This document shows, in pieces, positions 1 to 64,000 of a stretch of 64,000 nucleotides of DNA. Source of the stretch: Pseudomonadota bacterium (lineage in GTDB: Bacteria; Pseudomonadota; Gammaproteobacteria; JAKAQQ01); contig DAHVLZ010000009.1 in assembly GCA_027320085.1 (NCBI GenBank), forward strand, positions 64,001-128,000, read 5' to 3'. The translations under genes and the position numbers were made by a program. Numbering within the stretch: position 1 is the first letter of the stretch; every line of letters begins with the position of its first letter. The notes under the pieces are model-generated. The model ran no database searches. It was not told the DNA's origin and was given only the letters and a program-made list of their open reading frames with translations.

Positions 1-3000
1 CGCCGGAAGATCCGGGACAGCGCAAGAAGGATCCCCCCCCCGATCGGGCCACCGAAAATGGCTCCCGCGATCGGCAGTGTGGACCCTATATGGGGGATGA
101 CCAAGGCCACCTGATCATAACTCCGTTTGACGAGGTTGGTTTCCCCGGTAAGCCAGATGGCGATCGAGGAGCCGAAAAGCGTGGCGTCCCGGGTCACCGC
201 CATCCCGTCTCGGATGGAGAAGCTTCCCTCCAGGCGATCGTAACTGAGCCCGCGGGCAAAGACATCGCTGAAATCGAGGCCCAGCCGACGCGGTAGCGCG
301 TTCAGGCTGAGGAGCGCAATGAAGCGTCCGGCACTCCCCGGCTTGATCGCGAGGACGCGGCCGTCCCGGACGGAAAACTGGATGCTGCCCGAGAGCGATG
401 AGCGATCCGGGTGCCAGGGAAGCCCTCGCCAACCCAGATTCAGGGCAAAACGGGCATGCTCCCCGGTCAGAATCCGCTTGATGCCGAGCTGGTGGAATGC
501 CGATCCGACTTTGGGACTCGCGATCTTTGCATTGAGTTCAACCTGTGAACCCGAAGGATTCCAGGTCCATTGGCCCCCACCCGTGATTTTCAGGTCAGGA
601 GCGGTGAGTGCGAGGTGGGAAAAGCGGAGGGTATGAGGAGCAGGATGGATCCATGAAAAGACGACCTGGCCGAGCGAGATCCGTCCATAGCGGGTCTGCG
701 TGCTGGACCAATCGATGTTGGGTAAATCGCCCGGCCTGAGCAGATGAGTGCCGGATCCGGCAAGATGGACCAGCGGGGCGATCTCGAAGCGGCTGAAGTC
801 CAGCCGGATGGGATCCCGGCTGCCCGGGGGGGGAATGAAACCGGTACCGGCGAGAGCCTGTCCCGCCACTTGGAAACGAAGGCCACTCTGTTGCGCCGCC
901 TGGACCGAGAGGCTCAGCGGCCCCAGATTCTGTCCCCAGCCGGTCAGGCGGGCGAGCTGGAGATCCTGGATCTGGAACGGTGGGAAGCCGGGCCCGGAAT
1001 GCGTAAACTCCCGATCGAGCCGCCACCATCCAGCGAGATCGACCGTGCCGAGGCGGCCCGTGACGAGGATTCCGGCCGCCGGAAGAGGACCGGGCTGTCC
1101 TCCAAAATCAATCCGGCCGGCAGACAAAACCGGCCGCCCGGCGACGAAGCGTCCACGGGTTTCGATCCAGGCGATCGGGCCCCAGTGAGCTTGGGCACTG
1201 AAGCGTGAATCTCCGCGGAGCAGGCGACCCTCAAAATCCAGGGTCATGGACTGGTTTTGAACCTTAGCCAGCGGAGCCGGCAGGAGAAGACGGGTACCGA
1301 CCAGATGGCTGACCGCCTTGAGCTGGAGCACGCCCGCAAGGTGCGTGGACGGATAGGACATCTCGGCTTGCCAGTCGGAGGCCCCTTGGACGAGGTGGGA
1401 CAGCGGATGTCCCAAACCCAGCTTTGCCCCATCCAGCGCCCCCACCATCTGGAGATGGGTCTCCCCTCCCCGTGTCCAGGCATTGAAAGTGAGGTGATGG
1501 CCATCCAGACGGGCCGTCACCGCCTGGCTGGTCAGGGCCAGGTTGTCGAAGCGGACGTTTCCTTTGAGATGGTGGAGAACGAGGGGCCAGGGCCGCCAAC
1601 GAAAGCGGTCCCGATCAAAGCGGACCACCCCCTGGATCGTCGGATGATCCAGGGCATGGACGGGGAGCCGGATCTGGACTGAAGCCCAAAGCGGACCTTC
1701 GAGTTCAAGACGGGTAAACAGTCCACTCCAGTGACGGGACAGGGGTGACGAATCGAGATAGCTCACAAGGGTTGAGGCCCGGCCCGCAAAAGTGCTCTGA
1801 ATATGGAGTACGGACCGCTTGAGTTGGGGGATCACAAGACGCGATCCGGTCAGCGGAAAAGCCGCTTCCGTCCCCCCCGCGATCGCAACGGAAAATCCGG
1901 CCCCGGCAAATGCCCCCCGGGCCCGGTCCACCAGAAGATCCGGCCAACCCGGTGCAATGTGGACCTCGGCCTTCTCGAGCGAGAATCCCACTTCAAACCG
2001 CCCACCGCCCCGTGCGAACGGAAAGTCCGCAAGTGCCCCGTCGAAGACGAGATGGGCCTTGGGGACGTTTCCGGCGACGAATGCCTTCGCAAGCCATCGG
2101 TCCAGTCCCGGACTCAGGATCCCGTAGGGGATATCCTGCGCCATGAGCGGGAGTTTGCCATGGTGCAGACGGGCATCCAGATGGAGGGTCGGGCCTCCAC
2201 CTTTGGGGATCTCCAGGACAGCCGTCCGGACCCGGATCGAAAAGGCGCGGGCATGGATCCAGGTGGGGGCAAGACTCAAGCGGATGCCCGCATGCTTCTG
2301 GTAGGCGAGAACGGAACCTCCCCACGCGAGCCTGATCGTCCGTCTGAATAGGCGGTGATCGCGGACCTTAAGAACTGAAGGTGCGAAGATCACGGATCCC
2401 GCCCCGCCCAACCAGTCGAAGCGTCCGGAAAGACCAGACAGTCCAGGCCAGCGCCTCCAAGCCGAACCCCCCACCTGTTTGAACCGTCCCGAGGCCGAAC
2501 GCACACCCAAACCACCCTTGGCAACCACGAATCGGGTCGCCAGGCCGTCGAGCTGGCCTACGGGTTTCACATGACCCAGGAGGATGGCCACCGCGCGAAT
2601 CGTCGGGAACTGCCTGATCAGCGGCACGAAGGGTTCGAGCGTTCCCAGGAAAAACCGGTGGGCTCCGAGTTGATAGGTTGTCTCGCCAGGATGCGTCATC
2701 CTCCAGCCGATCTCGAGATCCTCGCGACGAACCGGATGACCCGGCTGAACGACGAGCAGAGGGGACAAAATGGCCTGCCGGCGGGTCCAGTCCACGTTGA
2801 ATCCCGTCCGAATCCGGATGGGGAGTGCCTGGAGCGGGTCCGCTCGACGTTCCTGGCCGAGTCCGGTCACCGCGAGGGATCCCCGGAGATGGGCGGGCTC
2901 GTGCCCTAGCCCGGAACCCTCGAAGAGGAGCGAGACCCGGCTCCTTTCGAGTCCCCGGACCGGCAGGGTAACACCGAGCGGGGGCAGAATCCCTGGCTTG

Positions 3001-3722
3001 AAACCCAAGACCTGACCCCGGACATGCCAGTGCCAGAGACCGGGATTCGTTCGCGGACCCCGTGCATGGGCGTCGAGATCAAGAGTCCGGATCCCATGAG
3101 GAGACACCCGTGCCTTAAGCCTCACTCGGTACTGGTCGTCCCGGACCGAGATCCGGAAGCGGGAGACCTGGATCAGGATGGGCGGACTTTCACCGTCGGG
3201 CACCAACCGGATCACGGCATCACGGAATTCCAGGCGGGCATCCTGAGCAATGACGGCGAGGGAGGCTGCAAGCGGGGGCAGGCGGGATTGTTGTACTCCG
3301 GCCCAGGGCAGGAGCCACTGTCCGGCCGCGCTCCGCCGGAGGGTCAAATGGAATCCGTGGAGGGTCACTCCACTCGGCAGCCATCTCCCGTTCTCCACCA
3401 TGACCGGGATCGACAGATGAATCACGATCTGGCGGGCACGCGCCAAAGGAGCACTCCGGTGGGAAACCCCGAGCACCACGGAATCCAAGACGAGTTCGGG
3501 ACCGAGTCCGCTCCAGCGGGCCTCAATATCATGGATGGTGAGCGGCACGCCAATGACCCGGGAAGCCCACCTTTCAACCTCCCGGCGGTAGGCCGGAACG
3601 GTGAGTGCCGCGAGACGAAACAAGCCCACTCCGGTGGCCGCCCCGATCACCGCGACGGCCACGAGCCCCGCCAGGACACGGATCCAGAGGCGTCGGTGGC
3701 GCACAGCAGACTTTGACTCCAT
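1..3722 (-). CDS. yhdP: YhdP family (AsmA-like/DUF3971) intermembrane phospholipid bridge protein, 3' end outside window
   Basis: Missing from the ORF track because there is no stop codon in the window. Manual translation from ATG 3722: MESKSAVRHRRLWIRVLAGLVAVAVIGAATGVGLFRL...EARWSGLGPELVLDSV (N-terminal TM, YhdP-like start). The same frame at the left edge reads YDQVALVIPHIGSTLPIAGAIFGGPIGGGILLALSRIFR, a typical YhdP C-terminus. The middle was not translated codon by codon. Confidence 0.85.
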   Translation of the reverse strand, partial: MESKSAVRHRRLWIRVLAGLVAVAVIGAATGVGLFRLAALTVPAYRREVERWASRVIGVPLTIHDIEARWSGLGPELVLDSVVLGVSHRSAPLARARQIVIHLSIPVMVENGRWLPSGVTLHGFHLTLRRSAAGQWLLPWAGVQQSRLPPLAASLAVIAQDARLEFRDAVIRLVPDGESPPILIQVSRFRISVRDDQYRVRLKARVSPHGIRTLDLDAHARGPRTNPGLWHWHVRGQVLGFKPGILPPLGVTLPVRGLERSRVSLLFEGSGLGHEPAHLRGSLAVTGLGQERRADPLQALPIRIRTGFNVDWTRRQAILSPLLVVQPGHPVRREDLEIGWRMTHPGETTYQLGAHRFFLGTLEPFVPLIRQFPTIRAVAILLGHVKPVGQLDGLATRFVVAKGGLGVRSASGRFKQVGGSAWRRWPGLSGLSGRFDWLGGAGSVIFAPSVLKVRDHRLFRRTIRLAWGGSVLAYQKHAGIRLSLAPTWIHARAFSIRVRTAVLEIPKGGGPTLHLDARLHHGKLPLMAQDIPYGILSPGLDRWLAKAFVAGNVPKAHLVFDGALADFPFARGGGRFEVGFSLEKAEVHIAPGWPDLLVDRARGAFAGAGFSVAIAGGTEAAFPLTGSRLVIPQLKRSVLHIQSTFAGRASTLVSYLDSSPLSRHWSGLFTRLELEGPLWASVQIRLPVHALDHPTIQGVVRFDRDRFRWRPWPLVLHHLKGNVRFDNLALTSQAVTARLDGHHLTFNAWTRGGETHLQMVGALDGAKLGLGHPLSHLVQGASDWQAEMSYPSTHLAGVLQLKAVSHLVGTRLLLPAPLAKVQNQSMTLDFEGRLLRGDSRFSAQAHWGPIAWIETRGRFVAGRPVLSAGRIDFGGQPGPLPAAGILVTGRLGTVDLAGWWRLDREFTHSGPGFPPFQIQDLQLARLTGWGQNLGPLSLSVQAAQQSGLRFQVAGQALAGTGFIPPPGSRDPIRLDFSRFEIAPLVHLAGSGTHLLRPGDLPNIDWSSTQTRYGRISLGQVVFSWIHPAPHTLRFSHLALTAPDLKITGGGQWTWNPSGSQVELNAKIASPKVGSAFHQLGIKRILTGEHARFALNLGWRGLPWHPDRSSLSGSIQFSVRDGRVLAIKPGSAGRFIALLSLNALPRRLGLDFSDVFARGLSYDRLEGSFSIRDGMAVTRDATLFGSSIAIWLTGETNLVKRSYDQVALVIPHIGSTLPIAGAIFGGPIGGGILLALSRIFR

Positions 3723-3829
3723 CAGTCCAAGGCTCTCGCTCAGGATTCAGGGAACCCGGGGTTCCGAGTCCACGTTCAAGTCACGTGACAGGAGGGATTG
3801 TCGCACACTGAGCGGCCTCTCCCAAGCCG

Positions 3830-3860
3830 AAAAGCCAACCCCAGGGGAAGGGGGTCTGGC
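3830..3860 (-). terminator. Probable intrinsic terminator after rsfS
   Basis: Minus strand GCCAGACCCC-cttcccct-GGGGTTGGC-TTTT directly after the rsfS stop; one bulge and a short U tract. Confidence 0.5.
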
Positions 3861-4235
3861 CTACCCGTCCGGTTGAAGGCCCTCGACCGGCTCAGACCAG
3901 CCCCAGAGTTTTTCGAGTTGGTAAAACCGCCTGAGATCGGGCAGCATGAGATGGACGATCACGTCATCAAGATCAACCAAGATCCAGCCGCCGGTCCGTT
4001 CTCCCTCGCTGCCGATCACCGGTCGCCCGGCTTCCCGTGCCGCCTCGCGGATCCGCTCCGCCAGGGTTCGCAACTGGCGATCCGAAGTCCCGCTCGCAAT
4101 CAGGAAGTGATCCGCCAAAGTCGTGAGTCCGCGGACATCCAGCCGGACGATCTCGTGGCCATGGTGATCCCGGATCAGCGTTTCGAGCAGATCGAGCCAG
4201 TGCGCCGTGCTGAGGGTTTTCTTAGGGTGGATCAT
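3861..4235 (-). CDS. rsfS: Ribosome silencing factor RsfS (Iojap)
   Basis: LDVRGLTTLADHFLIASGTSDRQ, WILVDLDDVIVHLM, FYQLEKLW. ATG 4235 overlaps the end of nadD. Confidence 0.93.
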   Translation of the reverse strand: MIHPKKTLSTAHWLDLLETLIRDHHGHEIVRLDVRGLTTLADHFLIASGTSDRQLRTLAERIREAAREAGRPVIGSEGERTGGWILVDLDDVIVHLMLPDLRRFYQLEKLWGWSEPVEGLQPDG

Positions 4236-4860
4236 AGCAACCCGCCCGCTCGAGGGTTCCTTGGAGGGAGGCCGGAACGAGATAGTCGAGAGAGAGCCCC
4301 TGGTGGATCCGGTCCCGGATCGCCGTGGCTGAAATGCCGAGTGCAGTGACCCGAAGGTAGAGGACATCCCCGGCCGGATCCTGCCTCAATCTGGCCAGAT
4401 CATCCGTTCTTCCACTCCGGCACCAACCCGGTGCCTCATCCGGGAGCACGGCGGGAAAGCCGGGGCGGAGGAGAACGATCCAATGCGCGAGCTGACCCAG
4501 ACGGTTCGGCTCCCGCCACTGGTGCAAGCGCGAGAAGGCATCTGAGCCTACGATCCAGTACAGTCGACTCTCGGGCTCCTCTTCCCGGATTCCAAGGAGC
4601 GTCTCGACCGTATGGCTCGCACCCCCGCGGCGTAACTCTCGATCATCCAGAATCCATCCCGGCCGATCCCCCATCGCCCGCTCAAGCCAGTCCCGTCGGA
4701 GGCTGCCGGACGCCCGGGGGGAAGGTTTCCCCGGTGAGTTTGCACAGGGAATGAAACGCAACTCATCCAGTCCGAGATGCTCCATCACCTCGATCGCTGC
4801 ACGCAGGTGACCCACATGGACGGGATCGAAAGAGCCGCCGAAAAGCCCGATGTACCTCAC
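4222..4860 (-). CDS. nadD: Nicotinate-nucleotide adenylyltransferase
   Basis: GGSFDPVHVGHL (HxGH), WIVGSDAF, ISATAIR; holA-nadD-rsfS synteny. Confidence 0.95.
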   Translation of the reverse strand: MRYIGLFGGSFDPVHVGHLRAAIEVMEHLGLDELRFIPCANSPGKPSPRASGSLRRDWLERAMGDRPGWILDDRELRRGGASHTVETLLGIREEEPESRLYWIVGSDAFSRLHQWREPNRLGQLAHWIVLLRPGFPAVLPDEAPGWCRSGRTDDLARLRQDPAGDVLYLRVTALGISATAIRDRIHQGLSLDYLVPASLQGTLERAGCYDPP

Positions 4861-5837
4861 ACCCGCTCTCCGATCCCCGGAACGCCGCTCATGTGCAGGA
4901 CAAGCCTGAGGAGGGTATCTCCCGCCCGGCCGGGCTTTCGTCCCTTGATCACGAGGTCAGCCCGGGCCGCCTCCTCCAGCCGGCGGTACCAGAACGGGCG
5001 GCCGCGCCGCCGCGCCTTGTCGTACAAGCTTTGCTTGCGGGGTGGTGCCTGCGATCCTCCGGCGCCGAGCACAGCATGGATCTCGTGAACCAGTGTCCCG
5101 AGAACAAGTGGCCACTCCCCGGTCGTCTCAGCCAAGGTCCGAAAAATCTCGAAAACCCGTCCGGGATTTTCACTCAAGGCCGCCTCGGCCAAGTCAAACG
5201 GTCCGTAATGCGCAGACGCACCGAGCACCTCGGCCACCTCGGGCCCGGTCACGGGGTGATCGGGCTCGTCGAGTTCGAGGATCCTGAGCGCCGCTTCGAG
5301 TCCCAGGAGGTTTCCCTCGGTCAGTGCCGCAAGGAGCTCACGGCCGTCGGAACCGAACTTTACGCCGTGCCCGCGGGAGCGCCGCTCCACTTCCGCATCC
5401 CAGCGGGCCGGATCCGGCGGCCAGCATTCCACAACCTGGGCACGGGAGGCGAAACGGCTGTAGAGCGCACCCTGCCGGACACCTCGATCCAGGCTGGGCA
5501 GGTGAACCGCAAGCCACGTATCTGGGGTGGCCGCCTGTTCCAAAAGGTCACCGAGCGCAGATGCGCCGGCCGCCTGCAGGGTCGGGGTCGAAAGGTGCAC
5601 CTCGAAAAGCCGTCGCTCCGAAAACAGCGAGCCGGTCCGGTAATCGTCGAAAAATCCCGGATCCAACGTGCGTTCAGGCCGGAAAACCCGGCGCTCGTAG
5701 GATCCCATTCGCCCCATCCGTTTCCGGATCCAGTCCCAAACCTCTCCGACCAGGATTGGATCACTCCCAGCAATAAGCCAGAACGGAGCCTCTCCGAAGC
5801 GGTCGAACTCCTCGAGCTGCCGGGGTACGTACTTCAC
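4857..5837 (-). CDS. holA: DNA polymerase III delta subunit
   Basis: GSLFSERRL, TEGNLL, ADLVIKG; conserved leuS-lptE-holA-nadD order. Confidence 0.88.
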   Translation of the reverse strand: MKYVPRQLEEFDRFGEAPFWLIAGSDPILVGEVWDWIRKRMGRMGSYERRVFRPERTLDPGFFDDYRTGSLFSERRLFEVHLSTPTLQAAGASALGDLLEQAATPDTWLAVHLPSLDRGVRQGALYSRFASRAQVVECWPPDPARWDAEVERRSRGHGVKFGSDGRELLAALTEGNLLGLEAALRILELDEPDHPVTGPEVAEVLGASAHYGPFDLAEAALSENPGRVFEIFRTLAETTGEWPLVLGTLVHEIHAVLGAGGSQAPPRKQSLYDKARRRGRPFWYRRLEEAARADLVIKGRKPGRAGDTLLRLVLHMSGVPGIGERV

Positions 5838-6406
5838 GGATGCGGGGCCGGCGACGGACTGTGGGTGGAGGCTCTCTGACGGAGGCGGGGGGCTGAAAGG
5901 CGCAGGAGGATCAGGCGGGCCGCCTTCGATTCGAGTGATCGGGTGAGATTATAGGCTTGGGAGGTCATGGCGAGCGTGGCCAGAGGAAGGTAGAAATAGG
6001 TCCGCCGGATACGCAGGGTGGTCGGGCGCAGGATGATCCGGTGTCCCTTGAGCAGGGTGAAGCGGACGTGGTAACTCATGAGGTACTCGGCCGGTTCGCC
6101 CTGGCCGTTGACCGCGAGGATGCGTGAACGGATGAAGGCCTTCTGGATGGTGAGTGTCGAGGCGTGAGGCTTGCGGACTGACACCACGGCAAATCCTGCA
6201 CGCTCGAACCGTTCCCGGAGGACGAGCGCCAGGTATCCGTTGGGATCCGGTGCCACGAGCGCCAGGGGCGCCAGGCTCCGGGGCAGATGATAGGCGGTCC
6301 CCAGAGCAAAGCCGCAGCCTGAAAGCCCGAGCGCGAAGACGATCACCATACCCCGCTGGAAGCAGCGCCGCCACTCATCTCTCCCCGGACGTGGCCGTCC
6401 GTTCAC
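5834..6406 (-). CDS. lptE: LPS assembly lipoprotein LptE
   Basis: Lipobox LGLSGC followed by GF; lies between leuS and holA. GTG 6406 overlaps the leuS stop (start uncertain). Confidence 0.85.
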   Translation of the reverse strand: MNGRPRPGRDEWRRCFQRGMVIVFALGLSGCGFALGTAYHLPRSLAPLALVAPDPNGYLALVLRERFERAGFAVVSVRKPHASTLTIQKAFIRSRILAVNGQGEPAEYLMSYHVRFTLLKGHRIILRPTTLRIRRTYFYLPLATLAMTSQAYNLTRSLESKAARLILLRLSAPRLRQRASTHSPSPAPHP

Positions 6407-8877
6407 GGTGGGACCGGCTCCTTGCGCAAAACCACGTTGACGAGCCTCCCGGGAACCATGACCCAGCGTTCCACGGCTTCCTGTGGAATGTGGCGGGCAA
6501 GCCCGGCATCCGCCAAGATGCGCGAACGGATCTCGGACTCGGATTCGTCGCGGCTCACCGACAGGCTCCCCCGCCTCTTCCCGTTCACCTGCACCACGAT
6601 CTCCCATCGCTCACGCTCAAGCGCACGGGGATCCGCTTCCGGCCAGGGGTGCAGCGCGAGGAGACCCACGCCATCCATCCGGCTCCAAAGCGCCTCCGTG
6701 ATGTGGGGTGCCACAGGATGCAAGAGCACAAGAAGCGTCCGGACGACCTGATCGAGGAGCACACGGTCCATGGGGGCACCCGGTTCGAAGCGGTTTGCGG
6801 AGTGGGTGAGCTCCATGAGCTTGGCCAGGGCCGTATTGAAGGTCTCCCGGACTCCGTAATCGTGGCTGACACCGGCAATCGTTTCATGGAGCCTCACCCA
6901 CAAGTGGCGTCCCTCGGCCGAGAGGGCCGCCGGATCCACTGTCCCGTGGGATCGTCTCGCGGCTGAATCGTCCACCAGGCGCCAGAGGCGTTTCAGATAA
7001 CGCTCGGCACCCTCCACACCTTGTTCCGACCACTCGAGTGATTGATCCGGGGGAGCGGCAAACATCATGAAGAAGCGGGCCGTATCCGCACCATACCGGG
7101 CGATGATCACCTCGGGATCCACCACGTTGCCTTTCGATTTCGACATTTTGGCCCCGTCCTTGAGAACCATCCCCTGGCTGAGCAGGCGGGTGAAGGGCTC
7201 GTCGCCCTGGACCCAGCCCAGATCCCGCAGTAGCTTGTGGAAGAAGCGGGCATAGAGCAGATGAAGAACCGCGTGCTCGATGCCGCCCACATACTGATCA
7301 ACCGGCAACCAGTGATGAACCCGTTCATCCAGGATGGCATCCTTGCAGTTGTAGGCGGCATAACGGGCGTAGTACCAGGAGGATTCCATGAAGGTGTCGA
7401 AGGTATCGGTCTCCCGCCGTGCCGGACGATGACAGTTCGGGCAGGGCGTGACAAAAAACCGCTCGTCCTCAATGAGCGGTGAGCTCACGCCGGAAAACGC
7501 CACGTCTTCGGGCAGTCGCACGGGCAGGTCTTTTGCCGGAACCGGCACCGTTCCGCAATCCGGACAGTGCACGATGGGAATCGGGCACCCCCAGTAGCGC
7601 TGGCGCGAGACACCCCAGTCCCTGAGGCGATAGCGCACACTGGCCCGGGCGAGGCCCTGACCGCCCAACCATTCCCCAACCCGCAACCGGGCCTCTGCGC
7701 TATCCAGTCCGTCGAGTCCCGGGGAGTCAAAAACCACGCCTTCCGCCGTCAGGGCCTGCTCTTGAAGATCCCCCTCCCCATCTCCGGGCAGACGGATGAC
7801 GGAGCGGATCGGCAAATCGTATCGGCGGGCAAAATCATGGTCACGTGCATCGTGCGCAGGAACGGCCATGATGGCACCGGTGCCATACCCTTCCAGAACG
7901 AAACTCGCGGCCCAGACCGGAAGGGCTTCGCCGGTCATGGGATGCCTGACCCGGAGTGCCAACGGCACCCCTTGCCGGTCGGCGGTCTCGATGGCTGCCT
8001 CCCGCATTTCCCGCTGGCGCATGTTTCTCACGAAATCGGCCAGGGCGGAATCTTTTTGAGCCGCCTCCAGAACGACAGGATGTTCCGGCGCCAAGGCCAG
8101 ATACGTCACCCCGAAAATCGTGTCCGCCCGCGTCGTAAAGACACGGATCGCGCCCTTTCCATCCATCCTCTCGAAATCGATTTCGAGTCCACTCGAGCGG
8201 CCGATCCAGTTGCGCTGCATCCTGCGCACTTCCTCCGGCCAGCCGGTCAGTGTCTCGAGTCCCCCGAGCAGTTCCTCGGCGTACGCCGTGATCCGGATAA
8301 ACCACTGCGCCACTTCGCGTCGAACCACCGGGGCCCCGGAACGCCAGCCGCGACCATCGATGACCTGCTCATTGGCCAAAACCGTCTGGTCCACGGGATC
8401 CCAGTTGACCCAGGCTTTCTCGCGGTAGGCCAGTCCCCGTCGATACAACTCGGTAAAGAGCCACTGTTCCCACCGGTAGTACTCGGGCCGGCAGGTCACG
8501 ATTTCACGACGCCAGTCGTAGCCGAAACCCAGACGGTTGAGCTGGTCTTTCATGGTGGCCACGTTGCTTTCGGTCCAGCGAGCCGGCGAGGTTCGGTTCT
8601 GGATGGCCGCGTTCTCCGCCGGAAGCCCGAAGGCATCGAAGCCCATCGGTTGCAGGACGGCAAAACCGTTCATGCGGCGATAGCGGGCCACGACGTCCCC
8701 GATCGTATAGTTGCGGACATGCCCCATGTGCAACCGACCGCTGGGATAGGGGAACATGGAAAGGACGTAGTAGGGAGGACGAGGATCGCTCTCCTCGACC
8801 TCGAAAACGCGTTCTTTTTGCCAGCGCGACTGCGCCCAGGCCTCGATGGTCTCGGGATCGTATCGGTTGTCGGTCAT
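6403..8877 (-). CDS. leuS: Leucine--tRNA ligase
   Basis: MFPYPSGRLHMGH (HIGH), KMSKS, editing domain. Start taken at MTDNRYDP (ATG 8877). Confidence 0.98.
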   Translation of the reverse strand: MTDNRYDPETIEAWAQSRWQKERVFEVEESDPRPPYYVLSMFPYPSGRLHMGHVRNYTIGDVVARYRRMNGFAVLQPMGFDAFGLPAENAAIQNRTSPARWTESNVATMKDQLNRLGFGYDWRREIVTCRPEYYRWEQWLFTELYRRGLAYREKAWVNWDPVDQTVLANEQVIDGRGWRSGAPVVRREVAQWFIRITAYAEELLGGLETLTGWPEEVRRMQRNWIGRSSGLEIDFERMDGKGAIRVFTTRADTIFGVTYLALAPEHPVVLEAAQKDSALADFVRNMRQREMREAAIETADRQGVPLALRVRHPMTGEALPVWAASFVLEGYGTGAIMAVPAHDARDHDFARRYDLPIRSVIRLPGDGEGDLQEQALTAEGVVFDSPGLDGLDSAEARLRVGEWLGGQGLARASVRYRLRDWGVSRQRYWGCPIPIVHCPDCGTVPVPAKDLPVRLPEDVAFSGVSSPLIEDERFFVTPCPNCHRPARRETDTFDTFMESSWYYARYAAYNCKDAILDERVHHWLPVDQYVGGIEHAVLHLLYARFFHKLLRDLGWVQGDEPFTRLLSQGMVLKDGAKMSKSKGNVVDPEVIIARYGADTARFFMMFAAPPDQSLEWSEQGVEGAERYLKRLWRLVDDSAARRSHGTVDPAALSAEGRHLWVRLHETIAGVSHDYGVRETFNTALAKLMELTHSANRFEPGAPMDRVLLDQVVRTLLVLLHPVAPHITEALWSRMDGVGLLALHPWPEADPRALERERWEIVVQVNGKRRGSLSVSRDESESEIRSRILADAGLARHIPQEAVERWVMVPGRLVNVVLRKEPVPP

Positions 8878-8942
8878 AAGCCCTTCAATACCGGATCCGC
8901 AACCCGGGGCAGGCTGGGCGTGATCCGGCCAAGATGGAAGGA

Positions 8943-10502
8943 TCATAAAACATCCCCGGCACCCACGCCATGTGCGGGCATGCCCCGGACACGCAGGGCT
9001 TCCCAAAACCCGCCCCCGAACAACAAGAGGAGGGCCAGAACCACGATCGGCCGGTCTCCCCACCGGTCATAGGGCGTAAGCCCGGCTTCCGGCTGGAGGT
9101 GGCCGGTCAGGACCAGGGGCAGGAAAGGGGGCAGACGGCCGATCACCTGACCTCTTTCGTCAATCAGTCCGGAAATGGCCGTATTGTCGGCCCGCGCGAG
9201 CGGTCGGCCGGTTTCGAGCGCCCGCATCCGGGCCATCTGGAACTGCTGATCCGGCCCGATGGTCCGCCCGAACCAGGCATCGTCACTCACGTTGATGAGC
9301 CAGTTGGCGTAAGGGAGGGAACGGCGGATATCACGCCCAAACGCATCTTCATAACAGATCGAAATCCCGGCCCATCGTCCATCGACCCGGAACGGTCTTT
9401 GCACGGCGGCACCCATCGTGAAACTCGAATGGGGCAACTTCCAGTCCCGAAGCCAGTTCCGGACGAACCCCGGGACCGGAAAATATTCACCGTACGGGAC
9501 CAGGTGATGTTTGTCGTAAAAGCGCACCGGGCCGGATCCGATCCGGACGGCCGAGTTGTAGCGGCCACCATTCCGGAAATCATAGTGAAAGACCCCCGCA
9601 ATGAGCGTGGCCCCCTTTTCCCGGATCCTACGCCGGAGTCTTTGGAGCGGTCCTTCCGCCTCTTCGTACCAGGTGGAAACCGCTGATTCGGGCCAGACCA
9701 CCACCCGTCCCGGCCGCCAGAGTGTGGAACTCAGGGTCTCGTAGCGGGCCAGCCCAACCCGCCAGGCGCCCGGTGTGAACTTCATCCGCTGCGGGATGTC
9801 TCCCTGGACCACGCTCACGGCAACCGGGGGGCCGGCCGGCCGGGTCCAGGAGATCGCCGAGAGGGCAGGCGCGAGAAGCCAGACCGCGCTCAGCATGGCC
9901 AGTGCGGTCCAGCGACGGCGGGGATCGGGCAGGCGGAGGGAGGCCACAACCAGTCCAGCGGTCAGCGATAGAACGAAACTCACGCCGAGCGTCCCCAGGA
10001 CCGGAGCATATCCCTGGGCCAGAACCCCTCCGACCGCACTGTAACCGAGATCGAGCCAGGGAAATCCGGTCAAGATCCAGCCCCGAACCCACTCGGCCAG
10101 AATCCAGAGTGCGGGCAGCACGAGCGCATAGCGCGGGAAGCCGGGATGGGGAGCGAGACGGGCGGCGGTCCAACCGGCTCCCGCGATGAAAGCAGCGCAC
10201 GCGAGGGTCAGGGAAAAAACCAAACCCCAGGCGAGGAACAAGGGTTCATGGCCAACCACAAAGATACTGTGGACGATCCAGTAGATGCCAAAGCCGAAAA
10301 GACCGACTCCGAAAAAGAGACCGTAAAGGGCCGCCCGCGCCGGCCGGCTATCGTCCCAGAGCCAAAACAGGAGGGCGGGAGCCAGAAAGCCGAGTGCCCA
10401 TTGATCAAACGGAGCAAAGGCAAAAACGAGGCACACCCCGCCAGCCAGGGCGAACGCGCAACGGACGAGTGGGTGCATCCACCCCCGTGACCCCCAGTTC
10501 AT
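8943..10502 (-). CDS. lnt: Apolipoprotein N-acyltransferase
   Basis: TM N-terminus, GFPW; catalytic triad motifs WPES, KHHLVPYGEY, ICYED. Confidence 0.95.
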   Translation of the reverse strand: MNWGSRGWMHPLVRCAFALAGGVCLVFAFAPFDQWALGFLAPALLFWLWDDSRPARAALYGLFFGVGLFGFGIYWIVHSIFVVGHEPLFLAWGLVFSLTLACAAFIAGAGWTAARLAPHPGFPRYALVLPALWILAEWVRGWILTGFPWLDLGYSAVGGVLAQGYAPVLGTLGVSFVLSLTAGLVVASLRLPDPRRRWTALAMLSAVWLLAPALSAISWTRPAGPPVAVSVVQGDIPQRMKFTPGAWRVGLARYETLSSTLWRPGRVVVWPESAVSTWYEEAEGPLQRLRRRIREKGATLIAGVFHYDFRNGGRYNSAVRIGSGPVRFYDKHHLVPYGEYFPVPGFVRNWLRDWKLPHSSFTMGAAVQRPFRVDGRWAGISICYEDAFGRDIRRSLPYANWLINVSDDAWFGRTIGPDQQFQMARMRALETGRPLARADNTAISGLIDERGQVIGRLPPFLPLVLTGHLQPEAGLTPYDRWGDRPIVVLALLLLFGGGFWEALRVRGMPAHGVGAGDVL

Positions 10503-11374
10503 GCCGTGGGCGAGTCCGGAGGGGCCGGTGGCGGTGGAGGTTTCTGACGCCGCACCTCAAGTAGCTGGATCCGCCGTCGGTCGGCGCGAAGCACCCTGAA
10601 ACGAAGCGCACCGATCTCCCAGGTTTCACCCCGGCTGGGGACCCGGCCCCACTGGTCGACCAAAAATCCCCCGATCGTATCGAACTCGTCTTCCGGCAAG
10701 GCCATCTTGAAATGCTGGTTGAACTCCGGCAGGCTCGTCAGTCCACGCACGGTATAGCGCTGACGGCTGTGCTCCAGGATATTGCCTTCCGTCTCGAGGT
10801 CGTACTCGTCGCCGATCTCGCCCACGATCTCTTCGAGCACATCCTCAAGCGTCACGAGTCCCGCGACCCCACCGAACTCGTCGATGGCCACCGCCATGTG
10901 GTTGCGCGTACTGCGGAATTCCCGGAGCAGTAAATTCAGGGCCTTGGTTTCAGGCACAAACAGCATGGGCCTAAGGTAGTCCCGCAGGCCGAAATGGCGG
11001 GCCCGCTGTTCGTAGTGAGCCAGGAGATCCTTGGCGAGCAGAAGTCCTACGACCTGGTCCCGGCTCTCCCCAATCACCGGAAATCGCGAGTGTCCCGACG
11101 CGACCACAGTCGAGAGCACCTGAGCCAGAGACTCCTCTTCCTGGATCACGATCATCTGTCCGTGGGGGATCATGACATCACTGACCCGCTGCTCTCCGAC
11201 CTTGAGCACGCCCTTGAACATGTCACGGGCATCCGGATCCAGAACCCCGTTGGCAAAAGCTTCTTCCACCACCGCCAGAAAGGCCTGGCGGTCGCGTACC
11301 TCACGTCCCAGGATCTGCCCCAGTCGTCCGATCCAGCCGGGGGATGCGGAGGATGGAGGTTCTTCCACGGACAT
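10499..11374 (-). CDS. corC: CorC/HlyC family CBS-pair transporter-associated protein
   Basis: SGHSRFPV, DEFGGVAGLVTLEDVLEEIVGEIGDE; ybeY-corC-lnt synteny. Confidence 0.92.
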   Translation of the reverse strand: MSVEEPPSSASPGWIGRLGQILGREVRDRQAFLAVVEEAFANGVLDPDARDMFKGVLKVGEQRVSDVMIPHGQMIVIQEEESLAQVLSTVVASGHSRFPVIGESRDQVVGLLLAKDLLAHYEQRARHFGLRDYLRPMLFVPETKALNLLLREFRSTRNHMAVAIDEFGGVAGLVTLEDVLEEIVGEIGDEYDLETEGNILEHSRQRYTVRGLTSLPEFNQHFKMALPEDEFDTIGGFLVDQWGRVPSRGETWEIGALRFRVLRADRRRIQLLEVRRQKPPPPPAPPDSPTA

Positions 11375-11847
11375 TAGCGGGATCTCCGGGAGGTTCTGGC
11401 CGGTGGATTTGCGTAGGGATCGGGGATCCGAAACTGGCCAAGCAGGCGGATCTCGAGGGCTTCCATGCGGGATCGCTCGACCGGATGCTCGTGGTCGTAG
11501 CCCAGAAGATGGAGAAAACCATGCACGGTGAGGTGGGCGAAGTGATCCCGCAGAGGGCGCCCTGCACTTTTGGCCTCGGCCGCGATGACCGGCGCACAGA
11601 GGACGATATCACCCCAGAACCGTTCCCGCTCACCCGGGAGACAGGCCGGAAACGACAGGACGTTGGTCGGCCCGCTCCGGCGCCGGTAACGCTCATTCAG
11701 CGTAGCCCCTTCCCGAGCGTCGCTCACCCGGATGCTCACCGCACCCTCCACGTCAAGCGCCTCGGCCGTCCGGTCGATCCACCGACCGAACGCGAGCGGT
11801 TGTGGCAAGCCGCGCCGGACCAGTCCATAGCTCACCGCAACCTGCAT
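11374..11847 (-). CDS. ybeY: rRNA maturation endoribonuclease YbeY
   Basis: TNVLSF and HGFLHLLGYDH zinc motif. Confidence 0.96.
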   Translation of the reverse strand: MQVAVSYGLVRRGLPQPLAFGRWIDRTAEALDVEGAVSIRVSDAREGATLNERYRRRSGPTNVLSFPACLPGERERFWGDIVLCAPVIAAEAKSAGRPLRDHFAHLTVHGFLHLLGYDHEHPVERSRMEALEIRLLGQFRIPDPYANPPARTSRRSR

Positions 11848-12845
11848 CAGGAGCCTCCCTGCCCCGCGCCCTCATAGGCCTGGATGATGCGCTTGACCAG
11901 CGGGTGACGGCGGACATCCCGGTGGTCAAACCGGACCACGCCGACTTCAGGCAGGTTCTCGAGGATCCCCAGCGCATGGGGCAGACCCGAGCGTTCCGGG
12001 CGGGGCAGGTCGATCTGCGTGAGATCACCGGTCACCACCGCCTTCGAACCAAAACCGATGCGGGTCAGAAACATTTTCATCTGCTCGACAGTCGTGTTTT
12101 GGGCCTCGTCGAGCAGGATGTAGGACCGGTTGAGCGTCCGGCCCCGCATGTAGGCGAGGGGGGCAATTTCGATCACGGCGCGCTCAAGATGGCGCATAAC
12201 CTTTTCGTATCCCAAAAACTCGTGGAGCGCATCGTAGATGGGTTTGAGGTAAGGGTCGATCTTCTGGCTCAGGTCTCCTGGGAGGAAGCCCAGTCGTTCT
12301 CCCGCCTCGACGGCGGGACGTACCAGAACCAGCCTTTCGCAGACCCCCTGTTCGAGCAGCGCAGCCCCCTCCGCGACCGCGAGATAGGTCTTGCCGGTAC
12401 CAGCGGGACCAACCCCGAAGGTGAGGTCCAGAAGCCGGATCAACCGAAGATATTCCGTCTGATGCTCTCCATGGGGGTCGACGTGGACGCGACCGGTGTT
12501 GGTTGGTGCGCGGCGGCTGCTCGCGTCCACGCGACGGTCGGTTTCGACGACGGACTCGAGCATTTCTTCGATACGTTGCACCTCGAACGGTTCATCCATC
12601 TCGCGGGCATACAATCCGCGCAACAGCCGTCCCGCCGTCTCAACGGCCCGGGCTTCGCCCAGGAGTCGGAAACGATTCCCGCGGTTTTTGATCTCGATCC
12701 CGAGATGAGCCTCGATCTGGCGCAGGTGGTCATCCATGGGTCCGCACAGCCGGGCCAGACGGTCATTATCCGGAGGTTCGAGAATCACCTCGGCGCCGCG
12801 CATCGGGCCCGTGGGCTTAAAGCGATGGTCGCTGTGTCCGGTCAT
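11847..12845 (-). CDS. ybeZ: PhoH-like ATPase YbeZ
   Basis: GPAGTGKT, RPAVEAGERLGFLPG, YMRGRTL, LDEAQN. Confidence 0.95.
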   Translation of the reverse strand: MTGHSDHRFKPTGPMRGAEVILEPPDNDRLARLCGPMDDHLRQIEAHLGIEIKNRGNRFRLLGEARAVETAGRLLRGLYAREMDEPFEVQRIEEMLESVVETDRRVDASSRRAPTNTGRVHVDPHGEHQTEYLRLIRLLDLTFGVGPAGTGKTYLAVAEGAALLEQGVCERLVLVRPAVEAGERLGFLPGDLSQKIDPYLKPIYDALHEFLGYEKVMRHLERAVIEIAPLAYMRGRTLNRSYILLDEAQNTTVEQMKMFLTRIGFGSKAVVTGDLTQIDLPRPERSGLPHALGILENLPEVGVVRFDHRDVRRHPLVKRIIQAYEGAGQGGS

Positions 12846-14211
12846 GACTCATGGAACGTACGCTCTCAATTCCAGCCCGCCGTCCCCTCAGGCAGTTGGT
12901 CAATCCCTGGGTCACCTCGACTTCGACCATCGCCCCCAGAAGATCGGGAGGGCCCGAGAAATGGACCCAATGGTTGGTCCCTTCCCGTCCGGACAAGGCG
13001 GAAGGATCCGGCTCCCCGGTCCGTTCCACGAGCACGGAAACCCGCTGCCCCACGCGCGTCCGGCTCAAGTCCAAGGCCTGTCGGTCGAGCAGCGCCTTGA
13101 GGCGGTTGAAGCGTTCATGCCGGATGGAATCCGGCACCGGGTCCGGCAACGAAGCGGCCGGAGTCCCAGGCCTTGGACTATAGAGAAAGAGGAAGGACTG
13201 ATCGAACCCCACATCCCGAACCAGATCAAACGTGTTTTCAAAGTCCCGATCGGTTTCGCCGGGAAAGCCCACAATGAGATCCGTGGTCAAGGCGAGATCG
13301 GCCCGGGCCGCGCGCAGACGTCTGACCTTGGATCGGTACTCGAGCGTCGTATACCCCCGTTTCATGGCCGCGAGAATCCGGTCGGATCCGCTCTGGATCG
13401 GCAGATGCAGGTGGGGGGCCAGTTTCGACTCCTCCCGGAAGGCCCGGATGAGGCGGTCACCCAGCTCGATCGGGTGGGATGTCGTAAATCGGATCCTTTG
13501 GATGGAATCGATGGCCGCGGTATAGTGGATGAGATCGGCGAGATCACGCCGGACTCCCCTCCAGTCCGCCTGATAGGCGTTCACGTTTTGCCCGAGAAAG
13601 GTGATCTCCCGCACACCGGATTCTGCGAGCGTCCAGACCTCCGCCAGAATGTCGGCGAAGGGCCGGTTCGCCTCCTCCCCCCGGGTATAGGGAACGATGC
13701 AAAAACTGCAGTACTTGCTGCAGCCCTCCATGATCGACACGAAGGCGCACGGACCCGACCGACGCGGGGCGGGAAGGGCATCGAATTTCTCAATGGCGGG
13801 AAAGCGAACGTCCACCTGCGGCCTTCCCGAAGCCTCCCGTTCGCCCAGGAGGGCAGGCAGGCGCTGCAGGGTCTGGGGTCCGAACACCACATCGACAAAA
13901 GGAGCCCGTGCGAGGAGCGTTGGGCCTTCCTGGCTCGCGACACAGCCACCCACCGCAATTCGGAGACCGGGGTTATCCGCCTTGAGCAGTCGCCACCGGC
14001 CCAGGCGGGAGAGCGCCTTGTCGAAGGCCTTTTCCCGGACGGAACAGGTATTGAGGACGAGCAGATCGGCCCCCTCCGGCCGGTCGGCCGGGAGGTAACC
14101 TTCTGTTTCTCTAAGAATTTCGAGCATCTGGCCCGAATCGTAGACGTTCATCTGGCATCCTTGCGTCTCGATGTACACCCGTTTCGGTTGCCGGCTCCGC
14201 GTTGCGGTCAT
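12817..14211 (-). CDS. miaB: tRNA-i6A37 methylthiotransferase MiaB
   Basis: GCQMNVYDS, NTCSVREKA, radical SAM CSKYCSFC, C-terminal TRAM-like region. Start ATG 14211. Confidence 0.96.
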   Translation of the reverse strand: MTATRSRQPKRVYIETQGCQMNVYDSGQMLEILRETEGYLPADRPEGADLLVLNTCSVREKAFDKALSRLGRWRLLKADNPGLRIAVGGCVASQEGPTLLARAPFVDVVFGPQTLQRLPALLGEREASGRPQVDVRFPAIEKFDALPAPRRSGPCAFVSIMEGCSKYCSFCIVPYTRGEEANRPFADILAEVWTLAESGVREITFLGQNVNAYQADWRGVRRDLADLIHYTAAIDSIQRIRFTTSHPIELGDRLIRAFREESKLAPHLHLPIQSGSDRILAAMKRGYTTLEYRSKVRRLRAARADLALTTDLIVGFPGETDRDFENTFDLVRDVGFDQSFLFLYSPRPGTPAASLPDPVPDSIRHERFNRLKALLDRQALDLSRTRVGQRVSVLVERTGEPDPSALSGREGTNHWVHFSGPPDLLGAMVEVEVTQGLTNCLRGRRAGIESVRSMSHDRTQRPSL

Positions 14212-14216
14212 GGCCC

Positions 14217-14225
14217 ATTCTAGCA
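14217..14225 (-). promoter_or_regulatory. Extended -10 promoter (TGcTAGAAT) of miaB, possibly leaderless
   Basis: Minus strand TGCTAGAATgggccATG; no clear Shine-Dalgarno. Confidence 0.45.
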
Positions 14226-14242
14226 AAGGGGGCGTGGCGGGG

Positions 14243-15964
14243 TCAGGATCCGGATGCGACCTCGCCCCCGATGTAGCCCAAATGCTCGAGCTTGAGCATG
14301 ATTTGCTGGCAGGCCTCCTCCGGGGTGAGTTCCGTGGTATCAATCGCGAGGTCCGGATGGAGGGGAGCCTCGTAGGGATCGCTCACTCCTGTAAAGTCGG
14401 GAATCAGTCCAGCCCGGGCCCGGGCGTAGAGTCCCTTGCGGTCACGCCCCTCGCAGATGGCCAGCGGGGTCGAGATGTAGACCTCGACAAAACCGCCCCC
14501 CCGGGATTCCACCATTTCACGGACCTCCTCGCGGGTCCGTGCATAGGGGGCAATGGGCGCACAGATGGCACAGCCTCCGCTCTTGCTGATTTCGGAGGCC
14601 ACGAAACCCAGGCGGCGGATGTGGAGGTCGCGGTGCTCACGGGAAAAGCCGAGCTCGCTGGAGAGCGTCCGCCGGACGAGATCGCCGTCGAGCAGGGTCA
14701 CGGGCCGTCCGCCCTGCTCCAGGAGTTTCTCGGCCAAGGCATGGGCCACCGTCGATTTCCCGGCCCCGGAAAGGCCGGTCAGAAACACGGTGAGCCCGCG
14801 CCGGGCAAGCGGGGGTTGGCTTTTCCGGAGTTCCGCGATGACTTCGGGGAAGGAAAACCACTCCGGAATCTCGAGCCCGAGCGCGAGCCGGCGTCGAAGC
14901 TCGGTGCCGGACAGGGTGAGCGACTCCTCGCCGGGGGCCAGTTCATCCGCCGGCAGATACTCCCCCCGACGGGGCGCATAGACCATCTCATCAAAGGCGA
15001 CGACCCCGATCCCGATCTCCCCGGCATGGGCCAAGGCCGCCTCACGTGCCGCATAAGGCGGATAAAACGGCCTCCCCTCGCTGTCTCGACCCGGCCCGGC
15101 GTGATCCCGACCCACGATGAGGTCGGTGGCCCCGCAGTTCTTCCGGATAATCATGTGGAGGAGAACCTCGCGCGGACCTCCCATGCGCATGGCCAGAGGC
15201 AGAAGCGCAAGCAGGGTCGTGGAAGACGGATAGTGGGCAAAAACCCTCTGGTAACAGCGGACACGGGTATGGGCATCGACATCACCCGGCCGTGTCATGC
15301 CCACGGACGGATGAATCAATAGATTGGCCTCCCGCTCGCGCGCAGCGCGGAAGGTGAGTTCGAAATGGGCCCGATGGAGGGGATTTCTCGTCTGGAAGGC
15401 AATGATCCGCCGCCAGCCCAGGGCCTTGAAACGCGCACGGAGTTCGTTCGGACCGAGTCTCAGGTGCCGGAAGTCGTAATGGGGAGGTGGGGTGAGCCCC
15501 GTGAGCCGGCCCGTGAGATAGACCGGATGGGTCGCCTCGAGGAGATACCGGACAGCCGGATGGGCGGGATCCACGGTCCCGAAAACCAGCCGTGCTTCCT
15601 CCCGCCGGTCCGGCCGGTACTTTTCCGTCACCTCGAGGGCAGCGAGCGGGATACCTTCCGGGTCACAAAGCTCAAGGAGCCCTCCGGAATCCAGCCGTTC
15701 GGCCAGATCCTCCGGCACATCCAGCGTGACCGGCAACGGCCAGAGCGTCCCATCGGCGAGCCGGCCTTCCGTCACCACCCGGGCATAGTCGTCCTCGCCG
15801 AGGAAAGTCTCAAGGGGGTGGAAAGAGCCATTCAAAAGAAGTTCGAGATCGCAGAGCTGCCGTCGCGAGAGCACCCATCGGAGAGCCGCACTCTCCCGCA
15901 TCCTTTCCATGAGCCGGGCTTTCCCTTCGGGGGAAGCGTAGTGTTCGGGGATCGGATCCAGCAT
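14243..15964 (-). CDS. cysC: Bifunctional sulfate adenylyltransferase / adenylylsulfate kinase (Sat-CysC fusion)
   Basis: Sat motifs FQTRNPLHRAH and VGRDHAG; APS kinase GLSGAGKST, LLDGD, RDRKGLY. Start taken at MLDPIPEH (15964). Confidence 0.93.
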   Translation of the reverse strand: MLDPIPEHYASPEGKARLMERMRESAALRWVLSRRQLCDLELLLNGSFHPLETFLGEDDYARVVTEGRLADGTLWPLPVTLDVPEDLAERLDSGGLLELCDPEGIPLAALEVTEKYRPDRREEARLVFGTVDPAHPAVRYLLEATHPVYLTGRLTGLTPPPHYDFRHLRLGPNELRARFKALGWRRIIAFQTRNPLHRAHFELTFRAAREREANLLIHPSVGMTRPGDVDAHTRVRCYQRVFAHYPSSTTLLALLPLAMRMGGPREVLLHMIIRKNCGATDLIVGRDHAGPGRDSEGRPFYPPYAAREAALAHAGEIGIGVVAFDEMVYAPRRGEYLPADELAPGEESLTLSGTELRRRLALGLEIPEWFSFPEVIAELRKSQPPLARRGLTVFLTGLSGAGKSTVAHALAEKLLEQGGRPVTLLDGDLVRRTLSSELGFSREHRDLHIRRLGFVASEISKSGGCAICAPIAPYARTREEVREMVESRGGGFVEVYISTPLAICEGRDRKGLYARARAGLIPDFTGVSDPYEAPLHPDLAIDTTELTPEEACQQIMLKLEHLGYIGGEVASGS

Positions 15965-16018
15965 GGGCGAGAGGCTCTGGGCAGGAGGCCACATTATAAG
16001 CAGGTCCACCCGGGGGAT

Positions 16019-16034
16019 TGGCATTAAACCTGCA
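16019..16034 (+). promoter_or_regulatory. Sigma54 (-24/-12) promoter of pilin 1
   Basis: TGGCATTAAACCTGCA: GG-N10-GC, 40 bp upstream of the pilin ATG. Confidence 0.7.
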
Positions 16035-16073
16035 GGACATGGATTGAAGGCGGCTCGGAACTGGTGGCTTTCC

Positions 16074-16514
16074 ATGCGTCAGGACTCTGGTTTTACCCTG
16101 ATCGAGCTCATGATCGTGATCCTGATCGTGGGCGTTCTCGCGACCATCGCGATCCCGGCCTACGAAAACGATATTGCAAGGGCCCAAGCCATGGAAGCGC
16201 TTTCGATCGCAGGCGGTCTCAAGCCGACGATCGCCTCGCTTTGGTGGAGCAACGGCAGCTTCACCGGCATCAACTCGGGACAAAACGGAATCCCGGAAGC
16301 GGCCAGCCTGGCCGGTCATTATGTGGCCCAGGTCGGGGTGAAAAACGGGATCATCCAGGCTGTCTTCAAGACTCACGGGGTCGTGCCCGGACTCGCCGGC
16401 AAAACGCTCACGCTGGAACCCCAATCCGCGAGCTATGGCGGCTCGATCCAGTGGGTCTGCAGCAGCGCGACCATCGATCCGACCCTTCTCCCCCATGCCT
16501 GTAACGGACCCTGA
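16074..16514 (+). CDS. Type IVa pilin 1 (minor or alternative pilin)
   Basis: Class III signal MRQDSG|FTLIELMIV; C-terminal disulfide loop C..C ending CNGP; weak RBS. Confidence 0.92.
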   Translation: MRQDSGFTLIELMIVILIVGVLATIAIPAYENDIARAQAMEALSIAGGLKPTIASLWWSNGSFTGINSGQNGIPEAASLAGHYVAQVGVKNGIIQAVFKTHGVVPGLAGKTLTLEPQSASYGGSIQWVCSSATIDPTLLPHACNGP

Positions 16515-16566
16515 CAATTTGGGTCAGAAGGTGACGCAAAATGTCACTATCTGACAATAAATGTCA
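16512..16566. promoter_or_regulatory. Three palindromic TGAC-N7-GTCA boxes at 20 bp period (probable PilR upstream activating sequence)
   Basis: TGACaatttggGTCA (16512), TGACgcaaaatGTCA (16532), TGACaataaatGTCA (16552); about 90-140 bp upstream of a sigma54 promoter. Confidence 0.72.
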
Positions 16567-16652
16567 TGCCTTTCTAGGATCTGGGCACCTGGTCCCAAGG
16601 AGCCATGCGGGAACTGGGCTTAAAGTCCGTGGACAGCATAATGGAACCAGTC

Positions 16653-16668
16653 TGGCATCAATCCTGCA
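16653..16668 (+). promoter_or_regulatory. Sigma54 (-24/-12) promoter of major pilin
   Basis: TGGCATCAATCCTGCA: GG-N10-GC; sigma54 control of pilA is well established. Confidence 0.8.
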
Positions 16669-16757
16669 GGTATACTTATGCGGGGATCCTTTGGGGAGAA
16701 CCCTTGGAACCGCGGCTAGGAATCGAGTCAACATTTATTTTTTAGAGGTAAAAAGCC

Positions 16758-17216
16758 ATGAACAGTCAAAAGGGGTTCACCCTGATCGAACTCATGATCG
16801 TGGTCGCGATCATCGGCATCCTGGCCGCCATTGCGATCCCGGCCTATGAGAACTACGTCGCGAAAGCCCAGTTCACCGAGGCGATTTCGCTCATCAGCGG
16901 CCAGAAGATCCCGGTCGCGAACTATTACATGCAGAACAATAGCTGCCCGGCGAGCGGGACCACGACCGGCTTCCCAAATGCCGCATCCATCGTCGGCAAG
17001 TACGTGGTCAGTGTGGCTGACGGCGGCACGTCCACTACGCTCGGAGGCTGCACGATCACGGCAACCTTCAAGACCACCGGCGTCAACTCGGGCCTTGCGG
17101 GCAACAACGTCGCGTTCACCATGCACATGGCCTCCCCAGGCGCACCCATGATCTGGGACTGCAGCAGCAGCACCATTTCCCAGTCGCTCATGCCGCGGAG
17201 CTGCAAAGGTACCTGA
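16758..17216 (+). CDS. pilA: Type IVa major pilin
   Basis: MNSQKG|FTLIELMIVVAIIGILAAIAIPAYENY; four Cys; strong RBS (AGAGGT); own promoter and terminator; ends CKGT. Confidence 0.95.
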   Translation: MNSQKGFTLIELMIVVAIIGILAAIAIPAYENYVAKAQFTEAISLISGQKIPVANYYMQNNSCPASGTTTGFPNAASIVGKYVVSVADGGTSTTLGGCTITATFKTTGVNSGLAGNNVAFTMHMASPGAPMIWDCSSSTISQSLMPRSCKGT

Positions 17217-17256
17217 TCTACCTGATCTTTCAGTTGACCTCCTCTGGAAGGGATCT

Positions 17257-17282
17257 AGCCCCGCGCAAGCGGGGCTTTTTTT
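17257..17282 (+). terminator. Intrinsic terminator after pilA
   Basis: AGCCCCGC-GCAA-GCGGGGCT-TTTTTT: perfect 8 bp stem, GNRA loop, U tract. Confidence 0.92.
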
Positions 17283-17352
17283 GGCACCGGGAGGGGGGTC
17301 TTGGAATGAGCGCGGCAACGGGCACGGATTCGTTACAATGAGGAAAGTCCGG

Positions 17353-17979
17353 ATGCCCCCCTTGTCACACGTCTTTTCCCTCTCTCCTGAACCCTGGCTC
17401 AAGATCCTCTGGATTTCCTGGGCGACAGTCTGGTTGATCGCCGCGCTCTGGACCGCTGGCTTCAAGCGCCGTCCGGTCGAGCAAAGTGAATGGCGTCTCT
17501 CCCGCCTGTCCATGGTCCTGGTCCTGATCCCGGCGTTTTTCCTCTGGACCCGACCCGCCGGATGGCTCCACCGTCCCCTCCTTCCGGGATTCTTCGTACT
17601 CCCGGGCCTCCTCATCTGTGCGGCTGGGATCGCTTTCTGTTTCTGGGCCCGTTTTGCGCTCAACCGGAACTGGAGCGGGATGGCCGTGCTCCGGATGGGG
17701 CATGAACTCGTCGAAAAAGGACCTTACCGTTACGTGCGGCATCCCATCTACTCGGGACTGCTCGTCTCGCTGGGCGGCACCGCCCTCGCACAAGGCCTAC
17801 CCCTCCGGTGGGTGGGCATCTGGTTCCTGAGCCTTATCGCCGTCTGGTTCAAGATCCTGGGCGAGGAACATCTCCTCGCCGAACGCTTTGGACAGGAGTT
17901 CAAAGCCTTCCGGGAGTCGACCCCCGCACTTTTCCCGCGCCTCACCCGGAGGCGAGGGCAGGCTTCCTCCCTTCCTTGA
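17353..17979 (+). CDS. Isoprenylcysteine carboxylmethyltransferase (ICMT/PEMT) family membrane methyltransferase
   Basis: Multi-TM; GPYRYVRHPIYSG and EEHLLAERFG motifs. TACAAT at 17334 and GAGGA favour ATG 17353. Confidence 0.85.
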   Translation: MPPLSHVFSLSPEPWLKILWISWATVWLIAALWTAGFKRRPVEQSEWRLSRLSMVLVLIPAFFLWTRPAGWLHRPLLPGFFVLPGLLICAAGIAFCFWARFALNRNWSGMAVLRMGHELVEKGPYRYVRHPIYSGLLVSLGGTALAQGLPLRWVGIWFLSLIAVWFKILGEEHLLAERFGQEFKAFRESTPALFPRLTRRRGQASSLP

Positions 17980-20042
17980 GTGCGCCTCAAGCCCAGATCG
18001 TGATCCCAGATAAGCCGGGTGAGCCCGGCTGGTTCCGCCGCCACCTCTGGGGAATCCTGGTCTGCCTGGCCTTTGGGCTTACGGGGGCCATCTATGCTCT
18101 AGGCCTCTCGGGCGGATGGATCCTCGATGACCTGACGAACATCGTGCAGAACCCGGCGCTCTACATCCATCCCTGGAGTTACGGGGCCGTCATGCACGCC
18201 GTCTTCTCCTTCGATGCCGGACCGCTCCGCCGCCCGATCAGCATGCTCACCTTCGCCCTCAACCGGACGTTTTTCGGGCCCGGACCCTTTTCCTTCAAGA
18301 TCACGAATCTCGCCCTTGAGCTCCTCAACGGCCTTTTGCTCCTGGGGTTCACCCGCCGGCTGCTTAGGATCGGACGGACCCGTTGGTCCAAGGACTGGAC
18401 CGATCGCGAAATCGACTACACGGCGCTTGCCGTGGTCGCCGCCTGGCTCCTCCTCCCCCTCAACGTCACCTCGGTGCTCTATGTCGTCCAGCGGGAAGCG
18501 GCTCTGGCCGCCACCTTCACGATCGCGGGTGCCTGGTTTTACCTGGCTGCCCGCGAGCGGCAAATCGAGCGTGGGGAGGGCTGGATCCCGCTCACCACCG
18601 GCCTTGCCCTCTTTCTCGTCCTGGCCAGTCTGGCCAAGGAGTCGGGTGCCCTCCTCGTCGCCTACGTCTTCCTCATAGAGGCGCTGTTGTTCCGTTTCAG
18701 GAACCGGTCGGGGCGGACGAGCCGGGGGATTCTTCTTTTTTATCTCGCCTTTCTCGTCCTGCCGGCTCTCGGGGGACTCGCCTGGACCTATGAAACCGGA
18801 CTCTTGAGCTATACCGGCCGACCATTCACCCTCGGGGAGCGACTGCTCAGCGAAAACCGGGTGGTGCTCCACTACATCGGCTGGGCGCTCCTGCCGAACC
18901 TGGCGGACTTCACGGTCTTCCATCACCTGATCCCATCCACGGGCTGGCTCCGCCCCCCCTCGACCCTCTTTTCTGCCCTGGCCCTGGCTGCCCTCCTCGT
19001 CCTGGCCTTTCTCCTGCGCCGGAAAAATCCTCTCATGGCCCTCGGGATCGGCTGGTTTTTCGTGGGCCAGCTCATGGAATCGACGGTCTTCCCGCTTGAG
19101 CTGGTCTTCGAACAGCGCAACTACCTCGCGGACTGGGGGCTCGTCCTCCTCGTCTTCTCGCTGCTCCTCCTGGCCGAACCCCGCCTACGCCACCGCTCCG
19201 CACGAATCACGGTCGCCCTCCTGCTCATGGCCTTCTACGCCTCCGTGACGGCCCAGTGGACCTGGGCGTGGCGCAACAACGTCGCCCTGGCACTCGATCA
19301 GGCCACCTTCCACCCTCACTCACCCCGCGCGACCTATTTCCTTGGGGAAGAACTGAGTGACCTCACCCTGGGGGGCGATACCAAGCTCTATCCGGCTGCC
19401 GTGGTGGCCCTCGACCGGGCCGGACGGTTACCGAATGCCGATCTTCTGCCTGATGCGGCCAAGGTGATCCTGAGCCAGGAAACCGGGCACCCGACCGAAG
19501 CCCAATGGTTCGCCGAGATGGAGGCCAAGCTCCGGAGTCACGTGCTCACCGTGAGTGATCTCGAAGCCCTCCAGGGCATGGTCAACTGTGAAACCGCCCA
19601 CCACTGTCATCTACCCCCGCCCTGGATGAAGGCCCTGTTCCGGGCCGCACTCGAAAGCCCACGGATCAACGAACTGCCCTTCATCAAGGGGAACCTTCTC
19701 GTCCTGGACGGCAATTGGAGATTCGACGATCACCTGCCCATGGCCTCGATCCGCCGGCTCAATGCCCTGGCCGCCCGTCTCAATCCCGGGGTCCCCCAAT
19801 ACCGGATCAACCTGGCCTCAATCGATCTCGCCATGGGCAACCTGAAGGCCGCCCGCCGCGATCTGGCCCTGCTCCAATCCATGAACTGGCTGGGCCGGAT
19901 GAGCCCCGCCATCCACCTGCTCGAAACACAGATCCGGAACTACCGGAAACCCTCACCCCAGGCTACGGTGAAAACACACACCCAGGCGAGCCCCGCCCCG
20001 GGCCATCAGGGCCCACTCGCCCGCCGCCAACCGAAACGGTAG
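17976..20042 (+). CDS. TMTC-like GT-C fold membrane glycosyltransferase with C-terminal TPR-like domain
   Basis: About 11 TM segments; WILDDLTNI acidic pair in first loop, RPISMLTF, VLYVVQR, LAKESG, FEQRNYL, then a helical soluble tail. TTG 17976 overlaps the upstream TGA. Confidence 0.7.
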   Translation: MSAPQAQIVIPDKPGEPGWFRRHLWGILVCLAFGLTGAIYALGLSGGWILDDLTNIVQNPALYIHPWSYGAVMHAVFSFDAGPLRRPISMLTFALNRTFFGPGPFSFKITNLALELLNGLLLLGFTRRLLRIGRTRWSKDWTDREIDYTALAVVAAWLLLPLNVTSVLYVVQREAALAATFTIAGAWFYLAARERQIERGEGWIPLTTGLALFLVLASLAKESGALLVAYVFLIEALLFRFRNRSGRTSRGILLFYLAFLVLPALGGLAWTYETGLLSYTGRPFTLGERLLSENRVVLHYIGWALLPNLADFTVFHHLIPSTGWLRPPSTLFSALALAALLVLAFLLRRKNPLMALGIGWFFVGQLMESTVFPLELVFEQRNYLADWGLVLLVFSLLLLAEPRLRHRSARITVALLLMAFYASVTAQWTWAWRNNVALALDQATFHPHSPRATYFLGEELSDLTLGGDTKLYPAAVVALDRAGRLPNADLLPDAAKVILSQETGHPTEAQWFAEMEAKLRSHVLTVSDLEALQGMVNCETAHHCHLPPPWMKALFRAALESPRINELPFIKGNLLVLDGNWRFDDHLPMASIRRLNALAARLNPGVPQYRINLASIDLAMGNLKAARRDLALLQSMNWLGRMSPAIHLLETQIRNYRKPSPQATVKTHTQASPAPGHQGPLARRQPKR

Positions 20043-23000
20043 AGCCCGGCATAGACCACGGGGGCCAGCCAGAGCGACGTCAGGGCACTCAGGGTGAGTC
20101 CGCCCATGACGGCGACGGCGAGTGGCTTGAGAAGATCGGTTCCATGACCGATGCTGACCGCGAGCGGCAGGAAGCCCAGGACATCCGCCAGCATGGTCAT
20201 GAGGATGGGCCGCAAGCGTTGCCGTGCCGCCCAGGCGACCAGGCGGGGTGCGGGCGAGGTTCCACCCAACTGGTGGGCACGCGCGAAAATCAGGATGACG
20301 TTGTTGACCCCGATGGCAAAGACCAGAAGCACGCCCAGAAAGGCCGTGCTGTCCAGATTGATGCCGCTGATCCAGAGTGCGAGAAAGGCCCCGCTTCCTG
20401 CCAGCGCCGTCGCAAAAAGGGCGGAGATGGCCGCCCGCTGGCTGCTGAATTGCAACCCCAGGAGGATGAGCAGCATGAACAGCGCACCGGTCAGGATGAG
20501 TACCATCTGCTGGAAACTTTTCTTCTGTTGCCGGTAGTAGCCCCCGATCACGGGCGTGATCCCCGGCGGCAGGTGGAGTTTCAGGATGATCCGCTGGGCA
20601 CGGGCGGCCGCGACGCTCAATCCCTCCCCCGATTTGGGTTGAAGCTTGATCAGGGAGTAAGGGACGAGATTCTGGTGCGTCACGTAGGGAACGATACCCT
20701 GAAGATCGAGATGCACCACCCGGTTGAGCGGCGTATAGGTACCGCCGGGCAGACGCAGGGGGAGTTTTCCGAGGTTCATGGGATCGGTGCGGACGGAGGG
20801 CACCACCCGGACCCGGATGGGGAGAATTTGTTCCCCCCGGGTGAGAAAACCGGCACGCCGACCCCAGAAGTCCGTTTTCAGGCTCGCCGCGATGGCCGGC
20901 GGGGTGAGTCCGTAGAGGGCTGCCAGGATCCGGGGAGTCACCCGGAGTTCCGGCCCGGCCGAGGGGGACTTGAAAACCAGGGAATTGAAATCGTGGCTCC
21001 GTCTCAAGGCCGAGAGGAGACGGCGGCCATCGGCGCGGAGCACGAGCGAATCGGATCCGAAGAGCTGGATTTGAAGCGGTGCGTGGGATCCTGAGAGATT
21101 GCCCAGCCGGTTGATCATGACCTGCATGGTCTCGAGCGTGGTGAGATCGGGGGCCTTTGCCCGGAACGCGTGCCGGAGCTCGGTCATGACCTTCCGGGTG
21201 CTTTGCGGATGGTGGGGCTTGAGCACGACCACAAGCCCTCCCTTGTTCGGCGTGGCGTAGCGGTTGCCGAATCCGCGTCCGATGACGAGCGAAGCACGTT
21301 CGACATTGGGATTCCGGAGGGCCACCGCCATGAGATCGCGTCCCACCCGTTCGGTTTCCCGAACCCCGTTCCCGACTGGTGTCCGGAACGGAACCACGAA
21401 AATTCCCTCGTCCCAATGGGGCAGAAAGGCCGTCGGCAGGTGGGTCACGGCCAGGAGGGCACCCCCGCCCACGAGACCGATGACCGGGAGGGCAAGCCAC
21501 GGTTTCCGCATGCCCAGAACGAGCAGTCGGCCATGGCTTTTTCGTAATGCCCGCTCACCGGGCAGGCGGTGCGGTCGGCGCGGGCGTTGGGCAATCGAAA
21601 GGGTGAGGAGCGGCGTCAGGACGAGGGCCACAATCTGGGAGGTGACCAAGGCCACGATCACCGCCCAGGCCATGTCCCGGAACAAAAGCCCGATCGTTCC
21701 CGAGAGAAAGGCCAGCGGAACGAAGATGACACAAGAGGTCATCGTGGCCAGGGACATGAGCGGCAGGATCTCTCCCACGCGGGCCAGGGCATGTCGGCGG
21801 CGTTCTTCCGCACTGCCTTCCCGGGGGCCATGGAGGCCCCGCTCCATGACCACAATGGCATGATCGACAAGCGCACCGATGGCAGCCGTGATGCCACCCA
21901 GCGTCATGATGTTGATTCCGAACCCGAGCGCCTGAAGGACCAGAAGGGTGGCGGCCACCGAGAGCGGAACCACCGTGAGGGTCGCGAGAGCCGCGTCCCA
22001 GCGACCCAGGAAGAGCAGCACCACGAGCCAAGCAATCAGGCTGCCGAGCAGGAGGGCCATCCAGACGTCGCGCAGGCTGGATCCGATCAGCCGACTCAAG
22101 TTGTAGATGGGTACAAGATGGATGCCTGGTGGCAGATGGGATTTCATCTGGTCGAGGCGGGAGGCAATGGCACGGGCGACCCCATCCTGGTTGACCCCCC
22201 GGTCCGCCGAAACGTCGATCACGAGCGCGTGCCGCCACCCGGCAACCGCCGCTTCCCGGACGAGAGGGGGCGGACGGATCCGGATCTTCGCGATGGCTCC
22301 CAGGGCCAGCGGGGCCCGGGAGAGCACCCCCGGCGCGCTCTGGGTGACCAGGGGTTCGGGGCCCGACAGCTCGTCGGCCGCGGGTGAAGCCCTGCTGGAG
22401 TTTTCCCCGAGTGGCAGGCTCAGGGCCTCGAGGTCCTTCGGATTGAGCGGCCGCGGAGTCGTCGCCAGGAGGAATTGCTCGTGGAAGACATTGAGGATGC
22501 CCGAGAAGAACGGCCCCTGTTCGGTCCGCAGGAGGTTCACGACGGCTGAGGCGCTCAGGTGGTATTCCGCAAGACGCCGTTCCCGGAGATCGACGTCAAC
22601 CTCCGGCCAGCCCCGTCCCGTATCGTTGACCTCATAGACTCCCGGGAGGGCCAGGAGGGCCGGCCGGACCTGGAAGGCGAAGGTGGGCATGAGAGCCGAG
22701 CTGTTGAACCGGTTGGAAACCAGCGCGTATTCGGCCAGGGGATAGATATTGGGCATCATGAGCCGTTCGCTGATCGTGGCTCCGGGGGGTAGCGTGATCG
22801 CAGCCAGCCGGGCCTGCAAAAGCAGATAGGCGAGTTCCGGATTGATCCCGCGGGCAAAATACACGTGAAGCTTGGTAAGCCCGTTGCCCGTCTGCGAACG
22901 AACCATCCGGACTCCGGGCTCTCCCTTGGCCGCTTGTTCCAGCGGCCGGGTGACCTCGAGCAGCATGAAGCGGACGGGCAAATTGTTCGTATGGACCAGA

Positions 23001-23143
23001 ACCGCGACTTTGGGAAAATCGACGTTTGGGAAAATGCTTTTCGGGAGTGAGTGGTAAGCCAAAAACCCACCGGTCAGAACCAGGACCGGCAACAAAAGGG
23101 CCGTGAAGCGGTTCGCCCAGAGGAAATCGAGGTACCGTCGCAT
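20006..23143 (-). CDS. RND efflux permease (AcrB/CusA/CzcA superfamily)
   Basis: SIFPNVDFP, INIMTLGG..AIGALVDHAIVV, RLRPILMT, PLAVAVMGGL; about 1045 aa from ATG 23143 (TGATG coupling to the MFP). Confidence 0.92.
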   Translation of the reverse strand: MRRYLDFLWANRFTALLLPVLVLTGGFLAYHSLPKSIFPNVDFPKVAVLVHTNNLPVRFMLLEVTRPLEQAAKGEPGVRMVRSQTGNGLTKLHVYFARGINPELAYLLLQARLAAITLPPGATISERLMMPNIYPLAEYALVSNRFNSSALMPTFAFQVRPALLALPGVYEVNDTGRGWPEVDVDLRERRLAEYHLSASAVVNLLRTEQGPFFSGILNVFHEQFLLATTPRPLNPKDLEALSLPLGENSSRASPAADELSGPEPLVTQSAPGVLSRAPLALGAIAKIRIRPPPLVREAAVAGWRHALVIDVSADRGVNQDGVARAIASRLDQMKSHLPPGIHLVPIYNLSRLIGSSLRDVWMALLLGSLIAWLVVLLFLGRWDAALATLTVVPLSVAATLLVLQALGFGINIMTLGGITAAIGALVDHAIVVMERGLHGPREGSAEERRRHALARVGEILPLMSLATMTSCVIFVPLAFLSGTIGLLFRDMAWAVIVALVTSQIVALVLTPLLTLSIAQRPRRPHRLPGERALRKSHGRLLVLGMRKPWLALPVIGLVGGGALLAVTHLPTAFLPHWDEGIFVVPFRTPVGNGVRETERVGRDLMAVALRNPNVERASLVIGRGFGNRYATPNKGGLVVVLKPHHPQSTRKVMTELRHAFRAKAPDLTTLETMQVMINRLGNLSGSHAPLQIQLFGSDSLVLRADGRRLLSALRRSHDFNSLVFKSPSAGPELRVTPRILAALYGLTPPAIAASLKTDFWGRRAGFLTRGEQILPIRVRVVPSVRTDPMNLGKLPLRLPGGTYTPLNRVVHLDLQGIVPYVTHQNLVPYSLIKLQPKSGEGLSVAAARAQRIILKLHLPPGITPVIGGYYRQQKKSFQQMVLILTGALFMLLILLGLQFSSQRAAISALFATALAGSGAFLALWISGINLDSTAFLGVLLVFAIGVNNVILIFARAHQLGGTSPAPRLVAWAARQRLRPILMTMLADVLGFLPLAVSIGHGTDLLKPLAVAVMGGLTLSALTSLWLAPVVYAGLYRFGWRRASGP

Positions 23144-24204
23144 CAGGGGTGGATCTCGACCGCGCTCCCCGACCGCAACCGGGTGTTTCCCACCACGACC
23201 ACCGCTTCGCCCGCCTTGAGATTCCCCAAGACATAGGCCCCCCGCCGCCGATTGGTCAAAAGCCGCACCGGAACGGCAAAGGCATGTCCACCCCGGACCA
23301 CGTAGACGTAACTCTGATCCCCATGCATGACAATGGCCGGGACAGGCACACGAAAGGCCTGCCCGGACTGGACGGGGATCCGGCAGTGGAGCCACTGTCC
23401 TGGTAACAGGGGATCGGCGAGCGGGAGGTCAATGTAGACCCGGACGAGGCCATAGTGGCTCGCGCGGTTGCCGATGTTGCGCACGGTTCCCGTTCCCTGC
23501 CAGTGGGAAAGGCGCAGTCCGACAGGTTCGCCGGCATGGATCCGCTTCACGATCGCGGGAGGAACCAGGGCCTCGGCCCAGATCCGGCCACGGCCCATCA
23601 GGGTCATGATGGGCAACGCCGTCGGCACGATGGCACCCGGTGCCACGAGGTAGCGGATTGTTCCGGAAAACGGGGCCCGCAAGACCTGCGCTGATGCTTC
23701 GGCGACGAGCGAGCGCAACTGGCTCCGGGCTTCCGCCAGGGAAAGCCTGAGGTTGTCCACCACCTCGCGTGCCACCAGGCCCTTCTTGAGCAGCAGGCTG
23801 TAGCGGGCCAGCTTGGTTCGGGCGTAGAGGGCCTGGGCGCGGGCGGCTGCGATCTGCGCACGCAACCCGACCGGGGCAATCCGCATCAGGATGGCCCCCT
23901 CCCGGACAAAACCGGGCGGCTGGTAGGGTCCCACCACCCGCCCCCCGACCGGGGCGGTGAGTGTAATCTGGTTGTTGCTGCGAATTCTCCCGAGCGTCCG
24001 GAAGAACCGGTGCCAGGGTCTTGCCTGGATGGGAGCCACACTCACCCGAAGACCCTGGGCCCCGGCACAGGGGATGGCGGCAAAACAAAAAAGGAGGAGA
24101 AGAACCCGGTACCGGTTCCAGTGCGATTCATTCCCAACGGACGGGCTGGCTGGAAGCACAGGTTCGGGGACGGGCGGCTTCAGTCTATCGCAGCATTCAA
24201 TCAT
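23143..24204 (-). CDS. RND periplasmic adaptor (membrane fusion protein)
   Basis: APVGGRV, helical hairpin, LRAPFSGTI, LLPGQ, VPVPAI, GEAVVVVG; start uncertain. Confidence 0.88.
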   Translation of the reverse strand: MIECCDRLKPPVPEPVLPASPSVGNESHWNRYRVLLLLFCFAAIPCAGAQGLRVSVAPIQARPWHRFFRTLGRIRSNNQITLTAPVGGRVVGPYQPPGFVREGAILMRIAPVGLRAQIAAARAQALYARTKLARYSLLLKKGLVAREVVDNLRLSLAEARSQLRSLVAEASAQVLRAPFSGTIRYLVAPGAIVPTALPIMTLMGRGRIWAEALVPPAIVKRIHAGEPVGLRLSHWQGTGTVRNIGNRASHYGLVRVYIDLPLADPLLPGQWLHCRIPVQSGQAFRVPVPAIVMHGDQSYVYVVRGGHAFAVPVRLLTNRRRGAYVLGNLKAGEAVVVVGNTRLRSGSAVEIHP

Positions 24205-24542
24205 CCGAACCTCGCAAGTCGCAGCGCCTCAAAACCAACCGGCAGACACCCTGAACCCGTCCCTGATCCAGGGCAGAGCACTACGGCAACCCCCCCCGTT
24301 CCCGAAAGAACCCCTGGGGGCAGTATATCCCAAGGCATCCGGCCGGGATCGGAAACTGCAACCAAGCGGGCGCCATGGTAGCCTTCCCGGCAGGTCCGTT
24401 GTCTCCCTGCATGCCAGCAGTGGCGGGATCACGCTTCGCAAAGCCCCCAATCCTGCGGCTTGAACGACAGTGGACGGGAACAGATCCGTGGCACGGTAGT
24501 AGAGTCCAGATGAACTTTTACAGATGGCTGGGGTCGGATCAG

Positions 24543-26195
24543 ATGACGATGCACGAGAACCGGAACGACCCTGACCGCCTCCCCCGGAGAGTCTCCCGGA
24601 CGCGGTGGATTCTCCTGCTGCAATGGACCCCCGCACTCCTGGGGATGGCCGGTCTCGCGTTCCCGTGGGTCGCAGCCCCCCCCGCACAAGCCCAGGGATG
24701 CCGGCTTTTTCCCCTGATCGTCCGGAAGGCCCGGAGTCTGGCGGCCAAACCCTATGCCCCACCCCGCGAGATCCCCCACTTCCTCGAGCGACTCAGCTAC
24801 AACGAGTACCAGGCCATCCGGTTCCGGCCGGCCCGGAGCCTGTGGCACCGCCGGCATTCGCGCTTCCAGGTGCAACTCGTGCCCCCGGGCCAGTACTACA
24901 CCACCCCCATCCATCTCTTCGTCCTCTCGCACTGCCGGATCACGCGGCTCCGGTTTCATGTTTCCGATTTCACCTATCCCTCGGCGGCCCTCCGCGCGCG
25001 GATCCCACGGGCTCTCGGTTTTGCCGGTTTCAAGCTGACTTATCCTCTCGTGGGACACCACCGGCACAACCAGTTCCTGGTCTTTGCCGGTGCCAGCTAT
25101 TTCCGTGGCGTTGGGGAGCCGAACAACTTCGGCCTCTCCGCCCGGGGCATTGCCATCAATACCGCCTTCCCTCCCCATGAGGAGTTTCCGGCGTTCCGGA
25201 AATTCTGGCTGGTGCGCCCCCCCCGGAACAGCCACTCGATCGTGATCTATGCCCTGCTCAACGGACCCAGTGTCACCGGTGCCTACCGGTTTATCATCCG
25301 CCCGGGAATGGTGACCCGGATCCGGATGCGGGTCCGGCTCTTTTTCCGGACCACGCCCCGGGTGCTGGGTATCGCCCCCCTGACCAGCATGTTTTTTTAC
25401 GGCTCCGGAACTCCCCGGCCCGTCGGCGAATGGCGTCCTGCCGTTCACGACTCGGATGGACTCGAGATGGCGAACGGAGACGGCGAGTGGCTCTGGCGCC
25501 CCCTCATTGATCCCAAGCATTTCCTGGTGACCCGTTTTGCACTCGACAATCCGGGCGGTTTCGGCCTGGTCCAGCGGAACGAACACTTCTCGAACTACGA
25601 GGATCTCGGGACACGCTACGATACCCGTCCCAGTGCCTGGGTGGTCCCGCATGGCCGATGGGGCCGGGGATCCGTCGAGCTCGTCGAGATCCCGACCGAC
25701 TCGGAGACCGTCGACAATATCGTGGCGTACTGGGTACCCCGCGAACCCGTCCAGCCCGGACGGGAATACCACTACAGCTACACCCTCCTCTTCGGCCGGG
25801 CCGGAATCGCCCACCCTCCGGGTGGAGAGGTGCTCCAGACCTTCGTGGGCTCAGGTCGCAACCCTGGCCGGTCCTGTACGGGAAATCCCCACCGGTTGCG
25901 CTATGTGATCGACTTCAGTGTGCCCAAGGCCTTCCGGAACAAACCCGCCCATGGGGTCGTGACCGCCAACGCTCCGGCCCGGGTCAGCCAGGTCACGCTC
26001 GTCACCGCCCGGGATGTCGGCGAGACCCACCAGTCGTTTGACCAGCTCTCCTTCCAGGTCACCGCCCCCCGCAGGCACCCGCTGGAGCTCCGGGCCTTCC
26101 TCGCGAGCCGGGGCCACGCCTTTACCGAAACCTGGAGCGGCATGCTACCGGCCAGCACGGCCAACCGCCTCACGGCCTCGCCCGGCTGCCCCTAA
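24543..26195 (+). CDS. opgG: Periplasmic glucan biosynthesis protein OpgG/OpgD (GH186), canonical motifs intact
   Basis: Signal peptide ending AQA; FAGASYFR, GLSARGIAI, EEFPAF, RPAVHDSDGL, ETVDNIVAYW, TETW. Confidence 0.9.
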   Translation: MTMHENRNDPDRLPRRVSRTRWILLLQWTPALLGMAGLAFPWVAAPPAQAQGCRLFPLIVRKARSLAAKPYAPPREIPHFLERLSYNEYQAIRFRPARSLWHRRHSRFQVQLVPPGQYYTTPIHLFVLSHCRITRLRFHVSDFTYPSAALRARIPRALGFAGFKLTYPLVGHHRHNQFLVFAGASYFRGVGEPNNFGLSARGIAINTAFPPHEEFPAFRKFWLVRPPRNSHSIVIYALLNGPSVTGAYRFIIRPGMVTRIRMRVRLFFRTTPRVLGIAPLTSMFFYGSGTPRPVGEWRPAVHDSDGLEMANGDGEWLWRPLIDPKHFLVTRFALDNPGGFGLVQRNEHFSNYEDLGTRYDTRPSAWVVPHGRWGRGSVELVEIPTDSETVDNIVAYWVPREPVQPGREYHYSYTLLFGRAGIAHPPGGEVLQTFVGSGRNPGRSCTGNPHRLRYVIDFSVPKAFRNKPAHGVVTANAPARVSQVTLVTARDVGETHQSFDQLSFQVTAPRRHPLELRAFLASRGHAFTETWSGMLPASTANRLTASPGCP

Positions 26196-26214
26196 GGGGG
26201 CAGATCCCGGATAC

Positions 26215-28020
26215 TCAATGGGGAAACTGGTACGTCCAGGTTTCGGTCAAAGGCCTGCCCCGATAGCGGATCCAGGCCCGCAGGATGGCTCCGGGATGAT
26301 CCGGAACCGTGAACCGCAGGCGCCAGCGCGTTGTCCCGGTGACCTTGGCAAGCGTGATGTCCCGCACCGGACCGGGCGCTTGAACGCTTCCCTCAAGCAC
26401 AACCCAAGACGGGATCCGGCCCAGTTCCCGGCCCTTGAAGTAGAGCGTGAACGTGCGTTGACCCTCGGCCGAGCGTGCCTCGCGCGTGAGCTGGATCCGC
26501 CCGGGCCGTTCGGATGACCCCGGCAGCGAACCCCAGTACTGCGTATAACGCAGAAGAAGCGGGTGATCCGGGGGCGGCAGGGTGCGAGGCACCCAGAAGG
26601 CCACGATATTGGCGTCATCCGGCCGCTGGGTCGGGATCTCGACCAACTCCAAGTGGCCCGCGCCCCAGTTTCCCGATGGACGGATCCAAAGGCTTGGCGA
26701 TCTCTGGTAGGCGTTGGCGAGTGACTGGTAGGACCGGAAATGCCGGTCGCGCTGGAGCAGTCCAAATCCCCGGGGATTGTCCAGGCCGAAGCTCCGGACG
26801 TTCAACTGGCGTGGGTTCATCAAGGGAGCCCAAACCCAATGCCCGTGGTCTGTCTCGTAAGACAGCCCATCTGCATTGTGAACCGCGGGATGCAGTCGCA
26901 CGGCCCGGGACGGGTCCATGCGGCCACGCAGAAACATGCTGACCATGGGCGCAAGGCCGAGGCGCCGGATCCCATGGCGTAGAAAAAGGGCGGCCGTGAC
27001 CCGAACCCGGGTCGACGGCCCGGGAGTCACACGGAACCGGTAGGCGCCGGTAGCGCTGGAGCCATCCAGAATGGCGAGTACCGTGAGCGAGCGGGCATCC
27101 CGGGCCGGCACCTCGATCCAGAACGACCGGAACGCGGGAAATTCCTCGCGCGTGTTCGGTACCGCTGTATCGATGGCGAGACCGCGGGCCCAGGAGCCCC
27201 AGGACTGGCCCCGCCCCCGGGCCCGGAAATAGCTCGCCCCGAGAAAGGACAGGAAAGGAAATGACGAATGACCCGTCCTCCGATCCCGGAGGGTGAATCC
27301 CGCGGCACCGAGCGTAGCCGGGAGTCTCCGGGCGAGTGGAGGCGGGAAACGAAAGTCGCGCGGGGCAAACGACAGTGGAAAGATCTTATGGCCAACAACG
27401 AGGTGCATCGAGACCGGATGGACAAAGAGACTGCCTTCCGGCCTGAAGGTGGGGATCAGGCGGGCGGTCTTGGGCCAGAGGGGTAGCGGTCCCCGGAATG
27501 TCACCGCGCGGTACGTGGTCCGGTCCATCTGGCGCAGAACCGCCGGAGCGTCCGGGAGGGGCGCATAGGGTTTGTCGGCCAGGCGGTGCGCACGATCCAC
27601 CAGGAGGTTGAACAGCCAGCGCGATCCGTGCCCGGATCCCGTACCCGTTCCCGGGCGGGTTCGCCCGGGCAGGCTGGCCATCCAGTCCTCGTCCGCAAGC
27701 CGGACTCGGCGCAGCGCCGCTCCCGCCTGGGTCGCCGCCTGGGTGGTAGCACGCGAAAGACGGGTTTCGGCGAGTTTCAGCCGGGCAATTTCCCTGGCGA
27801 GACGTACACGGAGCCCGTGGAGGCGGTGCTCCAGTGCGGCTTGTCGCCCCTCCGTTTCCCGGAGCCGGACATCGGTCGACTGCAGGGCGCCTTGGATCTT
27901 GTGCACGGAGGACAGGGAAGCACAACCCGAAAGGCCCAGAAGAATCACGAGCAGGGGGAATGTGCCCGCCTTCCACCTCTTGGGTTCCCGAACCGCTCGC
28001 AGCGTAATTGGACCGGCCAT
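26215..28020 (-). CDS. OpgG/OpgD paralogue with lipoprotein signal and coiled-coil extension, degenerate active site
   Basis: Lipobox LSGC (Cys33); FLGASYFR, EEFPAF, TETWTY present; HNADG replaces HDSDG and DDANIV replaces xxDNIV. Confidence 0.85.
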   Translation of the reverse strand: MAGPITLRAVREPKRWKAGTFPLLVILLGLSGCASLSSVHKIQGALQSTDVRLRETEGRQAALEHRLHGLRVRLAREIARLKLAETRLSRATTQAATQAGAALRRVRLADEDWMASLPGRTRPGTGTGSGHGSRWLFNLLVDRAHRLADKPYAPLPDAPAVLRQMDRTTYRAVTFRGPLPLWPKTARLIPTFRPEGSLFVHPVSMHLVVGHKIFPLSFAPRDFRFPPPLARRLPATLGAAGFTLRDRRTGHSSFPFLSFLGASYFRARGRGQSWGSWARGLAIDTAVPNTREEFPAFRSFWIEVPARDARSLTVLAILDGSSATGAYRFRVTPGPSTRVRVTAALFLRHGIRRLGLAPMVSMFLRGRMDPSRAVRLHPAVHNADGLSYETDHGHWVWAPLMNPRQLNVRSFGLDNPRGFGLLQRDRHFRSYQSLANAYQRSPSLWIRPSGNWGAGHLELVEIPTQRPDDANIVAFWVPRTLPPPDHPLLLRYTQYWGSLPGSSERPGRIQLTREARSAEGQRTFTLYFKGRELGRIPSWVVLEGSVQAPGPVRDITLAKVTGTTRWRLRFTVPDHPGAILRAWIRYRGRPLTETWTYQFPH

Positions 28021-28024
28021 TGCT

Positions 28025-30076
28025 TCAGTGCCACTCCCGTACCTGGTGGGGAGGCAGTGTCCATACCTCCTCGTGTAGTTTCACGAGGAGTCGCCGGTCG
28101 TTGAGAACCGCAAGCTGCTCACTCGCGCTCAACGCACGGGGACCCCGCGCCAGAAGCCGGGCACTGTAGAGCGCCCGGGTGAGCTGGATCTCTTCATTAT
28201 AGCGTCGGGGCTGGTCCGACAGCCGGGCCGCGATCACCGCGTTCACCCAGGGATCGACAATGGCCGCACGGAATCCTGAACGGGCCCGGACTGCGGACCT
28301 GGTTCGTTCCGTCACCGCCTGCTCGAGACTCTCAAGTTCCTCGGGTGGATGATCCTCCTCCGGGGTCAGGAAGAGGCGGTTCCTTCGGGCCCAAGTCCCC
28401 ACACGGGCGCTTCCTGCCAAGGTGGCCACCGGGAGGGCCAGGACCAGCGCCACCACAATCGGCAGGAGCCAGCCCAGGTCTCCCGGGTCCAGAAAGTAGA
28501 CCAGGCCCGCCCATGCGATCGCGATCAAGGTGCCGGGGATGTAGGCACGGGATGTGCGCATTCCCTGGGAGGCGGCGGTTCGCTGCTGCCGTCCCCATTG
28601 GACCCGGTGGCCCAAAAGCGAGGAGAGGACGAACCAGCTGTGAAATAGCATCCGCACGGGAGCGACCAAGGTGGAATAGACGATCTCGAGAAGCCCGCTG
28701 GCCAAAAAGCGCAATCCCCCCCCGAATGGGGCCGACCGTCGCTTGAGAAACACGAGCAGCAGGCCTAGGAACCGGGGTAACAGCAAGATCGTGGCACTGG
28801 CGCCGAGCAGAAAAACCGCGAGGTCGGCGTGCCACACCGGCCAGACCGGAAACAGGCCATGCCCCGGAGGAAAGTAGTCTGGGGGGATCAGCGCGTGCCA
28901 GGCAATGACGGCCGTACCCAGGAGGAGGTACAACAGCCAGAGCGCGGAGGCCACATAGGACATGGCACCGTTGACGAACAGGAGACGGTTCATGGCCAGA
29001 AGTCCCTTGGCAAACAAGAGCCTGAGGTGCTGCAGGTTCCCGTAACACCATCGGCGATCCCGCTTGAGTTCGTCGAGAAGCGTGGGCGGGGTTTCCTCCC
29101 AGCTGCCCGCCAGTTCAGGCACCAGCCAGACCGACCATCCGGCGCGCCGCATGAGCGCGGCCTCCACAAAATCATGGCTCAGAATGTCGCCCGACAGCAA
29201 GGCGCGCCCCTTGAGACGCGGCAGCTGACAATGTTCCATGAATGGAGCCACCCGGATGATGGCATTGTGGCCCCAGTAATAGCTGTCTCCCAACTGCCAG
29301 AACGAGAGGCCTGTGGCAAACATCCGGCTGTAAACCCGGTTGGAGAACTGCTGTATCCGCCCCGACAGGGTTTGCTGGCGGACCACGCCAGGCACGCTTT
29401 GCAGGATCCCGACCTGGGGATGGGCTTCCATGAGTTCCACGAGATGGCCCAGGCAGTCGGCGGACATCAGGCTGTCCGCATCCAGAACGACCAGATACTT
29501 GTAGAGGGATCCCCACCGCTTGAGGAAATCCGCGATGTTACCGCTCTTCCGCTTGATGTTCGACCGTCGGCGTCGATAGTAGATACGCCCGAAAGCAGCC
29601 AGCGAGCGGCAGAGTTCCGCCCATGCCCACTGCTCGCGGACAACGAGGTCCGGATCGTTGCTGTCCGACAGGATGAAAAAATCGAATCCCGCGAGGATCC
29701 CGCTTTTCCCGAGCTGCCGGTAGAGGACCTCGATCGTGGCCGCGACGCGTTCCGGGTTTTCCCGGTACACCGGAAAGACGAGCGCCGTTCGGGCATCCGG
29801 ACCGGGAACCGTGTCCCCGGCAGGAGGCGGGGTGTCTGTCCGGGGATCAGGACGCAACAGGACGAGGAAACCAAACAGAGCCGTCCAGAAACCGATAGCG
29901 ATCCAGGCCGTGAGCACACCGAAAAGCAGGACCGTGGCTCCGTTGAGCCAGGGGTTCCCGGGCGAGGGCAAAGCGCCCGCCATGTTGATGCTGGCGAAAC
30001 CGGCCGGCACAAGAACCAGGATGCCGAGCAGGGTGCGACGGATCCATGCACTTCGCCGCCAACGGGAAAAACGCAC
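28025..30076 (-). CDS. opgH: Glucans biosynthesis glucosyltransferase OpgH/MdoH (GT2)
   Basis: RKSGNIADF, LDADS, YWGHNAIIR, LSHDFVEAA, RDRRWCYGNLQH. Confidence 0.95.
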   Translation of the reverse strand: MRFSRWRRSAWIRRTLLGILVLVPAGFASINMAGALPSPGNPWLNGATVLLFGVLTAWIAIGFWTALFGFLVLLRPDPRTDTPPPAGDTVPGPDARTALVFPVYRENPERVAATIEVLYRQLGKSGILAGFDFFILSDSNDPDLVVREQWAWAELCRSLAAFGRIYYRRRRSNIKRKSGNIADFLKRWGSLYKYLVVLDADSLMSADCLGHLVELMEAHPQVGILQSVPGVVRQQTLSGRIQQFSNRVYSRMFATGLSFWQLGDSYYWGHNAIIRVAPFMEHCQLPRLKGRALLSGDILSHDFVEAALMRRAGWSVWLVPELAGSWEETPPTLLDELKRDRRWCYGNLQHLRLLFAKGLLAMNRLLFVNGAMSYVASALWLLYLLLGTAVIAWHALIPPDYFPPGHGLFPVWPVWHADLAVFLLGASATILLLPRFLGLLLVFLKRRSAPFGGGLRFLASGLLEIVYSTLVAPVRMLFHSWFVLSSLLGHRVQWGRQQRTAASQGMRTSRAYIPGTLIAIAWAGLVYFLDPGDLGWLLPIVVALVLALPVATLAGSARVGTWARRNRLFLTPEEDHPPEELESLEQAVTERTRSAVRARSGFRAAIVDPWVNAVIAARLSDQPRRYNEEIQLTRALYSARLLARGPRALSASEQLAVLNDRRLLVKLHEEVWTLPPHQVREWH

Positions 30077-30082
30077 GGTGAT

Positions 30083-30340
30083 CTACGGCACGCCGCGGTC
30101 CTGTCCCAGCGGTGCCGGAACCAACCGCCTTCTCCGGATCGGTGGATTTTTGAAGGCCACTTCCGGGACGTGAGCGTATGCCTCAAGACGATCCAGAAAA
30201 CCGTCTGCCGACCAGGGTGAGATGGCTTCCGCAAAGGAAACCTCAGGCTGGCCGGGGTGATTCAGGAGCTGCCGATAAGCCTGGAGACGGGATTCAGGGC
30301 CGGAGCCCGGACAGGAGCTGTCGACGATCAGCGGCGCGAC
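30083..30340 (-). other. Unannotated open frame upstream of and in frame with opgH, resembling a split OpgH N-terminal segment
   Basis: VAPLIVDSS...ESRLQAYRQLL...KNPPIRRRRLVPAPLGQDRGVP*. The TAG is 2 codons before the opgH GTG; no ATG/GTG/TTG near its 5' end. Confidence 0.4.
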
Positions 30341-30455
30341 TCAGCGAGGGTTTCCCATAGTGTAAGGAAATCACCGCCTTCCATCAAAGGTAGCCACCCG
30401 TTCCCGGGTTCGAACGGGCATCCTCCCGAACCGGCTGGAGCGTGGACCGCACGGA

Positions 30456-32387
30456 TCAGACCCGGAAGGCCTCGAGGGATTCCGGGTTGGCCAAAGCCCC
30501 CGTGTTCGCCACCCTCTCCCCGGCAACCGCCTGACGCACTGCCATCTCGCTGATCTTCCCGCTCCGTGTCCTCGGAATGTCCGGAACCTCCCGGATGCGG
30601 GCGGGTACGTGACGGGGCGTGAGCGCGGTACGGATCCGCTCGCGGATGCGCGACTCGAGTCCCTCGTCCAGCACAGCGCCTGGCCGGAGCACCACAAACA
30701 GGAGAATACGCTCGGAACCCTCCCCATCCGGCTCTCCAACGACCACCGCTTCCGCAATCTCTTCAAAGATCTCAACCTGCCGGTAGATCTCAGCTGTGCC
30801 AATACGGACCCCACCGGGATTGAGGACGGTATCGGAACGACCGTAGATGATCACTCCTCCCGAGGCCGTGAGTGCAGCAAAATCGCCGTGGCACCAGATG
30901 CCGGGGAAGCGATGGTAGTAGGCAGCCCGGTAGCGCACTCCCTCCGGATCGTCCCAGAACCCGAGCGGCACCGTGGGGAAGGGACGCGTGCAGACCAGTT
31001 CGCCCCGTTCGCCCACAACCGGACGGCCCGAGGAGTCGTAGATCTCGACCGCCATGCCGAGTCCACGACACTGAATCTCCCCCCGGCGGATCGGCAAAGT
31101 CGGCGTGCCCAGGACGAAACACGAGACGATATCGGTTCCGCCGGAGATCGAGTTCAGACGGACGTCTGACTTAAGATCACGGTAGACATAATCAAACTGC
31201 TCGGCCAAGAGGGGAGATCCCGTGGAGAGAACCGTCCGGAGGCGTTCGAGGCCCCGCCCGCCTTCCCGCTTGACCCGGCTCTTCTCCAGGGTCAGGAGGT
31301 AACGGGCACTGGTCCCGAAAATCCCGATCTCCTCCTCGTCGATCATGCGAAGCAGAGCATCCGGGTGTGGATGGATGGGCGAGCCGTCGTAGAGCACAAG
31401 GGTCGCGCCGAGCGCCAAGGTGCTCGCCATCCAGTTCCACATCATCCAGCCCGTGGTCGTGAAATAGAACAGACGGTCGCCCAGACCCACGTCGGTATGG
31501 AGCCCAAGCTCCTTGAGATGCTGGAGGAGCACCCCGCCCTGCCGGTGGATCATGCATTTGGGCTTGCCAGTCGTCCCGGAGGAATAGAGGATGTAGAGGG
31601 GGTGGTCGAAAGGCAGGTCGGCGTACGGGAGGGTCCCCGGCGATCGTTCCAGGAGATCGGGATAGGCGACCGCATGGGGGAAGTCGGCGCGGCCGGTTTC
31701 CGCCATGAGATAGGGCACGAGAATCGTACGGGTGAGGGTCGGCAGGCGGGCGGCAATTTCCCGCACACGCCCACGGACGTCGTAGCGTTTTCCACCATAG
31801 CAATAGCCATCAATGGCCACCAGCACTTTGGGCGCGACCTGGCCGAAGCGTTCGAGGACGCCCTCGACCCCGAAATCCGGCGAAGCGCTCGTAAACACGG
31901 CTCCCAGGCTCGAGGCCGCAAGCATCGTAACGACCGCAGCCGGATGGTTCGGCAGATAGGCGGCGATCCGGTCACCCGGCTCCACACCCGCAGCTCTGAA
32001 ATCGGAGGCGAGTGCAGCCACTGCGTTCCGGAGTTCACCATCGGTCAGCGTGACCCGGAGTCCCTCTTCGTTGCGAAAGACGAGGGCAAGCCCCCCGGAT
32101 CGCGCGGTTTCCACAAGTTGTCGTGCGTAGTTGAGCCGGACGCCCTCGAACCAGCGAGTCTCCGGCATGGCTCCCGCGCAGATTTGCCGGGGGCGACCAT
32201 CGAAAAGGGTCCCGAAAAAATCCGCCACGGCCGGCCAGAAACGTTCCGGATGGTCGATCGACCATTGCCAGAGTGAGGCATAGTCCGACCCGACCGCTTC
32301 GCCACTCTGGGCCAGGTTTTTTTGGAAGCGAGCAAGTGCACTCCGTTCCCGCTCATAAGAACCCGGGGTCCAGAGGACTTCGCTCAA
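30456..32387 (-). CDS. Acetoacetate--CoA ligase
   Basis: [45 protein letters not shown]. Confidence 0.92.
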
Positions 32388-33358
32388 CGACCAATACCCT
32401 GCCGTTCGAGCTCGGCCAGAAGATCCGGGATCACCGCAAAGAGATCTCCCACCAGCCCGAAGTCCGCCACCTTGAAAATCGGCGCCTCGGGGTCCTTGTT
32501 CACGGCCACGATGGTTCCAGCATCGCGGATGCCGGTCAGGTGCTGGATCGCGCCCGAGATTCCAAAAGCCATATAGAGTTCAGGTGCGATGATCTTGCCC
32601 GTCTGCCCCACCTGGAGATCGTTCGGTGCATAGCCCGCATCCACTGCCGCCCGCGAGGCACCGATCGCCGCATTGAGGCGGTCGGCCAGCTTCTCGAGCA
32701 GTGCGAAGTTCTCACGGCTGCCGAATGACCGTCCCCCGGAGACCACCCGCCGGGCCGACTGGAGATCCGGCCGGGCACTGGAATCGAGTTCGAGCCCCAC
32801 AAACCGGGCGTCGGCCGGGATCTCGGCGGGCACGGCCATCCTCTCAACCGGTGCCGGCGCGGCATCCTTCTGGGCGACCGCGGGTTTCCACGAGGCAAGT
32901 CGGGCCGTGAGCAGGACCGGGATCCCGTCCGGAACACGGACCACGGTATGGACGTTGCCGGCATAGAGGCCACGCTTGAAGCGTCTTGGTGCGAGAACTT
33001 CGAGTACATCGCTCACGGCCGGCGCCCCCACGAATCCTGCGAGATGCGGCAGGACATCCCGACCGAAACTGGTTCCCGGCATGAGAAAGTGGCTGTAATC
33101 CCCGGCGCGAGATCCGACCAGCGCAGTGACCACAGAGGCAGTGGGATGGACCAGGCGCGGGTCATCGAAGACCAGGTGTTTCCGGATACCAGTCAGGGTT
33201 CCCGCCTGTCCGAGCAGGGGATCCAGGCCGGCACCGATCCAGGCGATATCAACCGGACCGGTCCCGATCTTGCGGGCAAGAGTCAGGGTTTTCAGGGTCG
33301 GTTCGGCGACGGGCGCCTGGCTGTCCTGTGCCTCGGCAATGACCAGGGTCGCGTCCAT
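32384..33358 (-). CDS. etfA: Electron transfer flavoprotein alpha subunit
   Basis: [35 protein letters not shown]. Confidence 0.95.
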
Positions 33359-34110
33359 CAGAGTACCCCCCGATCGTGGAGCCGGGTCACGAGTTCCGAA
33401 ACCGACTCGACACGAAGTCCGGCCTCACGCTCCGGTGGCGGGAGGTAGCTTTCCACCTCAAGGCGCGGGAGAGTGAACCCGAACCCGTCGAACGGGCGTT
33501 TTTCAAGTGGTTTCTGGCGCGCTTTCATGATATCGGGCATCTTGATGAAGCGGGGCGTGTTGAGTCGAAGGTCGGTCGTGATCACGGCAGGCAGATCGAT
33601 CTCCACTGTCTCGAGGCCGTGATCCACTTCACGGACTGCTTGTGCCCGGCCTCCGGCCAGCGTGAGCTTCGAGACAAAGGTCGCCTGCGGTCGTCCCCAG
33701 AGGGCGGCCAGCATGGGGCCCGTCTGGCCGCAATCGTCATCGATCGCCTGCTTGCCCAAGATGACGAGTCCCGGCTCGATCTCCCGGACGAGATGATGGA
33801 GGACATGGGCGACCTCGAGCGGCCCGATCTCCCGGGAGGCCTCGATATGGATCGCCCGGTCCGCCCCCATGGCCAACAGGCTCCGGATCTGGGATTCGGC
33901 TTCGTGCGGACCCACCGTCGCCACCACCACCTCGGACACCTCGCCCCGTTCGCGGATCCGGAGCGCCTCCTCAAGCGCGATTTCGTCGAATGGATTGACG
34001 GACATCTTGACGCCATCGGTCACGACCCCCGAATGGTCGGGCTTGAGACGGACCCGTACGCTGTAGTCGACGACCCGCTTCGCGGCCACCAGGATCTTGA
34101 TCGGATTCAT
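33358..34110 (-). CDS. etfB: Electron transfer flavoprotein beta subunit
   Basis: NPFDEIALEEA, AMGADR, GKQAIDDD, DLRLNTPR. Confidence 0.95.
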   Translation of the reverse strand: MNPIKILVAAKRVVDYSVRVRLKPDHSGVVTDGVKMSVNPFDEIALEEALRIRERGEVSEVVVATVGPHEAESQIRSLLAMGADRAIHIEASREIGPLEVAHVLHHLVREIEPGLVILGKQAIDDDCGQTGPMLAALWGRPQATFVSKLTLAGGRAQAVREVDHGLETVEIDLPAVITTDLRLNTPRFIKMPDIMKARQKPLEKRPFDGFGFTLPRLEVESYLPPPEREAGLRVESVSELVTRLHDRGVL

Positions 34111-34119
34111 GACACTCCT

Positions 34120-35718
34120 TCAGAGGTTGGCGTAGTTCGGACCCGAGCCCCCATCGGGCGGGACCCAGGTGATCTGTTCGAAGGGATCCTTGATGTCGCA
34201 GGCCTTGCAGTGGACGCAGTTCGCGGCATTGACCTGGAGACGCGGCCCGCTCCCATCGGTCACGATCTCGTAGACACCGGCCGGACAGAAACGGGTACAG
34301 GGATTGCCAAAACGGGCCCTGCATTCACTGACACAGAGGGTAGTGTCCGCAATCCGGAGATGGACTGGCTGGTTTTCTTCATGGTGGAGCGCCGCCTGGT
34401 CGACAAAGGCGAGGCGGTCTGGGGGGGGCAGCGTGCGAGGCCTGCAGCGGGGCGCCTTGCCCTTGACGGCACCGCGCGGCCGGAGACTCTTCCAGTCATG
34501 GGCATTGGAAAGTGTCCAAGGCGCCCGTCCGCCCGTGACCGTCTCGAAAGCGGCATTGGCCAGTCCGGCCCAGAGTCCCGTCCTGAACCCCGGCCGGATG
34601 TTGCGCACCCGCCAGAGTTCACGGCCCATATCCGATTGCCGGAAGCACTGATCAAAGCCTTGGGGGCTTCCGGTCCGTGCCAGGTGCTCGGCCGCCTGGA
34701 TCCCCGAGCCCAACGCCATGTGAACCCCCTTGATCTTGGGGACGTTCAAGGTTCCCGCGGCGTCCCCCACGAGAAGCCCGCCCGGCATCTCGAGCGTGGG
34801 CAGAGCCGGATACCCGCCCTCGATGAGGCTCCGCGCCCCCGCGGACAGTATTTCGCCGCCCTCAAAGAGGCCCACGAGACTCGGGTGGTGCTTGAACTGC
34901 TGGAAGACCTCGAAGGGGGAAAAATCGGGATCGCCGTAATCGAGCCCCACAACAAAACCGACCGCCAGGCGATCCCGGTCGAGGTGATAGACGAAGCCGC
35001 CCCCATAGAGATCGGAGGGGAGCGGCCAACCCACGGTATGGAGAACGGTGCCGGGGACGGTCCGGCCGGGTGGAAGCTGCCAGAGTTCCTTGAGACCGAG
35101 CGCGTAGGTCTGCGGGCTTCTCCCCTGGTCCAGTCCAAAATGCCGGATGAGGATCTTGGAAAGACTCCCCCGGCAACCCTCGGCCAGGACGGTCACACCG
35201 GCCCGGACCTCGACTCCCGGAGAGAAGTTCGGGCCCTCCGCTCCATCCCGGGTCCGCCCGAGATCGCCCACTCGGACCCCCGCCAGGGCTCCCGCCCCGT
35301 CCCAGAGCGGCTGGACGGCGGAAAAACCGGGGAAGATCTCGACACCGAGAGCCTCCGCTGCCGCCCCCAACCGACGCACGAGCGCACCCAGTGAGACGAT
35401 CCAGTTGCCCGCATTGTGCATCTGGGGCGGCGTGGGGAGTCTATAGCTGTGTTCGTAGCCGAGATAGGCGAAACGGTCCCGCGTGACGGGTACCTGGATG
35501 TCGAGCGGGTCGTCCCGCCAGCCGGGGAGGAGCTGGTCGACAAAGCGGGGCTCGATCACAGCCCCCGAAAGGCTGTGGGCCCCGAGGCTCGCCGCCTTCT
35601 CAAGCACGGCCACTGAAAGCTCCGGCTTCTCACGCTTGAGCGTGAGCGCGCAGGCCAGTCCGGCCGGACCCGCGCCGATGATGAGCACATCGTAGCGGAG
35701 ACTGTCAGTATCGGCCAC
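34120..35718 (-). CDS. ETF-ubiquinone oxidoreductase
   Basis: GAGPAG, GAHSLSGA, KIKGVHMA; 4Fe-4S CPAGVY...CVHCKACD. Confidence 0.94.
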   Translation of the reverse strand: MADTDSLRYDVLIIGAGPAGLACALTLKREKPELSVAVLEKAASLGAHSLSGAVIEPRFVDQLLPGWRDDPLDIQVPVTRDRFAYLGYEHSYRLPTPPQMHNAGNWIVSLGALVRRLGAAAEALGVEIFPGFSAVQPLWDGAGALAGVRVGDLGRTRDGAEGPNFSPGVEVRAGVTVLAEGCRGSLSKILIRHFGLDQGRSPQTYALGLKELWQLPPGRTVPGTVLHTVGWPLPSDLYGGGFVYHLDRDRLAVGFVVGLDYGDPDFSPFEVFQQFKHHPSLVGLFEGGEILSAGARSLIEGGYPALPTLEMPGGLLVGDAAGTLNVPKIKGVHMALGSGIQAAEHLARTGSPQGFDQCFRQSDMGRELWRVRNIRPGFRTGLWAGLANAAFETVTGGRAPWTLSNAHDWKSLRPRGAVKGKAPRCRPRTLPPPDRLAFVDQAALHHEENQPVHLRIADTTLCVSECRARFGNPCTRFCPAGVYEIVTDGSGPRLQVNAANCVHCKACDIKDPFEQITWVPPDGGSGPNYANL

Positions 35719-35727
35719 GGGACCGGT

Positions 35728-36495
35728 TCACTTGGGTTGCATGCGGACGGCGCCATCCAGCCGGATCGTGGTACCGTTCAACATGGGGTTTTCGACGATG
35801 GACCGGACGAGATCGGCGTATTCCGCTGGGCGACCGAGACGCGACGGGAAAGGCACCTGGGCGCCCAAGGAGGCTTGGAGTTCAGGCGTCATGCCGGCCA
35901 CCATCGGGGTCTCGAAAATACCGGGAGCGATCGTGACCACACGGATCCCGATCCGGGCAAACTCGCGCGCCAGGGGCAAGGTCATGCCGACTATCCCTCC
36001 TTTCGAGGCCGAATAGGCTGCCTGCCCGATCTGGCCCTCGAAGGCGGCCACCGAGGCGGTGAGCACAATCACCCCCCGCTCGCCCTCCCCGTTTGGGGTC
36101 TGCGACTGCATGTACTGGGCGGCCCCTTTCACCAGAAAAAAGGATCCCAAGAGATTGATGGCGATCGTTCGGGAAAAGTGCTCGCCTTTCATCGGACCTT
36201 CGCGTCCGAGCGCGCGTCCGGCCCCGATGACGCCGGCACAGGAGACGACGAGATCGAAGCCACCCAGAAACTCCTGGGCACGAAGCAAGGCCTGGTCAAC
36301 AGATCGCTCGTCACTCACGTCGGTGGGCAGGAAGCGCACGCGCCCCGCCCACTCCCGCTCCGCCCGTTCCCCCTTCTCCCGATCGACATCGAGAATCGCG
36401 ACTTTTCCTCCGTCGACCACCACCCGTTCAGAAACGGCCCGGCCCAGCCCGGAGGCTCCGCCCGTCACAACTGCCCGCAAGTCTTGAGATCGCAT
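35728..36495 (-). CDS. SDR family 3-hydroxyacyl-CoA dehydrogenase (HSD17B10/HADH2-like)
   Basis: TGGASGLG, GQIGQAAYSASKGG, PFPSRLG, NPMLNG; RBS GAGGAG. Confidence 0.9.
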   Translation of the reverse strand: MRSQDLRAVVTGGASGLGRAVSERVVVDGGKVAILDVDREKGERAEREWAGRVRFLPTDVSDERSVDQALLRAQEFLGGFDLVVSCAGVIGAGRALGREGPMKGEHFSRTIAINLLGSFFLVKGAAQYMQSQTPNGEGERGVIVLTASVAAFEGQIGQAAYSASKGGIVGMTLPLAREFARIGIRVVTIAPGIFETPMVAGMTPELQASLGAQVPFPSRLGRPAEYADLVRSIVENPMLNGTTIRLDGAVRMQPK

Positions 36496-36512
36496 CGCCC
36501 GAGGCTCCTCTC

Positions 36513-36545
36513 ATGGAACGGTGAATGTTTTCCATTTCAATTATA
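36513..36545 (-). promoter_or_regulatory. -10 box plus operator-like inverted repeat upstream of the SDR-ETF operon
   Basis: TATAAT at 36540-36545 overlapping the rfbD stop; ATGGAA-N11-TTCCAT at 36513-36535. Confidence 0.4.
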
Positions 36546-37452
36546 AGGGAGAGCTCGCCTTCACCGTGATCCGCACGATCTCGCGGAGCGCCTCGCGCCA
36601 GTGGATGGGCTCAAGCCCGGTCCGGGCGATCGTTTCCGATTTGTCGAGGACCGCCTGGAAAGGGCGTCGGGCAGGCAATGGGTATGCCTCGGTGGGAATC
36701 GGGTGGATCGGGACACGGCGCTCGAGAAGACCTGCATTCCGGGCCTCTTCCTCGATCGCACAGGCAAAATCGTACCAGCTCGCGACTCCGGCATCGCTCC
36801 AGTGCAGGATGCCGGAAAGATCGTCACGCAGCGCCACCGACCAGAGAAAGCGGGCCAGCGAGAGGGCCGAGGTGGGCGTACCCACTTGGTCGTCGATCAC
36901 CCGGAGTTCGGGCTGTTCACCCAGGAGACGCAGGATGGTGCGGAAAAAGTTGTTCCCCCAAGGGGCATAGACCCAGCCGGTCCGGACGATCAGGGCCGAC
37001 AAATCTCCGAGTGCCTGGATGGCTTTTTCTCCCTCGGCCTTGCTTTCACCATAGCGGTTGACCGGCCTTGGACAATCTTCAGGTCGCCACGGCCGACCAC
37101 GATCGCCCGGAAACACGAAATCGGTTGAGACATGAACCAACCGGATGCCTTCCGTCCGAGCGAGTCGGGCCAATTCCGCGGTCGCCTCCACATTGACCGC
37201 CCGTGCCTGTTCGAACTCACGCTCGGCACGGTCGACGGCCGTATAGGCGGCCGCATTGAGGATGAGGCCCGGGTTTGAAGTTCTCAGGGCCGATTCGATA
37301 TCCGAACGGCAGGTCAGGTCCAGATCATCCCGGGCGAAACGGATAACCTCGACCCCAGAAGGACGGAGCTCCCAGAGCGCCCGGCCGAGCTGTCCTCCGG
37401 CGCCCAGGAGGAGAACCCGGCCAGTTAAGGGGTCAACCGTGCGATTCTTCAA
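36541..37452 (-). CDS. rfbD: dTDP-4-dehydrorhamnose reductase
   Basis: [37 protein letters not shown]. Probable TTG start at 37452. Confidence 0.93.
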
Positions 37453-38314
37453 GGAGGCGAAGGAGGTATTGGCCGTAGCCGTTCTTGAGAAGTGGCGTGG
37501 CGAGATGCTCAAGCTGCTTGCCATCGATGAATCCCTGCCGGAACGCCACCTCCTCGGGGCAGGCCACCTTGAGTCCCTGACGCGCTTCAAGTGTCTCGAT
37601 GAAGTTCGCGGCCTGCAGCAGAGACTCGGGGGTTCCGGTGTCAAGCCAGGCAATCCCGCGCTCGAGACGCTCGACCGAGAGTTTTCCCTCGGCCAGATAA
37701 CGGTTGTTGAGATCGGTGATCTCGAGTTCGCCCCGTGCGGAGGGGACCAGTCGGGCCGCGTGCTCTGCCACCGACCCGTCGTAAAAGTAGAGACCGGTCA
37801 CGGCATAGTGTGAGCGCGGCCGGGCTGGCTTTTCCTCGATGCCGCGCGCGTGGCCGTTCTGATCGAAATCCACCACCCCGTAACGTTCGGGGTCACTCAC
37901 ATAGTAGGCAAAGACGGTCGCACCCTGGGTTCGTTCCGCGGCTCGACCGAGGGTCTGGGTCAGGCCCTGACCGTAGAAAATGTTGTCCCCAAGGATCAGG
38001 GCGACCGGGCTTCCCTCGACAAAGGAGCGGGCAATCAGGAACGCCTGCGCAAGCCCCCCCGGATGGGGCTGCTCGGCATAGCGGATCTCAAGTCCCCACT
38101 GGGTGCCATCGCCGAGCAATGCCCGATAGCTGGGGAGGTCCCTGGGCGTCGAGATCAGGAGAATCTCCCGGATCCCGGTCAACATGAGCGTGGTCAGCGG
38201 ATAGTAGACGAGCGGCTTGTCGAACACCGGCAGGAGCTGTTTGCTCACGACATGGGTGATCGGATAGAGGCGGGTCCCGGAACCGCCTGCCAGAATGATG
38301 CCCCGGCGGATCAC
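37433..38314 (-). CDS. rfbA: Glucose-1-phosphate thymidylyltransferase
   Basis: [35 protein letters not shown]. Confidence 0.96.
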
Positions 38315-38353
38315 GGGACCTGAGATGCCAGGATCCGAGAGGTGGGGTGCATA

Positions 38354-40312
38354 TCAGTTCTCCCGGTGAGATGGAATCCGGTTCACCACCAAGGGGATCA
38401 CGACCCCACGGCCGGCTTCTTCTTCCCTAGGTTCCGCCCTGTGGAAATCCCCATGGGTCAGGCGGGTGAGCTCCCCGATCAGCTCCGTTCGGGTTGCGGG
38501 CATCAGCCGGGCAGACCAGAGTTCGAGATCCCGCTTGAGGGACGTCCAGTCCGAATGGGTTTCGCCCTGGGCCAAAAACAGCTTGGGATGGTCCGTCATC
38601 AGCCGACGCTCATTTTCATAGAAAAGCTGTTCCGCAAGTTTTTCGCCCGGGCGCAAGCCGATGTAGACAATCTCCATGTCGATCCCCAGGCGGTGGCCGG
38701 ACAGCTCGATCATTTGTTCCGCAAGATCCCGGATCCGAATGGGATTCCCCATGTCCAAGACAAAAATTCCAGCACCCAGGCGCGAGGTCGCAGCTTCGAG
38801 AACCAGGTGGACGGCCTCCGAGATGGTCATGAAGTAGCGCCTGACCTCGGGATGGGTGACAGTTACCGGGCCCCCGGCCTTGATCTGTGCCCGGAAGAGG
38901 GGGACCACCGATCCCATGGAATCGAGGACGTTGCCAAAACGGACGGTCATGAATTCCGTTCTGCCCTGTCCATTTAGGGCCAAAACGATCCGCTCGGCCA
39001 GCCGCTTCGTGGCGCCCATGATGTTCGCAGGCCAGACCGCCTTGTCGGTCGAAACCAGCATAAACCGGTCCACCGAATGGCGGATGGCCATTTCAGCCAT
39101 GTTCTTGGTCCCGAATACATTGTTCCGGATTCCGGCCACCGGATTTTCCTCGACCAAAGTCACATGTTTGTAGGCCGCGGCATGGAAAACCACCTCCGGG
39201 TGAGTCTCGCGGAACACACCATCCATCGCCTCGGCCGAGGTGACATCGGTTAGACGACCCTCGATCCGGGCTCCGGCCAGCGGACTCAGCTCGGCCAAGA
39301 TCCGGTAGAGATTGTATTCCGCATGATCCACGAGGATCAGCCGATCCACGCCAAGACTCAAGAGCTGACGGCAGATCTCGGAGCCTATCGAACCGCCGGC
39401 ACCGGTGACCAGGATCCGTTTCCCACCAAAAAAGTTCTGCAAGGCCGAAGACTGCATGACAACCGGTTCGCGCCCCAGCAAATCCTCGACCGAAACCGGT
39501 CTCAACCGCTCGACGGTAATCCGCTGGTTGATGAGTTCGCTCAGGCGGGGCAGCGTCCAGCAGGTCACCTGAAGAGTCTGACAGATCTGCACGACCTGCT
39601 GCAGGAGTCTCCGGGGTGCGGAGGGCATGGCGTAGATCACGATTTGAGCCCGCACCTCCTGGATGACCCTTGACAGTTCGTTGACCGTGCCGAGAACTGG
39701 CACTCCCTGGAGGGCACGACCCTGCTTGGCCGGATCGTCATCCACGAAAGCGACCGGCACATAGGTCCGGTCATCGCGCAGGTCGCGAAGCAGAAGCTCC
39801 GCCGCGACACCCGCTCCGACCAGAACCGCCCGCTGACCCGTCCTCTGGAAGAAAAGACCCCGTCGCTCCTTCCAGATGCGATACCCCAGACGGCCCGCCC
39901 CCAGGCCGATCAGCAACAGAAGGGGCTGCAGGACCAGAAAGCCCCGTGGCAGCCGTTCCAGGTCGTCGATGAAGGTGATCGCGCCCAGTGTGAGCAGCGC
40001 GCCCAAAGCCACCGCTTCCGTCAGACGGATGAGATCAGGCAATGAGGCAAAACGCCAGATCCCCCGGTAGCACTTGAGGGCGTACAGGCTCAGGCTCTGG
40101 CACAGGAAGGTCACGCCCAGGTAAACCCACCAGCGGGACTCCAGAGACAAGTCCGCGAGATGCCTCCAGTCGACCCGGACGATCAGCGCCAGCGGGACAC
40201 TGATGAGGATCCAGAGCGAATCGTGAAAGAAAACGGAGAGGCGAAGGACGGAACGGTTCCGCCACCAGGCCCGGGGCTCGAAAGGTCGCTCGGACAGAGA
40301 GGGGCGGGTCAC
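38354..40312 (-). CDS. Membrane-bound UDP-GlcNAc 4,6-dehydratase (PglF/WbpM/WlbL family)
   Basis: Four N-terminal TMs, TGAGGSIG, HAAAYKHV, STDKAV..MGATK, RFGNVLDS. GTGA overlap with the upstream gene. Confidence 0.92.
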   Translation of the reverse strand: MTRPSLSERPFEPRAWWRNRSVLRLSVFFHDSLWILISVPLALIVRVDWRHLADLSLESRWWVYLGVTFLCQSLSLYALKCYRGIWRFASLPDLIRLTEAVALGALLTLGAITFIDDLERLPRGFLVLQPLLLLIGLGAGRLGYRIWKERRGLFFQRTGQRAVLVGAGVAAELLLRDLRDDRTYVPVAFVDDDPAKQGRALQGVPVLGTVNELSRVIQEVRAQIVIYAMPSAPRRLLQQVVQICQTLQVTCWTLPRLSELINQRITVERLRPVSVEDLLGREPVVMQSSALQNFFGGKRILVTGAGGSIGSEICRQLLSLGVDRLILVDHAEYNLYRILAELSPLAGARIEGRLTDVTSAEAMDGVFRETHPEVVFHAAAYKHVTLVEENPVAGIRNNVFGTKNMAEMAIRHSVDRFMLVSTDKAVWPANIMGATKRLAERIVLALNGQGRTEFMTVRFGNVLDSMGSVVPLFRAQIKAGGPVTVTHPEVRRYFMTISEAVHLVLEAATSRLGAGIFVLDMGNPIRIRDLAEQMIELSGHRLGIDMEIVYIGLRPGEKLAEQLFYENERRLMTDHPKLFLAQGETHSDWTSLKRDLELWSARLMPATRTELIGELTRLTHGDFHRAEPREEEAGRGVVIPLVVNRIPSHREN

Positions 40313-40911
40313 CCGCAAAGGAGTCGCCTCACGGTCGCGACCACGACGCAACAGTCGCTTATGGGGGTCCTCTGTGCAGCGTAGCGCAAATTCATGCGGA
40401 TTTTCCTTGGCATGAGGTGCTTAATATACGTCTTTTCCGGATCCGCAGAGCGAGCCAGGATCCGGCCTTCATGCCGGAACACGATGCTCGCGGGGTCAGT
40501 CAGCCCGGGCGGAGACTCAAGGACCAACCGTTCTTCGGGTCGGTAATGTGCCACGTAGCAGGCGAGTTCCGGTCTGGGCCCCACCCAACTCATCTCGCCA
40601 CGGATGATATTGAGGAGTTGGGGCCATTCATCCATCCGGCTCCGGCGCAGCCATTTTCCCACCCACGTGATCTGGGGATCGGCCGGAACCGTCAAACCGT
40701 TCCGGAATTGTCCCGCCGGGAGGCGGGTCATGCTGCGGAATTTGAACAGCGGGAAGACACCCCCCCCCTGACCGACCCGCTCCTGGATAAAAAAGACCGG
40801 TGGCCCATCCGTAACCAGGATAGCCAGCGCAACCAACAACCCCGGCGGCAGGAGCAAGAAACCTGCGAGCGCCGCGAGCAGGCGTTCACCTGGGGAGACC
40901 TTGCGCTTCAT
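40309..40911 (-). CDS. Monotopic polyprenol-phosphate sugar-1-phosphate transferase (PglC/WlbG family)
   Basis: FKFRSM, DEWPQLLNI, MSWVGPRPE, PGLT. Confidence 0.9.
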   Translation of the reverse strand: MKRKVSPGERLLAALAGFLLLPPGLLVALAILVTDGPPVFFIQERVGQGGGVFPLFKFRSMTRLPAGQFRNGLTVPADPQITWVGKWLRRSRMDEWPQLLNIIRGEMSWVGPRPELACYVAHYRPEERLVLESPPGLTDPASIVFRHEGRILARSADPEKTYIKHLMPRKIRMNLRYAAQRTPISDCCVVVATVRRLLCG

Positions 40912-42065
40912 ACTCCGTGTTGACGAACGATGTCCAAAACTGCGTCAATGACGTCACTGACATCAGTATCTGACAGCCTGGGGTGCAGTGGCAAGCTCAG
41001 GATCCGGCGATAGGCCCCATCCGCCTGCGGGAAGTCTTCGGGTCGGAAACCGTAGCGGTCCCGATAAAACGGATGGAGATGAAGCGGGATGAAATGGACG
41101 GATGCCCCGATTCGACGCCGTCCCAGCTCTTCCACAAACTGGTCCCGACCGATTGACAGGCAGTCCGGCCGCAGTCGGAGCGGATACAAGTGACGGGCAT
41201 GTCGGATCCCCTCACGCGCTTTCATCGGTTCCAGAGCCGGGCATTCCCCAAAGGCCCGATCGTAGGCCAGAGACACCGCGTCCCGCCGCTTCTGGAAGGA
41301 TTCCAGCTTTTTGAGCTGAACAAGGCCCATGGCTGCCTGGGGATCGGTCAGGTTGTATTTGAAGCCAGCGGCCTCGATTTCATAAAACCACGCCCCTCCC
41401 TGGTGATAGCGCTTCCACGCATCCCGGTTCATGCCGTGGAGGGCCAAGGGTCGAGCCCGTGCAATCCGGGCCTCGTCTCCGGTCAGCATACCGCCTTCAC
41501 CCGTTGTGAGATTTTTCGTGGCATAAAAACTGAACGCAGTAAAGTGTTTCTCCGATCCGATCGGGTGCCCTCGGTATTCTGCGGCCAGCGCATGGGCCGC
41601 ATCGAAGACAAGCGCCAACCCATGCCCCTCGGCGAGATCCTGAAATCGTTCCATCTCGACGGGATGCCCCGCAAAATGCACCGGCAGGATAGCCCGGGTT
41701 CGGGGCGTGATTGCCCGCTCGACAGCCTCGGGGTCGAGATTCAGGGTATCTGCCTCCACATCGGCGAAAACCGGGCGCGCACCCACATGTTCGATGACAT
41801 TGGCTGTCGCCGCAAAAGTAAAGGGCGTCGTCACGACCTCGTCCCCAGGCTTGATGCCCAAAGCCACGAGGGCCAGATGGAGGGCTGCGGTGCAGGAAGA
41901 AACGGCCAGGGCAGCCTCGGCATCCACCGTCTTGGAGAACGTGTCCTCAAACTCCCGGACCCGGGGGCCGAGCGTGAGCCATCCGCTTCGGAGTGCCTCG
42001 GTTGCGGCCTGGATCTCCTCTTCGCCGATCGCGGGTGGGGAAAAGGGCAGGAACGCTTCTCTCAT
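40908..42065 (-). CDS. DegT/DnrJ/EryC1/StrS sugar aminotransferase (WlbF/ArnB-like), currently in-frame fused to the upstream GT4
   Basis: MREAFLPFSPP start, SSCTAALHL, DAAHA, SFYATKNLTTGEGGM (PLP Lys). Confidence 0.9.
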   Translation of the reverse strand: MREAFLPFSPPAIGEEEIQAATEALRSGWLTLGPRVREFEDTFSKTVDAEAALAVSSCTAALHLALVALGIKPGDEVVTTPFTFAATANVIEHVGARPVFADVEADTLNLDPEAVERAITPRTRAILPVHFAGHPVEMERFQDLAEGHGLALVFDAAHALAAEYRGHPIGSEKHFTAFSFYATKNLTTGEGGMLTGDEARIARARPLALHGMNRDAWKRYHQGGAWFYEIEAAGFKYNLTDPQAAMGLVQLKKLESFQKRRDAVSLAYDRAFGECPALEPMKAREGIRHARHLYPLRLRPDCLSIGRDQFVEELGRRRIGASVHFIPLHLHPFYRDRYGFRPEDFPQADGAYRRILSLPLHPRLSDTDVSDVIDAVLDIVRQHGV

Positions 42066-43340
42066 CCGGCATTCTCCAGGGCCAGGGCTCGCCTGAGTAT
42101 CGCACGACCCCCCCCCCCCGACACAGCGCTCGAACCAGACGCGTCCCGCACGACCCATGGTCCGGCAACGTTCCGGCTGAGCCTCGAGTTCCAGGAGGAG
42201 CCGGGCAAGCGTGGCGGCATCTCCTGAGGGGAGCCTGATCCCTCCACTGGATTCACGGAGAACGGTCTCACTATCGCCGGATCCCAGAAAGACGACTGGG
42301 CATCCCAACCCCAGATAATCGAAGAGCTTGCTGGGGAGAGCCGTCTGGAACAGGGGCGCTTCAGGAAACAAAAGAAGTCCCAGATCAGCCTCGCGAATGA
42401 GCGAACGCGCCTCCTGCCGCGTTAGAGGACCGGTAAAGCGGACCGGCAAACGCTCCCTCTCCGCACGCGCCCGGTAACCGGCTGCGCGCTCACCACCACC
42501 CACGAGAAGAAACACAATCCCCGTGTCGTGACCGATCTTCACAGCCGCGTCAAGGAGGGTATCCAGATCACTGGCCCGCCCCATGCTTCCGGCATAGATA
42601 ATCCGGAAACGGGCATCTCCCCAAGGAGATTCCGGAAGGTGACGGTGGGAGGTGTGGGTGGGGCTTGATCCGGGATCCAGGAGGAGTGCCGCGTCGGCGT
42701 TATAGAGAAGGCCCAACTTCTCATCCGGAACACCCTGTGCTTGGAGCGCCCGCTGGATCCCCGGAGTGGCACACAGAATGAACGCGGCCCGGCGTCGCAG
42801 CGCGCGCTGAAAGGCTGAAAGTCCACGACTGAGAAGACCAGGTTTCAAAACACCGAGCGCCAATGCGGTCTCGGGATAGAGGTCCCGCTCATCCAGGACC
42901 AGGCGCGCGCGAAAACGGCCAGCCACAGCCCAGGCCACGGGAGAAACCAGGACCGGGTCGGTTCCAACCAGCACAACGTCCGGTCTCTGCTTCATCCGGA
43001 TCAGCGCAGCCAGGAAACTCAAAGCAGCAAAGCGCGTGTAATGGATCAATCGTCGCCCCAGGCTTTTCCGGTAATCCACAAGCCCCGAGACCCTGAGGAA
43101 CCGGATTCCGTCTTGCTCACTCTCACTGCACCAGCCCCGACCATCTTTCCGCAGATCCTGGCCAGTCATATAGTGGATTGCCGACGTGATGACAGTGACC
43201 GAACATCCGAGGTCACGGAGCTGGCAGGCTTCCGCCCAGGGACGCACGGCCCCGGGTTCTTCCGGACGAGGACAGTGGAAGGTGAGGAAGAGGACGTGGA
43301 GCCTTCGGTCGGAAGCGCCATCCGACAGGCTAGGGGCCAT
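42062..43340 (-). CDS. GT4 glycosyltransferase (WbuB/WlbE-like); reading frame set by a G12 tract
   Basis: DERDLYPE, YAGSMG, PSKLFDYLGLGCPV. As sequenced it reads through into the aminotransferase (810 aa ORF 40908..43340). Confidence 0.85.
42108..42119 (-). repeat. G12 homopolymer tract (candidate phase-variation site)
   Basis: 12 consecutive C on the + strand; the longest homopolymer I found in the window. Confidence 0.85.
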
Positions 43341-44436
43341 GGCCCGTCACGGCCACGTGGACCGCCCGAATCACGAGTCCAATTTCCGCCTCTCCCAGCC
43401 CATGGTGCACAGGAAGCGCAAGGATGGTTTCCGTGAGTCGCTCCGTCACGGGGAGCGAGACCTCACCGAGATGCTCGCGGATCACCGGTTGCTGGTGAAT
43501 TCCCCGCGGGTAGTGCACAGCAGTCGCAACCCCTTGTTTCGCAAGTCGTGCGGCCAGTGCATCCCGGTCGCACCCCATCACCCGCTCGTCCACAACCACC
43601 GAGTACTGATGCCAGGAGGACTCCGAGCCTTTAGGTTCGACCGGCAACTGCAGGCCGGGCACTCCATGAAGTCCGGCGGTCAGCTGGGAGGCATTCTGCC
43701 GTCGGCGCGCCAGCATCCCCTCCAGTCGCCCCAGCTGGGCATGCCCGATGGCCGCCTCCACGTCCGTCATTCGGTAGTTCCAACCGATCATCGTATGGAT
43801 GTACTTGGCTGTCTGACCATGCGTACGGAGATAACGCATCTTCCGGTCCAGCTCCGGATCCGGACTGGTCACCATCCCCCCTTCCCCGACGAAGAGGTTT
43901 TTCGTCGGATAGAAGGAGTAGCAGACACAGGCGCCGAGAGAGCCGATGTCCCGGCCACTGAACCGGGTCCCCATGGACTGGGCAGCATCCCAGATGATCC
44001 GCAAATTGTGTTCGGCCGCAAAGGACTCGATCGCATCGACCGGACAGGACGCACCAAACAGGTGGACCGGGACGATGCCCCGTGTTTTCGAGGTAAGACG
44101 CCGGGCCGCATCTTCCAGGTCAATCAGGTAGGTCCGGGGATCGACGTCACAAAGCACCGGGACCAGCCCCGTCTGCAGGGCCATGCTCGCTGTCGCAAAA
44201 AAGCTGAACGAGGGCATGAGGATCTCGTCTCCGGGCTCGAAGACGGCTGCATAGGCGAGGTGCAAGGCGGCGGACCCGTTGGCACAGGTCACTGCATGGC
44301 GGGCGCCGACCCGTTCGGCGAAAGTCCGCTCGAAACGGTCACATTCCACCCCCTGCCGGAGTTGTCCGGAGCGGAGTACTTGTAGGGCCGCCTCGATTTC
44401 GGGCTCAGCCAGGGTGGTGTCGGCCATGGGAATCAT
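43330..44436 (-). CDS. DegT family aminotransferase (WbpE/WlbC-like C3 aminotransferase)
   Basis: NGSAALHL, DAAQS, SFYPTKNL, GWNYRM; adjacent to a Gfo/Idh/MocA dehydrogenase and a hexapeptide acetyltransferase. Confidence 0.88.
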   Translation of the reverse strand: MIPMADTTLAEPEIEAALQVLRSGQLRQGVECDRFERTFAERVGARHAVTCANGSAALHLAYAAVFEPGDEILMPSFSFFATASMALQTGLVPVLCDVDPRTYLIDLEDAARRLTSKTRGIVPVHLFGASCPVDAIESFAAEHNLRIIWDAAQSMGTRFSGRDIGSLGACVCYSFYPTKNLFVGEGGMVTSPDPELDRKMRYLRTHGQTAKYIHTMIGWNYRMTDVEAAIGHAQLGRLEGMLARRRQNASQLTAGLHGVPGLQLPVEPKGSESSWHQYSVVVDERVMGCDRDALAARLAKQGVATAVHYPRGIHQQPVIREHLGEVSLPVTERLTETILALPVHHGLGEAEIGLVIRAVHVAVTGHGP

Positions 44437-45461
44437 CGGAGACTTGCCTCTCTCAGTTCTGGTTGCGAAACACTCGATTGAGCCAATCGATCGAGCAGGA
44501 GTTGGAGTTCGGCTGCTTCCGCCACCTGGCCGTAGGCCGGGTCTCGGTTCGCCCGGACGGCCTCCAGGAAAGTCCGGGCCTGGATCTGATATGGATCCTC
44601 CGGACCGGAGGGGGGACGGAGGGGGCTTGGGCCCGCGGGGTATCCGGCCCGTTCGCGGGACATAAACAGCTGAGACGGGAAGGTGGAGTCAATTGATGCA
44701 CGGATTCCTCCGTGAGGGCCCTCGATCTCGACCCATTGCGCAAATCCAGGTGTCAGAAAATCGGCCTCGAGAATCACGGCAGGCCCTTGGGGGTAGTCGA
44801 GACGGACCACCCAGAGATCATCGGCATCGACTGAAACCCTCTGCCCACCGATTTCCCGTTCCGGCTGGCGGAGATCCCGTACCAAAAGGCGGGCATCCTG
44901 AGGCGGTCCGAAAAACCAGAATGCAAGATCCAAGGCATGGACAAACATCTCGTTCGCGACCCCGCCGCCTTCGGCATGCCGATGTTTCCACGGCTGATGG
45001 GATCCCCTCCCCCCGATCCGGAAGAGGGCCAGATGGGGAGGGCCCAAGAGGGCCTCGTTCACGAGAAGACGCCTGACCTCTGCAAAGAGGGGAACCGAGC
45101 GATACAGAAATCCCACCATGCCGACCCCCCCTTTTTTCCGGAGACGCTCGGCCAGGTGCCGGGCTTCCCTCCCGCTTGGAGCCAGTGGTTTTTCCACAAG
45201 GAAGGCCTTCCCCGCATCCAAGGCTGCTTCGGCCAGGGGAACATGCGTCGGGGTCGGGGTCGTGATCACGACCGCCCGAATGGAATCGTCCCTGAACGCC
45301 GCATCGACCGTGAGGACCGACAATCCCTCCCGGTCGGCCAATGATTGGGCACGTTCGGGATCGATATCCGCGACCACCAGCTCAATTTCCGGTTCAATCC
45401 CGCGCAAACCGGCAATGTGGCGGGGTGCCTGCTTCCCGGCACCCAGGATCGCCAACCTCAC
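44433..45461 (-). CDS. Gfo/Idh/MocA oxidoreductase (WbpB/WlbA-like)
   Basis: ILGAG, TPTPTH, VEKPLA, GGG...VHALD. Confidence 0.85.
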   Translation of the reverse strand: MRLAILGAGKQAPRHIAGLRGIEPEIELVVADIDPERAQSLADREGLSVLTVDAAFRDDSIRAVVITTPTPTHVPLAEAALDAGKAFLVEKPLAPSGREARHLAERLRKKGGVGMVGFLYRSVPLFAEVRRLLVNEALLGPPHLALFRIGGRGSHQPWKHRHAEGGGVANEMFVHALDLAFWFFGPPQDARLLVRDLRQPEREIGGQRVSVDADDLWVVRLDYPQGPAVILEADFLTPGFAQWVEIEGPHGGIRASIDSTFPSQLFMSRERAGYPAGPSPLRPPSGPEDPYQIQARTFLEAVRANRDPAYGQVAEAAELQLLLDRLAQSSVSQPELREASLR

Positions 45462-46135
45462 GGGTGCGGATCCTCCGGGATCAGTCCTCTCCAGGAGAGG
45501 GCGAGGTTGCGTTCAAGAAGGGATTCCGGCAAAGGCTCGAAACGAGCCGGTACACCGCGGGCCAACATCCGGGGTGGCACATCCCGGGTGACTACAGCCC
45601 CTGCCGCCACAAAAGCATCCTCCCCGATCCGGACACCAGGACAGAGTGTGGCCCCACCCCCCACCGTCACGCCAGTCTCGAGAATAGGGCCCTCGGGGCG
45701 GTAGCGATCCCGCTGTTTCAGCGGGTAACGGTCATTGGTCATCACCACGCCCGGACCTACGAACACCCGTTCACCGATCCGGACCCGGGTCGGGATATAG
45801 CAGTGGGATTCGATCTTGACGAAGCTCGCAATCTCGACTTCACCGTCGATGATAGTTCCTGACCCAACGAGTACATGGTGGCCGATCCGGGTCTTTTCGC
45901 GAATAAGTACATGGTGGCCGGTTTGGAAATGATCCCCAATCAGCACATCAGCGTAGAGAATGGTACCCGACCGGATTCGGGCGCCGATGCCGAGCTGCAA
46001 CGGGGCCGCATCGTCGCGGTAACAATAGCCCACCACGCACCCGGGGTCGATCCGGGCATCAGCACCCACTTCGGCCCGGGGTTCCCTGGGAAGCGGAGCG
46101 GGGACACGGTGCCGCAAAGACTGCCTCTCTGACAC
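45458..46135 (-). CDS. Hexapeptide-repeat N-acetyltransferase (WbpD/WlbB-like)
   Basis: Left-handed beta-helix repeats, GPGVVMTNDRYP, AAGAVVTRDVP..GVPAR; start uncertain (GTG 46135). Confidence 0.85.
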   Translation of the reverse strand: MSERQSLRHRVPAPLPREPRAEVGADARIDPGCVVGYCYRDDAAPLQLGIGARIRSGTILYADVLIGDHFQTGHHVLIREKTRIGHHVLVGSGTIIDGEVEIASFVKIESHCYIPTRVRIGERVFVGPGVVMTNDRYPLKQRDRYRPEGPILETGVTVGGGATLCPGVRIGEDAFVAAGAVVTRDVPPRMLARGVPARFEPLPESLLERNLALSWRGLIPEDPHP

Positions 46136-46161
46136 GGGGATGCCACGAAACAAGCCCGCGC

Positions 46162-46236
46162 ATTATACCCGAACCCAACCCGAGTCTTTAGCCTTCCTAA
46201 GGTACCGCCGGGGGGGAACGGCAGGAATGCTATGAT
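46162..46236. promoter_or_regulatory. Divergent sigma70-type -10 elements
   Basis: TATAAT on the minus strand at 46162-46167; extended TGcTATGAT on the plus strand at 46228-46236. Confidence 0.45.
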
Positions 46237-46267
46237 GCCATCGAGCCGAACCAATCTTGGATCCCAC

Positions 46268-47131
46268 ATGCCGGAAACCCCTAACGCCCCAAGCAACCGA
46301 GAGCCCGGAGAGAGCTTTGACCTGGTCGATCTGTGGATCCTTTTCCGGACCCGGGTCCTTGTGTTCTGGGGCACCGTCACACTTGCTCTGGCGGTCGGGA
46401 TCGGACTTGTCCTCTCCAGTACCCCGCAGTTCCGCTACACGGCGCTCATCCGCGTAGGCAGCCAGCGGATGGGGGAACGGTTTGTCCCGGTCATGCCGAC
46501 CCCACTCGTACGAAGCTGGATCATCCATTCGGTGGCCCCTCTCTCGGCCCTCCAGCTCAGTAAAAACCTCCCTGAGGCCCAAGCCATCGAAACCCGCCTC
46601 GAGGTCTCTCCGATCGTGCGTGGATCGGGTGTACTGCTTCAGGTGAACGGCACCCAGACCCAATCGAAAACGATTCAAGCCCTTTTCGCCGCGATCGGTC
46701 AACACGTTGAGCAAAGCACCAACGCCCATCTGGTGGCACAAGAGGAAAAATCCAGCCGGATCCTCAAAGCTGAGATCCAAAGCATTAAAAGGGAGATCGG
46801 AGTCTTCCAGGCCCAACAAAAACGAGTTGGACACCGAACAGCTTCTCTCAACCGGCGTGCACAGTTCGATGAGATCGAGTTTTTAGCTCTTGAAATCAGC
46901 AATTTGGAGCGTCAGAAAATCCACTTGGAGCAACTTCTCGCCCGACCGACCGACCGCTTGACAGAGCTTTTGGGCCCGGTCAGCCGGTCCCCGGGTCCTG
47001 TCGGTCTCACCCCGATCAAGAAGGTCGGCATCTTTTTGCTCCTTGGGGCGGTTTTAGGAGCGGCTTTGGTCATACTGCTGCATCTTCGGGATCAAGCCCG
47101 GAAACGCTTGCGAAAGCAGGCCGGTTCCTAA
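46268..47131 (+). CDS. Wzz-like polysaccharide chain-length determinant
   Basis: FDLVDLW before TM1, YTALIRVG, periplasmic coiled coil, Pro-rich segment, then Gly-rich TM2. Confidence 0.75.
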   Translation: MPETPNAPSNREPGESFDLVDLWILFRTRVLVFWGTVTLALAVGIGLVLSSTPQFRYTALIRVGSQRMGERFVPVMPTPLVRSWIIHSVAPLSALQLSKNLPEAQAIETRLEVSPIVRGSGVLLQVNGTQTQSKTIQALFAAIGQHVEQSTNAHLVAQEEKSSRILKAEIQSIKREIGVFQAQQKRVGHRTASLNRRAQFDEIEFLALEISNLERQKIHLEQLLARPTDRLTELLGPVSRSPGPVGLTPIKKVGIFLLLGAVLGAALVILLHLRDQARKRLRKQAGS

Positions 47132-47292
47132 AGCAACCGGGTTTTATACCACCAAGGATGGAAGAGAGTTCATGGGTGTTCGGCTGGGCAACGGGGGGAA
47201 AGAGGCCAGTGCCCCTTCGTGACCAAATCCCGAACTGTCTCCGGTAACCCTTCGCCCGACCCCAGGCTCTTCGAGTACCGGGTACTGACCGA

Positions 47293-48435
47293 TCAACTCT
47301 CGCCAATCACGGAAAGCGCACAATCGACGATTCGCTCCGCTGCATGCCCATCCCCAAACGGCTCTTTCCAGTCCACCTGGGCACTGAGAGCCTGGGAGGC
47401 CCCAGCCACGATACGGTCCGGATCGGTGCCGACCAGCCGGTTGGCCCCTATTTCGATCGTCTCCACCCACTCGGTATTTTCACGGAGGGTTACACAGGGA
47501 ATCCGATGGATACACGCTTCCTGCTGCACCCCGCCGGAGTCAGTCAGAACCAAGCCCGCGCGGGAAAGCAGGGCAAGAAACTCGAGGTACCCGCTTCCGG
47601 GGCGGATGTCGACCCGATCCAGGGAATGCACCCACTCCTCGAGGCCGAATTCCCGCAAGCGTTTAAGCGTTCTTGGGTGCGCGAGACAGAGCACCGTGAG
47701 GTCGAGCGCCTCGGCAACATGTGCGACCCCGGTGAAAATCCCGCGCAGGCGAACCGGATCATCCACGTTCTCTTCACGGTGAGTCGTGAGGATTGCATAA
47801 GAGTGCCCGTCATCCCGGGCCCGCCGATCTGGTTGACCGAACCGTCTGAGGGCCAGCGCCAGATGGGCCCGAGAGGCATCCACGATCGGATTCCCCGTCT
47901 CGATGATCTTGCCCCGCACGGACTCTCGCTCGAGCTGACGTCCCGCCTTGGACGAGGAGGTAAACAAGTACTCGGAGATGTGATCGATGATCCGGCGATT
48001 GTGCTCCTCCGGCATGCACCAGTCGTAGGAGCGTTCACCCGCCTCCACATGTCCCACCCGGATGCCCAGTTTGCGGGCCGCCAAGGCGCCGGCGAGGTTC
48101 GTGTTGGCATCCCCTCCAACCAGCACCAAACGAGGTTTCCGTTCGAGCAAGACCTGCTCGACCCCTTCCAGCATGGCTGCGGTCTGACCCCCATGCGTCG
48201 GTTTTTCGGACACTCCTTCCAGCCGGTAATCGGGTACAGGCAACTCCAGATCCGAGAAGAACTGGGCATCCATGTTCGGCGAGTAATGTTGCCCCGTATG
48301 GATGACGAAATGGGCTCCAGCTTTTTTCCTCAGATGGGTGATGATAGGCGCAAACATCACGATGCCCGGCCGGGTTCCCACCACCACTCCGACCTCGGGC
48401 CGAAGCACTTCTGGACGCAATACTTTTTCACTCAT
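47293..48435 (-). CDS. Non-hydrolysing UDP-sugar 2-epimerase (WecB/WbpI/WlbD family)
   Basis: VGTRP, HTGQHY, HVEAGERS, PEEHNR, HREENVD, TDSGGVQQEA. Confidence 0.92.
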   Translation of the reverse strand: MSEKVLRPEVLRPEVGVVVGTRPGIVMFAPIITHLRKKAGAHFVIHTGQHYSPNMDAQFFSDLELPVPDYRLEGVSEKPTHGGQTAAMLEGVEQVLLERKPRLVLVGGDANTNLAGALAARKLGIRVGHVEAGERSYDWCMPEEHNRRIIDHISEYLFTSSSKAGRQLERESVRGKIIETGNPIVDASRAHLALALRRFGQPDRRARDDGHSYAILTTHREENVDDPVRLRGIFTGVAHVAEALDLTVLCLAHPRTLKRLREFGLEEWVHSLDRVDIRPGSGYLEFLALLSRAGLVLTDSGGVQQEACIHRIPCVTLRENTEWVETIEIGANRLVGTDPDRIVAGASQALSAQVDWKEPFGDGHAAERIVDCALSVIGES

Positions 48436-49636
48436 GTTTCACCTCGTGGGCTTCGGATCCATCTTTCAGACATTGCTGCAACCACGGCCGGATTTCACTG
48501 GCGGCCCGTTCCCAGTTGTAGATCTCCTCGAAAGCCTGGCGGGCATGACGCCGGAAGCGGCTCAAACGGTCTGGCTCGGCGAGCAGTTCGCCGAGAACCT
48601 GGGCCACAGCCTCGGGGCTTGCCGTATCGACCAAAACACCGCAATCGGTCTCCACCACCGCACGACCGATCTCGCCGAAACGCGGCGCGAGGATGGCCAT
48701 CCCGGTCTGCATATAGGTGAAAATCTTGCGGCCATTTAAGGCACCCACCTTTTTGTACAGAGGTGACTCCGGCTGATGCAGAGCCAGACCGATCTCCGCA
48801 CCCGCGATTCGAGCAAGCATTTCCCGGTAAGACAATGGAGGCGAGATCTCGACCTGATCCGTCAATCCCAGCCCGTTCATGCGCTCCGTGAGTGCGGGGG
48901 TCCAGCCGGGCCCGACCAGAAGCAGGGTGAGGTTCGGAAAATGCGGTTTGAGCAAGACCAGTGCCTGAAGCGCAACGCCGATCCCTTTGCGTTCGAGAAG
49001 TCCACCGACGTAACAGATCACCCGGCGCCCGGTCTTCCCCTCTGGCCCAATCCTGGATTTCCAGGGACCGTCATCGGCCAGGGCGGGGAGGTTCGGCACC
49101 ACCCGGACGGAGTCGTTGAAACGCCGAAGCTGGGTCTCGAACCAGCCGCCACGAGAGTCCACGGCAAAAATCCCTCGCATCGGTCGGAGTGCCAGACCTT
49201 CGAGCCATCGCAGCAAAGGCCAGGTCACGGATCCCAAGGGACCGAAGTAACGCGACACATCCCAGGCGTAATATTCCGCACTATCGTAAAACCAGCTCGC
49301 GCGCGTGAAGCGCCAGACCAGGGGCAGTTGGAAAAGATGGGTGGCCACCAGGATGGGCGGCCGGGATGCGGATCGGGTCTCTTCCCGGATGATCCGTGAG
49401 AGGGCCCGCCAGTAGCGGGGCATGGCCAAAAGCAGACGCGCACTCTCAGTCGGTGCGCGGAGATGGACAGTTGCGAGGACTGCCTTTTGATCCGGCATAC
49501 CCAGGCTGCCCGGCAAGCGATCCCAGACCACAAAACCGGGGGCTTCCCCGATATTCTCAAACAGGCGGAAAGTATTCCATTGCCGTGGCGTGGGCGTGAC
49601 GTTGAAACAGAGGATGATCACCCGTCTCTTGTTCAA
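48428..49636 (-). CDS. GT4 family glycosyltransferase
   Basis: YDSAEYY, YVGGLLERKG, KIFTYMQTG, YNWE; TTGA overlap with the upstream gene. Confidence 0.85.
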   Translation of the reverse strand: MNKRRVIILCFNVTPTPRQWNTFRLFENIGEAPGFVVWDRLPGSLGMPDQKAVLATVHLRAPTESARLLLAMPRYWRALSRIIREETRSASRPPILVATHLFQLPLVWRFTRASWFYDSAEYYAWDVSRYFGPLGSVTWPLLRWLEGLALRPMRGIFAVDSRGGWFETQLRRFNDSVRVVPNLPALADDGPWKSRIGPEGKTGRRVICYVGGLLERKGIGVALQALVLLKPHFPNLTLLLVGPGWTPALTERMNGLGLTDQVEISPPLSYREMLARIAGAEIGLALHQPESPLYKKVGALNGRKIFTYMQTGMAILAPRFGEIGRAVVETDCGVLVDTASPEAVAQVLGELLAEPDRLSRFRRHARQAFEEIYNWERAASEIRPWLQQCLKDGSEAHEVKHE

Positions 49637-50838
49637 GATCGTCTCATGGTTCCCATGCCGTTCCGCGTGCGGCATTCCGCGACAGCCTCGGCGTAAACCG
49701 ACGAGATCTGGTCTGTCACCGTCGTCCATCCAAACCGGGATTGGGCCTCCCGTGAAATCGCCTCCCGATCCCAACTCCGCCCGACGATCTCCCGCATGGC
49801 GGAACCCAGTTCAGAAACCGCACCCGCCGGTACGAGAAGACCATTTTGGCCCGGTTGGATCAGTGAGATCAATGCGGGAATCGCGCTTCCGATGACCGGC
49901 GTTCCACAACACAGGCTTTCCAGGACCGTGACCGGATTCCCCTCCCCGTAGGAGGGAAGAATGAAGCAATCGGCAGCTGCGAGGTATTGCGATACGCTCT
50001 CGTGGGACTGCCATCCCCGCAGGATGAGCCGACCTTCCGAGTGACGGGCCCGCCGCTCGAGATCGGCCCAGAGGGATCCGGTTCCCGCGAGGAGCAATCG
50101 CGCTTTTTCCGGGGCCGAGGAAAAAAAGGCACGGACAATATCCGCGACGCCCTTGGCAGGCTCCAGATTGCCAAGGAAAAGGAACAGAGGCCCTTCCTGC
50201 GGCAAGTCCAGCGCATGACGGGTGGCTTCTCGCGCCATCGGCCTGAAAAGACGAGTCTCCACACCATTTGGAATGATCCGCATCCGTCCGGGATCAGCTC
50301 CAAGTCCTTCCAGGGGGGCACGAAAATAGTCGGCGACTACGATGATCCGGGTGGCGCGTTCCACAACCGTGCGTGCCGTGGAGCGGTAGGCGGCCTGGCC
50401 AAGGTCCCGGTACACGTCACCGGCATGAGCGGTCACAACGGTGGGGATGGGTGCATCGCCAACCGCGCGGATCGCGGCCAGACCGGGTGGGCTCAGCCAA
50501 TGGGCATGAATGAGATCGTAGGGGATCCCACCGGAAAACAACTCCCGTCGGGCGAGCGCGGCAAGCTCGCGGCTGCGGACCCGACGATTCCGCGGAACAT
50601 AAAGGTAGGCAGGACGTTTCACGGTCGCGGGCAGAACGCCGGTGAAGGTGGTTTGGGCCTCCAGATTCCGCGCACGCGATTCCAGCCAGCGGGAGGGAAT
50701 GCACGGCAACCAGGGGCGCGGGAACAGCACCGTAATCTCATGACGACCGGCAAGAGCCGTGACCTGGGCCCGGATGAAAATCCCCCGTCCCGGGTGTTCC
50801 GCCGTCGGGAAGGTTTCGGTCAGGACCAGGACACGCAT
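49633..50838 (-). CDS. GT4 family glycosyltransferase (WlbH/TuaC-like)
   Basis: MRVLVLTETFP, IHAHW..PG, TAHAGDV, PNGV, EGNPVTVLE (EX7E). Confidence 0.88.
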   Translation of the reverse strand: MRVLVLTETFPTAEHPGRGIFIRAQVTALAGRHEITVLFPRPWLPCIPSRWLESRARNLEAQTTFTGVLPATVKRPAYLYVPRNRRVRSRELAALARRELFSGGIPYDLIHAHWLSPPGLAAIRAVGDAPIPTVVTAHAGDVYRDLGQAAYRSTARTVVERATRIIVVADYFRAPLEGLGADPGRMRIIPNGVETRLFRPMAREATRHALDLPQEGPLFLFLGNLEPAKGVADIVRAFFSSAPEKARLLLAGTGSLWADLERRARHSEGRLILRGWQSHESVSQYLAAADCFILPSYGEGNPVTVLESLCCGTPVIGSAIPALISLIQPGQNGLLVPAGAVSELGSAMREIVGRSWDREAISREAQSRFGWTTVTDQISSVYAEAVAECRTRNGMGTMRRS

Positions 50839-50845
50839 GGACCGG

Positions 50846-52171
50846 TCAGTCGCTGGGAGCGGGAGCGCGCGGAACCACAAGCGTCCGCCATGCGGATGCC
50901 ACCAACAAAGCCAGTAGAAACCAGAGGAAACGATCACGCTGCGTGCCGAGTGCAAGGGATTGCACGGCACTGGCGAGGGCCGCCACCCAAAGGCCCGTGT
51001 GATGGAAGTAGGACTCACGATTTGGGGATATACGCAGGCGGGAGTGGGCACGCCAACCTAGCCAGAATATGATCCCCCCAGCCACGACGAGTGCCAGGAG
51101 GGAGGGGATCCCGCTTTCATCCTGAACTGCGATCCACAGGTTGTGGGGGCCCTGTTTGGGCTTGGAGATCGGAAAGGGAAGATAAGGAGGCATATCGGCA
51201 CTGACATTAGCCGGACCCACCCCCCAAAGGGGATGGGATGCGGCCATCGCGATCCCGCCGAGTGCAAGGTTCAAGCGCTCGGATCCGACCGCCCCGATGG
51301 AATGCTCCGACCGGACGATCTGGGTGTTGATCCGTTCGAGATAGACGCCCCCGGCAGCCAGCACGATGATCGAGAAAAGTCCCAGGGTGAGCGCCAGGAG
51401 AGTTCCGCTCCGTCTTCCGGCCTGCGGAAACAGAAACCAGGCAACCAGGGCCAGAACCACGAGAAGCCCGATCAGCCCCCCGAGTGAAACGGTCCGGCCA
51501 ATTCCCCAGACAAGCACCAACGAGACGAGCAGTGCGAGGACCTTGCGGGCGGCCTTCCGTTCGGTGGCAACCCAGGCCAAGGCCAGGGCGAGACCGATGT
51601 TGAACGCGAAAGCGGTGAGGTTGGGGTCGCCGATTCCCGCACCCGCCCGAAGAATGAAGCCATGTGTGAGATCTTCCACCCAGAGCACATGGCCCAGAAA
51701 CTCAAGGCTTCCACTCACCATCATGAAAGCAAGGACGGCCAAGGCAGCAGGCAGCAGCTTCGCCAGGTTTCTTCCAAGACCCGGATCATCCACACAGATC
51801 TGGACCAGAACGAAAAACAGGATGAGACGGGCGAGGTAGGCGCCACAGAGGGCCAGGGAGATGGGTCGACCAGGCGAGACCCAGGATGAAACCAGGACCA
51901 GCCCGAAAAATACGGACAGGGACAACCAGAGAAGGCTCAGGTTTCCACCGACGGCCGGCATGCGTCCGTTCCGGCCCAGAACCCAGGCCAAGCTCATCCC
52001 CAAGGTCAAAAGCGGAACGAGAAGCGGGTGCCCTGCCACCGCCAGGGGTTTAAGGAGCTTCGCGGGCACACAAAGCGCCACAGTCAAGGCATAGACAACA
52101 AGCCGGACCCACAGGGGTCCTCGATGAAAGGGTTGATCGGGTCGGACCCGGGGGGCCTCACCAGCGGACAC
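50846..52171 (-). CDS. O-antigen polymerase/ligase family membrane protein (Wzy_C), probable Wzy
   Basis: About 11 TMs; GDPN, R-x..HPLWGVG, PHNLWI..ESG motifs; embedded among glycosyltransferases. Confidence 0.75.
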   Translation of the reverse strand: MSAGEAPRVRPDQPFHRGPLWVRLVVYALTVALCVPAKLLKPLAVAGHPLLVPLLTLGMSLAWVLGRNGRMPAVGGNLSLLWLSLSVFFGLVLVSSWVSPGRPISLALCGAYLARLILFFVLVQICVDDPGLGRNLAKLLPAALAVLAFMMVSGSLEFLGHVLWVEDLTHGFILRAGAGIGDPNLTAFAFNIGLALALAWVATERKAARKVLALLVSLVLVWGIGRTVSLGGLIGLLVVLALVAWFLFPQAGRRSGTLLALTLGLFSIIVLAAGGVYLERINTQIVRSEHSIGAVGSERLNLALGGIAMAASHPLWGVGPANVSADMPPYLPFPISKPKQGPHNLWIAVQDESGIPSLLALVVAGGIIFWLGWRAHSRLRISPNRESYFHHTGLWVAALASAVQSLALGTQRDRFLWFLLALLVASAWRTLVVPRAPAPSD

Positions 52172-53303
52172 GGGGATAGATCCGCTCGCTGTCAATCCGG
52201 TTTTTATGGGGCAGAATCCGTTCCAGCATGCTGCAGAGGACCTCCTCGGTGATGGGATGCAGCCTGAGTCCCAGTTCAAGCAGACCGCTGTGCGCTGGCT
52301 GGTAGAAATGCTCTTCCGCTTCCTTGCGGGGATTTTCAAGGTGCTGGATTTCGACCCGGAGTCCCAACGACTTTCCGGCCCGCTGAACCCAGGCGGCCAG
52401 GTCATTGACCGTGAAGCATTCCGTAAACTGGTTGAGGATACGGAGCTGACCCTTCCCGGGTGGGTGGGTTGCAGCCAGCTCGACGCATTGGAGTGTGTCC
52501 AGGAGGTTGAGATAACCCCGGGTCTGTCCGCCCCGTCCATAGACGGTCAGGGGAATGCCGGCGACCGCCTGAACCAGAAATCGGTTGACAAGCGTTCCGA
52601 ACAGGTCGTCGTAATGAAAATTCGGAAGCAAGCGCTCATCCCGATCCGCCTCAGGCGTCGACAGACCGTAGACCGGTCCCTGCATGAGGTCCGTCGCCTG
52701 GAGATTCCACATCCGCACGTAGAACCAGATCAAGTCTGTATCCATGATTTTCGTGGTGTGATAGAGACTTCCGGCCTGCCGCGGGTAGAGAAAACGATCA
52801 CGACGCCCCTTGTGCTCGATTTCGATCCAGCCCTCTTCGATCTCGATGGCTGGAGTCCCGTATTCACCCATGGTCCCGAGCTTGATCAGGTGGCACGACG
52901 GGGCAGCTTCCCGTAGGGCCCAGATCACATTCAGTGTTGTGGCGAGATTGTTGCGTAACGTGAGTGACGCCTCGGCATACCCCCGCATGGAATAGGGCGC
53001 CGAAGGCTGCTCTGCATAATGGATGACCACCTCGGGCCGGGTCTCCCGAAAAACCGATTCGAGGAACGGATAATCCGCACAGTCGCCAATCCGCACCGCG
53101 ACTTCGCACCCGGTCACTTGCCGGAAGATTCCCACCCTCTGCTCAAGGTCCGGCGCATCGATCAGGGGTTCAGACCGCGTCTGCAGGGCCAGGGTGCGCC
53201 GCAGGTAGTTATCGACCACCGTCACTCCATGCCCCCGGGCTGCAAAATGCATGGCGGTCGGCCAGCCGAGATAGCCATCCCCTCCGAGAATCAGGATGCG
53301 CAT
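52158..53303 (-). CDS. sqdB: UDP-sulfoquinovose synthase (SqdB/SQD1/Agl3 family)
   Basis: GGDGYLGWPTAM, EQPSAPYSM, HLIKLGTMGEYGTP, YHTTK, TDLMQGPVYG, PLTVYGRGGQTRG, NPRKEAEEH. Confidence 0.85.
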   Translation of the reverse strand: MRILILGGDGYLGWPTAMHFAARGHGVTVVDNYLRRTLALQTRSEPLIDAPDLEQRVGIFRQVTGCEVAVRIGDCADYPFLESVFRETRPEVVIHYAEQPSAPYSMRGYAEASLTLRNNLATTLNVIWALREAAPSCHLIKLGTMGEYGTPAIEIEEGWIEIEHKGRRDRFLYPRQAGSLYHTTKIMDTDLIWFYVRMWNLQATDLMQGPVYGLSTPEADRDERLLPNFHYDDLFGTLVNRFLVQAVAGIPLTVYGRGGQTRGYLNLLDTLQCVELAATHPPGKGQLRILNQFTECFTVNDLAAWVQRAGKSLGLRVEIQHLENPRKEAEEHFYQPAHSGLLELGLRLHPITEEVLCSMLERILPHKNRIDSERIYPRVRW

Positions 53304-54427
53304 GGCTTCCCTTCCGGAGCACCCTCACGGGACAGGACAGGAATCAGCCCGATCTCCTCCAAGAGTCGGCGCAGGGCTTCGGGATCAAGCCGAGGCTCAT
53401 CTCGGGAGACATAGGGGTGATCCACACGGTGACGGATGACTTGGGGATAGTCGTAGACGATTCCCTGGTAAAGCGGGCGGAATGCCGGAAGCACCACAAA
53501 AAAGTCCCGAAGTTCACACGTTCGCATCGTTTCCGATTCGGTCATGAGTTCCTCCATGAGTTTCTCGCCGGGTCGTGGACCTGTTTGGAGCACCTCGATG
53601 GACTCGGGACGGTACCCCTGACCGGGCGCCAGTGCCTCGATCATGACCCGTGCCAAATCCTCAATCGCCACCACGGGCATTTTTGTGATGAAAACCTCGC
53701 CGCCCCGCGCCAGGGGTACGGAGCACAGCACCAGCCGGACCGCCTCATCGATGCTCATGACGAAACGGGTCATCTCGCGGCTGGTCAGTGTGAGGGGGCC
53801 ACCATGGGCAATCTGGCTGGCAAAAATTTCCGTGACCGAACCCCGGGAACCCAGGACATTGCCAAACCGGGTGGAAGCAAAGACCGCGCCCCCGCCATTG
53901 GCATTGGCGGCGGTAATGAGGCGCTCACCCATGAGCTTCGAGGTCCCCATGACGTTGGTCGGATTGACCGCCTTGTCCGAACTCGTGAAGAGCACACGGG
54001 AAACCCCCACCTCGGAGGCGGCCTGGATCACGGACTCGACCCCCAGGATATTCGTCCGCATCGCTTCAAAAGGCGCCTTCTCACACTGATAGACGTGCTT
54101 GTAGGCCGCACAGTGCAAAACCGTGTCAGCGCCGGCAAAAAGACGCCTCAGGGAAGATTGGTCCCGGACGTCGCCCAGTAGGAAACGGGCCCGCGGTTCG
54201 TCCATCCAGCGGGCCTCCATCCTGAAAATCCCATCCTCATTGTTGTCGATACCCAAAATCGTGCCACGAAAGGCTTGTGCCGGATCCAAAAGACGCCGGA
54301 CCAGCTGTCGTCCGAGCGTCCCACAACAGCCGGTGACCACAACCTTACGGGCTTGCTGCCAGTACGCAGCAATGACATCCGGACCGGTTGAGCCTGAGGT
54401 TTTCTGTTCTCCCCCTCCCCGTTTCAC
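53291..54427 (-). CDS. Soluble UDP-GlcNAc 4,6-dehydratase family protein (CapD/PseB/FnlA-like)
   Basis: TGCCGTLG, HCAAYKHV, SSDKAVNP..MGTSK, RFGNVLGSRGSV, RPGEKL. Confidence 0.88.
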   Translation of the reverse strand: MKRGGGEQKTSGSTGPDVIAAYWQQARKVVVTGCCGTLGRQLVRRLLDPAQAFRGTILGIDNNEDGIFRMEARWMDEPRARFLLGDVRDQSSLRRLFAGADTVLHCAAYKHVYQCEKAPFEAMRTNILGVESVIQAASEVGVSRVLFTSSDKAVNPTNVMGTSKLMGERLITAANANGGGAVFASTRFGNVLGSRGSVTEIFASQIAHGGPLTLTSREMTRFVMSIDEAVRLVLCSVPLARGGEVFITKMPVVAIEDLARVMIEALAPGQGYRPESIEVLQTGPRPGEKLMEELMTESETMRTCELRDFFVVLPAFRPLYQGIVYDYPQVIRHRVDHPYVSRDEPRLDPEALRRLLEEIGLIPVLSREGAPEGKPCAS

Positions 54428-54563
54428 AAAATGACTCCAATCCGAATCGATTGCGGGTCATTATGCCCCAAGTCAGCATCGCTTTTGCTGTCCCGCTAGA
54501 ATCGTCTCTGCGACCCCGAACGGAATTTTCCCCAATGATCCGGATCGTCTTCCTGCCCCCAAG

Positions 54564-56321
54564 ATGACTGGGGCAAACAATGGCCCTTCTCCGGACAGGA
54601 TCACCCCGCTCCACTTGATCGGGGTCGGCCTGCTCGGGATTACTCTCGCGGCCGGACCCATCGTCCCCGATCTCCTGAGCGCGAGCCTTTTCCTGGCGGG
54701 GCTGATCGGCTTGGCGGACGGTCTCTGGAACGGTTTTTGGACCCGCTTGGATCGCGACGAAAAAAGGATCGCCGCTGCAACCTTCCTGCTGGGGTTCGCC
54801 ACCGTCACCTGTTTTGCACTGGGCCGGGAAACCCATATCGGTTTCCAGATCCTGGGCCGCGAGCTTCGGATTCTGCTCTTCCTGCCCGTCTATCTCGTCG
54901 TGAGGCGTCTGGCTTTGTCCCAAAAGCAACTGGGAGTCATCCTGGGACTTGCCGCAGGCATCGCGTTCGCCTACAGCCTCTGGAGCCTCGAGGTGCATGC
55001 GCCGGGATACCGAGTGCGCGGGGTGACCGGGGTCGCGATTGTCTTCGGCGACTTGGCCCTTCTGGCGGGCGTTTCCGGGGCCTGGTTGCTTCTCCCCAAG
55101 GACCGCCATCTGCCCTTCCGGACCAAGCTCCTATGGGGTGGACTAGCATTCGCAAGCCTGATCTCGGGCACCCTCGCGGCCTTTGCCTCTGGCACCCGGG
55201 GGGCCTGGATTGCCATTCTTCCCTTTCTCTTCGTGGGTACCCGCGCGTACGTCCGCTGTGCCGGGGTCCGGCACAAGGGACGCTGGTATTCCGGGGTTGC
55301 TCTCGTCGCCGCCGGTCTGACGGCACTCTGCGTGATCCCACCTTCGCCCATCCAGACGCGCGTGATTCGGGCTGTGAGACAGACCTGGATCTCGGTTCGT
55401 GACGAAACGCTTCCCCTCCTGGAGCACAGTCCCACCCGACTCGGCTGTCTCAACCGGAACGCCGAACTGATACGACTCCGGCACTATACGGTGACGGCAC
55501 CGCCCCTGGACCAGGGAGATCTGAAGCTGGTCCGACTACCCGCCACCCAAGTGCCCGCCGGATGCACCGGCCATATGGCCTTTCGTGCCCATGTCCTCTA
55601 TTCGACCGACTGGCTTAGTATCTGGGTCAATACCTCATCCCGGCGTCCCGGCTTCCATGAAGTCCAAGTCTGGGCGCGGGGCCAGGGCTTGTTTCAGATC
55701 GACCGGAAAGGCCCGGTTGAAAAGATTCATGGCAGACAGTTTCGACTTTATTCGGCCATCGGAGATGCAGGCCGTTTCGCCCCGCTCACCTTCCATCTTC
55801 ATCCCGGATGGACACTGACCTTCATTCCCGTCACCACCTATCCCTGGGAGTTCAGCTACGATCCGGGGGGAAACTCGATCGGCAACCGGCTCGCACTCTG
55901 GAGAACCGCGTTTTTGACCTTCATGCGACACCCCTGGTTAGGCGCGGGAACAGGATCCTTCGAATCCGATGCAAGCCAGCGGATCCGGGATGGGCAGGTT
56001 CCCCCTGTGGTCTGGGGTTACCAGCATGCGCACAATGACTTTTTCAACCTGCTCGCCACCGAAGGTCTTTTGGGACTCGTCGCCCTCCTCTGGTTTTACT
56101 ACGCGTTGATGCGAATCGGCGGTGGACCAGAATATCGCGGCCCGCGGGAACTTCGCGTTTTCATGGTGCTCTTCGTCCTGGGATTTTCCATATTTGGTTT
56201 CACGGAAACCCTCTGGATCCACACCTTCGTCGTGAATTGGATTGTCTTCGTCTCAGCCGCCGCCTTGGCCGTCTCCCGAGGCGAGCAGCCGGTGGAGATT
56301 CACGACAAGCTGGTAAAATAA
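54564..56321 (+). CDS. O-antigen ligase family protein (WaaL/O-OTase-like) with a large periplasmic insertion
   Basis: TM bundle, SGTRGAW, SIGNRLALW, HPWLGAG, HAHNDFFNLLATEGLLG. Confidence 0.82.
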   Translation: MTGANNGPSPDRITPLHLIGVGLLGITLAAGPIVPDLLSASLFLAGLIGLADGLWNGFWTRLDRDEKRIAAATFLLGFATVTCFALGRETHIGFQILGRELRILLFLPVYLVVRRLALSQKQLGVILGLAAGIAFAYSLWSLEVHAPGYRVRGVTGVAIVFGDLALLAGVSGAWLLLPKDRHLPFRTKLLWGGLAFASLISGTLAAFASGTRGAWIAILPFLFVGTRAYVRCAGVRHKGRWYSGVALVAAGLTALCVIPPSPIQTRVIRAVRQTWISVRDETLPLLEHSPTRLGCLNRNAELIRLRHYTVTAPPLDQGDLKLVRLPATQVPAGCTGHMAFRAHVLYSTDWLSIWVNTSSRRPGFHEVQVWARGQGLFQIDRKGPVEKIHGRQFRLYSAIGDAGRFAPLTFHLHPGWTLTFIPVTTYPWEFSYDPGGNSIGNRLALWRTAFLTFMRHPWLGAGTGSFESDASQRIRDGQVPPVVWGYQHAHNDFFNLLATEGLLGLVALLWFYYALMRIGGGPEYRGPRELRVFMVLFVLGFSIFGFTETLWIHTFVVNWIVFVSAAALAVSRGEQPVEIHDKLVK

Positions 56322-56351
56322 CTCGGTACGCGTACCGTTCGCCTGCCGTCC

Positions 56352-57101
56352 ATGCCTACCCCCACCCTTCCGCCCCGTCGCTATTTCCAGCTCACCCCGT
56401 TCCGCATTCTCTGGATCGGCATGGCCCTGGGTGGGCTCTTGGTCGGGCTCCTCTTCCTGATCCTGCTCGGACAATCTGCACAAACGCGTGAGAAACCGGC
56501 TCCGACTGAACCCGCCTTCACGCTGACCAATCAGCTGGGTGAGCGCGTTTCCTCCACTTCGCTCAGGGGACACATCCAGGTGGTGAGCTTCATCTCCCCC
56601 TACTGTCGCGAAGAATGTCCCCTGATCGCCCATCACTACGTCGAGTATGCGAATGCCATCCGTGCGAGCGGTTGGGCCGATCGGGTCATCCTCGTCTCCT
56701 TCAACCTGGATCCGAAATCGGCCGGTCCCTCGACCCTGGCCCGCTTCCAGCGGGTCTTCGGCTGGAACCCCAAAAATCCGCTCTGGGAGTTTCTGACTGG
56801 GCCACCTCCCCTCCTCGACCAGGTGGTCAAGGGCGGATTCCACGTCTGGTTTGGCGAAGTCTCGACCCCCCCTCATCCGGGAGCGGTCCCCGAACTCCGT
56901 TGGCACAACCCGCTCAATCCCCACGGCATCCACCCCAACCCGAGCCATGAGGATCCGCTCCAAATCTATGGGTCAGGTGGTCACTTGCGGCGGATCTTCC
57001 AGAGCGGGTCCTTGGTCTCGACTGCCCGCCTCCTCCACGCCCTCTACCCGCTGATCCCGCACCCCCCGGCCCAGCAGGCAACCACGGGACGGGCTCCCTG
57101 A
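56352..57101 (+). CDS. SCO1/SenC family copper chaperone
   Basis: N-terminal TM, FTLTNQLG, CREECP (CxxxC), SFNLDP, WEFLTG, distal His. Confidence 0.85.
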   Translation: MPTPTLPPRRYFQLTPFRILWIGMALGGLLVGLLFLILLGQSAQTREKPAPTEPAFTLTNQLGERVSSTSLRGHIQVVSFISPYCREECPLIAHHYVEYANAIRASGWADRVILVSFNLDPKSAGPSTLARFQRVFGWNPKNPLWEFLTGPPPLLDQVVKGGFHVWFGEVSTPPHPGAVPELRWHNPLNPHGIHPNPSHEDPLQIYGSGGHLRRIFQSGSLVSTARLLHALYPLIPHPPAQQATTGRAP

Positions 57102-57111
57102 AGGCATCTCG

Positions 57112-57546
57112 TCAGCTTTTGCCACCGATGTAGTCGCGCAGATCCCCGATGAGCGCCTCCTGCTCGGCCAGGAGTCCCTTCACGATGTCCCCGATGCTCA
57201 CAAGCCCGGCGAGCTGTCCGGCCTCCAGGATCGGCAGGTGGCGGATCCGGTGTTCGGTCATGAGCCGCATGCAGTCGGCAATCGAGGTTTCCGGCGCGGC
57301 CGTGACCGGATTTGAGCTCATCAGGGCGCGCACCCGGGTTGTTTTTGAGGTGAGTCCCTGGAGGACGACCTTGCGGGCATAATCCCGCTCCGAGAAGATC
57401 CCGACCAGCTGGCCGGACTCCACGACAGCCAAGGCTCCGATATCGTGGTGCGCGAGCGACTCAAGCGCCTGGTACACACTGTCTTCCGGACCCACCGAAA
57501 ACACCTGGGTCCCCTTCTTCTGCAGCAGATGACGAACCTGCATCAT
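57112..57546 (-). CDS. CBS domain pair protein
   Basis: GIFSERDYARKV, RIRHLPI, GLVSIGDIVK; RBS GGAGG. Confidence 0.9.
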   Translation of the reverse strand: MMQVRHLLQKKGTQVFSVGPEDSVYQALESLAHHDIGALAVVESGQLVGIFSERDYARKVVLQGLTSKTTRVRALMSSNPVTAAPETSIADCMRLMTEHRIRHLPILEAGQLAGLVSIGDIVKGLLAEQEALIGDLRDYIGGKS

Positions 57547-57575
57547 GGCCTTCCCCTCCGGCCGGGTTTCCATCG

Positions 57576-57614
57576 ATTATAGGCAGAACCGGGACCAGGA
57601 ACACCGCATATAAT
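57576..57614. promoter_or_regulatory. Back-to-back TATAAT boxes for the CBS gene (-) and the dapF operon (+)
   Basis: TATAAT on the minus strand at 57576-57581 and on the plus strand at 57609-57614. Confidence 0.5.
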
Positions 57615-57621
57615 GACGGGC

Positions 57622-58530
57622 ATGCGCATCGGATCCACTGCGGATGGCCGCAGCCAATCGCCCCGCGTCGATGTCGTCGGGAACGGCCCGGGGGCAAAGG
57701 CTCCACCTGGCCGCTCCGTTCCCTTTACCAAGATGCAGGGACTGGGCAACGATTTTGTCGTAATCGACCACCCTCTATTCAGGCCGGAATCCTCGAATAT
57801 CCGCACCATTGCCGACCGTCGGCTCGGAGTGGGCTGTGACCAGGTCCTTCTGCTTGAGCCTCTGGGCGAGGCTCGTTTCCGCTACCGGGTCTTCAATGCG
57901 GACGGTAGTGAGGCCGAACAGTGTGGGAATGGTCTTCGCTGTCTTGCGCGCTATGGCTACGATCTTGGAATCCCCGAGGAAACCATTCTCGAATTCGAGG
58001 GCCCGGGAGGAACGCATCACACCCAGTGTATGGCGCCTGACCGGATCCGGGTGGACATGGGGGCACCCCGGTTCGAGCCGGCCGAGATTCCCTTCGTGGC
58101 TTCGTCCCGCGCCCTGAGCTACCCGATCGATGTCAGCGGAATGGAGTTCATGGTCGGTGCCGTCTCCATGGGTAATCCCCACCTCCTGCTCCGTGTCCAG
58201 CGTCTTTCCACCACACCGGTCAATAAGCTGGGGCCGGCCCTGGAACACCATCCCCGGTGCCCGCAACGGACCAACGTTGGATTTATCGAGATCGTGGACC
58301 GCGGGACCCTTCGTCTCCGTGTACATGAGCGGGGTGCCGGGGAAACGCTCGCCTGCGGCAGTGGTGCCTGCGCAGCCGTCGCCTGGAGTCGTCTCATGGG
58401 CTGGGTCGATCCTGTGGTTTCCGTGCATCTTTCGGGCGGCATCCTCGAAATTGAATGGGAAGGCGAAAACCATCCCCTGTACATGACGGGCCCGGCCACA
58501 CGGGTTTTTTCCGGAGTCCTTTCCCTGTGA
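57622..58530 (+). CDS. dapF: Diaminopimelate epimerase
   Basis: KMQGLGNDF, EQCGNG, SMGNPH, ERGAGETLACGSG; start 57613 or 57622. Confidence 0.96.
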   Translation: MRIGSTADGRSQSPRVDVVGNGPGAKAPPGRSVPFTKMQGLGNDFVVIDHPLFRPESSNIRTIADRRLGVGCDQVLLLEPLGEARFRYRVFNADGSEAEQCGNGLRCLARYGYDLGIPEETILEFEGPGGTHHTQCMAPDRIRVDMGAPRFEPAEIPFVASSRALSYPIDVSGMEFMVGAVSMGNPHLLLRVQRLSTTPVNKLGPALEHHPRCPQRTNVGFIEIVDRGTLRLRVHERGAGETLACGSGACAAVAWSRLMGWVDPVVSVHLSGGILEIEWEGENHPLYMTGPATRVFSGVLSL

Positions 58531-59222
58531 ACGAAAAATCCCCCCTTCCGCCTGAATCCACCCTTGGCCTCAATGCGCAAATGGTCCTTGATTTCCTCGT
58601 CGACCATCCGGAGTTTTTCCAGGAACATTCAGCCTTGTTCAGCCAGTTTAGGATCCCGCACGCACTGCCCGAAGGGACGGTCTCGCTAATTGAACGACAG
58701 GTGGAGATCTTGCGCCGGCAGAACCAGCGCTTGGAACGCCGGCTCAACGATTTTCTCGAGGCGGGGCGCCACAATGACCAGCTCTTCGACCGCCTGCACA
58801 AAGTCGCCCTCCATTTCTTGGCTCGGAAAAACGCAGCAACCGATCCCGCCCTGATGACCCACCTCCGGGAGATCCTGGCCGTTGATGCCGTGACCGGAAC
58901 CCTCTGGGTCACCCCACCTCGCCCCATCGCCGGATTTCACGTTTCTGCTGAAAAACCCGGGAAGCTTTTCCCTGAGGATTGGGACACGGAACACCCCTAC
59001 TGCGGACGGCTGGGCGAATCCATGGCCGTTTCCCTGTTTGGGGAAAACCACCCGGAGCTCCACTCGATCGCACTCATTGCGCTCGGCCCACCGCATCACG
59101 AGATCGGCTTCCTGGCCATGGGACTCGCCGACCCCGACCATTTCCGCCCAGGTCTGGCCACCACCTACCTTTATCGTTTGGGGGAGCTCCTCTCGACCGC
59201 ACTCGGCCTTTCAACCTCATGA
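58527..59222 (+). CDS. DUF484 (YigA) family protein
   Basis: FLVDHPEFF, SLIERQVEILR; conserved position between dapF and xerC. Confidence 0.88.
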   Translation: MNEKSPLPPESTLGLNAQMVLDFLVDHPEFFQEHSALFSQFRIPHALPEGTVSLIERQVEILRRQNQRLERRLNDFLEAGRHNDQLFDRLHKVALHFLARKNAATDPALMTHLREILAVDAVTGTLWVTPPRPIAGFHVSAEKPGKLFPEDWDTEHPYCGRLGESMAVSLFGENHPELHSIALIALGPPHHEIGFLAMGLADPDHFRPGLATTYLYRLGELLSTALGLSTS

Positions 59223-60142
59223 ATCCGGACCTCGAATCCACAATCGACGCTTTCCTCAATGAACTCGGACAGACCGGCCGGCTCTCGGCTGCCACGATTG
59301 AGACCTACCGGCAGAGTCTCGACAGCTTGGCTGGTTTCCTGACCGGAGAAGGGATCGGACGGTGGGAGGCACTCGAGCCGGATACCCTGCGCCGTTGGTT
59401 GGCGGCCCGGACCCGGTCCGGGACCTCGCCCCGCACACTGGCCCGTGATCTTTCCGCGGTGCGGAGCCTGTACCGGGACCTCATCCGAAAGGGGTTGACC
59501 ACCCATAATCCGGCACTTCTGGTTCGACCGCCCAAAAACCGGCGTCGTCTGCCTGTCATTCTGGATGTGGACCGGATGGGCCGCCTCTTCACCCAAGCCC
59601 CGAGGACAATCGGCGACCACCTCGATCGGGCCGTACTCGAGCTCCTCTATTCCTCCGCCCTCCGTCTCTCGGAACTCGTGGGACTGGACGTGACAGACCT
59701 CAATGCAGAATCGGGACTGGTTCGGGTTCGTGGAAAAGGCAACCGGGAGCGAGTCGTTCCGGTCGGTGCCCCGGCACTTCAGGCCCTGGCGGCCTGGCTC
59801 CGCGTGCGCCCGGCCCGGAACCCAGAGGAGAGAGCGCTCTTTGTGAGCACACGGGGATCCCGGATCGCCCCCCGGACCATCCAGGCACGGCTCGCCCGAT
59901 ACGGGATCCGGGAAGGCATCGGTGCCCGGCTTCACCCGCATCTCTTCCGGCACTCCTGCGCTAGTCACCTCCTGGAATCGAGCGGCAACCTCCGGGGAGT
60001 CCAGGAATTCCTGGGCCACCAGCATCTCGCAACCACCCAGATCTACACCCATCTCGATTTCCAGCACCTAGCCCGGATCTACGATGAAACTCATCCCCGT
60101 GCCCGGCGCCAAAAAACAGCACCCAGAAGGGAAAAACGATGA
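59219..60142 (+). CDS. xerC: Chromosome dimer resolution tyrosine recombinase XerC
   Basis: LRLSE, GKG, HLFRHS, LGH, TTQIYTH; dapF-yigA-xerC synteny. Confidence 0.93.
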
Positions 60143-60702
60143 GCGATCGGGGAGGACTGCCGGCTTTCGAGGGCACCACAATCCTGTGCGTGCGTCGAAA
60201 TGACCGGGTCGCCATGGCAGGGGACGGGCAGGTTACCTTCGGACAGACGATCCTCAAGGCCAATGCCCGGAAGATCCGTCGCCTCTACCACGACCGGGTG
60301 CTGGCGGGCTTTGCCGGAGGCACGGCAGATGCCTTCACGCTGGCTGAGCGTTTCGAGGAAAAGTTGGAAAAGCACAGCGGACAGCTCGCGCGTGCTGCTG
60401 TGGAACTGGCTCGTGACTGGCGCAGTGACCGGATCCTGCGCAGACTCGAGGCCATGCTGGCCGTGGCGGATCGGGAACGGGCCTTTCTCATTTCTGGAAA
60501 CGGCGATGTCCTCGAACCGGAGGATGGTCTCATTGCCATCGGATCCGGCGGACCCTACGCGCAGGCCGCAGCCCAAGCACTCCTCCGGCACACGGACCTG
60601 GATGCCCCGACCCTGTGCCGAGAGGCGATCGGCATTGCCGCTGGTATCTGCATTTATACCAACCAGGAAATTCTGGTCGAAGAACTTCCCCACCCTGCTT
60701 GA
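60139..60702 (+). CDS. hslV: ATP-dependent protease subunit HslV
   Basis: Short propeptide then TTI, GDGQVT, GFAG, IGSGG. Confidence 0.96.
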
Positions 60703-60737
60703 TCCACCGACGACTGTCCTGACGGAGCGTTGACCCG

Positions 60738-62090
60738 ATGGCCCTGACCCCGATGACCCCGCGTGAAATTGTCGCGGAACTGGACCACTACATCATTGGA
60801 CAGGATGAAGCCAAGCGGGCGGTTGCCATTGCCCTGCGCAATCGCTGGCGCCGCGCCCAACTCACCCCGGAGCTGCGGGCGGAAGTCACCCCCAAGAACA
60901 TTCTCATGATCGGACCCACAGGAGTCGGTAAGACCGAGATAGCACGCCGGCTGGCCCGCCTGGCCCATGCCCCGTTTCTCAAAGTCGAAGCCACGAAGTT
61001 CACCGAGGTGGGCTATGTGGGCCGCGATGTGGATTCGATCATCAGGGATCTTGCCGAGATGGCAGTCAAGATGGAACGCGAAGCAGCGGTACACGAGGTC
61101 GCCCTCCAAGCTGAAACGGCGGCCGAAAACCGCATTCTCGATGCACTCTCCGGCCAAGGACCTAGCACCTACGGATTCGCTCCACCCCAAGGGGGACCCC
61201 GTTCCGGGGCCTCCCGTGCCACATTGCGCGATGCCCTGCGCTCGGGTGCACTCGACGAGGAGGAGATCGAAATCGAACTGACCGCCAACCCCGCGGGGCT
61301 CGAGATCATGACGCCTCCGGGACTCGAGGAAATGAGCGGCCAGCTCAATCAGATGTTCCGCCAGCTGGCAGGATCGGGTCAGAGCCGACGCCAGCGTCTG
61401 CGCGTCGGAGAGGCCAAAAAACGCCTGGTCGAGGAGGAATCGCTCAAGCTCATCAATGAAGATGATTTACGTACCCGGGCAATCACGGCCGTGGAACAGG
61501 ATGGGATCGTCTTCATTGACGAGTTTGACAAGATCACTCGCCGATCGGGCGAGACGGTGGGCGGGGCAGATGTTTCTCGGGAGGGGGTCCAGCGCGATCT
61601 GCTCCCCCTGATCGAGGGCTCAACCGTGAGCACCCGTTATGGGCTGGTTCACACCGACCATATCCTCTTCATTGCCTCGGGGGCCTTTCACATAAGCAAG
61701 CCCGCAGACCTGATCCCCGAACTCCAGGGACGGTTGCCGATCCGAGTCGAGCTCCAAGCCCTTTCAAGTGAGGACTTTGTTCGTATCCTCACCGAGCCCG
61801 AGAATTCCCTGACCCGCCAATACTCTGCCCTCATGGCCACCGAAGGCGTGACGCTGCGCTTCGAGCCCGATGGTGTACAACGAATCGCGGAGATTGCCCA
61901 CGAGGTAAACACCCGAACGGAAAACATTGGAGCCCGGAGACTGCATACCGTGCTCGAGCGCCTGCTCGAGGTCGCTTCCTTCCAGGCTCCCGACGTCCAG
62001 GGTCGCGAAATCGTGATTGACCGGGCCTACGTCGAGACCCGCCTTGCCGGAATTGCCGGCAACGAAGACTTAAGCCGATACATTCTCTGA
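60738..62090 (+). CDS. hslU: ATP-dependent protease ATPase subunit HslU
   Basis: [28 protein letters not shown]. Confidence 0.97.
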
Positions 62091-62250
62091 AAAGATCATG
62101 AACCCGGGAGCCGGTCGATCACGGCGTCCCCATCGGGTGGGTCATGAGGTTCGCGATCCGGGCTTTTGTCGCAGGTCACATCGCTTTGCAACCCTGGGGC
62201 GCACCGGTCATCTGGTGGGTGTGTTCCTCAAGCGGCTGTTTGCCGGTCTT

Positions 62251-64000
<1,750 letters not shown>

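Follow-up and report, generated by a model that had tools for sequence, protein, structure and literature searches.

A CapD-like dehydratase and a Pro-type SqdB-family protein, encoded together in a Wzy-type glycan operon, form a candidate cassette for a sulfonated surface sugar

Sugars with a carbon-sulfur bond have been described in the lipids of photosynthetic membranes and in a small number of archaeal N-glycans. What, then, could be the role of an SqdB-family gene within a surface glycan operon of a gammaproteobacterium? The question is raised by a 64,000-nt stretch of contig DAHVLZ010000009.1 (assembly GCA_027320085.1; hereafter the window), for which an earlier note, made from the sequence alone, had proposed a sulfonated O-glycan.

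The operon occupies 36.5-54.4 kb on one strand (-) and consists of Wzy-type glycan genes. A short CapD-like ORF (53291..54427, -) comes first and overlaps the start of sqdB (52158..53303, -) by 13 nt. The following gene encodes a Wzy-like polymerase with about 11 hydrophobic segments (50846..52195, -; Wzy_C, Pfam PF04932, 44 bits). Its longest ORF extends to 52540 and overlaps sqdB by 383 nt; since the homologues in loci L016, L004 and L017 begin at positions corresponding to TTG 52195 or GTG 52171, which alignment and hydropathy indicate as the likely starts, the two genes actually share about 14-38 nt. Two GT4 glycosyltransferase genes are next, one TuaC-like at a score below the cut-off (49633..51051, -; start probably later than that of the ORF; syntenic in L003, L004, L016 and L017) and one assigned from family profile matches (48428..49774, -), and then a non-hydrolysing UDP-GlcNAc 2-epimerase of the WecB/WbpI type (47293..48435, -; TIGR00236, 323.5 bits at a cut-off of 210). 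The arrangement described in the earlier note, with sqdB between overlapping CapD-like and Wzy-like genes and two GT4 genes and a 2-epimerase after them, was recovered, as was the embedding of sqdB in, and its translational coupling to, a Wzy-type operon.

Of the markers of a Wzy-dependent locus, a small initiating phosphoglycosyl transferase of the Bac_transf type (200 aa; 40309..40911, -) and two Wzy_C proteins are present. The second Wzy_C protein (585 aa; 54564..56321, +; PF04932, 49.5 bits), divergent from the operon, also has about 11 hydrophobic segments and matches WaaL (7tpg) with 31.6 bits, being a candidate O-antigen ligase or O-oligosaccharyltransferase. The candidate Wzz-like chain-length regulator (299 aa; 46232..47131, +) matches Pfam Wzz at only E 0.001 (19.8 bits, below the cut-off), with a fitting topology of a single hydrophobic segment at each terminus; a minus-strand ORF of 223 aa that overlies it has no family match. 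No Wzx flippase was found in the cluster, and a weak candidate of 30% identity lies on another contig.

The sqdB product (381 aa) matches the NCBIfam profile of UDP-sulfoquinovose synthase (NF041015) from end to end, over 1-381 of 384 positions, its 435 bits falling below the equivalog cut-off of 575 bits. With Arabidopsis SQD1 (PDB 1qrr) it aligns without gaps over residues 2-381 (401 bits, E 5e-119), and its T144, Y181, H182 and K185, as counted on this alignment, correspond to T145, Y182, H183 and K186 of SQD1. The Thr and YxxxK motifs, which had been read as intact, are therefore confirmed together with the catalytic His. The protein has a GxxGxxG NAD site (GGDGYLG, residues 7-13) and retains TMGEYG; TMG, Y181 and K185 reproduce the [ST]MG...Yx3K fingerprint listed for UDP-sulfoquinovose synthase in Table 1 of PMC8987622. 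It thus resembles SQD1, SqdB and Agl3 in extended-SDR family, length, gapless alignment, TMGEYG and the Thr/Tyr/His/Lys set, identity to Sinorhizobium meliloti SqdB being only 36-38%. It is the sole SqdB-family member in the 2.14-Mb genome, where a second, weak match is RmlB.

Unlike SQD1 and Agl3, which have Arg101 at the same site, the window protein has Pro100 (in AEQPSAPYS), as do 79 of 79 related loci, and it further differs in T183, M207 and P210. The Arg is also found in S. meliloti SqdB, a Mesostigma SQD1-like protein and others, and the site is the position of Lys84 in E. coli GalE. In Agl3, the Ala mutant of Arg101 is reported to be inactive (PMC4388408). Since an Arg needed by Agl3 is missing, the Pro-type protein might not add sulfite, or might not do so alone; and since all characterised UDP-sulfoquinovose synthases have this essential Arg, the sugar may be something other than sulfoquinovose. 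Pro occupies the site in 69 of 93 full-length family representatives, and the SqdB-family tree shows 7-9 changes between Pro and Arg, so that the residue does not cleanly mark a single function. By their sequences, the window protein and those of the 79 related loci are a branch separate from the Arg-types SQD1, Agl3 and S. meliloti SqdB.

These features bear on a conservative explanation, namely that the protein is an ordinary UDP-sulfoquinovose synthase using UDP-glucose alone, that its CapD-like neighbour makes an unrelated 6-deoxy-HexNAc, and that the glycan contains plain sulfoquinovose, matching the sulfo-deoxyhexose residue (about 226 Da) of the earlier note. The gapless 401-bit match to SQD1, with catalytic residues and TMGEYG kept, is in line with it, and so is a Pro-type subgroup in NeuB context that departs from SQD1-type motifs at the Arg/Pro site only; the clade-specific P100, T183, M207 and P210, which adjoin active-site motifs, speak against it. 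Evidence of another kind comes from the neighbouring gene.

The short CapD-like ORF encodes a CapD/Polysacc_synt_2 dehydratase of 378 aa (Pfam PF02719, 281 bits). In its motif SSDK...MGTSK, Met replaces Tyr, as in PglF, CapE and FnlA; both parts of the motif, which follow the pattern [ST]DK and [YM]x3K, are unchanged in 30 of 30 partner dehydratases. Its matches to PseB (239 bits) and FnlA (200 bits) are each under the respective equivalog cut-off, and the closest solved relative (225 bits) is 6bwc, the Pen protein of Bacillus thuringiensis (PMC8987622). An orthologue, called at at least 40% identity and at least 200 bits, is adjacent to sqdB (within 450 nt) in 51 of 79 loci belonging to many phyla and is found at another place in the locus in a further 10; the flanks were too short to judge in 9. 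It is absent from 9 of the 70 informative loci, those with adequate flanks, and for this reason the Pro-type SqdB may work alone, as plain sulfoquinovose synthesis would have it; two of the five partner-less genomes searched hold an orthologue on another contig. An independent set of 400 further genomes, evenly drawn from the phylum, yielded 29 loci that were examined with 1.5-kb flanks, and the orthologue was found beside 10 of 13 Pro-type versus 0 of 16 Arg-type sqdB genes (Fisher p 1.4e-5, kin not being independent). The distances among SqdB proteins correlate with those among the partners (Mantel r 0.55, a value reached in none of 2000 permutations), and no other neighbour of sqdB is nearly as tightly paired with it. 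The upstream dehydratase is a conserved partner of the Pro-type branch, not a bystander. Cultured carriers of this two-gene cassette are Microbulbifer agarilyticus (L055), Parahaliea aestuarii (L061), Cocleimonas flava (L078), Tamilnaduibacter salinus (L080) and Desulfoferrobacter suflitae (L007). In the earlier note, the partner role of the dehydratase had been missed.

The partner is also linked to a sulfite-making enzyme. Among its best 120 database matches, 13 are single proteins (48-100% identity to the query) that join a PAPS_reduct domain to the dehydratase. In all 13 the APS/PAPS reductase part reads as intact, with ECG[LI]H and the CC...CxxC cysteines, and the dehydratase signature SSDKAVNPT.VMGT.K is preserved as well; a reductase-dehydratase fusion can, however, stem from mere operon adjacency. 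Stand-alone PAPS reductase genes occur in 3 of the 79 loci, including that of a relative with 81% identity (L004), and TauE-family genes in 3 further ones; the genome of the window itself encodes an APS/PAPS reductase (259 bits, cut-off 154). In another genome (G094), a single operon encodes SqdB proteins of both the Pro-type and the Arg-type, along with the reductase-dehydratase fusion and a GalE-like SDR; as they occur together, the two SqdB types are not redundant. The tight pairing, the fusion of the reductase to the partner and not to another gene, and the joint occurrence of Arg-type and Pro-type copies all run counter to the formation of plain sulfoquinovose from UDP-glucose alone, which we consider unlikely.

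The same data weigh on the possibility that the Pro-type enzyme adds no sulfite at all, and acts on the CapD product as a 5,6-dehydratase, 4-reductase or epimerase, yielding a 6-deoxy-HexNAc in the manner of CapE/CapF/CapG or Pen/Pal. The gene order dehydratase, SDR, 2-epimerase resembles CapE/F/G, and the Arg needed by Agl3 is lost; moreover, Agl3 is described as a 5,6-dehydratase when sulfite is absent (PMC8987622). Against this, the cassette is connected to sulfite through the reductase fusions and through PAPS reductase and TauE genes nearby, and all 30 of the partnered SqdB sequences compared share H95, T144, M145, Y148, Y181, H182 and K185, with E147 in at least 90%. Such a sulfite-free role appears quite improbable.

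Could the product instead feed a membrane sulfolipid (SQDG or similar) via an unrecognised glycosyltransferase, the position in a glycan operon being incidental? To our knowledge, all genetically proven bacterial SqdB proteins act in sulfolipid synthesis; five GT4 genes, one of them glgA, lie outside the cluster, some of unassigned role being on contigs C18 and C21, and these could include an unrecognised sulfolipid synthase. In a bacterial SQDG operon, sqdB is linked to a sulfoquinovosyl transferase gene (sqdD/sqdC, or sqdX). Yet the genome search that followed the earlier observation of no sqdC or sqdD in the locus was empty, the SqdD and SqdC proteins of S. meliloti giving no tblastn match in the genome of the window (E <= 1e-5, query coverage of 40% or more), and in the phylum sample SqdD was present in 0 of 13 Pro-type versus 4 of 16 Arg-type loci. 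In addition, sqdB overlaps both of its operon neighbours, and wzy and both GT4 genes remain syntenic with it in four relatives with 75-95% SqdB identity. The survey of sqdB neighbourhoods, which the earlier note had suggested, placed the Pro-type genes in glycan loci with Wzx, Wzy, GT2/GT4, DegT, NeuB and similar proteins. We regard the sulfolipid destination as highly improbable.

The region from 36.5 to 56.3 kb is thus probably, as far as gene content can tell, a Wzy-dependent O-antigen-like locus with a cassette for a C6-sulfonated nucleotide sugar that enters the repeat unit. A sulfonated surface glycan, as first proposed, remains the best reading of an SQD1-family enzyme located inside a Wzy-type operon in a genome where sqdC and sqdD were not detected; as with Agl3, its product would go to a glycan rather than to a lipid. 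Encoded by the first two genes of the operon, which are translationally coupled, the Pro-type SqdB and its short CapD-like partner would act as a conserved unit with a C6-sulfonated nucleotide sugar as its output, the sulfite would come from the APS/PAPS reductase of the cell, and one glycosyltransferase of the cluster would build the sulfo-sugar into the repeat unit. The mechanism we prefer, one of at least two possible enzyme orders, is modelled on Pen/Pal of B. thuringiensis, where a UDP-GlcNAc 5,6-dehydratase supplies the 5,6-ene on which a second SDR then acts. The CapD-like enzyme would dehydrate UDP-GlcNAc to a 5,6-ene or enone, whereupon the SqdB-like enzyme would add sulfite at C6 and restore the 4-hydroxyl, giving UDP-6-sulfo-6-deoxy-HexNAc. 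As with Pen/Pal, a Polysacc_synt_2 enzyme is encoded alongside a second SDR; unlike Pal, however, this SDR is SQD1-like, the window lacks pseudaminic acid genes, and the short-CapD subfamily has Met, as in PglF/CapE, where Pen has Tyr in YxxxK.

The pair is probably a dedicated sulfo-sugar cassette whose product is not UDP-sulfoquinovose and is possibly a 6-sulfo-HexNAc, with a computed residue mass of about 267 Da versus about 226 Da for sulfoquinovose. More tentatively, we suggest a widespread bacterial pathway to an undescribed sugar, predicted to be UDP-6-deoxy-6-sulfo-HexNAc ("N-acetyl-sulfoquinovosamine" or an epimer), with the APS/PAPS reductase joined to the dehydratase or encoded next to it in some lineages; the Arg-to-Pro switch would then open the sugar pocket to the N-acetyl group. 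We found no description of the CapD-like/Pro-type SqdB pair in the literature.

Which other sugars may accompany the sulfonated one? The wlb genes of Bordetella and wbpA/B/D/E/I of Pseudomonas direct the synthesis of 2,3-diacetamido mannuronic acid, and the parallel drawn with them in the earlier note holds at the family level only, the oxidoreductase, aminotransferase, LbH acetyltransferase, 2-epimerase, small Bac_transf and WbpM-like dehydratase families being shared. The DegT-family aminotransferase (43330..44436, -) is WbpE-like (201 bits), the 2-epimerase exceeds the WecB cut-off, and all five enzyme families of the WbpA/B/E/D/I (WlbA-D) pathway were found in the genome, a TviB/WbpA-like UDP-GlcNAc 6-dehydrogenase being encoded outside the cluster (contig C29; 497 bits, below the cut-off of 592). 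The GFO/IDH/MocA oxidoreductase (44433..45461, -), a candidate sugar 3-dehydrogenase of weak similarity for the WbpB role, gave no WbpB/WlbA match at E <= 1e-20 (top match 6nor, 84 bits). The left-handed beta-helix sugar N-acetyltransferase (45458..46153, -; Pfam Hexapep) belongs to the same QdtC/WlbB class but scores higher with QdtC (107 bits) than with WlbB (66 bits), and this hexapeptide type is the only acetyltransferase family in the cluster. The oxidoreductase, DegT protein, acetyltransferase and 2-epimerase may together make a 2,3-diacetamido sugar. A 4-amino-4,6-dideoxy-HexNAc may arise from the long, membrane-anchored UDP-GlcNAc 4,6-dehydratase of the CapD/WbpM/PglF type (665 aa; 38354..40351, -; PF02719, 355 bits, plus CoA_binding_3; three hydrophobic segments) and the DegT domain (437-801) of an 810-aa ORF (40908..43340, -), in which it is fused to a GT4 (38-405); the two parts are separate genes in L019. 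As no second acetyltransferase was seen in the cluster, the 4-amine of this sugar might stay free and make the glycan zwitterionic, as the earlier note speculated. The third would be L-rhamnose, given RmlA (37433..38314, -; TIGR01207, 483 bits, cut-off 361) and RmlD (36541..37653, -; TIGR01214, 284 bits, cut-off 224; the match begins at residue 79, which places the true start near 37.42 kb), with RmlB and RmlC on another contig. Compared with wlb/wbp, the locus additionally has the rhamnose genes, Wzy, the Wzz-like gene and the putative sulfo-sugar cassette.

A surface glycan with a sulfonated sugar has a counterpart in Sulfolobus acidocaldarius, whose N-glycan bears sulfoquinovose via the Agl3 pathway (PMC4388408). 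Both organisms are from acidic settings, with a sulfonated surface sugar (here predicted) and a nucleotide sulfo-sugar for a glycan pathway; the archaeal N-glycan is dolichol-linked and depends on an Arg-type enzyme, no CapD partner being described in the available part of that source, whereas the window holds a bacterial Wzy-type locus. That the pair recurs in many bacterial groups suggests that bacterial surfaces bear a sulfonated sugar not yet described. If this is true, many non-photosynthetic bacteria of several phyla would display such a sugar, which would be a new monomer for bacterial glycobiology and a new organosulfonate source in the sulfur cycle, and its enzyme pair would be a new one for producing sulfonated sugar nucleotides. 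Four sequencing runs of one study, labelled mine drainage metagenome, contain the DNA of the window, and two of these may be where it came from. With such a sugar, the O-antigen of this mine-drainage bacterium would be negatively charged even at very low pH, where carboxylates are protonated and a sulfonate is still ionised.

From 54427 down to 36541, every large ORF of the window is encoded on the minus strand, neighbours being separated by short gaps or overlapping slightly. In the order of transcription they encode a short CapD/Polysacc_synt_2 dehydratase (CapD-short, 378 aa, 53291-54427), an SQD1/SqdB-family protein (381 aa, 52158-53303), a Wzy_C membrane protein, two GT4 glycosyltransferases, a WecB-type 2-epimerase (323.5 bits, cut-off 210), a hexapeptide N-acetyltransferase, a GFO/IDH/MocA oxidoreductase, a DegT aminotransferase, a GT4-DegT fusion in a single 810-aa ORF (40908-43340), a Bac_transf initiating transferase (200 aa), a long WbpM/PglF-like CapD protein (665 aa) and, at 36541-38314, RmlA and RmlD. 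On the plus strand, a 299-aa ORF between the epimerase and acetyltransferase genes probably encodes a chain-length regulator, since it carries a hydrophobic segment at each end and weakly matches Wzz (E 0.001); a second Wzy_C protein with a faint WaaL match (585 aa, 54564-56321) is also encoded on this strand. Housekeeping genes flank the locus, namely those for ETF and ETF-QO on one side and for SCO1, DapF, XerC and HslU on the other. The gene description given in the earlier note was thus correct. In the related locus L019 GT4 and DegT are two separate genes, as opposed to the one ORF of the window. Four sequencing runs from a single study, each labelled mine drainage metagenome, contain the DNA, and two of them may be its source; no RNA run was among those listed for 51500-55000. 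The label fits the earlier remark that a sulfonate stays charged at very low pH.

The set of oxidoreductase, aminotransferase, acetyltransferase and 2-epimerase fits a predicted 2,3-diacetamido sugar, and a TviB/WbpA-like 6-dehydrogenase encoded on another contig of the genome (C29) would allow its uronic acid form. The likeness of the window oxidoreductase to WbpB/WlbA is weak. We also considered that a sulfonate replaces the carboxylate of a di-N-acetyl uronic acid, the cluster having no WbpA; given the dehydrogenase on C29, this idea is unneeded. The long CapD together with the DegT domain fits a 4-amino-4,6-dideoxy-HexNAc, in line with the 4-amino-6-deoxy-HexNAc expected previously. The rhamnose pathway is split, with rmlA and rmlD ending the glycan operon and rmlB and rmlC located on contig C45 (L002), and the four encoded proteins would together give rhamnose. 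With three GT4 domains and a single initiating transferase, the locus fits a predicted four-sugar repeat.

Along its entire length, the window SqdB matched the NCBIfam model for UDP-sulfoquinovose synthase with 435 bits, the equivalog cut-off being 575. Its alignment to Arabidopsis SQD1 (1qrr; 401 bits) is gapless, and it retains the TMGEYG motif as well as the catalytic Thr, Tyr, His and Lys. Its gene is the sole one of this kind in the 2.14-Mb, 96%-complete genome. The earlier note had pointed to a genome search for sqdD, and with S. meliloti SqdD and SqdC as queries, both drawn from the canonical sqdB-sqdD locus, tblastn found no match to either in the genome (E <= 1e-5, at least 40% of the query covered). 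The genome encodes an APS/PAPS reductase, and sulfite is therefore available.

The closest SqdB relatives were collected as 79 loci, picked by likeness to the window from one-genome-per-species contigs and searched with the window's proteins; they belong to Pseudomonadota, Desulfobacterota, Bacteroidota, Planctomycetota, Acidobacteriota, Chloroflexota, Actinomycetota and other phyla. Cultured carriers include Microbulbifer agarilyticus DP4N21-6, Parahaliea aestuarii S2-26, Cocleimonas flava DSM 24830, Tamilnaduibacter salinus DSM 28688 and Desulfoferrobacter suflitae DRH4. A CapD-short orthologue (at least 40% identity and at least 200 bits) lies at most 450 nt from sqdB in 51 of the 79 loci, being upstream on the same strand in 42 of these, divergent in 6 and downstream in 3. 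It occurs elsewhere in the locus in 10 cases and is absent from 9 loci in which each flank extends at least 1.3 kb, while in 9 the flanks are too short to judge; in two of five searched genomes from the loci lacking it, an orthologue was found on another contig. No other window gene approaches this frequency near sqdB. As the neighbourhood survey suggested by the earlier note revealed, sqdB relatives are surrounded by polysaccharide genes, including those for Wzx, GT2, GT4, DegT, UDP-sugar dehydrogenases and asparagine synthase-like proteins, and in one subgroup by NeuB/NeuC/NeuA genes. Two apparent CapD-SqdB fusions (L067, 745 aa; L042, 715 aa) were rejected as frame artefacts or as involving a NeuB gene instead. 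Directly after sqdB, several loci (L012:11161-12207 and six others, family f8) carry a GT2 resembling the polyprenyl-phosphate sugar synthases PpgS/AglJ/ArnC, a hint that a lipid-linked sulfo-sugar may act as donor for transfer in the periplasm; no such GT2 is present in the window.

The CapD-short subfamily has a mean column identity of 57%, and the SSDK...MGT[ST]K signature is invariant in all 30 sequences compared. It comprises the Asp-Lys pair of dehydratases, with Met where Tyr is usual, a feature shared with PglF and CapE. The best solved relative of the window protein is 6bwc (225 bits), which a review of dehydratases names as Pen, the UDP-GlcNAc 5,6-dehydratase of B. thuringiensis, whose exo-glycal product passes to Pal, a second SDR (PMC8987622).

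Since likeness to the window had guided the choice of the 79 loci, the search was extended to an even draw of 400 further genomes of the phylum. Counting the window's own genome, 35 of 401 had an SqdB-family match at E <= 1e-40, and identities formed two groups, 53-67% and 36-42%. Other genomes contributed 36 matches, of which 29 had loci with 1.5-kb flanks that were examined: 13 carried the motif AEQP (Pro-type) and 16 (A/G)EQR (Arg-type). CapD-short occurred in the flanks of 10/13 Pro-type and 0/16 Arg-type loci (Fisher's exact p 1.4e-5, a significance overstated, as relatives are not independent), and S. meliloti-type SqdD in those of 0/13 and 4/16, respectively. The remaining Arg-type loci adjoin BcsB-like proteins (after sqdB in L111 and L112), nucleotidyl transferases (3/16; L116, L119 and L121) or GT2/GT4 genes.

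The residue distinguishing the two types (P100 in the window protein) lies in the sequence AEQPSAPYS, found in the window and in 79/79 loci, the same site reading AEQRAAPYS in S. meliloti SqdB and GEQRSAPYS in SQD1; Arg is also present in a Mesostigma SQD1-like protein and in Marinovum, Agrobacterium and Pseudonocardia homologues. The position aligns with Lys84 of E. coli GalE, and GalE/WbpP-like epimerases encoded beside some cassettes (the paired SqdB and CapD-short genes) have Thr or Ser there. We take this position (GalE Lys84/WbpP Gly102) to form one wall of the sugar pocket and to bear on the acceptance of N-acetyl sugars, the UDP-GlcNAc-specific WbpP presumably having Gly. In the Agl3 study, the primer used for mutagenesis encodes AEQ-R-SAP, and the R101A variant was inactive (PMC4388408). 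Further residues, T183, T189, D190, M207 and P210, are constant within the clade of the window and seldom found in Arg-type sequences, T183 adjoining the catalytic His.

The Arg/Pro state does not serve as a clean marker. The family has roughly 466 members at E <= 1e-30, and its best 150 clusters supplied 93 full-length representatives; of these, 69 had Pro, 20 Arg and 4 another residue. On a FastTree phylogeny of 170 sequences, the deep branches of which are weakly supported, the state switches 7-9 times. One clade, with a local support of 99, unites the window with 73 of the 79 loci and three representatives; the other six loci, which have NeuB contexts, and one representative group next to the SQD1/algal Arg-type group, and S. 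meliloti-type sequences make up a third group. For the comparison with SQD1, SqdB and Agl3 proposed in the earlier note, the Mesostigma protein (P0138) and S. meliloti SqdB served as stand-ins for Arabidopsis SQD1 and Agl3, and the window clade is separate from the S. meliloti-type group. Five Pro-type loci (L068, L070, L074, L075, L077) positioned next to SQD1/algal sequences have no CapD partner and lie beside NeuB, NeuC-like and CMP-transferase genes of a nonulosonic acid pathway. Within the wider family, three representatives of 725-782 aa (P0125, P0136, P0143) each contain an intein-like insertion that includes homing-endonuclease-like sequence; the three conserved sites differ, one lying within YHxxK, one ahead of TMGEYG and one ahead of VNRF, and about a dozen further long two-stretch matches occur among the SqdB-family matches listed. 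Five others (P0178, P0227, P0231, P0240, P0252; 800-874 aa) have a C-terminal extension of ~420 residues, which may be a fused transferase.

PAPS reductase genes occur in 3 of the 79 loci, including L004, a relative with 81% identity, and TauE-family genes in three loci that are close relatives of each other. Genome G094 has one ORF of 599 aa in which a PAPS_reduct domain is fused to a CapD-short domain. After it, the operon continues with a Pro-type SqdB that shares 67% identity with the window protein, a GalE-like SDR, and an Arg-type SqdB that shares 63% identity with S. meliloti SqdB; genes for export, Wzz, a glycosyltransferase and a sulfotransferase surround them. A database search with the fusion as query revealed 13 reductase-dehydratase two-domain proteins among the best 120 matches (48-100% identity), and all 13 retain the ECG[LI]H motif of the reductase, together with the CC...CxxC cysteines and the signature of the dehydratase. 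Such a recurrent, diverged fusion to the sulfite-making enzyme places the CapD-short partner, as far as sequences can tell, within the sulfo-sugar pathway. The co-occurrence of both SqdB types in one G094 operon argues that they would make different products. This polysaccharide operon (L126, G094:C5:108000-124000) also contains a B12-binding radical SAM enzyme and a Sulfotransfer_2 gene, and may encode a glycan both sulfonated and sulfated. Two candidate CysH-CapD neighbourhoods (L021, L051) were discarded, the neighbour being a different SDR without the CapD motif.

Full-text literature searches, largely outside subscription journals, returned no description of a sulfoquinovose-type sugar in a bacterial glycan and no account of the SqdB-dehydratase cassette; a literature search outside most subscription journals found no paper on 'sulfoquinovosamine'.

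Sequence comparison shows the family memberships, the pairing with CapD-short, the change from Arg to Pro and the tie to sulfite. By analogy with Pen and Pal, the dehydratase would turn UDP-GlcNAc into a 5,6-ene or enone, to which the SqdB-like enzyme would then add sulfite, restoring the 4-hydroxyl. The order may be the reverse, SqdB acting first and the CapD enzyme performing C4/C5 chemistry afterwards, or the product may be plain UDP-sulfoquinovose. The Pen/Pal-like order is preferred because Pro-type SqdB is encoded next to UDP-HexNAc enzymes, namely CapD, 2-epimerases and, in 11 loci, WbgU/WbpP-like epimerases, because a nucleotidyl-transferase gene, which may serve to make UDP-glucose, adjoins sqdB in three of the 16 Arg-type loci, and because Arg is switched to Pro at a pocket position. 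We infer that the cassette yields a C6-sulfonated UDP-sugar, which one of the glycosyltransferases of the cluster would use.
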